From contig JANJGN010000071.1 in assembly GCA_026770705.1 (NCBI GenBank), positions 1,984,001 to 2,048,000 of the forward strand: 64,000 nucleotides of DNA. The letters run 5' to 3'. Position numbers and translations under genes: made by a program. How positions within the stretch are numbered: position 1 is the stretch's first letter; the number at the start of each line of letters is the position of its first letter. Source of the DNA: Isurus oxyrinchus (taxonomy: Eukaryota). Shown one piece after another: positions 1-64,000 of the stretch. The notes beneath the pieces are model-generated. The model was not told the origin of the DNA. It made no database searches and saw nothing but the letters and a program-made list of their open reading frames with translations.

Positions 1-9
1 CTGTGCAAG
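1..9 (+). CDS. Copy A: last bases of Siglec domain-2 (C2-set) exon
   Basis: ctgtgcaag|gtaagt is identical to the end of the complete C2 exon of copy D (45770-45778). Confidence 0.75.
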
Positions 10-3000
10 GTAAGTACGGACATCCTTCATTCCAGATTAGCTGGAATATTCTAGATTATGCATAGAAGGATCCCATAGAGAGGTATTGTGATGAGAAACA
101 GATCATCTGTTTTTTCGGGAAAATAGTGACCAGCACAACATTAATAACAGTTTCTGAACAGTAACACAGCGGCTTTTATTTCCAGCCAAGAGACCGATAG
201 AGCAGAGCAGGAATCACAATGTACTCACCCCCTGACAGTGCAGCACTCCCTCAGTACTGACCCTCTGACAGTGCAGCACTCCCTCAGCACTGACCCTCTG
301 ACAGTGCAGCACTCCCTCAGTACTGACCCTCTGACAGTGCAGCACTCCCTCAGTACTGACCCTCTGACAGTGCAGCACTCCCTCAGTACTGACCCTCCGA
401 CAGTGCAGCACTCCCTTAGTACTGATCATCCCACAGTGTAGCACTCCCTCTGTACAGACCCTCTGACAGTGCAGCACTCCCTCAGTACTCACCCTCCAAC
501 AGTGCAGCACTGCCTCAGGACTGACCCTCCGACAGTGCAGCACTCCCTCTATACTGACCCTCCAACAGTGCAGCACTCCTTCAGAACTGAACATTTGACA
601 GTGCAGCACTCCCTCAGTACTGACCCTCGGACAATGCAGCTCTCCCTCAATACTGACCCTCTGACAGTGCAGCACTCCCTCAGTACTGACCCTCTGACAG
701 GTCAGCACTCACTCCTTACTGAACTGAAGTGTCTGCCTGAATTGAGTGCTTTGTGGTGAAGGAACCTACATTGATATCACGCCTTTCACATTCTCAGTGT
801 CTCTCAAAGTGCTTCACAGTCAGTGTAAGTAACTGATCTTCATTTGTTTTCAGACACACCACAGAATCTCTCAATTACTTCTCTTGATATGATTAACGCT
901 TCATGGATCAATATAATTGAGGGGAATTCTGCAGTGATAATCTGCTCTGTCGAGAGCTTCCCAGCTTCTAACCTGACGTGGCGACATCTTAATGTCCCAA
1001 TGAACAGAACAAGTTCCAACAATGAGCTGTGGTTGGTGATTCCTCATGTTACATCCAGGGACACTGGAGACTATCAGTGTGTGGCAGAGAATGAACATGG
1101 AGCAGTGGAGGGGTTCATAACCATCACTGTGGAATGTGAGTTACACAGACTTCAACATCTCTCTCAGATTTGAACACATATACACAAATGATCAACCACA
1201 TGCACACACAAACACTCACTGCACTGGAGTCCCGGTGTCAGCTCTGATTCTGTGCTGAAGGAAGGTAAACTCCAGATCAACAAGACCCTGAATTGGATGA
1301 GCAACCTCCTGAACAGAGAAATGTAGATTTACACCTCAGTGCTCCATTGGTCAAATACAATTCATTGCCTGCCCAGCCCTTGGTGAAATACTGAGGATGT
1401 GAATGGAAGGTTCTTTCATTCTAGATGGACAGCACCTCAATGGGTGGGAGAATGTAACTGCAGTGTGACAGTTTACATAGGCAGTATCCATTGTAAATGT
1501 GACAGAGGAACGTATGCTGAGGAAGGTGCCTGGAATTGCATTCAGACATCAGATACAGAGAGATGATGCATGGAGTCTTGCTGTGCACTGTGATTGCTCA
1601 CATTAAAATCTTTATGTTTTTAGATGCCCCACAGAATCTCTCAATTACTTCTCTTGATATGATTAATGCTTCATCGATCAATATAATTGAGGGGAATTCT
1701 GCAGTGATAATCTGCTCTGTCGAGAGCTTCCCAGCTTCTAACCTGACGTGGCGACATCTTAATGTCCCAATGAACAGAACAAGTTCCAACAATGAGCTGT
1801 GGTTGGTGATTCCTCATGTTACATCCAGGGACACTGGAGACTATCAGTGTGTGGCAGAGAATGAACATGGAGCAGTGGAGGGGGTCATAACCATCACTGT
1901 GGAACGTGAGTTACACAGAATTGAACGTTCTCTTGTTATTAGCTCATGGGATGTGGGCATTGTTGACAAGACCAGAAATTATTGCGCATCTGTTACTGCC
2001 CCTTGAGAAGGTGGTGGTGAGCTGCCTTCTTTAACCATTGCAGTCCATGTGATGTAGGTACACCCACAGTGCTGTTAGGGAGGGTGTTCCAGGATTTTGA
2101 CCCAGCGACAGTGAAGGAACGGCTGATATAGTTCCAAGTCCCAGGGCAGACCACCACCACAAGTTCGCCTCCAAGTCACACACCTCACTGACTTGGAACT
2201 GTCTTGGTGGAAGAGGTTAAGGCTTTGGAAGGTGCTGTCGAAGGAGCCTCGGTGAGTTGCTGCAGTGCATCTTGTAGATGGTGCACACTGCTGCCATTGT
2301 GTGCCAGTGGTGGAGGGTATGAATGTTTATGCTGTGGATGGGCTGTCGATCAAACAAGCTGCTCCTGGATGGTGTTGAGCTTCTTGAGTGTTGTTGGAGC
2401 TGCACTTATTCAGGCAATTGGAGATTATTCCATCACACTCCTGACTTGTGCCTTGTCGATGGTGGACAGGCTTTGGAGAGTCAGGAGGTGAGTTACTCAC
2501 CACAGAGTTCCCAGCCTCTGACCCGCAGTTGTAGCCACATTATTTCCTCTTGCCGGGTTGTTGCCAGGGCCAATAGCCTTTGCTGTATCCAGTATCATCA
2601 GCTGATTCCTGATGTCACGTGGAGTCAATCGAATTGTCTGAAAGCTGACATCTGTGATGCTGGGACCCTCTGGAAGAGGCCGAGATGGATCATCCACTCA
2701 GCACTTCTGGCTGAACATGGTTGCCAATGCTTCAGCCTTGTCGTTTGCACTGATGTGCTGAGCTCCCCCATCATTAAGGATGGGGATATTTGTGGAACAT
2801 CCTCCTCCTGTTAGATCTTTAATTGTCCATCACCATTCATGACTGGATGTGGCAGGACTGCAGAGCTTAGATCTGACCCATTGGTTGTGGGATCGCTTTG
2901 CTCTGTCTATAGCATGTTGTTTCCACTGTTTGGTGTGTATGTAGTCCTGTGTGTCACCTCAGCAGCTTGGCACCTCTGTTATATGTGAATCCTCCTTATA

Positions 3001-6000
3001 GAAACCTGCATGTACATGGATATTATCAATAAATATTACATAGATAAATGTTATTTGTATAGATCTTTCATGCGTAGACAATATCACTTCACAAGTTCAG
3101 AATTACTACATGTACATAGGGAACCATTCTCAAACTGTACCGGAGTCATTCATTGGCTGATTTTACAGGGCGAGATTCCAATGAATGGAAAGCAGGATTG
3201 CTTGGAGCTGGAATCTGTTTGAGTGTTGGACTGAGTGGATTCTTCATCTTCAAGTGTGTGAGAAAGTAAGTGTGAAGGTTTAATTGGTTGTTTTTGAAAA
3301 TGTTTTCTTCAAACTTCTCTCCTTATAGAAAGAACTTGCATTTCTATAGCACCTTTCACAACACAAAACCCTTCACAGCCCCTGAAGAGCTTTGATGTTC
3401 ACTCACTGTTTCACATCTCATCCAACACTCACTGTTTCACAACTCAGTCCTGTAACAGGCAGTGTTGACCTGGACCATAAAATACCTTGTGACCTACTGA
3501 GGATGTGAAAGGTGCTATATAAATGAAAACCTTTCGTTTGTTAGTGAATGCAGTCTCTTTCCATTTTCCCTGTTGCATTCACTCTCTCTCTTATCTCTAC
3601 TAATGCTTTCCTTCTCATTCTCTCTCTCTCTCATTCACTCTCTCTCTTAACTCCACTAATGCTCTCCTTCTCATTCTCTCTCTCATTCACTCTCTCTCCA
3701 ATCTCCACTAATGCTCTCCTTCTCATTCTCTCTCTCATTCACTCTCTCTCCAGTCTCCACTAATGCTCTCCTTCTCATTCTCTCTCTCGTCCTCTTACAC
3801 ATTGTTCAGGATCTCACATTTTTAAGGAGCGCTGAGCAACATCTGCTCCTTCAGAAAATCCACCTCAACACCTGGAGTGAGCAGTGATTTGAAACTCGCT
3901 CAACGACTGTTCAACTTTACACAAGAATCACGTCACAGAGTCAGGACACAAAGAGTTAACAGTTTGCTTACAACACAAAACTAAGGCCCGACGTTTCAAT
4001 GAAAGGGTTTTCACAATTGTTCCCCAATTCCTGATTTGACTCACAGAGACACATCAACCGTTTCTCATTAAATACACAGAGGGAGCAGCACAGGAAGAGG
4101 TCATTCAGCCCAAGCAGAGCGTGTGGGCAGTTCCTCCCCAGGCGAGCAGTCGGACAGGTACTGGGTAAGTAACGGAACGATTGGAATTCACTTCCGCTAC
4201 CAACACCGTCCTTTGTTGATGTTGTGACTTTATAAAGACAGATTCCAATGATTGATGCCTTTGAAAGATTTCTACTGATGATTGAGATCTGGGTGTGAGG
4301 CTCAAGTCTGTTGTACAGAACATCTTTCTGGTTAAATTATGCAGACAGGTTACACACAGTCTACGATTATATTCCCTCAGGTCTAGGAGATTAAGGAGGG
4401 ATCTAACTGAGGGGTTCAAACTGATTAAACACTCGATAGGGTCGATAGAGAGAAGCTATTCCCTCGGGTGGGGGTGGGTGGTGGGGGTCGGGTGGAGTCC
4501 AGAACAAGGGGGCTGGAACTTCAGATTGGAGCCAGGCCATTCAGGGGTGATGTCAGGAAAAACTTCTTCACACAAAGGGGAGTGGAAATCTGGAACTCTC
4601 TCCCCAATAATCAAACCCAACACCGAATACACATCATGTTGATTGTCACTCTGTCCATTTCCATCTCTATTACAGAAGAGAGGCGAGGGGAAAGCAGGAA
4701 TCAAATCGAACCACCGTGTTGATGAATATCGAGGTCCTGTTTATGAAAACTGTGAGCGTGGTTGGGCTTTGAGGAATCAGGTGAGTCACACACCACAGGA
4801 TCCCCAGCCTCTCAGCTGCTCCAGTAGCCTGGTTATTGATATGGCTGCTCCAGTCCTGTATCTGCAATGTTTTATACAGTCACTCCCAAACCCAACCAAA
4901 CTCACACCTAACACCGTTCAGAATCAATAATCAAACCCCGATCAGTATCAATAATCAAACCCCATTCAGAATCAATAATCAAACCCCGCTCAGTATCAAT
5001 AATCAAACCCTGTTCAGAATCAATAATCAAACCCCATTCAGTATCAATAATCAAACCCCGTTCAGATTCAATAATCAAACCCCGCTCAGTATCAATAATC
5101 AAACCCTGTTCAGAATCAATAATCAAACCCCATTCAGTATCAATAATCAAACCCCGTTCAGATTCAATAATGAAACCCCGTTCAGTATCAATAATCAAAC
5201 CCCGTTCAGATTCAATAATCAAACCCCGTTCAGTATCAATAATCAAACCCCGTTCAGTATCAATAATCAAACCCCGTTCAGATTCAATAATCAAACCCCG
5301 TTCAGAATCAATAATCAAACCCCGTTCAGTATCAATAATCAAACCCCGTAAAGAATCAATAATCAAACCCCGTTCAGTATTAATAATCAAACCCCGTTCA
5401 GATTCAATAATCAAACCCCGTTCAGAATCAATAATCAAACCCCGTTCAGTATCAATAATCAAACTCTGTTCAGGATCAATAAACAAACACCGTTCAGAAT
5501 CAATAATCAAACCCCGTTCAGAATTAATTATCAAACCCCGTTCAATATCAATAATCAAACTTCGTTCAGGATCAATAATCGAACCCCGTTCAGAATCAAT
5601 AATCAAACCCCATTCAGTATCAAGAATCAAACCCCGTTCAGAATCAATAATCAAACCCCATTCAGTATCAATAATCAAACTTCGTTCAGGATCAAGAATG
5701 AAACACCGTTCAGATTCAATAATCAAACCCCTTTCAGAATCAATAATCAAACCCCATTCAGAATCAATAATCAAACCCCGTTCAGAATTAATTATCAAAC
5801 CCCGTTCAATATCAATAATCAAACTTCGTTCAGGATCAATAATCAAACCCTGTTCAGCATCAATAATCAAACCCCATTCAGTATCAATAATCAAACCCCG
5901 TTCAGTATCAATAATCAAACCCCGTTCAGAATCAATAATCAAACCCCGTTCAGTATCAATAATCAAACTTCGTTCAGTATCAATAATCAAACACCGTTCA

Positions 6001-7066
6001 GATTCTATAATCAAACCCCGTTCAGTATCAATAATCAAACCCCATTCAGAATAAAAAATCAAACCCCGTTCAGTATCAATAATCAAACCCCGTTCAGAAT
6101 CAATAATCATACCCCTTTCAGTATCAATAATCAAACCCCGTTCAGTATCAATAATCAAACCCCATTCAGAATTAAAAATCAAACCCCGTTCAGTATCAAT
6201 AATCAAACCCCGTTCAGAATCAATAATCAAACCCCGTTCAGTATCAATAATCAAACTTCGTTCAGTATCAATAATCAAACACCGTTCAGATTCTATAATC
6301 AAACCCCGTTCAGTATCAATAATCAAACCCCATTCAGAATAAAAAATCAAACCCCGTTCAGTATCAATAATCAAACCCCGTTCAGAATCAATAATCATAC
6401 CCCTTTCAGTATCAATAATCAAACCCCGTTCAGTATCAATAATCAAACCCCATTCAGAATTAAAAATCAAACCCCGTTCAGTATCAATAATCAAACCCCG
6501 TTCAGAATCAATAATCAAACCCTGTTCAGTATCAATAATCAAACACCGTTCAGAATCAATAATCAAACCCCGTTCAGTATCAATAATCAAACCCAGTTCA
6601 GAATTAATAATCAAACCCTGTTCAGTATCAATAATCAAACACCGTTCAGAATCAATCATCAAACCCCATTCAGTATCAATAATCAAACTTCGTTCAGGAT
6701 CAATAATCAATCCCCATTCAGTATCAATAATCAAACCTCATTCAGAATTAAAAATCAAACCCCGTTCAGTATCAATAGTCAAACGCCGCTCAGAATCAAT
6801 AATCAAACCCTGTTCAGTATCAATAATCAAACCCTGTTCAGTATCAATAATTAATGTTTCTATTATGGTTGGAATTTTCGATTTGGATCAATAATACTAA
6901 ACACTGATCACTCTGATTGTCACTCTGATCATTTCTGTTTCTATTACAGAAGAAAGATGAGAAGGATCTGGAAATGAAATCTAACCGCGGAGTCAATCCT
7001 GATACGGATGATGATCTTTACGCAAACTGTGAATTTGCCAAGGATTCTGTTTATGGGAATTTATAA
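1..7066 (+). CDS. Siglec-like gene copy A (3' part): C2 end - Ig - Ig - TM - three cytoplasmic exons with YxN motifs
   Basis: Exons <1-9, 854-1135, 1624-1905, 3169-3265, 4080-4164, 4676-4780 and 6950-7066 have AG/GT boundaries, compatible phases (1,1,1,2,0,0) and no internal stop. Leader and V exons lie upstream of the window. Confidence 0.8.
218..718 (+). repeat. 33-bp minisatellite (GACAGTGCAGCACTCCCTCAGTACTGACCCTCT)n
   Basis: Tandem units giving 11-aa periodic pseudo-ORFs. Confidence 0.95.
854..1135 (+). CDS. Copy A: Ig domain exon 3a (linker + C2/I-set)
   Basis: ttttcag|AC...GAAT|gtgag, 282 nt, phase 1-1. PQNLSI...IICSVESFPASNLTW...DTGDYQCVAENEHG carries the Ig C-W-DxGxYxC signature. 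Confidence 0.9.
1624..1905 (+). CDS. Copy A: Ig domain exon 3b (tandem duplicate of 3a)
   Basis: ttttag|AT...GAAC|gtgag, 282 nt, near-identical to 854-1135 at a 770-bp offset. Confidence 0.9.
1930..2975 (-). mobile_element. Degenerate CR1-group LINE fragments
   Basis: Antisense to 32600-33110-type sequence; minus-strand peptide LDTAKAIGPGN resembles the LINE KAxGPD motif. Duplicated at 48710-49730. Confidence 0.7.
3169..3265 (+). CDS. Copy A: transmembrane exon
   Basis: ttttacag|GG...AGAAA|gtaagt, phase 1-2. Encodes RDSNEWKAGLLGAGICLSVGLSGFFIFKCVRK and is homologous to 28870-28966. Confidence 0.85.
3575..3790. repeat. CT-rich tandem repeat (ctccactaatgctctccttctcattctctctc...)
   Basis: Several imperfect units of about 45 bp; copy at 50320-50530. 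Confidence 0.85.
4080..4164 (+). CDS. Copy A: probable first cytoplasmic exon
   Basis: acacag|A...TGG|gtaagt, phase 2-0, GSSTGRGHSAQAERVGSSSPGEQSDRYW. An alternative 4082-4157 is also phase 2-0. An exon of this phase is needed to join the TM exon to 4676. Confidence 0.55.
4676..4780 (+). CDS. Copy A: cytoplasmic exon with VYENC
   Basis: tattacag|AAG...CAG|gtgagt, phase 0-0, KRGEGKAGIKSNHRVDEYRGPVYENCERGWALRNQ. Confidence 0.75.
4912..6850 (+). repeat. 24-bp minisatellite (AATAATCAAACCCCGTTCAG[AA/TA]TC)n, about 80 units
   Basis: Intronic array between the two YxN exons, giving 8-aa periodic pseudo-ORFs. Confidence 0.97.
6950..7066 (+). CDS. Copy A: terminal cytoplasmic exon with LYANC and SVYGNL-stop
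   Basis: tattacag|AAG...TTA TAA, KKDEKDLEMKSNRGVNPDTDDDLYANCEFAKDSVYGNL*. Open in both A and D. Confidence 0.75.
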   Translation, partial: KKDEKDLEMKSNRGVNPDTDDDLYANCEFAKDSVYGNL

Positions 7067-8178
7067 ACTGAGCAAGAATGAGACACACACAGTGTGGGGA
7101 GAATACAGAACGGGAGAATCATTCAAAACTCTAACTTACCTTCCTAATATCCACAGGAACTCACTCCCAGGAAATAGATTTAAACCTCTTGTTACAATCT
7201 GATGGAATTTCTTCGGAATAATCTATCCAGGATGGTTGTCTGTGGGTTTCAATTCGAACATCCTCCTTCAGAATTGTCCCTCACTGTTGGAAACATCCTT
7301 CTCTCCATTCTGATTGTAAATGTCTTTAGATATCGTTCGATGATGTACCAGGACAGAACGGACAAATTCAATCCCGTGTCCGTGATTGAGTTAATTTTCA
7401 TTCTGTTATTCACCTTCCTGTCTGTCAGTGTTTACAGAATATTCATCAGCCAGTGTGGACTTCAGGAAATGCAGGATCGGTGGATAATTGGAGCAGAGGA
7501 GATTGGCAAAATTTACTCACGATTTTGTAGTGAAATGTATTTTCAGATATATATTTGGATTTTACACTTCATCGTTAAACAGCGAAACAAAGAAGAATCT
7601 GGGAAACAGGGAAACAATTTGATTGGAGATTTGAGAAATTCTCTGCAGCTCAGAGGATAACAGATGTGCTACAGTGCCACCACTGGTGGGAGGACATCAT
7701 TTCAGCGTGACATGTTTACATTCATGTTGCCAATGAACATTGAAAACTATGATGTGAAAAATTGTTTGCAGGTTTATCTTCTTCAATATGTCATGGATGG
7801 ATGAGACAGCTTTGATAACAGAATGAGATAGAGCTGCAATAAACCACCATTTTAGTCTTTCACACTTGGAGAGTACAATTAGCATCCATCCTGATGGTGA
7901 GTGGATGGGTGGACTGTGCGATGTGTTACAGATCACAGAGACCAACATACTCGATCCTGGTTCCGCTCTGTGTTTGATGAGATGCTTGATTCAAAGATTG
8001 GGAAAATAAATAATCCTCCTGCATTGATCTGTAACTGGTCATTTTCTCTGTTAATGAGGTGAGGACAGAATTGGGTTTGAGGTCCAAAATCAGACACATG
8101 CTTTAACTGCCCATTGAATAGGAACAGGAGGAGGCCATTCAGCCCCCTCGAGCCTGCTACACAGGAACAAGAGGGCAC

Positions 8179-8395
8179 CTGAAATAAGAACAGAAAATGC
8201 TGGAGAAACTGAGTAGGTCTGGCAGCATCTGTGCAGAGATAAACAGAAATAACATTTCGAGTCCGTATGACCCTTCTTCAGAGTCTCAAAGCAAAAACTC
8301 TGTTTCTCTCTCCACAGCTGCTGCCAGACCTGCTGAGTTAATGCAGCATTTTCTGTTTTTATTTCAGATTTACAGCATCTGCAGTATTTATTTTT
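8179..8395. mobile_element. Fold-back Penelope terminal-repeat remnant
   Basis: 8179-8247 and 8299-8367 are inverted copies; duplicate at 54537-54753. Confidence 0.7.
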
Positions 8396-8789
8396 AATGA
8401 GAGGAGGACATTCAGCCCCTCGAGCCTGTTACACAGGAACAGGAGGAGGCCCATTCTGTCCCCTTGAGCCAGTTACACAGGAACAGGAGGAGGCCCATTC
8501 TATCCCTTTGAACCTGTTACACAGGAACAGGAGGAGGCCCATTCACCCTCCTCGAGCCTATTACACAGGAACAGGAGGAGGCCCATTCTGTCCCCTTGAG
8601 CCTGTTACACAGGAACAGGAGGAGGCCCATTCACCCTCCTCGAGCCTGTTACACAGGAACAGGAGGAGGCCCATTCTGTCCCCTTGAGCCTGTTACACAG
8701 GTACAGGAGACCCATTCAGCCTCCACAAGCTTGTTACACAGGAACAATTGGGGTTCCATTCAGCCACTCAAGCCTGTTCCACATGAACG

Positions 8790-9625
8790 GGAACAAAAAC
8801 AAAAATAGCTGGAAAAACTCAGCAGGTCTGACAGGATCTGCGGAGAGGAACACACTTGACGTTTTGGGTCTGTATGACTCTTCATCAGAACTAAGGGAAT
8901 CGAGAAATGAGGTGACGTTTTAGCTGGTAGAGGGGGTGGGACAGGTAGAGCTGGATTGTGGGCCAGTGATAGGTGGAGGCAAAGAAGAGGTTGCCAAAGA
9001 TGTGATAGACAACAGGACAAAGGGGTGTTGACGGTGGTGATATTATCTGAGGAATGTGCTAATGGGGATATTAAGGGTAGAAAGCAGGACGAGCAAGAGA
9101 CAGATAGTCCTAGTGGGGGTGGGGTGGGGGAAAGGATTGAAATAGGCTAAAAGGTAGAGATACAACAACAGATGTAAAACATTTAAAAATAATGGAAATA
9201 GGTGGGAAAAGAAAAATATATAAATAAAATAAATATTAAAAATTATCAATTATTGGAAAAAGGGAGATTGGAAAGGGGGTGGGGATGGAGGAGAGAGTTC
9301 ATGATCTGAAATTGTTGAACTCAATATTCAGTCCGGAAGGCTGTAAAGTGCCAGGTCGGAAGATGAGGTGCTGTACCTCCAGTTTGTGTTGGGGCTTCAC
9401 TGGAACAATGCAGCAGGCCAAGGACGGACATGTGGGCATGAGAGCAGGGTGGGGTGTTAAAATGGCAAGCGACAGGGAGGTCTGGGTCATGCTTGTGGAC
9501 AGACCGAAGGTGTTCATCAGAGCGATCACCCAGTCTGTGTTTGGTCTGTCCCATGTAGAGGAGACCACATTGGGAGCAGTGAATGCAGTAGATTAAATTG
9601 AGGAAAGTGCAAGTGAAATGCTGCT
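8790..9625 (-). mobile_element. Penelope-like element fragment (GIY-YIG endonuclease + terminal repeat)
   Basis: Minus-strand GQTKHRLGDRSDEH...PVACHFN...LEVQHLIFRPGTLQPSGLNIEF. Confidence 0.85.
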
Positions 9626-11091
9626 CCCAATGATGCTCCTAATGTACTCGAGCCTGGTACACAGGAACTGGGGAAGGCCAATTCAGCCCCTTTAGCCTTT
9701 TACACAGGAACAGGAGGAGGCCCACTCAGCCCCATGAGCCTGGTACACAGTGAGAGAAGGAGGCCATTCAGCCCCCCTGAGCCTGTTGCACAGGAAAAGG
9801 AGGAGGCCTATTCAGCCTCTCAAGCTTATTACCCAGGAACAGGAGGAGGTCCATTCAGCCCCTCGAGCCTGTTACACAGGAACAGGAGGAGGCCCACTCA
9901 GCCCCATGAGCCTGGTACACAGAGAGAAGGAGGCCATTCAGCCCCCCTGAGCCTGTTGCACAGCAAAAGGAGACCCATTCAGCCCCTCGAGCTTGTTACA
10001 CAGGAACAGGAGGAGGTCCATTCAGCCCCTCAAGCCTGTTACACAGGAACAGGAGGAGGCCCATTCAGCCCCCTCAAGCCTGTTACACAGGAACAGGAGG
10101 AGGCCCATTCAGCCCCCTCGAGCCTGTTACACAGGAACAAGAGGAGGCCCACTCAGCCCCATGAGCCTGGTACACAGAGAGAAGGAGGCCATTCAGCCCC
10201 CCTGAGCCTGTTACACAGGAAAAGGAGACCCATTCAGCCCCTCGATCTTGTTACACAGGAACAGGAGGAGGCCCATTCAGCCCCTCGAGCCTGTTACACA
10301 GGAACAGGAGGAGGTCCATTCAGCCCCTCGAGCCTGTTACACAGGAACAGGAGGAAGTCATTCAGCCCCCTTGAACCTATAACACAGGAACAGGAGGAGG
10401 CCCACTCAGCCCACTCAAGACAGTTACACAGGAACAGGAGAAGGCCATTCAGCCCTCTCAAGCCTGTTACACAGGAACAGGAGGAGGCCCATTTAGCCCC
10501 CTCGAGCTTGTTACACAGGAACAGGGGGAGGCCCATTCAGCCTCCTCAGACATGTTACATAGGAACAGTAAGAGGACATTCAATTCCTCAACCCTCTTTA
10601 CTGGAGCAGTAAACACATTCAGCCTCCTTGAGCCTGTTACACAAGAACAGGAGGAGGTCCATTCAGCCCCTCAAGTCAGTTACATAGGAACAGGAGAAGT
10701 CTCATTCAGCCACACGAGCATCTTATATAAGAACATGAGGGGGCCCAAACAGCCCCTCAAGCCTCTTACACAAGAAGAGGAGGAGGAGGTTCATTCAGTC
10801 CCTCGAGGCTGTTACACAGGGACAGGAGGAGGCCCATTCAGCCACATGAGCCTGTTACACAGGGACTGGAGGAGGCCCATTCAGCTCCCTCGAACATGTT
10901 ACTCTTGAACACGAGGAGGTGCATACAGTCCCTCGAGCCTGTTACACTGGAACAGGAGGAGGCCCAGTCAACCCCTCGAGCCTCTTGCATGTGAACAGTC
11001 GATGGCCCTTCAACCACATTCTTGGTACACAAAGGGTTAACAGTTTTCTAACTGTGTGAGGCAAAGAATTGCTTTCTAACTTGGTACTAAC

Positions 11092-11232
11092 CACTTCCTC
11101 ATTTTGTCTCACAGAGACACATCAACCCTTTCTCATTAAACACACAGAGGGAGCAGCACAGGAAGAGGTCATTCAGCCCAAGCAGAGCGTGTGGGCAGTT
11201 CCTCCCCAGGCGAGCAGTCGGACAGGTCCTGG
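11092..11232 (+). promoter_or_regulatory. Putative promoter (PU.1/ETS site) and non-coding first exon of copy B
   Basis: CACTTCCTCATTT (reverse complement AAATGAGGAAGTG) followed by a block ending GG|gtaagt. The same arrangement precedes the leaders of C (19232-19372) and E (56398-56538); D has the block (to 41863) without the site. Confidence 0.5.
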
Positions 11233-11642
11233 GTAAGTAACGGAACGATTGGAATTCACTTCCACGACCAACACCATCCTTTGTTGATGTTGTAACTTTA
11301 TAAAGACAGATTCCAATGATTGATGCCTTTGAAAGATTTCTACTGATTATTGAGATCTGGGTGTGAGGCTCAAGTCTGTTGTACAGAACATCTTTCTAGC
11401 TCAAGGGATGAGGGAAGTGCAGAGACATGAGCTTTGGGACGTCCTGAGATAGTGAAAGGTGCTACAGAACTGCAAGACCTTCATTGTTTTTCTTTCTTAA
11501 AGCCTTGTAACTCTCTGCAGAGCACCTATCATCCCACAGAGAATCAAACTATTCTGTGAAGACATTGTCTAAAAGCAGTTCTGATCTCTCGAGAGCTGTC
11601 GGACAAGAGGTGAGGTCTCATTAACTCCGTTCTCTTTCACAG

Positions 11643-11722
11643 CTTGAGAGTGAGAAGTGGATGGAATATCTGGGAGTGGACGATGATCGGGAAATCTTAC
11701 TTTCTCCTGTAACTTCTCCAAG
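11643..11722 (+). pseudogene. Copy B: leader (signal peptide) exon with nonsense codon
   Basis: ATG at 11683 reads MIGKSYFLL*LLQ; donor caag|gtaat. Confidence 0.8.
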
Positions 11723-12424
11723 GTAATATCATCGTCAGCTCGGATAGATTTATGTTTAACAGTCTTTGTAAAAGATCATTCTTATCTCTTTATCTCTGTA
11801 ACCTCCTGCAACGCAACCAATCAACTTCCCAGATCTCTGTGTTACTCCAATTCCGGCCTCTTGACCATCCCCCGATTCCCATCACTCCAATACTGGCGGC
11901 CGGGCCTTCAGCTGCCTGGGGCCTGAGCTCTGGGAATTCACTCCCTAAACCTCGGGGATGGAGGAGCTCAGAGGGTTTCATTTTACTGAGAATCACCACG
12001 ACCACATCACAGCTGCAGTGAGAATAGACAGAGAGTCCAGCCCTCGCACTTCCTGCACAGTTTCACCATAGCAACCACAATATGGAAATTTAAAAATACT
12101 GAAAGTTAAACTGAAGCTCAAACCAGTCAGTGTAGAGAGATGAGATGTTTACACAGTTTCCCTGTGTGTCTTGTAGACACTGTGTTGGGTGGAAGACTGG
12201 CTTCACTAAACAGGGTCCTGAGGACCATGAGCCAATGTAGAATGAACTTGTCCACTCCTGTGTCCAGGATTCTCTTCCCTCCATTGTGAAACCTTGGGGG
12301 GTTCTTTGTGTCCTGTAGATGGTCCACACTGCAGCCACTGTGCCCCAGTGATGGAGGGGGTGGATATCGAGTCTAGTGGATCTACAAACTATCCAGAGTT
12401 AAATATTGATATTTCTCTCCCCAG

Positions 12425-12799
12425 TTGGACTGTCACAAGAGTGGAAAGGTGACACTCCACGAGAGGTTGCAGCACAGGAAGGCTCGTGTGTACAGATTCC
12501 ATGTCATTACAGTTACTCATCAAATTTAGTAGGGAGATCGCGTGTCAGAATCTGGTTGAAAGGAACAGATGTGAATCCACAGCATAAATGGTCTATAGCC
12601 TTTCACTCCAAGGGTCACAGTCACAGGGATCAAAGATTCCACCATCGTACCCGGCTGTCTGGAGACCTGAAAGATGGCGACTGTTCCCTGATTATAAACA
12701 ACATCAGACGGGAAGATGCAGGACCTTATTTTTTCAGAATAGAATTTGACAATGGTCCGAGCCATAACTATTACCCTGTAACCCAGCTTCACGTTTCTG
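12425..12799 (+). CDS. Copy B: Siglec V-set (sialic-acid-binding) exon
   Basis: EGSCVQIPCHYSY (two Cys), GDCSL, DAGPYFFRIE with the essential Arg; ccag|TT...TCTG|gtaagt. Confidence 0.9.
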
Positions 12800-13271
12800 G
12801 TAAGTGCTGTGTTATATTTACTCAACAATTCACATTCAACACTCGATGGGAAATAACACAAACTGTGACGTTTACACATTAACACAAAACACAGCTTATT
12901 ATAACACGCTACCTGATTCTCAATAACCTGGTGATAGCTTCCAGTTCAGTCCTAAAGCAACCTCTAATACTCACTTTAATATCAATGATGAAAAGCATTA
13001 ACTGTATTCTCAGGTTACCATTCCCATCAATCTCTCCTGTCCTGTTTAAAAGTCTGACGTATCGATAAAAGAAAGATGTGCATTTCTGCAGCGCAATTTA
13101 CCACCTCAGGAGGATCCAAATCCCTTCACAGCCAATGAAATTATTCCTAAATTGTAGTCACAGATGTAAAACACAGCAGGCAGTTTGTGCACAGCAAGAT
13201 CCAACAAACCACAAGGTGCTAAATCACCTAGATCACTGAGGAAATGAAAAGCCAGTGAACAGAAACCTCTG

Positions 13272-13408
13272 GTCTGATGAAGAGTCATACGGACTCGAAA
13301 CGTTAACCCTGTCTTCCTCTCCACTGATACTGTCAGACCTGCTGAGTCTTTCCAGCAATTTTTGTTTTTGTTTCAGATTTCCAGCATCCGCAGTATTCTG
13401 CTTTTAAC
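13272..13408 (+). mobile_element. Penelope terminal-repeat fragment with hammerhead-like core
   Basis: CTGATGA-AGAGTC-atacg-GACTC-GAAACGTTA; copies at 21557 and 58581. Confidence 0.65.
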
Positions 13409-13657
13409 TCCAATCTCTAGTCTGAGCCTCTTCTCTCATCCAGTGTTCTCAATTCACATGTCTCGGAGTGAACGTGTATTAAGCTGAGAGACAGAAACAC
13501 AACTGCCAAAGAGCAAGAAAATCTCTCCTGATCATTGTAACCTCTCAGTTCTGATATCATCCTTGTAAAAGTGCTTTCTCTTGTGGGACTGTGATTTCTA
13601 TTTGAACTGATGCTTCACGTTATATTTTTCTAAAAGGATCCATTTTCTGTCTGTTAG

Positions 13658-13954
13658 ATTTCACAGATAAACCCACGATATTCCCTGCTGAAATTATTGC
13701 AGGAAAGCGTGTGGATGTAAGCTGCACCTTCAACACAACGTGCAATGGAACAGCAGCACCTGTCTTAACCTGGGACACTCCCACTGACGTACCTGGATCA
13801 GTCTCAAACACTGTAACTCAGCATGGTGTCACTCTGACCTATACTTCTGTTCTGACCCTGATCCCATCACTCAAACACCACGGACACACTCTCAGCTGCA
13901 GAGTGAGATATCCATCTGTTTCATCGGAGCGGACCCTTGTACTAACTGTGCAAG
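13658..13954 (+). CDS. Copy B: Siglec domain-2 (C2-set) exon
   Basis: FTDKPTI...VSCTFNTTCNGTAAPVLTW...SVLTLIPSLKHHGHTLSCRV, the typical Siglec domain-2 pattern with an extra Cys; 297 nt, phase 1-1. Confidence 0.9.
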
Positions 13955-14277
13955 GTTAGTATGGACACCCTTCATTCTACATCAGCACTCCCTCAGCGCT
14001 GACCCTCTGACAGTGCAGCCCGTTCTCAGTATCCACATTCTAAGGCCTCTCAAAGTGCTTCACAGTCGATAGAAGTTAATTGATCTTTATTTGATTATTG
14101 CTGAATGAAGAGACAAGCTGTCTAAAGTTTACATCTCGCACACACCATTCTCCATGGCAACACCTCCACCTATCAGAGACCACTTGCCAACCAATCAGCA
14201 CTCTCCTCCCGTTAAGTATAAATTGTTGTTCACTTTCTGTTGCTAATCCTGCGAACGTGCTTCTTGATTCCTGCCAT

Positions 14278-14430
14278 GACATCTTAATGTCCAAATGAAC
14301 AGAACAAGTTCCAACAATGAGCTGTGGTTGGTGATTCCTCACGTTACATCCAGGGACACTGGAGACTATCAGTGTGTGGCAGAAAATGAACATGGAGCAG
14401 TGGGGGTTTTCATAACCGTCACTGTGGAAC
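14278..14430 (+). pseudogene. Copy B: 3' half of Ig3 exon (5' half replaced by foreign sequence)
   Basis: Matches 983-1135. The acceptor and first half are replaced by about 14093-14277. Confidence 0.8.
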
Positions 14431-16101
14431 GTGAGTGTACACAGACTTCAACATCTCTCTCAGATTCAAACATTACACAAACACCCTCAAATATACAGAA
14501 CTAAATAGACACGTGCAGACACACATGTATGAGCAATTACAAAGACACACTCACGAACAAACACACTAGCACACACTCCCCTGTGGTTTACCTGAGTACT
14601 GCACTGGAGAGTTGGCCAGGATTCTGGGATTTGTGTTCCCATTCATATTTATGGAAGAATATGGAAATTGCAAAGTCTATTACAGACACTCAGATGCATA
14701 GAGGCACTCACAGATACTCTCTGCCTCTCCAACTCTCTCTCTCCCTTTAAGAAGCTTCCTGAAAGCTAACCCTTCGAACAATCACCGGTCCCAACTCCTC
14801 CTTATCTGATTCTGTGTGATTTTGTTTGTGTATCTGAGAGTAAGAGAGAGGTGGAGAGGTTTAGTTAGAGAATTCCTGCTGGTGAAAAGCTTACATCATT
14901 TACTCACCTTTCCAGTGCACATATTTCCCAGTATGTCCAATGCCCCTGTTTATAATGATGACTGCCTATGTAAACGTCACGCTGTAGTTACATTCTCCCA
15001 CCAGTGGTGGCATTGTAGCACTTAATTCTTGTGTTTCCCAGCTTTTCAAGCAACTCCACTTCCCAGTTTGCTACACAAGCTGTGAGTTCATCAGAATTAA
15101 ATTATTTCTCAAATGATAGATTTGATAATTCATTTTATTGAAAACTTCCTCAGCGCCTCCTTGAAGGGTTTACACTCTCTGGGAAGCAGGAATAGGCTGG
15201 ATGTTGGGGAGGTCATCTTTTCCCAGAGAGTAGGGATCCTTGAGAATGTGCTGTCAGTGGGTGTGGTAGTTCCTGTTTCTCTGTCGCCTTCAAGAGGGAT
15301 CTGGAGTGGTTACTGACTGGGGGAGAGAACATGGAAGTGGAGAATGATACAGCACAGGAGGAGGCCATTCAGCCCATTGTGCCTGTGCCAGGTCTTTCAA
15401 TTTTCTATCCAATCAGATCCACTAACCACCACTCCACTTTGCCACCATCATCCTCCTTCAAGTGTTTATCCAATTTCCCTTTTGAAAGTTCCTATTGCAT
15501 CTGCTTCCAGCGCCCTTTCAGGCAGAACCTTCCAGATCACAACAACTCGCTCTGTCAAAACAAATTCTCCTCATCTCCACCTCCGGTTCGTCAATCTTGT
15601 CCCTCTGGTTACCGACCCTCCTGCCCCTTAAATACATCGATACTGTTCACCTCAACCACTCCCAGTGATAGCGAGTTCCACATTCTCCCCTCTCTCTGGG
15701 TAAAGATTGGAACTGTTTATTAAGCGGGGGGTGTAAGTCCGTGGGGGAGTCCATCTCGATCCTGCCCGATTCACACACACGTCCGAGATGGATTTCCACG
15801 CTGCACTAAATGTTTCCAGAATTTTCTACAGCACAATCCTGTACACAGCGATGGAGAGAAACATTGGACAGGGAGTCCAACAGCACAATGATCCATTCTC
15901 ACCAATGTTCCACGCTAAGGGGAAAGTTCCGATTGTCCACTCTTAGAGTGTTTACAATGAAAACATTCATTCCACATTGAATCCCAGTGGATGGGTCAAT
16001 ATTACAGCAAATGTTGCAGTGATATGAAGCTTGATTGTTCAGCCAGAGTGAGAGATTGAAAGCGGAGAGTCAGTGATGATTTCTTTCTGTGTGTTCTCTA
16101 G

Positions 16102-16223
16102 ACAGTGGAGGAGAGATTCTGCACGTGATCCTGATCCTGGGAATACGAGCTGTGATATTCCTTGTGGCTGGAGTCTGTGTCTGGGAGAGACAAACAGTGA
16201 AAGGAAGTCGACAGACTGTTTGA
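16102..16223 (+). CDS. Copy B: activating-type TM + short tail exon (Arg in TM)
   Basis: ttctctag|AC, phase 1: SGGEILHVILILGIRAVIFLVAGVCVWERQTVKGSRQTV*. Confidence 0.7.
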
Positions 16224-16344
16224 AGCTTTGTACAGCAACAATCTGGTCAGTCAGTGCGGACAAATAACGTGTGATGTTGGGTTAAGTGTAATGAAACTGG
16301 ACAGTGTCCTGGTTAGAATCACCTTCGTATCAGAGAGGCATTCC

Positions 16345-16945
16345 AGCACAGTGGGAGCCCATTCAGCCCATTGAGTCCATGCTGTCTCTCTGTAGAGCAA
16401 TCCACTCAGTCCCATTCCCCCACTCTATCCCCGTATCCCTGTGAGTTTATTTCCCCTCAAGTGTCCATCCAATTTCCTTTTGAAATCGTTCATCGTCTCC
16501 ACTTCCACCATCCTCGTAGGCAGCGAGTTCCAGCTCATTACTACTCGCTGTGTAAAAAAGTTCCTTCTCACATCCCCCCTCTGCCCAAAACCTTCAATCT
16601 GTGTCCCCCAGTCCTTGTACCATCAGCTAATGGCAACAGCTTCTCTTTGTCTACCTGATCTAAACCCATCATCATCTTGTACACCTCGATCAGATCCCCC
16701 CTCAATCTCCTTTGCTCCAAGGAGAACAACCCCAGCTTCTCCAACCCAACCTTGTAGCTAAAATCCCTCATCCCTGGACCCATTCTGCTCAATCTCCTCC
16801 CCACCCTCTCAAGGACCCTCACTTCCTTCCCAAAGTGAGGAGACCAGAACTGGACACAATACTCTAGTTGTGACCTAACCAGAGCTTTATAAATGTTCAG
16901 CATAACCTCCCTGTGTTTGTACTCAATCCCTCCATTTATGAAAAG
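16345..16945 (-). mobile_element. CR1 LINE 3' fragment (RT C-terminus)
   Basis: YKALVRSQLEYCVQFWSP...LEQRRLRGDLIEVYK; copy at 61670-62270. Confidence 0.9.
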
Positions 16946-17659
16946 CTTATTCTTTCCATCAGCACAAACAGCAATTTCCAAGTGGACTCCCATCAGCAGA
17001 CAGAGTGCAATGAAACATCGGCATGCCTGCTTCTTAATGTACGGAGAGAAACCTGCAACGAGAGATTCTCCTTCTTCTCCTCAGCAAGCTGAAACTTTTC
17101 CTTATACCTGGTGCTCCCCAGTCCTGCTGTGTGGACACATCATAACCACGGCATTGTCTGGCTGTGTGCAGCCAACATGGTCGAATAGGAATGAACAGAA
17201 ATGTGCCGTTGCTAAACTCTGTTCTCTGATTGGAATGTGCTTTCTGAATGCTGCACCTTTTTCATGCTGCGATAGATTGTAAGAAGCATTTGGGTTATGA
17301 ATAAAATTACATTGATTAACACAAGTGATTAAAATGCTCAGCCTGTTCTGTAGATATTTATAGATTAAAATTCTTATTTTGCTGCCAAATACTTGGCTCA
17401 AAGACATAGCTTCATGCTGTCACCTTTTCTCCATCATATGAGTTCCTCAGCCCATCTTTATAATAGGAATTTCCCATGTAAACATGTCACATTGTAGTTG
17501 CACACTGCTGCCAGTGGTGGTGCCATTCCAAAGCTGTCCTGCTGCACAGACACAGTGAGAATTATTCTCGACGTGTACATGATGTTGTTGTTACACAGAC
17601 ATCAGGCGGAATCTTGGTCAGCGCCTAGAATGCACTTGGGACAGTGCAGACCATGCTCA

Positions 17660-19020
17660 GAACTGACAGTGCAGCGTTTCCTCAGTGCTGACCCTCCGTC
17701 AGTGCAGCGCTCCCTCATTACTGTCTCTCTGACAGTGCTGCACTACCTCATTATTGACCCTTTTCAAGTGCTTCACCCCGTCATCATTGACCTTCTGACC
17801 GTGCAGGATTCCCTCATGGCTGACACTCTGACAGTGCAGCACTCCCTGAATACTGACCCTCTGATACTGTACCCCTCCATCACTAATGACTTTCCAACAG
17901 TTCAGCACTCCCTAGGTACAGACAATCTGACAGGGCAGCATTCCCTCAGTATTCAAACTCCCACTATGCAGCTGTCCCTCAGGATTCTCCCCCCCACAGT
18001 ACAGCACTCCCTCAGTACTCTCCCTCCCACAGTGCAGCACTCCCTCAGTTCTCTCACTCCCACAGTGCATTACTCCCTCAGTACTCACCCTCCCACAGTG
18101 CAGTACTCCCTCAGTACTCACCCTCCCACAGTGCAGCAGTCCCTCAGTACTCACCCTCCCACAGTGCAGCACACCCTCAGTACTCACCCTCCCAAAGTGC
18201 AGCAGTCCCTCAGTACTCACCCTCCCATAGTGCAGCACACCCTCAGTACTCACCCTCCCCCAGTGCAGCACTCCCTCAGTACTCACCCTCCCACAGTGCA
18301 GTACTCCCTCAGTACTCACCCTCCCCGAGTGCAACACTCCCTCAGTACTCACCCTCCCACAGTGCAGTACTCCCTCAGCACTCACCCTCCCACAGTGCAG
18401 TACTCCCTCAGTACTCACCCTCCCACAGTGCAGCACACCCTCAGTACACACCCTCCCACAGTGCAGCACTCCATCAGTACTGACCCTCCCACAGTGCAGC
18501 ACTCCCTCAGTACTCACCCTCCCACTGTGCTGTGTGAGTTGTTTCAATCAAGACTGGTGCACAAAGAGGGAGGTTTCAATGCTAAATCATTGAAATCGGT
18601 GAAAATTATTTTTAGGCTTACGAGAACAAGACTTTGTTCCTCAAATCCTTTCCTTTGCAATAACACACAGTACTAGAATCTCTGTTTAAATAAATTCCAG
18701 TTAAACTTTGCCATGAAAGGATATCTTCTCACACTCCGCTCTCCCTCAGTACTAACCCTCCCACAGTCCGGCACCCCCTCAATACTGACCCTCCGACTGT
18801 GCAAATCTCACTCAGTACAGACCCGCTGACAGTTCAGCACTCCCTCATTACTGATCCTCTGACAGTGCAGCACTCCCTCATTAAGGACCCTCTTCCAGTG
18901 CAGCACTCCCACGTTACTGTCCCTCTGACAGTGCAGCACTCCCACATTACTGACCTTCTGATAGTGCAGCACTCACTCAGTACTGACCCTCACACAGTGC
19001 AGCACTCCCTCAGTACTATA
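17660..19020 (+). repeat. 33-bp minisatellite arrays
   Basis: Arrays at 17660-18530 and 18740-19020. Confidence 0.92.
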
Positions 19021-19822
19021 CCCCTGTCAACATGTATCATACGGCCAGAGACCTGTATTGGGAACTCTATCACCTGCACTTCAGCCTCTGAGATGAGGGG
19101 GAGGGGTCTAATCCCACGGAGCCAATGGAGAAGCTTGATGACTACAGCTGCCCAAATATGAGCTGACAGATCACACATGGTAAACGTTTTGCTGAGAGCA
19201 CAAAACATCCTCGATCTTCTCACTGGTTACCCACTTCCTCATTTTGTCTCACAGTGACACATCCACCCTTTCTAATTAAATACACAGAGGGAGCAGCACA
19301 GGAAGAGGTCATTCAGCCCAAGCAGAGCGTGTGGGCAGTTCCTCCCCAGGCGAGCAGTCGGACAGGTCATGGGTAAGTAATGGAACGATTGGAATTCACT
19401 TCCACGACCAACACCGTCCTTTGTTGATGTTGTGACTTTATAAAGACAGATTCCAATGATTGATGCCTTTGAAAGATTTCTACTGATTATTGAGATCAGG
19501 GTGTGAGGCTCAAGTCTGTTGTACAGAACATCTTTCTAGCTCAAGGGATGAGGGAAGTGCAGAGACATGAGCTTTGGGACATCCTGAGGTGGTGAAAGGT
19601 GCTATGGAAATGCACGTCCTTCATTGTGTTACTTTCTTAAAGCCTTGTAACTCTCTGCAGAGCACCTATCATCCCACAGAGAATCAAATTAATCTGTGAA
19701 GACATTGTCTAAGAGCAGTTCTGATCTCTCGAGAGCTGTCGGACAAGAGGTGAGGTCTCATTAACTCCTTTCTCTTTCAGAACTTCAGAGTTAGAAGCTG
19801 AGGAAATATCTGGGAGTGGACA

Positions 19823-19862
19823 ATGATCGGGAAATCTTACTTCCTCCTGTCACTTCTCCAAG
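19823..19862 (+). CDS. Copy C: signal peptide exon (coding part)
   Basis: MIGKSYFLLSLLQ|gtaat, phase 1, continuing VGLS-QEWK in the V exon. Confidence 0.8.
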
Positions 19863-20724
19863 GTAATACCATCGTCAGCTCAGACAGATTTATGGTGAAT
19901 AGTCTTTGTAAAAGATCATTCTTATTGAGCTCTGATAGGGAACTGATTCAGCAGTGAGGCAGTGTACAAACTCACACCAAGTCCCATTCACCCATCACCC
20001 CTAAACTATCTGACTCCTGGTCCTACAGCATCTCAAACTTAAAATACACATCTCTTTGTTCAAATGCATCCATTGCCTCACACTGCGTCCTTATCTCTGT
20101 AACCTCCTGCAACTCTCCCAACCAACGTCCCAGATCTCTGTGTTACTCCAATTCCGGCCTCTTGACCATCCCCCGATTCCCATCACTCCAATACTGGCGG
20201 CCGGGCCTTTAGCTGCCTGGGGCCTGAGCTCTGGAATTCACTCCCTAAGCCTCGGGGATGGAGGAGATCAGAGGGTTTCATTTTACTGAAAACCTCCACG
20301 ACTACATCACAGCTGCAGTCAGAATAGACAGAGAGTCCAGCCCTCGCACTTCCTGCACAGTTTCACCATAGCAACCACAAGAAGGAAGTAAAATAACTGA
20401 AAGTTAAACCGAAGCCAAACCAGTCAGTGTAGAGAGATGAGATATTTACACAGTTTCCCTGTGTGTCTTGTAGACACTGTGTTGGGTGGAAGACTGGCTT
20501 CACTAAACAGGGTCCTGAGGACCATGAGCCAATGTAGAATGAACTTGTCCACTCCTGTGTCCAGGATTCTCTTCTATCCATTGTGAAACCTTGGGGAGTT
20601 CCATGTGTGTCCTGTAGATGGTCCACACTGCAGCCACTGTGCCCCAGTGATGGAGGGGGTGGATATCAAGTCTAGTGGATCTACAAACCATCCAGAGTTA
20701 AATATTTGATATTTCTCTCCTCAG

Positions 20725-21093
20725 TTGGACTGTCACAAGAGTGGAAAGGTGACACTCCACGAGAGGTGACAGCGCAGGAAGGTACGTGTGTACAGATTCC
20801 ATGTCATTACAGTTATCCAGCACATTTGGAAAACCAACCGCGAGGTGGAGTCTGGTTTAATAATGAGAAACAGATTCCCTGGGCTCCCATTGCCTTTCAC
20901 TCCAAAGATCACAGTCACGAGTTACCACGGTTCCACAATCGGACCCGGCTTTCTGGAGACCTGAAAGATGGCGACTGTTCCCTGATTATAAACAACATCA
21001 CACGGGAAGATGAAGGACCTTATTTTTTCAGAATAGAATTTGACAATGGTCCGAGCTATAACTATTACCCTGTAACCCAGCTTCACATTTCTG
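20725..21093 (+). CDS. Copy C: Siglec V-set exon
   Basis: CVQIPCHYSY...GDCSL...DEGPYFFRIE; tcag|TT...TCTG|gtaagt; 369 nt. Confidence 0.9.
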
Positions 21094-21778
21094 GTAAGTG
21101 CTGTGTTATAATTACTCAACAATTCACATACAACACTCAATGGGAAATAACACAAACTGTGACGTTTACATATTAACACAAAACACAGCTTATTATAACA
21201 CACTGTCTGATTCTCAATAGCTTCCAGTTCAGTCCTAAAGCAACGTCTAATACTCACTTTAATATCAATGATGAAAAGTATTAACTGTATTATCAGGTTA
21301 CCACTCCCATCAATCTCTCCTGTCCTGTTTAAAAGTCTGACTTATCGATAAAAGAAAGATGTGCATTTCTGCTGCGCAATTTACCACCTCAGGAGGATCC
21401 AAATCCCTTCACAGCCAATGACATTATTCCTGAATTGTAGTCACAGATGTAAAACACAGCAGGCAGTTTGTGCACAGCAAGATCCAACAAACCACAAGGT
21501 GATAAATCACCCAGATCACTGAGGAAATGAGAAGCCAGTGAACTCAAACCTCTGGTCTGATGAAGAGTCATACGGACTCGAAACGTTAACCCTGTCTTCC
21601 TCTCCACTGATACTGTCAGACCTGCTGAGTCTTTCCAGCAATTTTTGTTTTTGTTTCAGATTTCCAGCATCCGCAGTATTCTGCTTTTAACTCCAATCTC
21701 TGGTCTGAGCCTCTTCTCTCATCCAGTGTTCTCAATTCACATGTCTCGGAGTGAAAGGATCCATTCTCCGTGTGTTAG

Positions 21779-21804
21779 ATTTCACAGATAAACCTTTGAT
21801 ATTC
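21779..21804 (+). pseudogene. Copy C: stub of C2 exon truncated by LINE insertion
   Basis: gttag|ATTTCACAGATAAACC matches the start of 13658, then switches to antisense CR1 sequence. Confidence 0.75.
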
Positions 21805-22950
21805 ATCAGAAAACCTGGAAATATTGCACTTGGCTCCCTCACCCAAGTCATTTAAATATATCGTGAATAGTTAGGTCCCAAGCACGGATCCCTGTGGTAC
21901 ACCACTAGTCACTGCCTGCCACTCAGATAAAGACTAATTTATTCTGACCCTCTGTTTCCTGTCTGTCGACCAATTCTCAATCCATGTCAGTAAATTACCC
22001 CCAATCCCATGGGCTTTAATGTTGCCCACTAGTCTCTTATGTGGGACCTTATCAAAAGCCTTCTTGAAATCTAAAAACACCACATCCACTGGTTATCCCT
22101 TATCTATTCCACAAGTTACATCCTCAAAATCTCCAGTAGATTAGTTAAGCATGGTTTTCCTTTCATTAACCCATGCTGACTTTGTCTAATCCCATTAAAG
22201 CTTTCCAAGCGTTCCGTTAGCACACCTTATATAATAGGCTCTAGCGTTTTCCCCATGTTAGACTAACTGGTCTGTAATTCCCAGTTTTTTTCTCTCCCTT
22301 CTATTTTAAATAGTGGGGTTACAATTGCCACCCTCCAATCTATAGGAACTGCTCCAGAGCCTATAGAATTTTGGAGGATGACCACCAGTGCTTCCAATAT
22401 TTCCAGGGTCACTTCCGTTAGTCTCTGGGATGTAGATTTTCAGGCCCTGGGGACTGTTCAACCTTTAACCCATTAATCTCTCCAGATTCATTTTTTAAAA
22501 CTAATCCTGATTATCTTCAATTCCTCCCTCTCACTAGACACTTGGTTCCCTAACATTCCTGGGAAATTATTTGTGTCCTCTTTTGTGAAGACAGAACCAA
22601 AATATATGTTCAGTTCTTCTGCCATTTCTTTGTTTCTCATTAGAATTTCCCCCATTTCTGACTGCAAGGAACCTACATCGGTCACTGCTAATCTTTCTCT
22701 CTTCACATATTTATAGAAGCTTTTACAGTCGGTTTTTACGTTCCCTGCAAGTTTACTCCCATGTTCCATTTTCCCCTTCTTGATCAATCTTTTTGTCCAC
22801 TTTTGCTGAATTCTAAACTGCTCCCAATCCTCAGCATTGCTGCTTTCCCTGGCAATTTTATGTCTCCTCTCTGGATCTAATACTATCCCTAATTTCTTTT
22901 GTAAGCCCTGGTTGAGCACCATTTCCTGACTTATTTTTACGCCAGACAGA
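21805..22950 (-). mobile_element. CR1 LINE internal fragment (antisense) disrupting the C2 exon of copy C
   Basis: Minus-strand KSFYKYVKR...AEELNIYFGSVFTKED; the RT motifs DFKKAFDKVPH and GVPQGSVLG can be read on the minus strand. Confidence 0.88.
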
Positions 22951-23079
22951 AATGGATAATTGTTGTAGCAAATGCTTCAGCCTTATCTTTTGCCCTGATG
23001 TGCTGGGCTCCCCCTTCATTGAGGATGGGGATATTTGTGGATTCCCCTCCTCCAGTGAGTTAATTGTCCGTTACCATTG

Positions 23080-24075
23080 GATACGAGCATTAGTGGACTG
23101 TATTAGACCATTATCGAAAATGAAAGCTGGACTCCAGTATGGCCTCACTATGATGGATATGACAACTCGATTTCCAGAGACCATCCCTTTAGGAACAATT
23201 ACAGCTAAAGTAGTAATAGGGAAGTTAACCCAATTTTTTACCCATTATGGATTACCGCTGGAGATCCAGTCAGATCAAGGTTCCATCTCTATGTCTTAAA
23301 ATTTTCCGAACATAATGAGTAATTTGGGTATAAAACAGTTAAAGTCCACAGCATATCATCCATAGACACAGGGATCTTTAGAGAGGGACCAACAAACCCT
23401 CAAAACAATGATTGAAGCTATTGTCATGATCTCCCCATGACTGGGACAAAGGACTGGATTTCTTGTATTTCCCACATGAGATTCACCAACTGAATCGGCA
23501 GGTTTTAGTCTTTTTGGAATAACTTATGGACACGAGATAAGAGGCTGTTTGAAATACATCAAAGAAAGATATTCCGGACAGAGGGATGAATCCTCTATTT
23601 CAGATGATGTGTCCATGTTTCAGGAACGGCTCATGGGAGCCTCCAAAGTGGCACAAGAACATCTTATAGTTTCTCAAACAGAAATGAAGGAATGGGGCAG
23701 ACAGGCAAGCTGTGACCCGAACATCACAACCAGGGGGATGACGTGTTAGTATCATTGCCTTGGCAGGGGGAGCCTCTGAAAGCGCGGTTCAGTGGTCTCC
23801 ACAAGGTAATTAGGAGGGTTGGTCAAGTAAATTATTTGATAGACACCCCAGATTGTAGAATAAAGAATCGGCTGTGACACATCAATATGTTAAAACGATA
23901 CCATCGTAGGGAGGGAGGTAAAAAGGAGCAGGTATTTCATTTCCAACCAGATTCTGCATAGATTACAGAAAGGTTAATGCAGCAATAAAACCAGATTCCT
24001 ACCCAATCCCCTGTTTAGAAGATGGTATTGACGAGGTTGGCAGTGCCATGTTCCTTACTGAGATAAATTTGTTGG
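23080..24075 (+). mobile_element. Ty3/gypsy (Gmr1-like) pol remnant: integrase followed by RT start
   Basis: LVDCIRPL...TRFPETIPL...GLPLEIQSDQGS (integrase core), then RFCIDYRKVNA...YPIPCLEDGIDEVG (RT) from 23949. Confidence 0.8.
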
Positions 24076-24266
24076 TAGTGGGGGGTGTTCGTGACCATCA
24101 GTGTGGAAGGGTTAGGTTTACAGGTTACACAGACCAGACACACACCAACAGACACACACACACATGTAAGCACGCACATTCACACGCACACGCGCACACA
24201 CACAACACACACACGCACACACACACACGCACACACACACACACACACACACGTAAGCACGCACAT

Positions 24267-24526
24267 NNNNNNNNNNNNNNNNNNNNNNNNNNNNNNNNNN
24301 NNNNNNNNNNNNNNNNNNNNNNNNNNNNNNNNNNNNNNNNNNNNNNNNNNNNNNNNNNNNNNNNNNNNNNNNNNNNNNNNNNNNNNNNNNNNNNNNNNNN
24401 NNNNNNNNNNNNNNNNNNNNNNNNNNNNNNNNNNNNNNNNNNNNNNNNNNNNNNNNNNNNNNNNNNNNNNNNNNNNNNNNNNNNNNNNNNNNNNNNNNNN
24501 NNNNNNNNNNNNNNNNNNNNNNNNNN
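24267..24526. other. Assembly gap preceded by (CA)n
   Basis: Run of N. Further gaps at 34480-34775, 36035-36197 and 38480-38647. Confidence 0.99.
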
Positions 24527-24940
24527 CACTCAGTGCTGCACTGGAGTCTCGGTGTCAGCTCCGATTCTGTGTTGAAGGAAGGTAAACTCCGGATCAACAA
24601 GACCCTGAATTGGATGAGCAACCTCCTTAACAGAGAATTGTAGATTTACCCCTCAGTGCTCCATCGATCAAATATAATTCATTGCCTGTCAAGCCCTTGG
24701 GGACATCCTGAGGATGTGAAAGGCAGTTTCTTTAAATCTGGATGGGCAGCGTCTCTGGTGGGAGAATGCTCCTGCAGTGTGACAGTTTACATAGGCAGTG
24801 CCCATTGTAAATGTGACATAGGAACTTATCTTGAGAGAAGGTGCCTAGAAATGCACACAGGCATCAGTTACAGCGAGATGATACAGGAAGTTTTGCTGTG
24901 CACTGTGTTTGCTCACATTAAAATCTTTATATATTTTTAG

Positions 24941-25222
24941 ATGCACCACAGAATCTCTCAATTACTTCTCTTGATATGATTAACGCTTCATCGATCAATA
25001 TAATTGAGGGGAATTCTGCAGTGATAATCTGCTCTGTCGAGAGCTTCCCAGCTTCTAACCTGACGTGGCGACATCTTAATGTCCCAATGAACAGAACAAG
25101 TTCCAACAATGAGCTGTGGTTGGTGATTCCTCACGTTACATCCAGGGACACTGGAGACTATCAGTGTGTGGCAGAGAATGAACATGGAGCAGTGCAGGGG
25201 TTCATAACCATCACTGTGGAAT
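24941..25222 (+). CDS. Copy C: Ig3 exon
   Basis: ttttag|AT...GAAT|gtgagt, near-identical to 1624-1905. Confidence 0.9.
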
Positions 25223-25544
25223 GTGAGTGTGGAGATACATTTGTTTGTTTGTTGTCTCCGTGGTCTCCGTGGAGCCATTGGGATCGTGTTGTTTTTAATC
25301 CAGTTTTCTTCAATCCTCGCTCAGTCCACGTTATCCACACATCCAATTTTTCCTCTCCTTTTCTGTTTTTGCTCTCAGTTTCTCCTTCAATGGTTGTCAG
25401 GACAAGGCTGTCAGGTCTTCGTTTCCAATCTCCGTACTTGATGAACTTTCTATCTCTAACTGTCCTGAACAACCCTTTTAATGGCTGAACGTCTCCTCTT
25501 GATCTAAGCCACTCATTGGTCTTTCTGTACATCCAGCTGATTCT

Positions 25545-26610
25545 GAGCATCTGGCAGCATCTGTGGAGAGAAAGACAGGGTTAGCGTTTGGAGTCCGTAA
25601 GACTCCTCTTCAGAGCTAAAGGGAAGTAGACATGTGGTGAAATATATCCTGTCTAAGGGGGGGCGATGGGACAGGTGGAGCTGGATAGAAAACCAGCGAT
25701 AGGTGGAGGCAATGGAGAGATTGTGAAAAATGTCATAAACAAAAGGTCAAAGGGTTGTTAACAGTGGTGGTATTGGATAAAGGAGGTGCTAATGGTGACA
25801 TTAAGCAGAGTGTGATAATGGGCGGACCAGGGTAAGCACTCTGGAAAGAGACAGATGGCCCTCGTGGGGGTGTGGCAGGGGGAGGGGACGGTGGAGGGAA
25901 TAAAGATCGAAAATAGACTAAAATCTGCGGATGAAACAATCAATAAAAATGGAAATGAATTTCAAATAATAATAATAAAAATAAGTGGAAAACAGTTAAC
26001 AAAAAAAACAATTAAAATGAATACATTAAAAAAGGGTTCAAAAAGCAGTGAAGATCGAGGAGAGAGTTCATGATCTGAAATTGTTGAATTCAATATTCAG
26101 TCGGGAAGGCTGTAAAGTGCCAGGTCGGAAGATGAGGTGCTGTTCCTCCAGTTTGTGTTGGGCTTCACTGGAACAATGCAGCAGGCCAAGGACGGACATG
26201 TGGGCATGAGAGCAGGGTGGGGTGTTAAAATGGCAAGCGACAGGGAGGTCTGGGTCGTTCTTGCAGACAGACTGAAGGTGTTCATCAGAGCGATCACCCA
26301 GTCTGTGTTTGGTGTCTCCAATGTAGAGGAGACCACATTGGGAGCATTGAATGCAGTAGATTAAATTGAAGGAAGTCTGCATGAAGCGCTGCTTCACCTG
26401 GAAGGAGTGTTTGGGTCATTGGACAGTGAGGGGGGAGGAAGTAAAGGGGCAGGTGTTGCACCTTCTGTAAATACATGGGAAGATGTCATCGGAGAGGGTT
26501 GAGGTGCTAGGGGTGATGGAGGAGTGGACCAGGGTGTCCTGGAGGGAATGATCCCTGTGGAATGCCAACGGGGTGGGGGTGAAGGGAAGATGCTTTTGAT
26601 GGTGGTCAGA
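25545..26610 (-). mobile_element. Penelope-like element fragment (GIY-YIG)
   Basis: NLIYCIQCSQCGLLYIGDTKHRLGDR...LEEQHLIFRPGTLQPSRLNIEF, with a terminal repeat at 25545-25615. Confidence 0.88.
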
Positions 26611-26754
26611 TTTTGTCCAAAGGAGGTGAGAAATGAGGGAGGGAATTCCAGAGGTTAGGATCCAGGCAGCTGAAGGCACGGCCGCCAATGGTGGAGCGAT
26701 AGGAATCGGGGGAAGGTCAAGAGGCTGGAATTGGAGGTGCACAGAGATCTCAGA

Positions 26755-27020
26755 GGGTTGTAGAGGCTGGAGGAGTTTACAGAGATAAGGAAGGTTGTAG
26801 GGGCTGGAGGAGTTTACAGAGATAAGGAAGGTTGTAGGAGCTGGAGGAGTTTACAGAGATAAGGAAGGTTGTAGGGGCTGGAGGAGGTTACTGAGATAGG
26901 GAGGGTTGAACGGGCTGGAGGAGGTTACAGAGATAGGGAGGGTTGAAGGGGCTGGAGGAGGTTACAGAGATAGGGAGGGTTGAAAGGTCTGGAGGAGGTA
27001 ACAGAGATAGGGAGGGGGTA
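26755..27020. repeat. 37-bp tandem repeat within an L2-like LINE remnant
   Basis: (GTTGTAGGGGCTGGAGGAGTTTACAGAGATAAGGAAG)n, about 7 units. Confidence 0.85.
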
Positions 27021-27326
27021 AGGAGGGATTTGAAACGATGTTAATTTTAAAATTGTGGCATTGTCGGACCGGGAGCCAGTCTAGCTCAGTGACCAACAGG
27101 GAGTGATGTGTGAACGGGATTTGGTGTGAGTTAGGACATGGGGACAGCAGAGTTTGGGATGAGCTGATGTTTACAGAGAGTGGAAGATGGGAGGTGGGGC
27201 AGGAGAGTGTTGGGATAGTTGAGTGCGGAGGTAACAAAGGCAGGAATGAGTGTTTCAGTGTTAAGATTCTATCTTACGCTCTAACTTTGCTATGACGTTG
27301 TCTCATTGTTGTCCTTCCCTCCTCAG

Positions 27327-27620
27327 ATAAGCCGGAGATTTCCCAGCAGTCGGAGTGCACTCGGTGATCAGAGGGGGTCACCTGCGTCTGTGTGGCCAAC
27401 TCCAACCCACCCGGAGACCTCACCTGGCACCTGCCCAGTGCCAACATCAGTGGTAACCAAACACACGGAGGTTTTGTGTCATGGCAGGTCAGAGATGGGC
27501 ATCTGGTGACTGGTTTCCTCACCCTGATGAGACCCCAGGATGAGGGGGGAGTGATGGCATCCTGCTCGGTTCAAAACCCACATGGGGAAGACATGTTCAA
27601 GGTTTATCTGTGGGTCAAAG
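27327..27620 (+). pseudogene. Copy C: membrane-proximal Ig exon (MAG-d5/Siglec-like CxC type) with premature stop
   Basis: KPEISQQSECTR*SEGVTCVCVANSNPPGDLTW...SCSVQNPHG; TGA at 27365-27367; cctcag|AT...AAAG|gtgag. Confidence 0.8.
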
Positions 27621-27969
27621 GTGAGAGACTCACTCAGGATCGATCTCCACTCAGCTGGATTGATCCCTAAACTCGAGAATTCCCTCCCTCAACCTCTCCA
27701 CCTCTCTCTCTACCTCCTCTAAGATGCTGTGTACAACTTACCCCTTTGACCAAGCTTTGAATCACCTGACCTCATGTGACAATGGCAACACTTGGTCAAA
27801 TTGGAGCCAGGCCGTTCAGGGGGTGATGTCAGGAAGCACTTCTTCACACAAAGGGGAGTGGAAATCTGGAACCCTCTCCCCCAGATAAGCTGCTTCATTG
27901 GGTGCAAGACAGAAAGCTTTGACAAAATGTCCTTTCTCAGCAATACTCAGGTTCTCCTCCCAAACGACT

Positions 27970-28340
27970 AAATATTATATATAAACATTACATAGATTAC
28001 ATCGAGAAACATTATATATAAATGTTACATAGATTACATCGAGAAATATTATATATAAATGTTACATAGATTACATTGATAAATATTATATATAAATGTT
28101 ACATATATTACATTGATAAATATTATATATAAAAGTTACATATATTACATTGATAAATATTATATATAAATGTTACATGGATTAAATCGAGAAACATTAT
28201 ATATAAATATTACAGAAATTAAATGGATAAAAATTATATATAAATGTTACATAGATTATATTGATAAATATTATAAATTTATGCTATAGGGATCACATTG
28301 ATAAATATTATATATAAATGTTACATGGATTAAATCGAAA
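27970..28340. repeat. AT-rich 37-bp minisatellite
   Basis: (AAATATTATATATAAATGTTACATAGATTACATTGAT)n, about 10 units. Confidence 0.9.
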
Positions 28341-28869
28341 TATAAGACTTGCGTTGATAAAATACTTAGGAATTCCCAAAACACTCGATAACCAGTGAAG
28401 CAGTTTCAAAGTGAGCTCACTGTCATCATGTAAGAAACGCAACAGCTGATTTGTGCACAGCAAGATCCCACAAACAACAGCGTGAAATTGAGGTGATAAT
28501 TGATTATTTTAGGGAGGGTAGTTGATACATATATATAGAAATTACATATATAATATGGGTCACTAATTATCTTAAGGGAGGGAAACCTGTCCATTTTAAC
28601 AGGTCTGGGTGTATATGTGACTCCAGTCTCAAACACCAACATGGTTAACTCTTACCTGCCCTCTGAACTGGTCTCCCAGTTTGGGACAAACCAGTGGTTC
28701 AGGAGGAAGACCCCCCACCACCTTCTCAAGGGGAAACTAGGGATGGACAATAAATGTCAGCATTGCCCGAGAATGAGTATTTAAACACTGAGTGAGTGTA
28801 TCGCTTCTCGAGATACATCGGAGCATCATTGTAAACCTGTAGTGCAGTAATTAATGGCTGTTTTTACAG

Positions 28870-28966
28870 GTAGAGACTCCAGTAAATGGACAGTAGGATT
28901 GTTCACGGCTGGGATCATGTTGAGTGTTTTCCTGGCTGGAATCTTCATCTTCATCTGTGTGAGAAA
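28870..28966 (+). CDS. Copy C: transmembrane exon (uncharged)
   Basis: ttttacag|GT...AGAAA|gtaagt; RDSSKWTVGLFTAGIMLSVFLAGIFIFICVRK. Confidence 0.88.
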
Positions 28967-29843
28967 GTAAGTCTGAAGATTTAACTTGATTTTAATATAA
29001 ACATTTGCTTCAATGTTCTTTCCTTAAGTCGGTGATTGTTTCCCTTGGGATCAGCACCAGTTCCCTCTCTGTAAGTGATCCCTGTGTCCACTCTGATCCG
29101 GAGAGAACCTTTCATTGTCCTGTATCCAGGTAAACAATCACGAGACCCAGAGATTCCTCACTCTGCACGATTACTTCGGGATAAATATTTGCTTCAATGT
29201 TCTTTCCTGAAGTCGGTGATTGTTTCCCTTGTGTTAAGCGCCAGATGCCTCTCCGTAACTGGTCTCTTTGTCCCTTACGATCCAGAGAGAGTTTTTCATT
29301 GCCCGTTATCCAGATGAATAATAATCAGTTGCTGTGATCTGGAAGGCGCTGCCTGAAAGGGCGCTGGAAGCAGATTTAATAGGATCTTTCAAAAGGGGAA
29401 TTGAATAAATACTTGAAGGGGGAACATTTGAAGGGCTACGGGGGGAAGAGCAGGGGTGGAGATGGGGTCAAAGATATGGCGTGTCATTATAATGATATTA
29501 TACCTTAGGCTTATTTACTGTACAAGAAACAAAGCACCAATCGCTCACAGGGATTTGGTGAGAATGTTAATGATTTGTTTATCAAGACTCGGCACGAGAA
29601 CGGTTATACATACGGATAAAGATTGAAGGCATCAGAGCTGTGAGTGTGTGTTCTGCTCAAAGCAAATGTCAAACTAAGATTGGATCACATGACACACTTC
29701 CATTATAGTGATGTCACGCTGATATCCCTTATTGGAACTAGAGACAGTCCAGTCGTTGGTGTAAGGTTACACTGGTCTCTGTGTCTGTGCTGCACTGACT
29801 CTCTGCTGTATGATAACCACAGTGTGATATTGTGTTATTGCAG

Positions 29844-29925
29844 GAGAAAGACAGCGACGCAGGAGAGAGTTTCAGGGACCAGTGACATTGCATTGACCCC
29901 CAGGTCACTCTCTGTGAAGCACCAG
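29844..29925 (+). CDS. Copy C: first cytoplasmic exon
   Basis: ttgcag|G...CAG|gtacag, phase 2-0, RKTATQERVSGTSDIALTPRSLSVKHQ. Confidence 0.75.
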
Positions 29926-30129
29926 GTACAGGAGCTGTTTACACTCACTTCAAAGCTTCAACCTCAGTGTGTAGACAACACGTATACCAGATTCTCAGCC
30001 GGGTTACACATAGATATCTCCCTGTGAAGCAATGGCTCAGTGGTCAGCACTGTCTCTCGCTCCCAGCCTCTGGCACCCTCCATCACTCGCTCTTTGACCA
30101 GAAACCTGAACACAATAATGACAAGGCAC

Positions 30130-30460
30130 CTGATGTCAGTAGTGAGGGAGTGCTGCACTGCCAGAGGGTCAGTATTGAGGGAGTGCTGCGCTGTCAGAGG
30201 GTCAGTACTGAGGGAGTGCTGCCCTGTCAGAGGGTCAGTACTGAGGGAGTGCTGCACTGTCAGAGGGTCAGTACTGAGGGAGTGCTGCACTGTCAGAGGG
30301 TCAGTATTGAGGGAGTGCTGCACTGTCAGAGGGTCATTACTGAGGGAGTGTTGGACTGTCAGAGGGTCAGTACTGAGGGAGTGCTGCACTGTCAGATGGT
30401 CAGTATTGAGGGAGTGCTGCACTGTCAGAGGGTCAGTACTGAGGGAGTGCTGCACTGTTG
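30130..30460 (-). repeat. 33-bp minisatellite in reverse orientation
   Basis: Reverse complement of the 218-718 unit. Confidence 0.92.
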
Positions 30461-30645
30461 GAGTGTGATAGAGATTAAATTATAAAGAGAGAGAGAAAGA
30501 GAGACAGAGAAAGAGAGGGAAAAAAAGGGTTAAACCCACTGAGACACGACTGACACTAATGAGGCTGCACAATAATTTAACCCTATCAGTGGCAGTAAAT
30601 GATGTGAGGATGTCTTCTGTTTCCATTTCTCTGTCGGGTAAACAG

Positions 30646-30885
30646 AACGTGCTGATTACTGAGCCCCGGAACACAACCAGAGACACAACTAGCGAGGGGG
30701 AGACCCCAGCTCCCCGGGATCTCTCTGAAGGTCCAGTGGGAGGCGATGTTGGACATGGGAACCCCGACAATACCGACGAGCTTCTCTACGCCAACATCAA
30801 CTTTTCAAAGCTGCCCAGCGGTGACAGGACTGTGCACAGGAGCGAGGACACGGAATACGCACAGATCAGGTTCCAGAAAAACTGA
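30646..30885 (+). CDS. Copy C: terminal exon with ITIM (LLYANI) and ITSM/ITIM-like motif (TEYAQI)
   Basis: aaacag|AAC...TGA. ELLYANINF...DTEYAQIRF matches the two-motif tail typical of inhibitory Siglecs. Confidence 0.88.
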   Translation, partial: NVLITEPRNTTRDTTSEGETPAPRDLSEGPVGGDVGHGNPDNTDELLYANINFSKLPSGDRTVHRSEDTEYAQIRFQKN

Positions 30886-32094
30886 GTGTGAAACAGGGAG
30901 CGGGGCTGTGGGGTGTGTGCAGCCAACATGGCCAAACAGTAATGAACAGAAATATGATGTTGCTCAACTTTTTTTATTGGCTCTGAGTGAGCTTTCTGAA
31001 TGCTGCACCTTTTTCCATGCTGTAAAAGATTGCGAGAAGCTTATGGGTTGTGTATAATTTTACATCTGTTAATACAAGGTGAGGTGAGAGTGACTGCCCT
31101 TAACATTAAGGCTGCATTTGACCGAGTGTGGCCTCTAAGAGCCCGAGCATAACTGCAATCAATGGGAATCAGGGGTGGTACGAAAGTATAATAATTTGCA
31201 TACTATTCTCCTGGTTTGTTGTAAACTAGGTTTCTGGGTGTGAGTGTAGATGTGTGTCTGTCTGTGTGGCTTAATTACATCTGGAGTCAGGTAGACTTCA
31301 AGCTGGAGATTATCAAAAGAAGCTGGATGTAGAAATGTACTTGAAATGCTAATGAGAACACATGGAGGCTGTGTTAACATGTAAGGTGTGAAGGGGTTGT
31401 TTAGATTTCAAAGGGATGTCGGTCTGTTTAGGACAAGCCCAATAAGCAAAGCTAAGGAGTTTTTTTTTTTAATTTTACCCAAACTTCATTGACAATATTG
31501 GCAGCATGAAAGTTTATATTATGGGAAAGGTGTAGTTCCAAAGAATTTACACATCAAAGAGTGAGAAACATGTATAAAGGAGAATGAAAGGCTATGTTGG
31601 GGGCCATGTAAGATCTAACAGGAGTGTGTGAAACAGGCTTGAAGAAGCCTCCAGGCATTTGTGCATAAGTCTGTTATGTTCAGTAAATAAAGTTGGAGAA
31701 ACCCATTTAGAATTCCAGTGTCAAGTGTGTGCTGTGTTAACTCGCTGGGTTTGTTTTTAATCTAAAATCTTATTTTGGACTGTTGCCTTAAACGGGCTCT
31801 GTAACTGGGAGTCAGGTTAATTAGGAATTTGAGAATATATTTCAGCTGTAACTAATCGTGGTATTATGTATGTGCTTGAAATCTTTTATTTTGTTAATAA
31901 ATATCTTAATCGAATTTTTTAAATCTCTGAAGGTTGTGGTCAACTCATTACTCCTGAATTCAGTGCACGCTTCTTGTAATAAATGCAAATTGCAAAACTA
32001 TTGTGATAGCATGACCAATTTTCCCTTGTGGATTTGGAGCACCAAGCACACATCATCTGCCATGTCATGTCACAGGGAAAACTCTCCACTCGTT

Positions 32095-33110
32095 GGATTC
32101 ATACCAAGTACAAAGGAAGGTGGTTGTGGTTGTTGGAGGTCAGTCATCTCAGTTCCAGGACATCACCGCAGGAGTTCCTCAGGGTAGTGTCCTAGGCCCA
32201 ACCATCTTCAGCTGCTTCATCAATGACATTCATTCTATCAGATGGTCAGAATTATGGAAGGTCGCTGATGATTGCACAATGTTCAACATCATTCATGACT
32301 CATCAGATGCTAAAGCAGTCCATGTCCAAATGCAGCAAGACCTTGACAATATCCAGGCTTGGGCTGACAAGTGGCAAGTAACATTCATGCCACACAAGTG
32401 CCAGGCAATGACCATCTCCAACCAGAGAGAATATATCCATCTCCCCTTAATGTCCAATGGCATCACCATTGCTGAATCCCCCACAATCAACACGCTGGGG
32501 GTTAACGTTGACCAGAAACTGAACTGGACTAGCCATATAAACACTGTGACTACAAGAGCAGGCCAGAGCCTGGGAATCCTGTGGTGAGTAACTCACCTCC
32601 TGACTCCCCAAAGCCTGTCCACCAACCTCAAGGCACAGGTCAGGAGTGTGATGGAATACAACACTCAAGAAGCTCGACACCGTCCAGGACAAAGCAGCCC
32701 CGCTTGATTTGCACCCCATCCACAAACATTCTCTCCCTCCACAACTGACGTACTGTGGCAGCAGGGTGTGTACCATCTACAAGATGCAACGTAGGGATTC
32801 ACCAAGCCTCCTTAGACAGCACCTTCCAAACACATGATCACTACCATCTTGAAGGACAAGGGCAGCAGACACATGGGAACACCACCATCTGGAAGTTCCC
32901 CTCCAAGTCACTCACCATCCTGACTTGGAAATATATCACCGTTCCTTCACTGTCGCTGGGTCAAAATCCTGCAACACCCTCCCAAACAGTTCTGTGGGTG
33001 TACATACACCACAGGGACTGCAGCAGCTCAAGAAGGCAGCTCACCCCCATATTCTCAAGGACAATTAGGGATGGGCAATAAATTCTGGCCTAGCCAGTGT
33101 CAGTGAATGA
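32095..33110 (+). mobile_element. CR1-group LINE 3' fragment (RT)
   Basis: GVPQGSVLGPTIFSCFINDI...VADDCT...WADKWQVTF. Confidence 0.88.
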
Positions 33111-34874
33111 ATACAAAAAAGGAATCAATTAAAGTGCCCTGACATTTCTGAACATTTTTATCAAATTAAATACGTACTCTAGTGAATAATTCCATTCTCC
33201 AAGGCACCACTTCCTGTTGTCACATGTCCTTCTGATTATTTAAATTCCTGTGTCATTGGTAATGTAACATTCCCATGTAAACATGTCACACTGTAATTAC
33301 AGCCTCCTGCCAGTGTGCTGCTCTAGTGTGCTAGTTTTGCTTCTCAGAGACTGGAGGATCTCGATACATTGTGTTTACAATATGAGTAACACTCAGGGGT
33401 GACCAGGGGGATTTTTTTGCCAAGTTTACGATGTTACTAAGATACAATGGCCCCGTAGGATTTTTCCTACTGCGTTTACAAGGTTGAATTGAAGAGATTT
33501 TTGAAGTGTCTGGCACAGTTTTATTAAGGTCCCCTCACATGCAATCTGGAGTCACTGGGTTCAGTTCTGGGTCCGGCACCTCGGGGAGGATATATTGTCC
33601 TCGGAGGGGGTGCTGTGCAGAGTCACCAGGATGATCCCGGGGCTGAAAGGGTTAAATCCCGAGGACAGGTTGCACAGACCAGGCTTGTGTTCCCTCGAGT
33701 CTCAAAGATTAAGGGGTGATCTAATCGAGGGGTTTAAGATGAGTCGTCTCTGTGACCTTCTTCAACCCTGTGAGTCAGCAATGACAACATGAGTTGATGT
33801 TAGCCTGATATGTAGTGCATGGAGGGATTTAACTCTCCAGGGTGTGTGTGCATCACAGTGCTCATTCACATGTGTTCCATGTGCACCTACATCAGCTGTG
33901 TAGACATACAAGCCTCAATGCTGCATCCGGGGAATGTGCCATGTCTCACACCTTAGCTGCAGCACGACCCTTCCCTTGGAGCTCTGTGTGCTCGAGACAT
34001 ATTTTGTTATTTTTTCCTGCCGTCTCTGTGTCCCCCGACCCGGGAGTGAAAATCCGGCCTTAACTTCCACTTTCTAGTGTCTGAGACAAGAGGCAATGAG
34101 TGAGTGGGCTGACGGTCAGGATTAATGCTGTTAATCTGTGTTTGAGGGGCTGTGAATTCTCGGGGGACTAGTTACTCTCTGAGCAGCAGCTTCCAATTCC
34201 TTATTTGATGCCGTGCATATGGGGTTGGAAGATTCTTTTTAAAACCACAGGCAGTTCACAGAAACCCACAGGAAACCCACAGAGAGACAGTCACTGAGAA
34301 AGTCACTCACTCCTTGTGGTTTCACCTTTTAACCACATCCTGTCTGTGTGGCTTAAATGTTAAACACACCGGCCACACTCAGGGAGGTTTCACTCTGTGA
34401 AGCACTTGCTCTCTCTCTCACAAACACACACACAGACACACACACACAGACACATACACAGACACACCCATACCCACATNNNNNNNNNNNNNNNNNNNNN
34501 NNNNNNNNNNNNNNNNNNNNNNNNNNNNNNNNNNNNNNNNNNNNNNNNNNNNNNNNNNNNNNNNNNNNNNNNNNNNNNNNNNNNNNNNNNNNNNNNNNNN
34601 NNNNNNNNNNNANNNNNNNNNNNNNNNNNNNNNNNNNNNNNNNNNNNNNNNNNNNNNNNNNNNNNNNNNNNNNNNNNNNNNNNNNNNNNNNNNNNNNNNN
34701 NNNNNNNNNNNNNNNNNNNNNNNNNNNNNNNNNNNNNNNNNNNNNNNNNNNNNNNNNNNNNNNNNNNNNNNNNNNAGACAGACACAAACACACTCACATT
34801 CTCACACACACACAGCCACTCACTTACACACACACAAACACACACCCAAAGACAATATCCTGACAGCAAACTGT

Positions 34875-37800
34875 GATTTAGAGCTTCCTACAACTTAACT
34901 AACTGACCAAAGATGTATTGAACTGTCTAAAAGTGACCTGTTTTGCAAAGAAATACAAGATTGTACACAGATCAAAAATGGCTGACACAAGTCACCTGAT
35001 TGCTGATACTGTGAAGTTGATCACTTCTCTGGAAAGGTTCAAATGAATTGCACTGCAGACCTGTTGCATGGAAGGTCACGCCTGGGGTGTGTCAGGGTTC
35101 ACTGCAAACAGGGACACTCTTAAAAGGAAGGCATTAAAATGCAAAGTGCTGGACTTTGAACAGCTGTAGTTCTATCAAAACAGTGGGAACTGCTCACCAA
35201 GCGGATAATCATCAGCCATTCAAAACCCCCTGTGGAGGATGCAATACCCGCATCTCCTGTTGATTTATATCTTGAAATGCATCAAATGTTTTGGAGATGC
35301 AAAGATAAAAAACGTGAATACTTGGCCTTTAACAATGAATGCAAAACATGCTGATTGAATTCCCTTCAGGAATATACAGACAGGAGTTTAACAAATGGTT
35401 CTGCCAAGCAGATATAAGAGAAAGGAGGAGGAAAAAGAAATATGGCAGTCATCTAAAAACCCTGCTAGAAAAGAACAGAAATGATTTCTCCCTCTCTCCC
35501 TGTCTCTCTCTCTCTCTCTCTCGCACCTTCTTTCTCTCTGTCTGTCTGAAGCTAACAGAGTGTCTTCAATAATGTGCAAGTCTGAGCCAGATGAAATACA
35601 GGATTCTACAGCAAACCAACTAATTTAAAACAGCTTCAAACTTCACAAACTATGCTGCAGTATAATAACTCTTTGAATTTTTTTTAATTGGGCTCCATAA
35701 TTATTTTACCTCTGATATCTGTGAGTGTGTTTTTGTGTGTGTGTGTGTACCTTCCTGTGTGAGCGTGTGTGTGTGTCTGTGCCTGTCTGTGTGTGTGTGT
35801 GTCAGTGTGGTGTGTGTCTGTGCTTGTCTGTGTTTGTGTGCGTTTGTGTGTGTATGCGTGTGCACCTGTGTGTCTGTGTGTGTGGGCCTGCGTGTGAGTG
35901 TGTGTATGTGTGCTTGTGTGTGAGCGTGTGTATGACTTGTTAAGGAAATTGCATTTGGGGGAAACTATATTTTAAACCCTTTTTGCAACCAAGCATGGGG
36001 GTTGAATAGAAAGGGAGCCAGTTCACTCCCTGTCANNNNNNNNNNNNNNNNNNNNNNNNNNNNNNNNNNNNNNNNNNNNNNNNNNNNNNNNNNNNNNNNN
36101 NNNNNNNNNNNNNNNNNNNNNNNNNNNNNNNNNNNNNNNNNNNNNNNNNNNNNNNNNNNNNNNNNNNNNNNNNNNNNNNNNNNNNNNNNNNNNNNNNCTG
36201 ACAGGAAACTGCGACTGAGTGACAGCATGACAGGAATATATAATAATATCCATAATGTTATTGGAATTTATTGTAAAATAGAGTCCATGTGTCTGTGTCC
36301 ACATGTGTCTGTGATGTGTTTGTGTGAGACTTATTGGAATTAGAGGAAGCTGGTCTGGGTGTTTTGATGTGAGAAGAGAAGTTAGGTTTGAACTGTTTAT
36401 TAGGTAAACATGGGGAAGTTTTAGAATGTGAAGTGTAAAGGTGGCAATTTGCATTTTAAGTTAAACCAAACGAGATTGTTTTCAAAGAAGGAGAGAAATG
36501 TGTCACCGAGCCAGGTGAAGATAAGAAACAGTGTGTTTATTTTTGCCAAAGATTACTGGTAAAACGTAGGGCTATGAGAGATTTGTATTATTACAAAGAT
36601 AAAGTCCAAAGACATAGTGAAACAATGGGAATTTGCATTCAAAGGGGAAAATATGTATCAAGGAGTGAAGGCTGTGTGTAAGGGTCGGTGTTTTTAAGAT
36701 CTTACAATGATGAAAAGCCTTCAGCCTGCATGTACCAAGCTGCTGCCTCCAGGGACTGATGTTAAGAGAATTCACTTTGAACTCAACTGTTCAGCGTATC
36801 GTTTACTGTTCCTGGGACATTTAAAATCTCTGTTTTACTGTTGCCTTAACAGAGATAACAGAGCGTCTTCAACAAATCTGAATCAAATAACCACCAGGAT
36901 GCCACAGGTAACCAATTAACTTTGAACAGCTGCAAACTTCAGCAATCTACGCCTCAAAGACAAGCAAAGGTATTAATCATATATTCTTTCAAATTTTTGT
37001 CGGACTCTAACTTTTTAATTCTGACGTGTGTAAATGGAAGTTAAATTACTTAAGGGATTTAGAAGTTATTATAGTAGTAATTTATAGACAGATGTGTATG
37101 CTTAAAAATCATTTTTTCTTGTTAATCAATGTTTAATTTAGTTTTATAAAATCCTCTCACACCGAAAAAAGGTGAACTCTATTGTAAAGTGTTCTGGGAC
37201 ATCCAGAGACCATGCTGTACAGAAGAGATTTGACAGGAGCAGCAAGTGTTTTACTTACAGGAGAATGAGTCCCCAGGGTTGTAGAGTCAATCCTGTCAGA
37301 TGAATGACTAACTTGAGACACTTCAGGGAGCTGATCTAATTCTGGAAATGTTCAGTTTACCAGGATCAGAGGAGAGATGATCTTCCTCTCCTGACTGCAT
37401 CAGACAAGTGGTGAACCTGTTGAGGTGAACAGAATTACCTGTTAAACCTCTTAACCTCATTACTACTGAATTCAAAGCTCACATCTCAAAACATACAAGT
37501 TGGAAATTAGTTGTGACAGTTGTTTCAAGTTTCCCTCCAGGATTTGAACAGCTCAGCATTTACCATCTGTTATGTCATAACAGAGCTTCCTTCAACTTAA
37601 CCAATGAGCCAAAAATGTATTGAACTGTTTAAAGGAGACCTGTTTTTCAAAAGTACAAGATTAGGCACTGATCAAAAATGGCTGTCACGAGTCACCTGAT
37701 TGCTGATACTGCAAACTTGATCACTTCTCTGGAAAGCTTCAAATGAATTGCACTACAGACATGTTGCATGAAAGTTCTCACTGAGATGTGTCAGGGTCCA

Positions 37801-38365
37801 CTTAAAACAGGGGCTCCCTTAAAAATGCAAAGTGCTGGGCTTTGATCACTGTAGGTCTATCAAGATAATGGGAACTGCTCACCATGCAGATATTCATCAA
37901 TCATTCAAAACCCCTTGTGGAGGATGAAATGTCTCCATCTCCTGTTGATTTATATCTTGAAATGCATCAAATGTTTCAGAGATGCAAAGATCAAAAAATG
38001 GGATTACTTGGCCTATAACAATGAATGTAAGACATGCTGATCGAATTCCCTTTGGGAATATACAGACAGGAGTTTAGCAACAGGTTCTGTCAAGCAGATA
38101 TAAGAGAAAGTAGGAGGAAAAAGAAAGATGGCAGTCACCCAAAAACACTGCTGGAAAAGAGCAGAAATTCTCTCTCTCTCTCTCTCTTTCTGAAGCTAAC
38201 AGAGCATCTTCAACAAGTCCAAATCTGAATCAAATCACCACAAGGATGCCACAGGAAACCAATCAACTTTGCAAACTTCAACAATCTACACCTCGAAGAC
38301 AAGCAAAGCTATCAATCATATATTCATTTAAATTTTTATTGGACTCTAACTTTTTATTTCTGACA
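34875..38365 (+). repeat. Diverged direct repeats, probably LTR-like
   Basis: 34880-35700 matches 37580-38360, and 36840-37030 matches 38195-38365. No coding capacity. Confidence 0.55.
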
Positions 38366-39139
38366 TGTGTGTGTGTGTGTGGCTGTCTCTCTGCCTGTCT
38401 GTGTGAGTATGAGTGTGTCTGCCTGCGCGAGCGTGTGTCAGTGTGAACAGATGTGAGTGTGTGTGTGTGTCTGAGTGAGNNNNNNNNNNNNNNNNNNNNN
38501 NNNNNNNNNNNNNNNNNNNNNNNNNNNNNNNNNNNNNNNNNNNNNNNNNNNNNNNNNNNNNNNNNNNNNNNNNNNNNNNNNNNNNNNNNNNNNNNNNNNN
38601 NNNNNNNNNNNNNNNNNNNNNNNNNNNNNNNNNNNNNNNNNNNNNNNTATTGTTGCATCTTAATTATTAACGTTATTTAAAAATAGTGATCACACAAGCC
38701 TGGTTTCTAAGGAAATGAAACTGACAACAATTTACAGTAAAGTGAAACGTACAGGAATAATCTATTTATTTTGAGCTGATGATATATAATTATACATGAG
38801 GCATGTTGTTAATTTCAAACATCATCTGAAATATGGCAGGTCTGACAGAGCAGCTTTCCCTCAGCGCTCACCCTCCGACAGTGCAGCACTCCCTCAGTAC
38901 TGACCCTCTGACAGTGCAGCACTCCCTCAGTACTGACCCTCCGACAGTTCAGCACTGTCTCAGTACTGACCCTTTGATCGAGCAGGGTCTCCCTCAGTAC
39001 TGACCTCCTGACAGTGCAGCACTCCCTCAGTACTCACCCTCCGACAGTGCAGCACTCCCTCAGCACTCCATCACTGGGGAGAGTTCATCTGGTTTTGAGC
39101 TGTAACCTTGAGATGGTTTGAAAACCCCAACCTTCTGTC

Positions 39140-39632
39140 TTGGAGAGAGAGAGAGAGAGAGAGTGAGTGCGTGTGTGAGAAAGAGAGACAATGTGTGTGT
39201 GAGAGAGTGACAGTGCGTATGTGTGCGAGAGAGAAGGATAGAGAGAAAGAGAAAATGTGTGAGAGAGCAAAAGAGTGTGTGTGCATGAGAGAGGGAGGTA
39301 GCTTAATTGTGGAGAGAGAGAGTGTGTGTGAGAGAAAGGGAATGTTTGTGTTAGAGAGAGAGAGCTTATGTGTGAGAGAGAAAGATAGAGAGAGAATCTG
39401 TGTGTGTTAGATAGTGTGTGTGTGAAAGAGAGAGTGTGTATGTGAGAGAGCGTGTGCGTGAGAGCGTGTGTGTGTGTGTGTGTTTGAGAGGGTGTATGTG
39501 TTTGAGAGAGGGAGTGTGCGAGAGAGGGTGTGCGTGTTTGAGAGGGAGTGTGTGTGTTTAAGAGAATGAACGAGAGAAAATGTGTGTATGTGTGTGTGTG
39601 TGTGCGTAAGTGTGTGTATGTGTGTGTGTGCA
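39140..39632. repeat. (GA)n/(GT)n compound microsatellite
   Basis: Low-complexity dinucleotide tract. Confidence 0.92.
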
Positions 39633-42296
39633 TTCTGAATGAGCTGAGTTCACAGTTTCACACGTTGCTAGGGACCACTTTTCCGCCTCTCTGTCAGACT
39701 GTGTGTATCTGACAGCAGGTCAGGCAGAAATAGTCCAGAATGCACTGTGGTTTTGTAGCATTGAAACAACGACATGAACTAAATGAGTGCTGCACCAAAT
39801 AAAGACATGGAGTGACCACACCAAAAAACCACGTGACTTCCCCAGTTTCACATCTCCCTCAAACACAGAAAAACTGGGTTAACACTGACCCTCCTCCCAG
39901 AGCCAGTTCACCTCGTGTCCGATGCAGTCAGGAGAGGAAGATCATCTCTCCTCCGATCCTGCTAAACTGAACATTTCCAGAATTAGATCAGCTCCCTGAA
40001 GTGTCTCCAGTTAGACATTCATCTGACAGGATTGACTCTACAACCCTGGGGACTCATTCTCCTGTAAGTAAAACACTTGCTGCTCCTGTCAAATCTCTTC
40101 TGTACAGCATGGTCTCTGGATGTCCCAGAACACTTTACAATAGAGTTCACCCTTTTTTCGAAGTGTGGTTACTGTTGTAATGTAGGAAACGCAGCAGCCA
40201 ATTAGCGCACAGCAAGCTCCCACAAACAGCAATGTGATCACCTGTTTTTGGTGATGTTGGTTGAGGGATAAATATTGGTCCCAGGACACCGGGGAGATCT
40301 CCCCCCTGCTCTTCCTCCAAATAGTGGCTGTGGGATCTTTCACACCCGCCCGAGAGGGCAGACGGGGGTCTCGGTTTAGTGTCTAATATTGGACTAATCT
40401 CCAGGCGAGGTTGGCTGGATGGATTATTGACAAGGTCCATTCAGCCTGTAAAGAGTTTCTCTGTTTGAAATACCCAATCAAACATCGAGTTCTGTGTCTA
40501 AACCTTGTGTTGAAAAGACACCTTTCCAGCTCTTCACCTGCCATTAGCTTGTTGAGTCTTCACATGCTCCGTCTGTCCGTGACCAACCCCTCTCAGCTCA
40601 TCCTTTCCTTGTCGTACATCGAGCTGTTCATCCTGACGGGTTCCCTCCTTCCCAGTAACACTCCATCTCCGACATCAAACTAACTCCCAACACGTTGATG
40701 AATTGTATGGATTCCAGCGTCAGTTGGTTCTGTCTGAGGCTGTTTCTCTGATCGGGGACCGAGCTGTTCTGAACGGACATTGTGTTCAGCAGTTCTTATT
40801 GCAGATCAGTCCGTTCAACCAATGCTGCTGTTCACTGAGGTGACTCCGATTCGACATTCACACATTAATGATCTCATGTCCAGCATCAAACATCCGAATG
40901 AAGCAAGGTTCAAGCAAAAACCCAGCTGCTTGATCCGACAGTTATCTGTTCAGGCATGGCCCCTTGTTCCAAATAACAAACATTATTTAAAAATAGTCAT
41001 CACATGAGCCTGGTTAACAAGGAAATGAAACCATGAACAATTTGCAGTAAAGTGAAAGGTACAGGACTAATCTATTTATATTGAGCTGATGATATAGAAT
41101 TTCACACGAGGCATGTTGTTAATTTCAAACATCATCCAAGTATGGCAGTTCTGACAGTGCAGCACTCCCTCAGTACTGACCCTCTGACAGTGCAGCACTC
41201 CCTCAGTACTGACACTCTGACAGTGCAGCACTCCCTCAGTACTGACCCTCTGACAGTGCAGCACTTCCTCAGTACTGACCCTTTGACAGTGCAGCACTCC
41301 CTGAGTACTGACCCTTTGACAGTGCAGCACTCCCCCAGTACTGACCCACTGACAGTGCAGCACTCCCTTGGTACTGAATCCAGAGATACAAGGAAGAGAC
41401 TGAAGAGCTGACGATTCAGCTGAATTAAAAAACAGAGGCAGTTACAGAATCACAACAAGTTTACAGAGCAGAAGGAGGCCATTCAGCCCCTTGAGCCTGT
41501 TACACAGGAACAGGAGAGGCCATTCAGCCCCCCCGAACCTGTTACACAGGAATAGGAGGAGGCCATTCAGCCCCCTCGAGCCTGTTGCACAGGAACAGGA
41601 GGAGGCCCATTCAGCCCCTCGAGCCTCTTACACAGGAACAGGAAGAGGCAATTCAACCACATTCTTGACACCAGTTTGCTTACGGTGGAAGACAAAGAGT
41701 TGGTTTCTCAAATTCACACAAACCAACTCACATTTTGTCTCACAGTGACACATCAACCCTTTCTAATTAAACACACAGAGGGAGCAGCACAGGAAGATGT
41801 CATTCAGCCCAAGCAGAGCGGGTGGGCAGTCCCTCCCCAGGCGAGCAGTCGGACAGGTCCTGGGTAACTAACGGAACGATTGGAATTCACTTCCACGACC
41901 AACACCGTCCTTTGTTGATGTTCTGACTTTATAAAGAGAGATTCCAATGATTGATGCCTTTGAAAGATTTCTACTGATTATTGAGATCTGGGTGTGAGGC
42001 TCAAGTCTATTGTACAGAACATCTTTCTAGCTCAAGGGATGAGGAAAATGGGATGCCCTGAGCTGGTGAAAGGTGCTATAGAAATGCAAGCCCTTCATTG
42101 TTTTTCATTCTTAAAGCCTTTTAACTCTCTGCAGAACACCTATCATCCCACAGGGAATCAAATTAGTCTTTGAAGACATTGTCTAAAAGGAGTTCTGATA
42201 TCTCAAGAGCTGTCGGACAAGAGGTGAGGTCTCATTAACTCCTTTCTCTTTCACAGCTTGAGAGTGAGAAGTGGATGGAATATCTGGGAGTGGACA

Positions 42297-42336
42297 ATGA
42301 TCAGGAAATCTTACTTCCTCCTGTCACTTCTCCAAG
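42297..42336 (+). CDS. Copy D: signal peptide exon (coding part)
   Basis: MIRKSYFLLSLLQ|gtaat. Confidence 0.75.
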
Positions 42337-43489
42337 GTAATATCATCGTCAGATTTAATGTTAATAGTCTCTGGAAAGGATCATTCTTATTGAGCTGTGA
42401 TTGGGAACCGATTCAGCAGTGACCCTGTGCACAAACTCAGACCAAGTCCTATTCACCCATCACCCCTGTGCTCACTGATATACACTGACTCCCTGTCTGA
42501 CAGCAGAATTGGAAGTGATCAGAGATCTCAGAGAGTTGTAGGGACTGGAGGACGTTACAAAGTTCAGCAGAATTGTAGCAGCGAGAGCAGGATCTTAAAA
42601 TTCAGGTGCTGTCAGACGTTGGTCAGTGAGCGATGGGGAGTGATGGGTTGAGTAGAGAAGCAAAGATAAAAACTGGGGGATGAAGTCTATCCTGCTGCGA
42701 GGTCTCCGATAGCAATGGTCTGAAATTTGTGTCCTTTGCTGCCTTTATTCAAAATTTCCCATGAAGACAACACAGCAGCTCCTAGAATAGACAGGCTGTT
42801 CGGTGTCACACGTCCTGTCCATTCTCACCTTGCTAGAAACTTCAATAAGGGAGCAAGATAACTGAAAGAGAGAGGAAGGCAAAGCTGTCTGTGTGTACAA
42901 CTGTCAAATATTCTGATCTGCTGCAGAGTTTAAATTTCACAGAATCTGAGCACTTTGCAGCTCAGAGAGAGACCATTGACTCACTGCCTGAAAGGGCGGT
43001 GGAAGCAGATTCAACAGGAACTTTCAGAAGGGGAACTGGATAAATACTTGAAGGGAAATTTGCAGGGATGTGCGAAAGGTGCTGGAGAGGAATTGGGAAA
43101 GAGCCAGCACATTCACGATGGGTCAAATGAGCTCCTCCTGTGTTGTATCATTCAACAATCAGACAATTTAAGACCCTTGTCAGCAAATCTTCAGAATCCT
43201 GCTGAATCACAGATGTTTCAGAAGGACAGGGAACAAGAAGTTTCTGGTAGCAGCGTTTCATGTGGGGCCCAGTTCAGTTTGAACAAATAAACAACACCAT
43301 CTTTGAAAGTCATGAACCCAACACAGCGGCACTTCCAACACATGCAGAGCTCAGGCTAGAGGCGCTTTGTTAGTGTGTTTCACAGGGTCTGCTGGAGTAG
43401 GGTCAGTGCTGAGCTTGGGGACAAGTCAGTCTACAATGCTGCATCGGAATCAAAAATACAACAATATGGGGTTTGGATCAGAAATAATC

Positions 43490-43950
43490 CATTAGACAAT
43501 GAGGATCCATAGAGGTTCCTTAGACAATGAGGATCCAAAGAGATTCCTTAGACAATGAGGATCCAAAGAGATTCCTCAGACAATGAGGATCCAAAGAGAT
43601 TCCTTAGACAATGAGGGTCCAAAGTGATTCCTCAAACAATAAGGATCCAAAGAGATTCCTCAGACAATGAGGATCCAAGGAGATTCCTGAGACAATGAGG
43701 GTCCAAAGTGATTCCTCAAACAATAAGGATCCAAAGAGATTCCTTAGACAATGAGGATCCAAAGAGATTCCTCAGACAATGAGGATCCAAAGAGATTCCT
43801 TAGACAATGAGGGTCCAAAGTGATTCCTCAAACAATAAGGATCCAAAGAGATTCCTCAGACAATGAGGATCCAAGGAGATTCCTGAGACAATGAGGGTCC
43901 AAAGTGATTCCTCAAACAATAAGGATCCAAAGAGATTCCTTAGACAATGA
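43490..43950. repeat. 28-bp minisatellite (TTAGACAATGAGGATCCAAAGAGATTCC)n
   Basis: About 16 units with recurring variant types, in the leader-V intron of D only. Confidence 0.92.
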
Positions 43951-44712
43951 AGATACAAAGTGCACCAATCAGATTGAATCAGATTAGCCAATCAGCTGTG
44001 TTGAAGAGCAGACAGGAATGTTAGGCTAATTAGTGATTCATGACGGTGATAATGGGGGGAGTTCTGAGGGCTCCTAATCCATTGTCCTGTCTTGTAAATC
44101 AGCACTGAATGGATCTCAATGGGTGGGTCTTGTAGAGTCTGTGTTGGGTGGAAGACTGGCTTCACTAAGGGGAAGCGGTAGCAGAGAGGCATTGTCACTG
44201 GGCTAGTATTCCAGAGGCCCAGGGTGATGCTCTGGGGCCCTGGGTGTAAATCCCATCACAGCAGATGAATGGGATTAAAAAGCCTGGTTCACTGATCCCG
44301 TTCAGGGAAGGAAATCTCCACCCTTACCCAGTCTGGCCTACATGTCACTCCAAACCCACAGCAATACAATTGATTCTTAAATGCCTCTGATGGACATGGG
44401 ATGGGTAATAAATGCTGGGCACATCCCATGAACGGATAATTTGAAAAACACATGACTTGGAGACACTGTGTTGAGTGGAAGACTGGTTTCACTAAACAGG
44501 GTCCTGAGGACCATGAGCCAATGTAGAATGAACTTGTCCACTCCTGTGTCCAGGATTCTCTTCCATCCATTGTGAAACCTTGGGGAGATCCCTGTGTGTC
44601 CTGTAGATGGTCCACACTGCAGCCACTGTGCCCCAGTGATGGAGGGGGTGGATATCGAGTCTAGTGGATCTACAAACCATCCAGAGTTAAATATTGATAT
44701 TTCTCTCCCCAG

Positions 44713-45081
44713 TTGGACTGTCACAAGAGTGGAAAGGTGACACTCCACGAGAGGTGACAGCGCAGGAAGATTCGTGTGTACAGATTCCATGTCATTACAG
44801 TTATCCATCACATTTGGAAAGCCGACCACGAGTCGGAGTCTGGTTTAATAACGAGAATCAGATTGCTGGATCTCCCATAGCCTTTCACTCCAAGGATCAC
44901 AGTCACGAGTTACCACGGTTCCACCATCGGACCCGGCTGTCTGGAGACCTGAAAGATGGCGACTGTTCCCTGATTATAAACAACATCAGACGGGAAGATG
45001 CAGGACCTTATTTTTTCAGAATAGAATTTGACAGCAGCAATAGTTAAAGCTACTATCCTGTAACCCAGCTTCACGTTTCTG
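44713..45081 (+). pseudogene. Copy D: Siglec V-set exon with nonsense codon
   Basis: ...YFFRIEFDSSNS*SYYPVTQLHVS; TAA where paralogs have TAT or CAT. Confidence 0.85.
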
Positions 45082-45481
45082 GTAAGTGCTGTGTTATAAT
45101 TACTCAACAATTCACATTCAACACTCAATGGGAATTAACACAAACTGTGACATTTACATATTAACACAAAACACAGGTTATTATAACACACTGTCTGATT
45201 CTCAATAACCTGCTAATAGCTTCCAGTTCAGTCCTAAAACAACCTCTAATACTCACTTTAATATCAATGATTAAATGTATTGACTGTGTCCATCAAAGTT
45301 ATCAGGTTATCCACTCTCATCGATCTCTCTAATCCTGTATAAAATAATTTCCTGATCATTGTAATCTCTCAGTTCTGATATCATCCTTGTAAAAGTGCTT
45401 TCTCTTGTAGGATTGTGATTTCTATTTGAACTGATGCTTCACGTTATATTTCTCTAAAAGGATCCATTCTCTGTCTGTTAG

Positions 45482-45778
45482 ATTTCACAGATAAACCCAC
45501 GATATTCCCTGCTGAAATTATTGCAGGAAAGCCTGTGGATGTAAGCTGCACCTTCAACACAACGTGCAATGGAACAGCAGCACCTGTCTTAACCTGGGAC
45601 ACTCCCACTGACGTACCTGGATCAGTCTCAAACACTGTAACTCAGCATGGTGTCACTCTGACCTATACTTCTGTTCTGACCCTGATCCCATCACTCAAAC
45701 ACCACGGACACAATCTCAGCTGCAGAGTGAGATATCCATCTGTTTCATCGGAGCGTACCCTCGCACTAACTGTGCAAG
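45482..45778 (+). CDS. Copy D: C2-set exon
   Basis: gttag|AT...CAAG|gtaagt, near-identical to 13658-13954. Confidence 0.88.
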
Positions 45779-45984
45779 GTAAGTATGGACATCCTTCATT
45801 ATACATTCGCTGGAACAGTCTAGATTATGCACAGCAGGATCCCATAGAAAGGTATTCTGATGAGAACCAGATCATCTGTAGTTTACGGAAAAACACTGAC
45901 CAGAAAACAGTTAATGACAGTTTCTGAACATTAACACTGGAGCTTTTTTTTTCCAGCCAAGAAGCTGATAGAACAGAGCATCAC

Positions 45985-48305
45985 TCACAATATACTAACC
46001 TCCTGACAGTGCAGCACTCCCTCAGTACTGACCGCCTGACAGTGCAGCACTCCCTCAGTACTGACCGCCTGACAGTGCAGCACTCCCTCAGTACTGATCC
46101 TCCAATAGTGCAGCAATCACTCAGTACTGACCCTCCAACAGTGCAGAACTCCCTCAGCTCTGACCCTCTGACAGTGTAGCACTCCCTCAGTACTGACCCT
46201 CTGACAGTGCAGCACTCCCTCAGTACTGACCTGCTGAAATTGCAGCTCTCCCTCAGTACTGACCCTCTGACATTGCAGCACTCCCTCAGTACTGACCCTC
46301 TGACAGTGCAGCACTGCCTCAGTACTGACCCTCCAATAATGAAATAATCCCTCAGTACTGACTCTCCGACAGTGCAGCACTCCTTCACTGCTGACCCTCC
46401 AACTCTGCAGTGCTCCCTCAGGACTGAAAATCCAACATTTCATATCTCCCTCCTGACTGACCCTCTGAAAAAAAAGCAGATCCTCGGTCGAGACCTTCAA
46501 ACAGTGCAGTACTTCCACAGTTCTGAATCTCCCCCCCACCCACAGTGCAGCACTTCCACAGTACTGAACCTCTGACAGTGCAGCACTCCCTCAGTACTGA
46601 TCCTCCCACCTGCAGCACTCCCTCAGTACTGACCCTCCCACATGCAGCACTCCCTCAGTACTGACCCTCCCACAGTGCAGCACTCCCTCAGTACTGACCC
46701 TCCCACATGCAGCATTCCCTCAGTACTGACCCTCGCACATGCAGCACTCCCTCAGTACTGACCCTTTGACAGTGCTGCACTACCTCACTATTGGTTTTAA
46801 ACTAAATAGAGTGTGGGGCAAATGTTTCTGGAGAGGGTATATGTACAGTTACAAACCAAAAGGATTTATTAGCATTGCAGGATAGCTGTTTTGGCAACGA
46901 TACCCAGTGTGTGACAGGAAGGGACACAGTGTCCAAACATAAAAATACATCAGCAAATAGTGTCAGAGGGGGGGAAATGATAAAAAGACAAAATTAATGG
47001 CTCTTTACTTAAATGCACATAGTATTTGGAATGTTGGCCTTTATTTCAAAGGGAATGGAGTATAAAAATAGGGAAGTCTTGCTAAAACTATACAAGGCAC
47101 TAGTTAGACCACACCTAGAATACTGTGAGCAGTTTTGGTTCCCTTATCTAAGGAAAGATGTACTGGCATTGGAGGCAGTCCAGAGAAGGTTCACTAGGTT
47201 GATCCCAGTAATGGAGGGATTTTCATATGAGGAGAGGTTGAGTAGGATGGGCCTGTACTCATTGGAGTTTAGGAGAATGAGAGCTGACCTTATTGAAACA
47301 TATAAGATTCTTAGGGTGCTTGACAGGGTAGATGCTGAGAGGTTGTTTCCCCTTGTGGGAGAGTCTAGGACCAGAGGGCATAATCTCAGAGTAAGGGGTC
47401 ACCCATTTAAGACAGAGATGAGGAGTTTCTTCCCTCAGAGGGTAGTGAATGTGTGGAATTCTTTACCGCAGAGAGTTGCAGAGGCTGGGTCATTAATTAT
47501 ATTCAAGGCTGAGATACACAGTTGTTTAATCAGTCAGGGAATCAAAGGCTATGGGGAAGAGGCAGGAAAGTGGAGTTGAGGATTGTCAGATCAGCCATGG
47601 TGTCATTGAATGGCGGAGCAGAGTTGATTGGCCGAATGGCCTCCTTCTGCTCTGACGTCTTGTGGTCTTATGGTCTTATCACCCTCCAACAGTGCAGAGC
47701 TCCCTAATTACTGACCCTCCGACAGTGCAGCACTCTTCCAGTACTGACCCTCCGACAGTGCAGCATTCCCTCAGTACTGACCCTCCAACAGTGCAGAGAT
47801 CCCTAATTACTGACGCTCCGACAATGCAGCACTCTTCCAGTACTGACCCTCCGACAGTGCAGCATTCCCTCAGTACTGACCCTCCAACAGTGCAGCACTG
47901 CCTCAATACTGACCCTCCAACAGTGCAGCACTCCCTCAGTGCTGACCCTCCGACAATGAAGTACTCGCTCAGTACTGACTATGCGGCAGTGAAGCTTTCA
48001 CAGTACCCACCCACCATCAGTATAGCAGGTCCTCAGTACTCACCCTCCAACAGTGCAGCACTCCCTCAGTACTGATCCTCCAACAGTGCAGCACTCCATC
48101 AGTACTGATTCTCCGACAGTGAAGTACTCACTCAGTACTGACTATGCGGCAGTGAAGCTTTCACAGTACCCACCCACCATCAGTACAGCAGGTCCTCAGT
48201 ACTCACCCTCCAACAGGGCAGCACTCCCTCAGTACTCACCCTCCAACAGTGCAGCACTCCCTCAGTACTGACCCTCCAACAGTGCAGCACTCCCTCAGTA
48301 CTGAA
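45985..48305 (+). repeat. 33-bp minisatellite split by a CR1 insertion
   Basis: Arrays at 45985-46790 and 47680-48305. Confidence 0.9.
46795..47678 (+). mobile_element. CR1 LINE fragment with RT C-terminus and short tandem-repeat tail
   Basis: LYKALVRPHLEYCEQFW...RRMRADLIETYK...VVNVWNSLP; ends in (tcttatgg)-type repeats. Confidence 0.9.
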
Positions 48306-48428
48306 CTGAAGAGTCTGCCTGAATTATGTGCTTTGTGGTGAAGGATTGATATTACACCTTTAACATTGTCAGGGTCTCTGAAAGTGCTTCACAGTCAATG
48401 TAAGTAACTGATCTTTATTTGTTTTTAG

Positions 48429-48695
48429 ATGCACCACAGAATCTCTCAATTACTTTTCATGATATGATTAACACTTCATGGATCAATATAATTGAGGGGA
48501 ATTCTGCAGTGATAATCTGCTCTGTCAAGAGCTTCCCAGCTTCTAACCTGACGTGGCGACATCTTAATGTCCGAATGAACAGAACAAGTTCCAACAATGA
48601 GCTGTGGTTGGTGATTCCTCACGTTACATCCAGGGACACTGGAGACTATCAGTGTGTGGCAGAGAATGAACATGGAGCAGTGGACGGGTTCATAA
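48429..48695 (+). pseudogene. Copy D: Ig3 exon with deleted 3' end and donor
   Basis: Homology to 854-1120 stops at gggttcataa and resumes in sequence matching about 1924. Confidence 0.8.
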
Positions 48696-49922
48696 ACATT
48701 CTGTTTTTATTAGCTCATGGGATGTGGGTAGTGTTGACAAGACCAGAAATCATTGCCCATCTGTAACTGCCCCTTGAGAAGGTGGTGGTGAGCTGCCTTC
48801 TTTAACCACTGCAGTCCATGTGGTGTAGGCACACCCACAGTGCTGTTAGGGAGGGAGTTCCAGGATTTTGACCCAGCGACGGTGAAGGAACGGCCGATAT
48901 ATTTCCAAGTCCCAGGGCAGACCACCACCTCAAGTTCACTTGCAAATCACACACCATACTGACTTGGAACTGTCTTGGTGGAAGAGGTTAAGGGTTTGGA
49001 AGGTGCTGTCGAAGGAGCCTTGGTGAGTTGCTGCAGTGCATCTTGTAGATGGTGCACATTGCTGCCATTGTGTGCCAGTGGTGGAGGGTATGAATGTTTA
49101 TGCTGGTGGATGGGCTGTCGATCAAACAAGCTGCTCCTGGATGGTGTCGAGCTTCTTGAGTGTTGTTGGAGCTGCACTTATCCAGCCAAGTGGAGATTAT
49201 TCCATCACACTCCTGACTTGTGCCTTGTCCGATGGTGGACAGGCTTTGGGGAACCGCAGAGTTCCCAGCCTCTTACCCGCATTTGTAGCCACACTATTTC
49301 CTGTTGCCGGGATGTTGCCAGGGCCAATAGCCTTTGCTGTATCCAGTATCATCAGCTGATTCCTGATGTCACATGGAGTCAATCGAATTGTCTGAAAGCT
49401 GACATCTGTGATGCTGGGACCCTCTGGAGGAGGCCGAGATGGAGCATCCACTCAGCACTTCTGGCTGAACATGGTTGCCAATGCTTCAGCCTTGTCGTTT
49501 GCACTGATGTGCTGAGCTCCCCCATCATTAAGGATGGGGATATTTGTGGAGCATCCTCCTCCTGTTAGATCTTTAGTTGTCCATCACCATTCATGACTGG
49601 ATGTGGCAGGTATGCAGAGCTTAGATCTGACCCGTTGGTTGTGGGATCGCTTTGCTCTGTCTATAGCATGCTGTTTCCGCTGTTTGGCGTGTATGTAGTC
49701 CTGTGTGTCACCTCAGCAGCTTGGCACCTCTGTTATATGTGAATCCTCCTTATAGAAACCTGCATGTACATGGATATTATCAATAAATATTACATAGATA
49801 AATGTTATTTGTATAGACCTTTCATGCATAGACAATATCACTTCACAAGTTCAGAATTACTACATGTACATAGGGAACCATTCTCAAACTGTACCGGAGT
49901 CATTCATTGGCTGATTTTACAG

Positions 49923-50019
49923 GGCGAGATTCCAATGAATGGAAAGCAGGATTGCTTGGAGCTGGAATCTGTTTGAGTGTTGGACTGAGTGGATTCTTCA
50001 TCTTCAAGTGTGTGAGAAA
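49923..50019 (+). CDS. Copy D: TM exon
   Basis: Same sequence as 3169-3265. Confidence 0.8.
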
Positions 50020-50819
50020 GTAAGTGTGAAGGTTTAATTGGTTGTTTTCGAAAATGTTTTCTTCAAACTTCTCCCCTTATAGAAAGAACTTTCATTTCTA
50101 TAGCACCTTTCACAACCCAAAACCCTTCACAGCCCCTGAAGAATTTTGATGTTTACCTACTGTTTAACATCTCATCCAACACTCACTGTTTCCGTCCTGT
50201 AACAGGCAGTGTTGACCCGGACCATAAGATACCTTGTGACCTACTGAGGATGTGAAAGGTGCTATACAAATGAAAACCTTTCTTTTGTTAGTGAATGCAA
50301 TCTCTTTCCTTTTTCTATGTTTCATTCACTCTCTCTTATCTCCACTAATGCTCTCTTCTCATTCTCTCTCTCATTCACTCTCTCTCCAATCTCCACTAAT
50401 GCTCTCCTTCTCATTCTCTCTCTCATTCACTCTCTCTCCAATCTCCACTAATGCTCTCCTTCTCATTCTCTCTCTCATTCACTCTCTCTCCAATCTCCAC
50501 TAATGCTCTCCTTCTCATTCTCTCTCTCGTCCTCTTACATGTTGTTCAGTCCCTCACATTTTTAAGGAGCGCTGAGCAACATCTGCTCCTTCAGAAGATC
50601 CACCTCAACACCTGGAGTGAGCAGTGAAATGAAACTTGCTCAACGACTGTTCAGCTTTACACAGGAATCACGTCACAGAGTCAGGACACAAAGGGTTAAC
50701 AGTTTGCTTACAACACAACACTAAGGCCCTACGTTTCAATGAAAGGGTTTTCACAATTGTTCCCCAATTCCTGATTTGACTCACATTGACACATCAACCC
50801 TTTCTCATTAAATACACAG

Positions 50820-50904
50820 AGGGAGCAGCACAGGAAGAGGTCATTCAGCCCAAGCAGAGCGTGTGGGCAGTTCCTCCCCAGGCGAGCAGTCGGACAGGTA
50901 CTGG
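50820..50904 (+). CDS. Copy D: probable first cytoplasmic exon
   Basis: Same sequence as 4080-4164. Confidence 0.5.
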
Positions 50905-51415
50905 GTAAGTAACGGAACGATTGGAATTCACTTCCACCACCAACACCGTCCTTTGTTGATGTTGTGACTTTATAAAGACAGATTCCAATGACTGATGCCT
51001 TTGAAAGATTTCTACTGATTATTGAGATTTGGGTGTGAGACTCAAGTGTGTTGTACAGAACATCTTCCTGGTTAAATTATGCAGACAGGTTACACACAGT
51101 CTACGATTATATTCCCTCAGGTCTAGAAGATTAAGGAGTGATCTAACTGAGGGATTCAAACTGATTAAACACTCGATAGGGTCGACAGAGAGAAGCTATT
51201 CCCTCGGGTGGGGGTGGTTGGTGGGGGTCGGGTGGAGTCCAGAACAAGGGGGCCGGAACTTCAGATTGGAGCCAGGCCGTTCAGGGGTGATGTCAGGAAG
51301 CACTTCTTCACACAAAGGGGAGTGGAAATCTGGAACTCTCTGCCCAATAATCAAACCCAACACCGAATACACATCATGTTGATTGTCACTCTGTCCATTT
51401 CCATCTCTATTACAG

Positions 51416-51520
51416 AAGAGAGGCGAGGGGAAAGCAGGAATCAAATCGAACCACCGTGTTGATGAATATCGAGGTCCTGTTTATGAAAACTGTGAGCGTG
51501 GTTGGGCTTTGAGGAATCAG
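51416..51520 (+). CDS. Copy D: cytoplasmic exon with VYENC
   Basis: Same sequence as 4676-4780. Confidence 0.7.
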
Positions 51521-51651
51521 GTGAGTCACACACCACAGGATCCCCAGCCTCTCAGCTGCTCCAGTAGCCTGGTTATTGATATGGCTGCTCCAGTCCTGTA
51601 TCTGCAATGTTTTATACAGTCACTCCCAAACCCAACCAAACTCACACCCAA

Positions 51652-53205
51652 CACCGTTCAGAATCAATAATCAAACCCCGTTCAGAATCAATAATCAAAC
51701 CCCGTTCAGAATCAATAATCACACCCCGTTCAGAATCAATAATCAAACCCTGTTCAGTATCAATAACCAAACTCCGTTCAGTAACAATAATAAAACCCGT
51801 TCAGAATCAATAATCAAACCCCGATCAGTATCAATAATCAAACCCCGTTCAGAATTAATAATCAAACCCCTTTCAGAATCAATAATCAATCCCCGTTCAG
51901 TATCAATAAACAAACCCCGTTCAGAATCAATAATCAAACCGCGTACAGAATCAATAATCAAACCCCGTTCAGTATACATAATCAAACCCCGTTTAGTATC
52001 AATAATCAAACCCCTTTCAGAATCAATAATCAATCCCCATTCAGTATCAATAAACAAACCCCGTTTAGAATCAATAATCAAACCCCGCTCAGTATCAATA
52101 ATCAAACCGCGTTCAGAATCAATAATCAAACCCCGTTCAGTATACATAATCAAACCCCGTTCAGTATCAATAATCAAACCCCGTTCAGTATCAATAATCA
52201 AACTCCGTTCAGGATCAATAATCAAACACCGTTCAGAATCAATAATCAAACCCCGTTCAATATCAATAATCAAACCCCGTTCAATATCAATAATCTAACT
52301 TCGTTCAGGATCAATAATCAAACCCCATTCAGATTCAATAATCAAAACCCTTTCAGAATCAATAATCAAACCCCATTCAGTATCAATAATCAAACCCCGT
52401 TCAGTATCAATAATCAAACCCCGTTCAGAATTAAAAATCAAACCCTGTTCAGTATCAATAATCTAATCCCGTTCAGAATCAATAATCAAACCCCGTTCAG
52501 AATTAAAAATCAAACCCCGTTCAGTATCAATAATCAAACCCCGTTCAGTATCAATAATCAAACCCCGTTCAGAATCAATAATCAAACCCTGTTCAGTATC
52601 AATAATCAAACTACGTTCAGGATCAATAATCAAACTCCGTTCAGATTCAATAATCAAAACCCATTCAGAATCAATATTCAAACCCCATTCAGCATCAATA
52701 ATCAAACCCCGTTCAGTATAAATATTCAAACCCCATTCAGAATCTATAATCAAACCCCGTTCAGAATTAATAATCAAACCTCGTTCAGAATCAATAATCA
52801 AACCACGTTCAGTATCAATTATCAAACCCCGTTCAGAATCAATAATCAAACCCCGTTCAGAATCAATAATCAAACCCCGTTCAGTATCAATAATCAAACC
52901 CTCTTCAGAATCAATTATCAAACCCCGTTCAGTATCAATAATCAAACCCCATTCACAATCAATAATCAAACCCCGTTCAGAATCAATAATCAAACCCCAT
53001 TCAGAATCAATAATCAAACCCCGTTCAGTATCAATAATCAAACCCTCTTCAGTATCAATAATCAAACCCCGTTCAGAATCAATAATCAAACCCCGTTCAG
53101 AATCAATTATCAAACCCTGTTCAGTATCAATAATCAAACCCCGTTCAGAATCAATTATCAAACCCTGTTCAGTATCAATAATCAAACCCTGTTCAGTATC
53201 AATAA
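51652..53205 (+). repeat. 24-bp minisatellite, about 65 units
   Basis: Paralog of 4912-6850. Confidence 0.96.
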
Positions 53206-53304
53206 TTAATGTATCTACTGTGGGTGCAATTTTTGATTTGGATCAATAATACTAAACACTGATCACTCTGATTGTCACTCTGATCATTTCTGTTTCTATT
53301 ACAG

Positions 53305-53421
53305 CAGAAAGATGAGAAGGATCTGGAAATGAAATCTAACCGCGGAGTCAATCCTGATACAGATGATGATCTTTACGCAAACTGTGAATTTGCTGAGGAT
53401 TCTGTTTATGGGAATTTATAA
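53305..53421 (+). CDS. Copy D: terminal cytoplasmic exon (LYANC, SVYGNL*)
   Basis: QKDEKDLEMKSNRGVNPDTDDDLYANCEFAEDSVYGNL*. Confidence 0.7.
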   Translation, partial: QKDEKDLEMKSNRGVNPDTDDDLYANCEFAEDSVYGNL

Positions 53422-54479
53422 ACTGAGCAAGAATGAGACACACACAGTGTGGGGAGAATACAGAACGGGAGAATCATTCAAAACTCCAATTTACCTTCCT
53501 AATATCCACAGGAACTCACTCCCAGGAAATAGATTTAAACCTCTTGTTACAATCTGATGGAATTTCTTCGGAATGATCTATCCAGGATGATTTTCTGTGG
53601 GTTTCAATTCGAACATCCTCCTTCAGAATTGTCCCTCACTGTTGGAAACATCCTTCTCTCCAATCTGATTGTAAATGTCTTTAGATATCGTTCGATGATG
53701 TACCAGGACAGAACGGACAAATTCAATCCCGTGTCCTTGATTATGAGTTAATTTTCATTCTGTTATTCACCTTCCTGTCTGTCAGTGTTTACAGAATATT
53801 CATCAGCCAGTGTAGACTTCAGGAAATGCAGGATCGGTGGATAATTGGAGCAGAGGAGATTAGTAAAATTTACTCACCATTTTGTAATCAAATGTATTTT
53901 CAGATATATATTTGGATTTTACACTTCATCGTTAAACAGCGAAATAAACAAGAATCTGGGAAACAGGGAAACCATTTGATTGGAGATTTGAGAAATTCTC
54001 TGCAGCTCAGAGGATAACAGATGTGCTACAGTGCCACCACTGGTGGGAGGACATCATTTCAGCGTGACATGTTTACATTCATGTTGCCAATGAACATTGA
54101 AAACTATGATGTGAAAAATTGTTTGCAGGTTTATTTTCTTCAGTATGTCATGGATGGATGAGACAGCTTTGATAACAGAATGAGATATAGCTGCAATAAA
54201 CCATCATTTTAGTCTTTCACACTTGGAGAGTACAATTAGCATCCATCCTGAAGGCTGAGTGGATGGGTGGACTGTGCGATGTGTTACAGATCACAGAGAC
54301 CAACATACTCGATCCTGGTTCCGCTCTGTGTTTGATGAGATACTTGATTCAAAGATTGGGAAAATAAATAATCCTCCTGCATTGATCTGTAACTGGTCAT
54401 TTTCTCTGTTAATGAGGTGAGGACAGATTTGGGTTCGAGGTCCAAAATCAGACACATGCTTTGACTGCCCATTGACTCG

Positions 54480-56290
54480 GAACAGGAGGAGGCCATTCAG
54501 CCCCCTCGAGCCTGCTACACAGGAACAAGAGGGCACCTGAAATAAAAACAGAAAATGCTGGAGAAACTGAGTAGGTCTGGCAGCATCTGTGCAGAGATAA
54601 ACAGAAATAACATTTCGAGTCCGTATGACCCTTCTTCAGAGTCTCAAAGCAAAAACTCTGTTTCTCTCTCCACAGCTGCTGCCAGACCTGCTGAGTTAAT
54701 GCAGCATTTTCTGTTTTTAGTTCAGATTTACAGCATCTGCAGTATTTATTTTTAATGAGAGGAGGACATTCAGCCCCTCGAGCCTGTTACACAGGAACAG
54801 GAGAAGGCCCATTCTGTCCCCTTGAGCCAGTTACACAGGAACAGGAGGAGGCCCATTCTATCCCTTTGAACCTGTTACACAGGAACAGGAGGAGGCCATT
54901 CAGCCCCCTCGAGCCTGTTACACAGGAACAGGGGGAGGCCCATTCAGCCCCTCGAGCCTGTTACGCAGGAACAGGAGGAGGCCCATTCAGCCCCCTCGAG
55001 CATGTTACACAGGAACAGGAGGAGGCCCACTCAGTCCCCTCAAGCTTGTTACACAGGAACAGGAGGAGGCCCATTCTGCCCCTCGAGCCTATAACACAGG
55101 AAAAGGAGGAGGCCCATTCAGCCCCATGAGCCTGGTACACAAGGAGACAAGGAGGCCATTCAGCCCCCCTGAGCCTGTTGCACAGGAAAACGAGGAGGCC
55201 CATTCAGCCTCTCAAGCTTATTACCCAGGAACAGGAGGAGGTCCATTCAGCCCCTCGAGCCTGTTACACAGGAACAGGAGGAGGCCCACTCTGCCCCATG
55301 AGCCTGGTACACAGAGAGAAGGAGGCCATTCAGCCCCCCTGAGCCTGTTGCACAGGAAAAGGAGATCCATTCAGCCCCTCGAGCTTGTTACACAGGAACA
55401 GGAGGAGGTTCATTCAGCCCCCTCGAGCCTGTTACACAGCAACAGGAGGAGGCCCATTCAGCCCCCTCAAGCCTGTTGCACAGGAACAGGAGGAGGCCCA
55501 TTCAGCCCCCTCGAGCCTGTTACACAGGAACAGGAGGAGGCCCACTCAGCCCCATGAGCCTGGTACACAGAGAGAAGGAGGCCATTCAGCCCCCCTGAGC
55601 CTGTTGCACAGGAAAAGGAGACCCATTCAGCCCCTCGAGCTTGTTACACAGGAACAGGAGGAGGTCCATTCAGCCCCTCGAGCCTGTTACACAGGAACAG
55701 GAGGAAGTCATTCAGCCCCCTTGAACCTATAACACAGGAACAGGAGGAGGCCATTCAGCCCTCTCGAGCTTGTTACACAGGAACAGGGGGAGGCCCATTC
55801 AGCCTCCTCAGACATGTTACATAGGAACAGGAGGAGGCCCATTCAGCCTCCTCAGACATGTTACATAGGAACAGTAAGAGGACATTCAATTCCTCAACCC
55901 TCTTTACTGGAGCAGTAAACACATTCAGCCTCCTTGTGCCTGTTACACAAGAACAGGAGGAGGTCCATTCAGCCCCTCAAGTCAGTGACATAGGAACAGG
56001 AGAAGTCTCATTCAGCCACACGAGCATCTTATATAAGAACATGAGGGGGCCCAAACAGCCCCTCAAGCCTCTTACACAAGAAGAGGAGGAGGAGGTTCAT
56101 TCAGTCCATCGAGGCTGTTACACAGGGACAGGAGGAGGCCCATTCAGCCACATGAGCCTGTTACACAGGGACTGGAGGAGGCCCATTCAGCTCCCTCGAA
56201 CATGTTACTCTTGAACACGAGGAGGTGCATACAGTCCCTCAAGCCTGTTACACTGGAACAGGAGGAGGCCCAGTCAACCCCTCGAGCCTC
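54480..56290 (+). repeat. 43-44-bp minisatellite
   Basis: Paralog of 8120-10985 without the 8790-9625 insertion. Confidence 0.9.
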
Positions 56291-56948
56291 TTGCATGTGA
56301 ACAGTCGATGGCCCTTCAACCACATTCTTGGTACGCAAAGGGTTAACAGTTTTCTAACTGTGCGAGGCAAAGAGCTGCTTTCTAACTTGGTACCAAGCAC
56401 TTCCTCATTTTGTCTCACAGTGACACATCAACCCTTTCTCATTAAACACACAGAGGGAGCAGCACAGGAAGAGGTCATTCAGCCCAAGCAGAGCGTGTGG
56501 GCAGTTCCTCCCCAGGCGAGCAGTCGGACAGGTCCTGGGTAAGTAACGGAACGATTGGAATTCACTTCCACCACCAACACCGTCCTTTGTTGATGTTGTG
56601 ACTTTATAAAGACAGATTCCAATGATTGATGCCTTTGAAAGATTTCTACTGATTATTGAGATCTGGGTGTGAGGCTCAGGTCTGTTGTACAGAACATCTT
56701 TCTAGCTCAAGGGATGAGGGAAGAGCAGGGACATGAGATTTGGGACGTCCTGAGATAGTGAAAGGTGCTACAGAAATGCAAGTCCTTCATTGTTTTTCTT
56801 TCTTAAAGCCTTGTAACTCTCTGCAGAACACCTATCATCCCACAGAGAATCAAATTAGTCTGTGAAGACATTGTCTAAAAGCAGTTCTGATCTCTCGAGA
56901 GCTGTCGGACAAGAGGTGAGGTCTCATTAACTCCTTTCTCTTTCACAG

Positions 56949-57027
56949 CTTGAGAGTGAGAAGTGGATGGAATATCTGGGAGTGGACGATGATCGGGAAA
57001 TCTACTTCCTCTTGTCACTTCTCCAAG
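56949..57027 (+). CDS. Copy E: leader exon; upstream ATG 56967 in frame, canonical ATG 56989 out of frame
   Basis: tctac versus tcttac in paralogs; MEYLGVDDDREIYFLLSLLQ|gtaat, phase 1. Confidence 0.6.
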
Positions 57028-57730
57028 GTAATATCATCGTCAGCTCGGATAGATTTATGTTTAACAGTCTTTGTAAAAGATCATTCATATCTCTTTATCT
57101 CTGTAACCTCCTGCAACTCACCCAAACAACTTCCCAGATCTCTGTGTTACTCCAATTCCGGCCTCTTGACCATCCCCCGATTCCCATCACTCCAATACTG
57201 GCGGCCGGGCCTTCAGCTGCCTGGGGCCTGAGCTCTGGAATTCACTCCCTAAACCTCGGGGATGGAGGAGCTCAGAGGGTTTCATTTTACTGAGAATCAC
57301 CACGACCACATCACAGCTGCAGTGAGAATAGACAGAGGGTCCAGCCCTCACACTTCCTGCACAGTTTCACCATAGCAACCACAATATGGAAATTTAAAAA
57401 TACTGAAAGTTAAACTGAAGCTCAAACCAGTCAGTTTAGAGAGATGAGATGTTTACACAGTTTCCCTGTGTGTCTTGTAGACACTGTGTTGGGTGGAAGA
57501 CTGGCTTCACTAAACAGGGTCCTGAGGACCATGAGCCAATGTAGAATGAACTTGTCCACTCCTGTGTCCAGGATTCTCTTCCCTCCGTTGTGAAACCTTG
57601 GGGAGTTCCTTGTGCGTCCTGTAGATGGTCCACACTGCAGCCACTGTGCCCCAGTGATGGAGGGGGTGGATATCGAGTCTAGTGGATCTACAAACTATCC
57701 AGAGTTAAATATTGATATTTCTCTCCCCAG

Positions 57731-58105
57731 TTGGACTGTCACAAGAGTGGAAAGGTGACACTCCCCGAGAGGTTGCAGCACAGGAAGGCTCGTGTGTACA
57801 GATTCCATGTCATTACAGTTACTCATCAAATTTAGTAGGGAGATCGCGTGTCAGAATCTGGTTGAAAGGAATAGATGTGAATCCACAGCCTAAATGGTCT
57901 ATAGCCTTTCACTCCGAAGGTCACAGTCACAGGGATCAAAGATTCCACCATCGGACCCGGCTGTCAGGAGCCCTGAAAGATGGCGACTGTTCCCTGATTA
58001 TAAACAACATCAGACAGGAAGATGCAGGACCTTATTTTTTCAGAATAGAATTTGACAATGGTCCGAGCCATAACTATTACCCTGTAACCCAGCTTCACGT
58101 TTCTG
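57731..58105 (+). CDS. Copy E: Siglec V-set exon
   Basis: Intact, 375 nt, contains YFFRIE, near-identical to the V exon of copy B. Confidence 0.9.
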
Positions 58106-58964
58106 GTAAGTGCTGTGTTATAATTACTCAACAATTCACATTCAACACTCAATGGGAAATAACACAAACTGTGACATTTACATATTAACACAAAACACAG
58201 CTTATTATAACACGCTACCTGATTCTCAATAACCTGGTGATAGCTTCCAGTTCAGTCCTAAAGCAACCTCTAATACTCACTTTAATATCAATGATTAAAA
58301 GCATTAACTGTATTATCAGGTTATCCACTCCCATCAATCTCTCCTGTCCTGTTTAAAAGTCTGACGTATCGATAAAAGAAAGATGTGCATTTCTGCAGCG
58401 CAATTTACCACCTCAGGAGGATCCAAATCCCTTCACAGCCAATGAAATTATTCCTAAATTGTAGTCACAGATGTAAAACACAGCAGGCAGTTTGTGCACA
58501 GCAAGATCCAACAAACCACAAGGTGCTAAATCACCTAGATCACTGAGGAAATGAAAAGCCAGTGAACAGAAACCTCTGGTCTGATGAAGAGTCATACGGA
58601 CTCGAAACGTTAACCCTGTCTTCCTCTCCACTGATACTGTCAGACCTGCTGAGTCTTTCCAGCAATTTTTGTTTTTGTTTCAGATTTCCAGCATCCACAG
58701 TATTCTGCTTTTAACTCCAATCTCTGGTCTGAGCCTCTTCTCTCATCCAGTGTTCTCAATTCACATGTCTCGGAGTGAACGTGTATTAAGCTGAGAGACA
58801 GAAACACTACTGCCAAAGAGCAAGAAAATCTTTCCTGATCATTGTAACCTCTCAGTTCTGATATCATCCTTGTAAAAGTGCTTTCTCTTGTGGGACTGTG
58901 ATTTCTATTTGAACTGATGCTTCACGTTATATTTTTCTAAAAGGATCCATTCTCCGTCTGTTAG

Positions 58965-59261
58965 ATTTCACAGATAAACCCACGATATTCCCTGCTGAAA
59001 TTATTGCAGGAAAGCGTGTGGATGTAAGCTGCACCTTCAACACAACGTGCAATGGAACAGCAGCACCTGTCTTAACCTGGGACACTCCCACTGACGTACC
59101 TGGATCAGTCTCAAACACTGTAACTCAGCATGGTGTCACTCTGACCTATACTTCTGTTCTGACCCTGACCCCATCACTCAAACACCACGGACACACTCTC
59201 AGCTGCAGAGTGAGATATCCATCTGTTTCATCGGAGCGGACCCTTGTACTAACTGTGCAAG
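58965..59261 (+). CDS. Copy E: C2-set exon
   Basis: Intact, 297 nt, phase 1-1. Confidence 0.9.
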
Positions 59262-59584
59262 GTTAGTATGGACACCCTTCATTCTACATCAGCACTCCCT
59301 CAGCGCTGACCCTCTGACAGTGCAGCCCATTCTCAGTATCCACATTCTAAGGCCTCTCAAAGTGCTTCACAGTCGATAGAAGTTAATTGATCTTTATTTG
59401 ATTATTGCTGAATGAAGAGACAAGCTGTCTAAAGTTTACATCTCGCACACACCATTCTCCATGGCAACACCTCCACCTATCAGAGACCACTTGCCAACCA
59501 ATCAGCACTCTCCTCCCGTTAAGTATAAATTGTTGTTCACTTTCTGTTGGTAATCCTGCGAACGTGCTTCTTGATTCCTGCCAT

Positions 59585-59737
59585 GACATCTTAATGTCCA
59601 AATGAACAGAACAAGTTCCAACAATGAGCTGTGGTTGGTGATTCCTCACGTTACATCCAGGGACACTGGAGACTATCAGTGTGTGGCAGAAAATGAACAT
59701 GGAGCAGTGGGGGTTTTCATAACCGTCACTGTGGAAC
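59585..59737 (+). pseudogene. Copy E: 3' half of Ig3 exon
   Basis: Same lesion as 14278-14430. Confidence 0.8.
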
Positions 59738-61408
59738 GTGAGTGTACACAGACTTCAACATCTCTCTCAGATTCAAACATTACACAAACACCCTCAAATA
59801 TACAGAACTAAATAGACACGTGCAGACACACATGTATGAGCAATTACAAAGACACACTCACGAACAAACACACTAGCACACACTCCCCTGTGGTTTACCT
59901 GAGTACTGCACTGGAGAGTTGGCCAGGATTCTGGGATTTGTGTTCCCATTCATATTTATGGAAGAATATGGAAATTGCAAAGTCTATTACAGACACTCAG
60001 ATGCATAGAGGCACTCACAGATACTCTCTGCCTCTCCAACTCTCTCTCTCCCTTTAAGAAGCTTCCTGAAAGCTAACCCTTCGAACAATCACCGGTCCCA
60101 ACTCCTCCTTATCTGATTCTGTGTGATTTTGTTTGTGTATCTGAGAGTAAGAGAGAGGTGGAGAGGTTTAGTTAGAGAATTCCTGCTGGTGAAAAGCTTA
60201 CATCATTTACTCACCTTTCCAGTGCACATATTTCCCAGTATGTCCAATGCCCCTGTTTATAATGATGACTGCCTATGTAAACGTCACGCTGTAGTTACAT
60301 TCTCCCACCAGTGGTGGCATTGTAGCACTTAATTCTTGTTTTTCCCAGCTTTTCAAGCAACTCCACTTCCCAGTTTGCTACACAAGCTGTGAGTTCATCA
60401 GAATTAAATTATTTCTCAAATGATAGATTTGATAATTCATTTTATTGAAAACTTCCTCAGCGCCTCCTTGAAGGGTTCACACTCTCTGGGAAGCAGGAAT
60501 AGGCTGGATGTTGGGGAGGTCATCTTTTCCCAGAGAGTAGGGATCCTTGAGAATGTGCTGTCAGTGGGTGTGGTAGTTCCTGTTTCTCTGTCGCCTTCAA
60601 GAGGGATCTGGAGTGGTTACTGACTGGGGGAGAGATCATGGAAGTGGAGAATGATACAGCACAGGAGGAGGCCATTCAGCCCATTGTGCCTGTGCCAGGT
60701 CTTTCAATTTTCTATCCAATCAGATCCACTAACCACCACTCCACTTTGCCACCATCATCCTCCTTCAAGTGTTTATCCAATTTCCCTTTTGAAAGTTCCT
60801 ATTGCATCTGCTTCCAGCGCCCTTTCAGGCAGAACCTTCCAGATCACAACAACTCGCTCTGTCAAAACAAATTCTCCTCATCTCCACCTCCGGTTCGTCA
60901 ATCTTGTCCCTCTGGTTACCGACCCTCCTGCCTCTTAAATACATCGATACTGTTCACCTCAACCACTCCCAGTGATAGCGAGTTCCACATTCTCCCCTCT
61001 CTCTGGGTAAAGATTGGAACTGTTTATTAAGCGGGGGGTGTAAGTCCGTGGGGGAGTCCATCTCGATCCTGCCCGATTCACACACACGTCCGAGATGGAT
61101 TTCCACGCTGCACTAAACGTTTCCAGAATTTTCTACAGCACAATCCTGTACACAGCGATGGAGAGAAACATTGGACAGGGAGTCCAACAGCACAATGATC
61201 CATTCTCACCAATGTTCCACGCTAAGGGGAAAGTTCCGATTGTCCACTCTTAGAGTGTTTACAATGAAAACATTCATTCCACATTGAATCCCAGTGGATG
61301 GGTCAATATTACAGCAAATGTTGCAGTGATATGAAGCTTGATTGTTCAGCCAGAGTGAGAGATTGAAAGCGGAGAGTCAGTGATGATTTCTTTCTGTGTG
61401 TTCTCTAG

Positions 61409-61548
61409 ACAGTGGAGGAGAGATTCTGCACGTGATCCTGATCCTGGGAATACGAGCTGTGATATTCCTTGTGGCTGTGGTTATCACTATCGCTGGAGTC
61501 TGTGTCTGGGAGAGACAAACAGTGAAAGGAAGTCGACAGACTGTTTGA
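61409..61548 (+). CDS. Copy E: activating-type TM + short tail exon (Arg in TM)
   Basis: SGGEILHVILILGIRAVIFLVAVVITIAGVCVWERQTVKGSRQTV*; Arg codon at 61453-61455. Confidence 0.78.
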
Positions 61549-62984
61549 AGCTTTGTACAGCAACAATCTGGTCAGTCAGTGCGGACAAATAACGTGTGAT
61601 GTTGGGTTAAGTGTAATGAAACTGGTCAGTGTCCTGGTTAGAATCACCTTCGTATCAGAGAGGCATTCCAGCACAGTGGGAGCCCATTCAGCCCATTGAG
61701 TCCATGCTGTCTCTCTGTAGAGCAATCCACTCAGTCCCATTCCCCCACTCTATCCCCGTATCCCTGTGAGTTTATTTCCCCTCAAGTGTCCATCCAATTT
61801 CCTTTTGAAATCGTTCATCGTCTCCACTTCCACCATCCTCGTAGGCAGCGAGTTCCAGCTCATTACCACTCGCTGTGTAAAAAAGTTCCTTCTCACATCC
61901 CCCCTCTGCCCAAAACCTTCAATCTGTGTCCCCCAGTCCTTGTCCCATCAGCTAATGGCAACAGCTTGTCTTTGTCTACATTATCTAAACCCGTCATCAT
62001 CTTGTACACCTCGATCAGATCCCCCCTCAATCTCCTTTGCTCCAAGGAGAACAACCCCAGCTTCTCCAACCCAACCTTGTAGCTAAAATCCCTCATCCCT
62101 GGACCCATTCTGCTCAATCTCCTCCCCACCCTCTCAAGGACACTCACTTCCTTCCCAAAGTGAGGAGACCAGAACTGGACACAATACTCTAGTTGTGACC
62201 TAACCAGAGCTTTATAAATGTTCAGCATAACCTCCCTGTGTTTGTACTCAATCCCTCGATTTATGAAAAACTTATTCTTTCCATCAGCACAAACAGCAAT
62301 TTCCAAGCGGACTCCCATCAGCAGACAGAGTGCAATGAAACATCGGCATGCCTGCTTCTTAATGTACGGAGAGAAACCTGGAACGAGAGATTCTCCTTCT
62401 TCTCCTCAGCAAGCTGAAACTTTTCCTTATACCTGGTGCTCCCCAGTCCTGCTGTGTGGACACATCATAACCACGGCATTGTCTGTCTGTGTGCAGCCAA
62501 CATGGTCGAATAGGAATGAACAGAAATGTGACGTTGCTAAACTCTGTTCTCTGATTGGAATGTGCTTTCTGAATGCTGCACCTTTTTCATGCTGCGGTAG
62601 ATTGTAAGAAGCATTTGTGTTATGAATAAAATTACATTGATTAACACAAGTGATTAAAATGCTCAGGCTGTTCTGTAGATATTTATTGATTAAAATTCTT
62701 ATTTTGCTGCCAAATTCTTGCCTCAAAGAAAAGCTTCTTGTTGTCTCATTTTCTCTATTATATAAATTCCTGTGCCCATCCTTATAATAGAAATTTCCAA
62801 TGTAAACATGTCACATTGTAGTTTCACACTCCTGCCAGTGGTGGTGCCATTCCAAAGCTGTCTTGCTGCACAGACGCAGTGAGAAATATTCTCGACGTGT
62901 ACATGATGTTGTTGTTACACAGACATCAGGCGGAACCTTGGGCATTGCCTAGAATGCACTTGGGACAGTGCAGACCACGCTCAG

Positions 62985-63950
62985 AACTGACAGTGCAGCG
63001 TTTCCTCAGTGCTGACCCTCCGTCAGTGCAGCGCTCCCTCATTACTGTCTCTCTGACAGTGCTGCACTACCTCATTATTGACCCTTTTCAAGTGCTTCAC
63101 CCCGTCATCATTGACCTTCTGACCGTGCAGGATTCCCTTATGGCTGACACTCTGACAGTGCAGCACTCCCTGAATACTGACCCTCTGATACTGTACCCCT
63201 CCATCACTAATGACTTTCCAACAGTTCAGCACTCCCTAGGTACAGACAATCTGACAGGGCAGCATTCCCTCAGTATTCAAACTCCCACTATGCAGCTGTC
63301 CCTCAGGATTCTCCCCCCCACAGTGCAGCACTCCCTCAGTACTCTCCCTCCCACAGTGCAGTACTCCCTCAGTACTCACCCTCCCACAGTGCAGCACTCC
63401 CTCAGTACTCACCCTCCCACAGTGCAGCACTCCCTCAGTTCTCTCACTCCCACAGTGCATTACTCCCTCAGTACTCACCCTCCCAAAGTGCAGCAGTCCC
63501 TCAGTACTCACCCTCCCACAGTGCAGCAGTCCCTCAGTGCTCTCCCTCCCACAGTGCAGCACTCCCTCAGTACTCACCCTCCCACAGTGCAGCACTCCCT
63601 CAGTACTCACCCTCCCACAGTGCAGAACTCCATCAGTACTCACCCTCCCACAGTGCAGCACTCCCTCAGTACTCACCCTCCCAAAGTGCAGCACTCCCTC
63701 AGTACTCACCCTCCCACAGTGCAGCACACCCTCAGTACTCACCCTCCCCCAGTGCAGTACTCCCTCAGTACTCACCCTCCCCGAGTGCAACACTCCCTCA
63801 GTACTCACCCTCCCACAGTGCAGTACTCCCTCAGTACTCACCCTCCCACAGTGCAGTACTCCCTCAGTACTCACCCTCCCACAGTGCAGCACACCCTCAG
63901 TACTCACCCTCCCACAGTGCAGCACTCCCTCAGTACTCACCCTCCCACTG
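62985..63950 (+). repeat. 33-bp minisatellite
   Basis: Paralog of 17660-18530 with more units. Confidence 0.92.
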
Positions 63951-64000
63951 TGCTGTGTGAGTTGTTTCAATCAAGACTGGTGCACAAAGAGGGAGGTTTC

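What the first reader, a model, noticed from the sequence alone, without database searches (positions are those of the whole stretch)
1..61548. Tripartite paired-Siglec system: one shared ectodomain kit wired to inhibitory, activating and YxN-adaptor tails
Seen: five tandem genes share near-identical leader, V, C2 and Ig3 exons, and the Arg-bearing YFFRIE motif is present in all four V exons. They end in three different modules: LLYANI+TEYAQI (C); VYENC/LYANC/SVYGNL (A, D); and a TM with an internal Arg plus a 12-aa tyrosine-free tail (B, E). Established: mammalian CD33-related Siglecs form inhibitory/activating pairs (Siglec-5/14, Siglec-11/16) in which the activating partner has a basic TM residue for DAP12. 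Inference: this is an equivalent, probably lineage-specific, paired receptor cluster in what appears to be a cartilaginous fish, with a third signalling class added. I cannot check whether it has already been described.
Basis: partly seen in the sequence, partly recalled or inferred. Interest (0 to 1): 0.9.

Follow-up and report, generated by a model that had tools for sequence, protein, structure and literature searches.

The report
Shark Siglec cluster, three tail types
This stretch of a shark genome holds five tandem copies of Siglec-type (sialic-acid-sensing) immune receptor genes that combine similar outer parts with a 'brake' tail, an 'accelerator' membrane anchor or a third tyrosine-rich tail, but most copies in this window carry disabling mutations.

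Summary
Four V exons carry YFFRIE, and there are three tail modules: ITIM plus TEYAQI; an Arg-containing TM with a 12-residue tail; and a YxN tail.

The V exon is a Siglec V-set domain by Pfam, PDB sequence search and a confident fold model. RefSeq models from other sharks and rays show the same three tail classes. Spliced RNA contigs join leader to V, V to C2, and C2 directly to the Arg-TM exon.

The picture needs correcting in four ways.
- There are only three gene types here, because a roughly 16-kb segmental duplication (93-96% identical) made A+B and D+E.
- The ectodomains are not uniform. The B/E and C/D V exons are 95-100% identical at the edges but only 58-65% identical in a central patch of about 140 nt.
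- C has no C2 exon in the read letters, and B/E keep only half an Ig3 exon.
- Lesions: B has a stop in the leader, C a stop in Ig4, and D a stop in V plus a lost Ig3 donor. E has a leader frameshift that an upstream ATG may rescue.

Relationship to the mammalian CD33-related Siglecs is unresolved. Grb2, DAP12 and sialic-acid binding are all inferred, not shown.

The scan has already flagged and followed up this family on other pieces of the same genome. I found no paper describing it.

The parts
854..1135 (+). Gene A (5' part lies outside the window): Ig3 exon, copy a
   Evidence: AG/GT borders, 282 nt, open frame. 88% identical to the Mustelus Siglec model P0005 by tblastn.
1624..1905 (+). 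Gene A: Ig3 exon, copy b (tandem exon duplicate)
3169..3265 (+). Gene A: uncharged TM exon
   Evidence: 97% identical to the TM of the Carcharodon CD33-like model P0011. Borders.
4080..4164 (+). Gene A: cytoplasmic exon 1
   Evidence: Matches P0011 and P0007. Borders.
4676..4780 (+). Gene A: cytoplasmic exon 2, holding VYENC. Its inclusion in mRNA was not tested.
   Evidence: CAG|..|GTGAGT borders, phase 0-0. A counterpart exists in the bamboo shark model P0007 but is absent from the great white model P0011.
6950..7066 (+). Gene A: last coding exon with LYANC, SVYGNL and the stop
11683..11722 (+). Gene B: leader exon with an in-frame TAA at 11710-11712
   Evidence: Leader-to-V splice 11722|12425 seen in RNA contigs.
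12425..12799 (+). Gene B: V-set exon with YFFRIE. The central patch, about 12504-12650, differs from C and D.
13658..13954 (+). Gene B: C2-set exon
   Evidence: Pfam C2-set_2. PDB matches to domain 2 of MAG and CD33. V-to-C2 splice 12799|13658 seen in four runs.
14280..14430 (+). Gene B: remnant of the Ig3 exon. Only the 3' half remains, the acceptor is lost, and spliced contigs skip it.
16102..16223 (+). Gene B: Arg-TM exon, 12-residue tail and stop. It has an 18-nt deletion relative to E and to other sharks.
   Evidence: C2-to-TM splice 13954|16102.
19823..19862 (+). Gene C: leader exon, intact
20725..21093 (+). Gene C: V-set exon with YFFRIE
24267..24526 (.). Assembly gap inside gene C's V-to-Ig3 intron, where a C2 exon would be expected. 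Left unfilled.
   Evidence: No C2 match between 21.1 and 24.9 kb.
24941..25222 (+). Gene C: Ig3 exon
27327..27620 (+). Gene C: membrane-proximal Ig exon with an in-frame TGA at 27365-27367
28870..28966 (+). Gene C: uncharged TM exon
29844..29925 (+). Gene C: cytoplasmic exon
30637..30885 (+). Gene C: tail exon with LLYANI (ITIM), TEYAQI (ITSM-type) and the stop. The exact acceptor was not settled.
   Evidence: Aligns to the C-terminus of Tupaia CD33.
42297..42336 (+). Gene D: leader exon, intact
44713..45081 (+). Gene D: V-set exon with YFFRIE and an in-frame TAA at 45045-45047
45482..45778 (+). Gene D: C2-set exon
48429..48700 (+). Gene D: Ig3 exon that has lost its last bases and its splice donor
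49923..50019 (+). Gene D: uncharged TM exon
50820..50904 (+). Gene D: cytoplasmic exon 1
51416..51520 (+). Gene D: cytoplasmic exon 2 (VYENC)
53305..53421 (+). Gene D: last coding exon (LYANC, SVYGNL, stop)
56967..57027 (+). Gene E: leader exon. A 1-nt deletion breaks the usual ATG (56989) frame. The upstream ATG at 56967 is then in frame and reaches the donor in phase 1.
57731..58105 (+). Gene E: V-set exon with YFFRIE
58965..59261 (+). Gene E: C2-set exon
59587..59737 (+). Gene E: Ig3 remnant (3' half only)
61409..61548 (+). Gene E: Arg-TM exon (long form), 12-residue tail and stop
   Evidence: Loose ends at 16170 in run X1 carry the E-type 18-nt insert.
1924..18530 (+). Segmental duplication, copy 1 (rest of A, plus B)
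   Evidence: Self-BLAST, 93-96% identity to 48695-63854.
48695..63854 (+). Segmental duplication, copy 2 (rest of D, plus E)

Best explanation
The window is a slice of a large, fast-turning-over Siglec multigene cluster of a shark. The nearest proteins come from lamniform and other sharks.

**How the genes are built.** Every gene is assembled from the same phase-1 exon types: leader, Siglec V-set with the canonical Arg, C2, and further Ig exons. Each ends in one of three old, interchangeable membrane/tail modules:
1. An uncharged TM plus an ITIM and a TEYxxI motif (gene C).
2. A TM with a buried Arg and a 12-residue tail (genes B and E).
3. An uncharged TM plus a tail ending in two YxN tyrosines 11 residues apart (genes A and D).

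**How they probably work (inferred from established Siglec and paired-receptor biology).**
- The V domain binds sialylated glycans through the Arg.
- Module 1 recruits SHP-type phosphatases and inhibits.
- Module 2 pairs through its Arg with an acidic residue in an ITAM adaptor (DAP12- or FcR-gamma-like) and activates.
- Module 3 docks Grb2-type SH2 proteins, or acts as an ITAM-like motif.

**How the locus evolved.** The pattern is birth-and-death evolution. A roughly 16-kb block (A+B) was duplicated to give D+E. Short patches of the V exon were exchanged between paralogues. Exons were duplicated or lost. Several copies have decayed: B and D are dead, C is damaged or incomplete, E may be rescued, and A is only partly visible.

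**Shown here:** the anatomy, the Siglec fold, conservation of the tails, and splicing of C2 to the Arg-TM exon.

**Inferred:** ligand, adaptors, signalling direction, and which copies are translated.
For: **Exon map and borders:**

**Segmental duplication:**

**Siglec identity**
- Pfam V-set, Ig_CD22 and C2-set_2.
- The best PDB sequence matches are sialoadhesin, Siglec-5, MAG, Siglec-8/10/7 and CD33. The Arg aligns to the sialoadhesin FRFE arginine, and the A-strand Trp and the Cys pattern are kept.
- The C2 exon matches domain 2 of MAG and CD33.
- The AlphaFold model of the B V exon has pLDDT 86. All listed Foldseek hits through rank 42 are Siglec V domains, TM 0.71-0.86.

**Homologues with the same three tails**
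- Cetorhinus P0003 and Mustelus P0005 carry the ITIM tail.
- Scyliorhinus P0006 and P0049 and Chiloscyllium P0021 carry the Arg-TM.
- Chiloscyllium P0007, Carcharodon P0011, Rhinoraja, Hypanus, Hemitrygon and Mobula carry the YxN tail.

**RNA contigs with GT..AG joints at the predicted borders**
- 11722|12425
- 12799|13658, in four runs
- 13954|16102, in two runs

**V-domain tree:** all three tail classes are mixed within one shark/ray clade, and V domains group by lineage rather than by tail.

**Mosaic V exon:**

**Lesions:**
Against: - No binding, adaptor or signalling data exist.
- The RNA evidence is weak in several ways:
  - the runs are coded and their RNA status is a guess;
  - they are kept as short contigs laid at 90% likeness or more;
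  - the joint sides for C2-to-TM are only 27-30 nt;
  - they cannot tell B or E from paralogues elsewhere.
- Splicing of genes A, C and D was not tested.
- Gene C's unity crosses an assembly gap.
- The lesions rest on one assembly that has gaps, and some could be errors or alleles.
- B/E and C differ in the presumed ligand loops, so they may not see the same ligand.
Confidence: 0.8

Rival explanations
1. This window is a graveyard. All complete units here are pseudogenes, and the working inhibitory, activating and YxN receptors are encoded elsewhere in the cluster. On this reading no 'tripartite system' operates from this locus.
For: - B has a leader stop, C an Ig4 stop with no C2 exon, D a V stop and a lost Ig3 donor, and E a leader frameshift.
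- B has an 18-nt deletion in its TM relative to every other Arg-TM exon.
- The spliced contigs were accepted at 90% likeness or more, so they may come from paralogues.
Against: - E regains a full frame from the upstream ATG at 56967, and E-type TM letters are seen in run X1.
- All of A's visible exons are open.
- C's damaged exon is a symmetric phase 1-1 exon that could be skipped, as some RefSeq isoforms lack it.
Confidence: 0.3
2. The third tail is not a Grb2 adaptor tail. It is an intrinsic, non-canonical ITAM-like activating motif, with two tyrosines 11 residues apart and the last one four residues from the C-terminus, that recruits a tandem-SH2 kinase of the Syk type.
For: The Y-Y spacing of 11 (10 in one skate protein) and the terminal YxN[ILVM] are conserved in nine of the ten aligned tails; the great white model keeps the spacing but has YKS at the first site. 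Acidic residues precede the first tyrosine.
Against: - The +3 residue of the first tyrosine is C, F or W rather than L or I.
- Both tyrosines sit in YxN, the Grb2 SH2 consensus.
- The last motif in this window (SVYGNL) also fits the loose ITIM consensus.
- No binding data exist.
Confidence: 0.3
3. The tandem A+B / D+E arrangement and the lesions are assembly artefacts, for example collapsed or mis-joined haplotypes, or indel and base errors near gaps.
For: The window has five N gaps next to CA repeats. E's lesion is a single-base deletion.
Against: - The two blocks differ by 4-7%.
- They also differ structurally: an 800-bp deletion that fuses the Ig3 exons in D, an 18-nt indel in the TM, and different lesions.
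- Three of the four lesions are substitutions, and none lies next to a gap.
Confidence: 0.08
4. The family keeps the Siglec fold and the Arg but no longer reads sialic acid. It would instead bind protein or other ligands, as proposed for some mammalian Siglecs.
For: Nothing here tests binding. The central V patch is hypervariable between paralogues.
Against: The Arg in YFFRIE, the A-strand Trp and the Siglec Cys pattern are kept in all four V exons and across shark homologues.
Confidence: 0.12

Closest known systems
Human Siglec-5 / Siglec-14 (and Siglec-11 / Siglec-16) paired receptors
   Same: - The ectodomain is V-set plus C2.
- One partner has a tail with an ITIM and an ITIM-like motif. 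The other has a basic TM residue and a short tail.
- The partners are neighbouring genes, with sequence exchange between them. The definition of a paired receptor is taken from PMC6288428.
   Different: - Here the V exons of the activating (B/E) and inhibitory (C) copies differ strongly in a central patch of about 140 nt, whereas the human partners have highly homologous ectodomains that recognise similar ligands (PMC6288428).
- The adaptor is unknown.
- The host is a cartilaginous fish.
- A third tail class is present.
- Several copies are broken.
Mammalian and tetrapod CD33-related Siglecs (e.g. CD33)
   Same: - The domain order is the same.
- The C-terminal arrangement is the same, ELxYAxxxF ... 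TEYxxIR. Gene C's tail aligns to the very end of Tupaia CD33.
- The genes form a rapidly evolving tandem cluster with pseudogenes.
   Different: - The V domains form their own shark/ray clade, outside the well-supported tetrapod clade in the free tree.
- A joint clade is not rejected (p-AU 0.63).
- Synteny was not tested.
CD22 (Siglec-2) and Siglec-10 cytoplasmic YxN (Grb2-type) sites
   Same: A YxN tyrosine sits in a Siglec tail. Shark, ray and turtle CD22-like models among the hits carry DYENV/DYENI or VYENM motifs.
   Different: In A and D the tail has two or three YxN sites. The only ITIM-type match is SVYGNL, under the loose consensus. The tail ends in a conserved YxN-x7-YxN unit. That CD22 itself binds Grb2 is from my own knowledge and was not checked here.
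RefSeq gene models of other chondrichthyans (e.g. Cetorhinus XP_078389734, Carcharodon XP_041037180, Scyliorhinus torazame XP_072326180 and XP_072325011, Chiloscyllium GCC37911)
   Same: These are direct homologues, with the same exon types and the same three tails.
   Different: They are automatic predictions named after whichever human Siglec scored best. I found no published analysis of them.

Membership tests
Siglec family | N-terminal V-set Ig domain with the Siglec fold | tested here: met
   - Pfam V-set, E = 3e-14, and Ig_CD22 at 39.5 bits against a cut-off of 27.
- AlphaFold model with pLDDT 86; all listed Foldseek hits through rank 42 are Siglec V domains.
Siglec family | Conserved F-strand arginine that binds the sialic-acid carboxylate | tested here: met
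   YFFRIE is in all four V exons. The Arg aligns with the FRFE arginine of sialoadhesin and the FFRVE arginine of Siglec-5.
Siglec family | Unusual cysteine pattern: an intrasheet disulfide plus an extra Cys in the V domain, with a partner Cys in domain 2 | tested here: met
   - SCVQIPC ... DCSL is kept in all V exons and aligns to sialoadhesin SCLLIPC ... VCNL.
- The cysteines are nearly invariant in alignment A3.
- The C2 exon has the extra Cys pair.
- The bonds themselves are not shown.
Siglec family | Binding of sialylated glycans | not testable with these tools
   Needs recombinant protein and a glycan array.
CD33-related Siglec subgroup | V domain groups with CD33-related Siglecs rather than with Siglec-1, CD22, MAG or Siglec-15 | tested here: inconclusive
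   - In the free tree the shark/ray clade is separate from the tetrapod CD33-related clade (SH-aLRT 99) and lies weakly beside the shark CD22-like V domains.
- The tree that forces shark plus tetrapod CD33-related sequences together is not rejected, p-AU 0.63.
- Only 121 columns were usable.
CD33-related Siglec subgroup | Membrane-proximal ITIM plus membrane-distal ITIM-like TEYxxI/V at the C-terminus | tested here: met
   Gene C carries LLYANI and TEYAQI. Its tail aligns to the last 32 residues of Tupaia CD33, E = 0.001. Shark CD22-like tails also end in xEYxxIRF, so this feature is not exclusive.
CD33-related Siglec subgroup | Conserved synteny with the tetrapod CD33-related cluster | not tested
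   There are no flanking non-Siglec genes in the window.
Paired activating/inhibitory receptors (Siglec-5/14 type) | Highly homologous ectodomains likely to see the same ligand | tested here: not met
   B/E and C are 95-100% identical over 1.7 kb, except for 58-65% identity in 12504-12650 inside the V exon. Overall V exon identity is 82-84%.
Paired activating/inhibitory receptors (Siglec-5/14 type) | Opposing signalling modules: ITIM tail versus basic TM residue with a short tail | tested here: met
   Met at sequence level only.
Paired activating/inhibitory receptors (Siglec-5/14 type) | The activating partner associates with an ITAM adaptor (DAP12 / FcR-gamma) | not testable with these tools
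   No shark adaptor sequence was to hand, and a paper search gave nothing.
Paired activating/inhibitory receptors (Siglec-5/14 type) | The activating form is made as mRNA | tested here: met
   GT..AG joint 13954|16102 in runs X1 and X6. The same junction is in catshark model P0049. The copy of origin is not resolved.
Grb2-type YxN docking tail | Tyrosine followed by Asn at +2, phosphorylated and bound by the Grb2 SH2 domain | tested here: inconclusive
   The motifs are present and conserved in sharks and rays. Phosphorylation and binding were not testable.

The most novel reading that the evidence does not exclude
Cartilaginous fishes have an ancient three-way Siglec signalling system: ITIM tail, Arg-TM adaptor-coupled form, and an intrinsic YxN / ITAM-like tail. 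The system shares ancestry with the tetrapod CD33-related Siglecs. Paired, and in fact triple, Siglec signalling would then date to early jawed vertebrates and would have been lost or reduced in teleosts, rather than being a late tetrapod invention.
Probability: 0.35. Interest if true: 0.75.

Novelty: new variant of a known kind. Interest (0 to 1): 0.55.

Why it matters
- A teleost study states that fish genomes lack CD33-related, ITIM-bearing Siglecs (PMC7226832). Paired Siglecs are described in the review read here (PMC6288428) only for the human pairs Siglec-5/14 and Siglec-11/16.
- A shark and ray family with the CD33-type tail, an Arg-TM partner and a conserved third tail would make two things testable: the origin of inhibitory/activating Siglec pairing, and of glycan 'self' sensing more generally.
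- It also offers a natural set of V domains that differ mainly in one loop patch.
- The value of this particular window is lower. The family is already auto-annotated in several shark genomes. The scan has met it repeatedly in this genome. Most copies here are damaged.

Tried and rejected
- **Papers on shark Siglecs.** Searches with siglec plus shark, cartilaginous, chondrichthyan, catshark and teleost found no description of this family. The whale shark genome paper only lists Siglecs among Ig families. A DAP12/FcR-gamma search for cartilaginous fish gave nothing usable.
- **A C2 exon for gene C.** tblastn with shark models finds none between 21.1 and 24.9 kb. It may lie in the gap, which I did not fill.
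- **Coding exons between C and D (31-44 kb).** Only repeats, retroelement fragments and gaps are there.
- **V-domain phylogeny to place the family.** The deep nodes are unresolved.
- **Joined spliced models.** Exons were handled one by one by reference. The only joining was frame arithmetic, plus one preceding base added in a local script to translate the Arg-TM exon.
- **Complex prediction.** Not used, because no shark adaptor sequence was available.

Full report
**What is in the window**

The 64-kb window has five N gaps and many minisatellites. A self-comparison shows that block 1924-18530 recurs at 48695-63854 at 93-96% identity.

I mapped exons by three routes:
- open frames;
- paralogue alignments;
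- tblastn with shark proteins found here.

All Ig-type exons have AG/GT borders and are symmetric phase 1-1.

| Gene | Exons in the window |
|---|---|
| A (5' part outside the window) | two Ig3 exons, uncharged TM, three cytoplasmic exons |
| B and E | leader, V, C2, half an Ig3 exon, Arg-TM exon |
| C | leader, V, [gap], Ig3, a membrane-proximal Ig exon, uncharged TM, two cytoplasmic exons |
| D | leader, V, C2, one Ig3 exon, then the same TM and cytoplasmic exons as A |

**Checking the observation**

The Arg-TM exons end in ERQTVKGSRQTV and a stop.

The claim of near-identical shared exons holds only in part.
- V exons B/E are 97.6% identical and C/D 90.8%, but the two pairs are only 82-84% identical to each other.
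- Over a 1.7-kb block B and C are 95-100% identical. The exception is 12504-12650 inside the V exon, at 58-65%.
- I infer that this patch encodes the loops between the B and D strands, which set ligand specificity in known Siglecs. That point rests on my own knowledge.
- Such a sharp island cannot have arisen by point mutation in the time that left the introns 95-100% identical. Short-tract exchange with a more distant paralogue is the likely cause (inference).
- C2 exons exist only in B, D and E.
- In B and E the 5' half and the acceptor of the Ig3 exon are replaced by unrelated sequence. D's Ig3 exon has lost its last bases and its donor.

**Assembly gaps**

None of the gaps interrupts an exon. 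Gap 24267-24526 is flanked on its left by a CA microsatellite. It lies in gene C's V-to-Ig3 intron, where the C2 exon should be. Two things therefore cannot be decided: whether C has a C2 exon, and whether its V exon and its ITIM tail are truly contiguous.

| Gene | Lesion |
|---|---|
| B | leader has TAA at 11710-11712 |
| E | leader lacks one base, so the usual ATG (56989) runs out of frame |
| C | membrane-proximal Ig exon has TGA at 27365-27367 |
| D | V exon has TAA at 45045-45047 |

In E, an upstream ATG at 56967 is in frame after the deletion. It reaches the donor in phase 1 and keeps the hydrophobic core of the signal peptide. In B and D the same ATG starts only a short upstream ORF. 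B also has an 18-nt deletion in its TM relative to E and to every other shark Arg-TM exon.

My reading of each gene:
- B and D are dead.
- C is damaged or incomplete.
- E may be alive.
- A's visible exons are open.

**What the genes are**

- The V exon matches Pfam V-set and the CD22-like first-Ig family above their cut-offs, and the C2 exon matches C2-set_2.
- Against PDB sequences, the best 15 matches are all Siglecs. The Arg of YFFRIE aligns to the ligand-binding arginine of sialoadhesin, and the A-strand Trp and the cysteines are kept.
- The C2 exon matches domain 2 of MAG, CD33 and Siglec-8/10/5, but also nectins.
- An AlphaFold model of B's V exon, built on 30 homologues, has pLDDT 86. 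All listed Foldseek PDB hits through rank 42 are Siglec V domains, TM 0.71-0.86.

**Relatives**

A HMMER scan of 1.8 billion representatives found 1070 relatives. The closest are RefSeq or GenBank models from these taxa:
- sharks: Scyliorhinus, Cetorhinus, Mustelus, Carcharodon and Chiloscyllium;
- rays and skates: Hypanus, Hemitrygon, Pristis, Rhinoraja and Mobula.

They are named Siglec-8/12/13/14, CD33-like or MAG-like. All three tail classes recur among them.
- The ITIM/TEY tail of Cetorhinus P0003 is 84% identical to gene C's tail.
- The Arg-TM exon is 73-80% identical to that of Scyliorhinus, and also occurs in Chiloscyllium.
- The YxN tail exon is conserved in sharks, skates and rays. 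Its Y-Y spacing is 11 (10 in one skate protein), and the last tyrosine lies four residues from the end.

C-terminal YxN motifs also occur in shark, ray and turtle CD22-like models, and in Siglec-like proteins of Arapaima, Megalops, Centroberyx and frogs.

**Expression**

One reads call was available and I spent it on gene B. The four runs, from four studies, are coded; their RNA status is a guess, and they are kept as contigs. They show GT..AG joints exactly at the predicted borders:
- leader to V, 11722|12425, in two runs;
- V to C2, 12799|13658, in all four runs. One 258-nt contig shows a single mismatch;
- C2 directly to the Arg-TM exon, 13954|16102, in runs X1 and X6, skipping the Ig3 remnant.

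Loose ends at 16170 carry the E-type 18-nt insert. Catshark model P0049 has the same C2-to-TM junction.

There are caveats. Contigs were accepted at 90% likeness or more. The joint sides are 27-30 nt for the key joint. Paralogues elsewhere in the genome cannot be excluded. A, C and D were not tested.

**Place in the Siglec family**

I built a V-domain tree of 120 rows and 121 columns.
- All window copies fall in a shark/ray clade of 38 rows. The three tail classes are intermixed there, and V domains group by lineage rather than by tail. This fits old tail modules combined with ectodomains that are repeatedly duplicated or homogenised.
- Tetrapod CD33-related Siglecs form a separate, well-supported clade. 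Named members are Tupaia CD33, Rhinopithecus Siglec-12 and frog and turtle models.
- In the free tree the shark clade sits weakly beside the shark CD22-like V domains.
- A tree that forces shark and tetrapod CD33-related sequences together is not rejected, and even scores higher (p-AU 0.63).
- Gene C's tail aligns to the very C-terminus of Tupaia CD33, but shark CD22-like tails end similarly.

Orthology with the CD33-related group therefore stays open.

**How it most likely works**

Shown here: the anatomy, the fold, the conservation and one splice pattern.

Inferred from established Siglec and paired-receptor biology (PMC6288428, PMC7226832 and my own knowledge):
- The Arg-bearing V domain binds sialosides.
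- The ITIM/TEY tail recruits SHP phosphatases.
- The buried Arg pairs with an acidic TM residue of a DAP12- or FcR-gamma-like ITAM chain.
- The YxN tail docks Grb2-type SH2 domains. Alternatively, given its ITAM-like spacing, it docks a Syk-type kinase.

The last motif here (SVYGNL) also fits the loose ITIM consensus.

**Novelty**

- A teleost study states that fish lack CD33-related Siglecs (PMC7226832).
- I found no paper on the shark family.
- The genes are nonetheless auto-annotated in RefSeq.
- The scan has already noted the family many times in this genome, with follow-ups.

I rate this a new variant of a known kind. Interest is moderate, and is lowered for this window because most copies are damaged.

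Noticed in passing
window 12504-12650 (and the same part of the V exons at 20804-20945, 44792-44933, 57810-57956): A hypervariable island sits inside otherwise 95-100% identical 1.7-kb blocks. B/E versus C are only 58-65% identical here. This looks like short-tract exchange of the presumed ligand-loop region between paralogues.
   Followed up: partly
window 11152-11232, 19280-19372, 41783-41863, 56458-56538: Copies of the A/D-type cytoplasmic exon 1 lie a few hundred bases upstream of each leader exon (tblastn with P0011 and P0007). The ancestral duplication unit probably ran from one gene's tail into the next gene's promoter.
   Followed up: partly
window 11661-11726, 42275-42340, 56967-57027: A short upstream ORF (MEYLGVD...) overlaps the leader ATG in B and D. 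In E the 1-nt deletion fuses this upstream ATG to the signal-peptide core. C lacks the upstream ATG.
   Followed up: partly
window 4908-6851 and 51646-53206: A 24-bp tandem repeat array of about 1.6-1.9 kb fills the intron between the VYENC exon and the last exon of A and D (self-BLAST offsets are multiples of 24).
   Followed up: no
window 214-722, 17663-18530, 29964-30485, 41076-41411, 45973-46787, 47679-48304, 62987-63953: A 33-bp minisatellite family recurs in introns and between genes. It reads as long false ORFs on both strands.
   Followed up: no
window 8397-10983 and 54757-56305: Tandem arrays with a period of about 43-44 bp lie upstream of the B and E leaders, inside the duplicated block.
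   Followed up: no
window 16568-16993 (-), 61893-62318 (-), 47013-47579 (+), 32015-32584 (+), 22488-23299: By eye, these ORFs look like fragments of LINE-type reverse transcriptase and an integrase-like ORF, in introns and spacers (no domain search was run). The insert at 22.4-23.3 kb sits where gene C's C2 exon would be expected.
   Followed up: no
window 854-1135 and 1624-1905 versus 48429-48700: Gene A has two tandem Ig3 exons. D has one, apparently made by a deletion of about 800 bp between the two copies that also removed the donor.
   Followed up: partly
P0013, P0156, P0056, P0082 (Pristis pectinata): Sawfish models of this family and CD22-like models lie on one 10.2-Mb contig with neighbouring accession numbers. 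One MAG-like model (P0082) shares this family's leader sequence. This hints that the cluster neighbours CD22-like genes.
   Followed up: no

Follow-up and report, generated by a model that had tools for sequence, protein, structure and literature searches.

A spliced membrane exon with a conserved arginine closes a Siglec-type receptor gene in the shark Isurus oxyrinchus: a probable adaptor-coupled partner of an inhibitory-type neighbour

The window analysed here, a stretch of 64,000 nucleotides from the shark Isurus oxyrinchus (contig JANJGN010000071.1, positions 1,984,001 to 2,048,000), carries a cluster of Siglec copies, referred to below as A to E. Gene E lies towards the downstream end, on the forward strand, and its last coding exon is a transmembrane exon at 61409–61570 (+ strand, 162 nt, phase 1). 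This is a real, spliced exon of a Siglec-type receptor gene. Its acceptor has a pyrimidine-rich tract and an AG at 61407–61408, with 61409 as the first exon base, and the single G left over at 59261, the end of the C2-set exon, joins the first two letters, AC, to make the junction codon GAC (Asp). Codons read from 61411 give a 45-residue peptide that begins SGGEILHV, contains the motif ILGIRA and ends at a TGA stop (61546–61548). The hydrophobic run of this peptide extends from I5 to W33, 29 residues in all. Residue 15, an arginine (codon CGA, 61453–61455, + strand), lies inside the run and 18 residues above its cytoplasmic end. What follows the helix is a cytoplasmic tail of 12 residues, ERQTVKGSRQTV, which has no tyrosine and contains no ITIM, ITSM or ITAM. 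Beyond the stop, the exon holds 22 nt of 3′ untranslated region (UTR) up to the donor 61570/GT (CTG/GTCAGT). A first-pass annotation had read the exon in phase 1 as a helix with an arginine, a short tail and a stop, and this agrees with the sequence exactly; its picture of a basic residue within the helix above a short, motif-less tail stands as well. A GPI anchor was considered and ruled out, because a charged tail follows the helix.

At 46 codons, the frame is short, and it is missing from the list of open reading frames at the default threshold. The first-pass annotation had remarked that the exon is not in that list, which is true at the default cut-off of 60 amino acids; once the minimum is lowered to 50, a 50-residue frame (61396–61548) does appear. 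A short, unlisted frame is what one would see if this were a chance opening in intronic or intergenic DNA. We regard that reading as refuted and leave it practically no weight, as exact GT..AG joints lead both into and out of the exon in contigs from four runs. The exon is more than chance because it also contains the most hydrophobic 19-mer outside microsatellites on the forward strand of the window (Kyte–Doolittle mean 2.95), has homologues with E-values from 7e-14 to 1e-8, and is spliced in the contigs at precisely 61409. A Pfam search of the exon returned nothing meaningful, and no chain among the solved structures matched it even at E = 10.

The contigs were assembled from four public runs, belonging to four studies and filed under two organism labels, and were compared with positions 56600–62300. 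The RNA status of the runs in their records is a guess; it is the exact GT..AG joints that lead us to conclude that they contain spliced RNA. Both the joint from the V-set to the C2-set exon (58105 to 58965) and the joint from the C2-set to the transmembrane exon (59261 to 61409, GT..AG) are found in contigs of all four runs, and the joint from the leader to the V-set exon (57027 to 57731) in one contig of one run (X6). A 240-nt contig of run X5 passes from the C2-set exon through the whole transmembrane exon and then into 19 letters that match 62288 exactly. Every contig over the C2-set exon has T at 59169, where gene E has C, and the contigs over the transmembrane exon differ from gene E at three letters, carry an inserted T after 61551 and retain 18 letters that are missing from copy B. 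As these variants are absent from the gene E copy, the contigs derive from a paralogue or from another allele. The direct, in-frame splice from C2 to the membrane exon with its aspartate codon (G + AC), which had been proposed from the letters alone, with reads joining 59261 to 61409 named as its check, is thus proven for the gene family rather than for the gene E copy itself.

The upstream exons of gene E are recognisable, and one of them is altered. The leader exon (56967–57027, + strand), counted from an in-frame ATG, ends in phase 1 with its donor GT at 57028–57029. Relative to copies B, C and D it has lost one T, and because of this 1-nt deletion the canonical start, ATG 56989 (giving MIGKSYFLLSLLQ in C and D and in catshark proteins), is out of frame in E; the canonical leader is present in the shark proteins P0014 and P0016. 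The ATG at 56967 lies upstream, is brought into frame in E by the same deletion, has a favourable context, with G at −3 and +4, and preserves the hydrophobic core of the signal peptide, although the substitute signal peptide would have an unusually acidic N-terminal extension. The leader exon with its two ATGs is shared across the cluster (56967–57027, 11661–11721, 42275–42335 and 19804–19861). The upstream ATG is out of frame in B and D, where it would act as an overlapping upstream open reading frame, is absent in C, and is in frame only in E. The NCBI models of two CD22-like shark proteins, P0004 and P0005, also begin at it.

The V-set exon (57731–58105, + strand, phase 1-1) is of the Siglec type, with Pfam scores of 1.7e-13 for V-set and 2.6e-9 for Ig_CD22, and the best solved relatives of the domain are sialoadhesin, Siglec-5 and Siglec-10. 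Its YFFRIEF segment aligns with YNFRFEI of sialoadhesin and YFFRVE of Siglec-5, so that the arginine of the FR(x)E pattern is matched, and the domain is predicted to carry the sialic-acid-binding arginine of the Siglec family (F-R-x-E). The C2-set exon (58965–59261, + strand, phase 1-1; Pfam C2-set_2, 1.5e-8) has its donor GT at 59262–59263. Of the third immunoglobulin exon, only the 3′ half is left (59585–59737, + strand), as seen in alignment with the intact exons of A and D. The acceptor and the 5′ half, including the first cysteine, have given way to some 180 nt of unrelated sequence, with a sharp onset of blastn homology at 59585 and a TGA in frame at 59584–59586; the first-pass annotation was right that this exon is broken. 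The remnant is skipped in the transcripts, and loose contig ends at 59585 stem from paralogues with an intact exon. With the third immunoglobulin exon dead, C2 is spliced directly to the transmembrane exon. All introns of gene E are GT..AG and of phase 1, and the frame of 873 nt, checked exon by exon, is open. The database searches likewise took each exon separately. The best explanation of the locus is that gene E would encode a type I protein of 290 residues, with a V and a C2 domain, a single arginine-bearing helix and a motif-less tail of 12 residues.

Downstream of the coding region, the 3′ UTR is interrupted by an intron of 717 nt (61571–62287, + strand, GT..AG), across which the X5 contig, leaving at 61570, continues at 62288. 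The intron contains a C-terminal fragment of a LINE reverse transcriptase (open reading frame 61893–62318, minus strand), which is also present in copy B. The last exon (62288–62650, + strand) is non-coding and has an AATAAA at 62625–62630; the 3′ end of the gene, near 62650, is approximate, being placed by the position of the AATAAA rather than by an observed transcript end. The usual rule for nonsense-mediated decay is a distance of 50–55 nt. The stop codon in the transmembrane exon is 22 nt upstream of the last exon junction, and decay of the gene E mRNA is therefore not expected. The last exon has an open frame of 105 codons in the phase reached either by skipping the transmembrane exon or by reading through its stop (62290–62607; in copy B, 16965–17279), and a frame as open was seen in just 47 of 20,000 shuffles. 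We considered whether this might be a lost cytoplasmic tail and rejected the idea on the following observations: each of the five differences from copy B alters an amino acid, the 3′ part of the exon (62488–62650, the only part with such a relative) is homologous to the 3′ UTR of gene C (30914–31078) with the matching pieces in different frames, and in the eight homologues with a terminal cassette the frame stops no more than 12 residues past the helix. We read the open frame as chance, which does not explain it fully.

Comparison with the neighbouring copies indicates how gene E is put together. The leader and promoter of E are 93% identical to those of C, and the V-set exon with its intron is 92.5% identical to C in nucleotides and 72% in protein. 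The C2-set exon is 97% identical to that of D, and the last 160 nt of the 3′ UTR are 78% identical to C. Nothing in A, C or D corresponds to the stretch from 59790 to 62487, which includes the transmembrane exon. With ends like those of C and D around an unmatched middle, gene E is a mosaic, in which the arginine cassette lies between a Siglec head and a common 3′ end. The claim that the exon is unrelated to the membrane exons of A, C and D is borne out for C and probably holds for A and D: within the window, its only counterpart is the twin in copy B, and the transmembrane exon of gene C, near 28905, is uncharged. The last coding exon of gene C carries LLYANI (30781) and TEYAQI (30850), within the region 28905–30873. 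By these motifs, its tail is the ITIM/ITSM pair typical of CD33-related Siglecs, and gene C would supply the cluster with an inhibitory receptor whose ectodomain is related to that of E. A 33-bp satellite (203–720, 17666–19017, 30135–30468, 38845–39068, 41154–41375, 45973–46790, 47679–48302 and 62960–64000) flanks or separates nearly every Siglec copy and could be a substrate for the duplications. It also gives rise to long false open reading frames (GRVSTEGVLHC repeats, minus strand). Two further blocks of tandem repeats upstream of E, at 51576–53185 and 54755–56540, contain long repetitive open reading frames on both strands.

Gene E has a segmental duplicate in copy B (11295–18533). Identity between the two is 97.7% over 7.26 kb and 99.7% around the transmembrane exon, introns included, so that their agreement is uninformative about selection. 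The V-set exons differ at nine positions. The twin transmembrane exon (16102–16223, + strand) is identical to that of E save for an in-frame deletion of 18 nt, equivalent to 61474–61491, which removes six residues of the helix, and the canonical leader of B has a TAA stop (at about 11700–11715). On this reading of its exons, B is probably a young pseudogene. The condition of this twin bears on gene E itself, since the exon type could be functional in the family and the E copy nonetheless be recently duplicated and decaying or untranslated, a pseudogene in the making. The leader deletion that displaces the canonical start of E and the death of its third immunoglobulin exon would suit such a history, as would the damaged leader and helix of B, and no contig carries letters private to gene E, such as the C at 59169. 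The missing letters are, however, weak evidence because contigs drop rare variants, and the upstream ATG restores the frame in a good context with the core of the signal peptide kept. Furthermore, the V-set, C2-set and transmembrane exons are all open, and their cysteines, the lectin arginine and the canonical splice sites are intact. We therefore consider decay of the E copy a real but minority prospect, and treat gene E as a copy that is presumably translated.

The membrane exon is not peculiar to this locus. When the exon peptide was compared by HMMER with 1.84 billion representative proteins, ten matched, and nine of these were examined; the tenth, P0008, is a weak match in several stretches and is outside the nine counted. 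All nine are shark proteins annotated by NCBI (E = 7e-14 to 1e-8), from Scyliorhinus torazame, Chiloscyllium punctatum, C. plagiosum, Hemiscyllium ocellatum, Rhincodon typus and Mustelus asterias. A further six came from a word search with the cassette, among them proteins of 270–348 residues from Carcharodon carcharias and Scyliorhinus canicula, and the carriers now number 15 predicted proteins in nine species of galeomorph shark from three orders. In the same HMMER search, rays, chimaeras, squalomorph sharks and other vertebrates yielded no match at E ≤ 0.001. The frame and the membrane arginine are kept in all 15, as had been anticipated for related species if the exon were genuine, and the segments ILGIRA (the arginine and its neighbours), IF and CV are invariant in the alignment. 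Eight of the nine examined HMMER hits have the cassette at the C-terminus, followed by tails of 4–12 residues. In the ninth, P0010 (XP_043539248.1, Chiloscyllium plagiosum), the cassette is internal, and after it comes a C2-set exon that seems to belong to the next gene; two genes appear to have been merged in this model.

The ectodomains to which the cassette is joined are diverse, comprising Siglec V-C2-Ig chains, CD22-like immunoglobulin repeats, a single V domain and SLAM-like structures. In these predicted proteins, the same exon type is joined to several kinds of immunoglobulin receptor in galeomorph sharks. The two-domain product with a basic residue in its helix, suggested for gene E from the window alone, has counterparts among the predicted proteins of the great white shark and of catsharks. 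Three of these, P0014, P0015 and P0016 (270–273 residues, from great white shark and small-spotted catshark), match the V-C2-TM layout exactly. The junction is Asp-SGGE in P0014 and P0015, as in gene E, with Tyr in place of the Asp in P0016; P0012 (348 residues) contains part of a further V domain as well. In their C2-set and transmembrane exons, the proteins from the great white shark scarcely differ from the window. Relative to a Chiloscyllium Siglec, identity is 83% in the transmembrane exon, 52% in V and 73% in C2. The membrane anchor is thus better kept than the ligand-binding head, and this pattern of conservation argues for a partner within the membrane. Such proteins have already been predicted by automatic annotation in at least nine shark species, and gene E is a good but ordinary new member of the family. 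Our literature search on shark Siglecs, shark DAP12/TYROBP and paired receptors of cartilaginous fish found no paper on these proteins.

In modular immune receptors, a single basic residue in the membrane docks on an acidic pair in a dimeric adaptor (PMC13107469). We suggest that gene E is likely to encode a receptor of this kind, a Siglec-type molecule that uses its arginine cassette to couple to an adaptor and signals in an activating sense. By analogy with mammalian receptors, the arginine would most likely have two functions, retaining the receptor chain as long as it is unassembled and engaging the two aspartates of a dimeric signalling adaptor; the resulting signalling would be activating, opposite to that of the ITIM/ITSM tail of gene C. 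As to which adaptor might be used, the known systems differ in the residue and in its depth. Partners of DAP12 have a central lysine and NKG2D, which pairs with DAP10, has a central arginine, whereas the arginine by which CD89 engages FcR-gamma is placed close to the helix top (PMC13107469). In the gene E cassette, residue 7, eight above the arginine, is polar and variable (H/D/S). Taken with the 18 residues that separate the arginine from the inner end, this places the arginine in the outer third of the helix. An arginine near the helix top is best fitted, by analogy, to an assembly of the FcR-gamma/zeta type, and less well to DAP12. Against this proposal stands a survey of 2014 that found no FcR-gamma in sharks (PMC4016189).

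The same geometry can be turned against adaptor coupling. With a hydrophobic run as long as 29 residues, an arginine 18 residues from the inner end may sit near the outer head-group region and could snorkel to the surface without a partner, and the polar, variable position 7 suggests that the interface is near. The protein would then need no adaptor and would act, without a tail, as a decoy or adhesion molecule in competition with the inhibitory Siglecs for ligand. It is hard to see, however, why a plain anchor should be more conserved than the ectodomain, and the arginine and its five neighbours do not vary among the three shark orders and four receptor types compared; moreover, the same design in mammals is coupled to adaptors (PMC13107469). 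We judge the adaptor-free molecule improbable, and adaptor coupling remains our preferred reading of gene E.

A further and distinctly tentative proposal, to which we give less credence than to its denial, is that the cassette serves galeomorph sharks as a universal activating plug, a single exon shuffled between Siglec, CD22-like, SLAM-like and V-only receptors, with an adaptor interface that is specific in sequence. In that case, the invariance of a segment as long as ILGIRA-x-IF and beyond would imply that recognition depends on sequence, unlike in mammalian DAP12 receptors, where only the charge matters. The partner might be a dedicated and possibly shark-specific one, or three helices might meet at the interface, with the receptor helix contributing more than one of its faces.

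For the transmembrane exon itself, the gain is modest: the gene model of one copy is corrected, and the 3′ UTR intron, the dead third immunoglobulin exon and the state of the twin are added to it. The cassette is nevertheless a compact module with which to ask which adaptor cartilaginous fish use. Paired activating and inhibitory Siglecs have been described in mammals. In the shark cluster, an ITIM/ITSM Siglec stands beside Siglecs that end in a conserved arginine cassette, and the paired design is therefore either far older than mammals or has arisen twice. Bony fish are reported to be without CD33-related Siglecs (PMC7226832).

The closest known proteins are the shark models. XP_072325011.1 (CD33-like, Scyliorhinus torazame), P0014, P0015 and P0016 have the V-C2-TM(Arg) organisation, the ILGIRA core and the short tail in common with E, and the transmembrane exon is 77–90% identical among them. 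The models are automatic, and gene E is set apart from them by a distinct CC′ loop region in V and by its altered leader. The orectolobiform cassettes have their stop four codons earlier, at KGS.

Siglec-15 invites comparison because it, too, combines a two-domain V-C2 ectodomain with a basic residue in the membrane, and the first-pass annotation had both equated the two architectures and likened the membrane segments. The first point holds as far as the layout of V, C2 and a basic helix goes, but the link is one of architecture only. The second is not supported as homology: where the gene E cassette has an arginine, fish and mammals alike keep a lysine in Siglec-15 (PMC7226832), and a match of four residues would in any case not be significant. 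Nor is the head especially close: Siglec-15 (7zoz) matches the V domain of gene E at E = 2e-6, behind sialoadhesin, Siglec-5, Siglec-10, MAG, Siglec-8 and Siglec-7. We accordingly rejected gene E as an orthologue of Siglec-15, as it has Arg in place of Lys and a V domain closer to six other Siglecs. The two-domain layout of E also arose by loss of the third immunoglobulin exon, unlike that of Siglec-15.

Among receptors with a membrane arginine, those of the KIR/CD89 type have it 3–4 residues into the hydrophobic run, and in gene E it is about 8–11 residues in. In macaque activating KIR, a report describes an arginine-bearing transmembrane region that was grafted by recombination (PMC8102735). 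These KIR and the Fc-alpha receptor Fc-alpha-RI (CD89) are arginine-type partners of FcR-gamma and have no sequence relationship to E.

The human activating partners of Siglec-5 and Siglec-11 are Siglec-14 and Siglec-16. These two, like other paired receptors, follow the same design as gene E, in which a basic membrane residue and a short tail are combined with a lectin head that resembles the head of a neighbouring inhibitory receptor. Their origin is nonetheless independent. The transmembrane exon of E is a cassette that it shares with CD22-like, SLAM-like and V-only receptors, and the head of E is not near-identical to that of C, protein identity being only about 72%.
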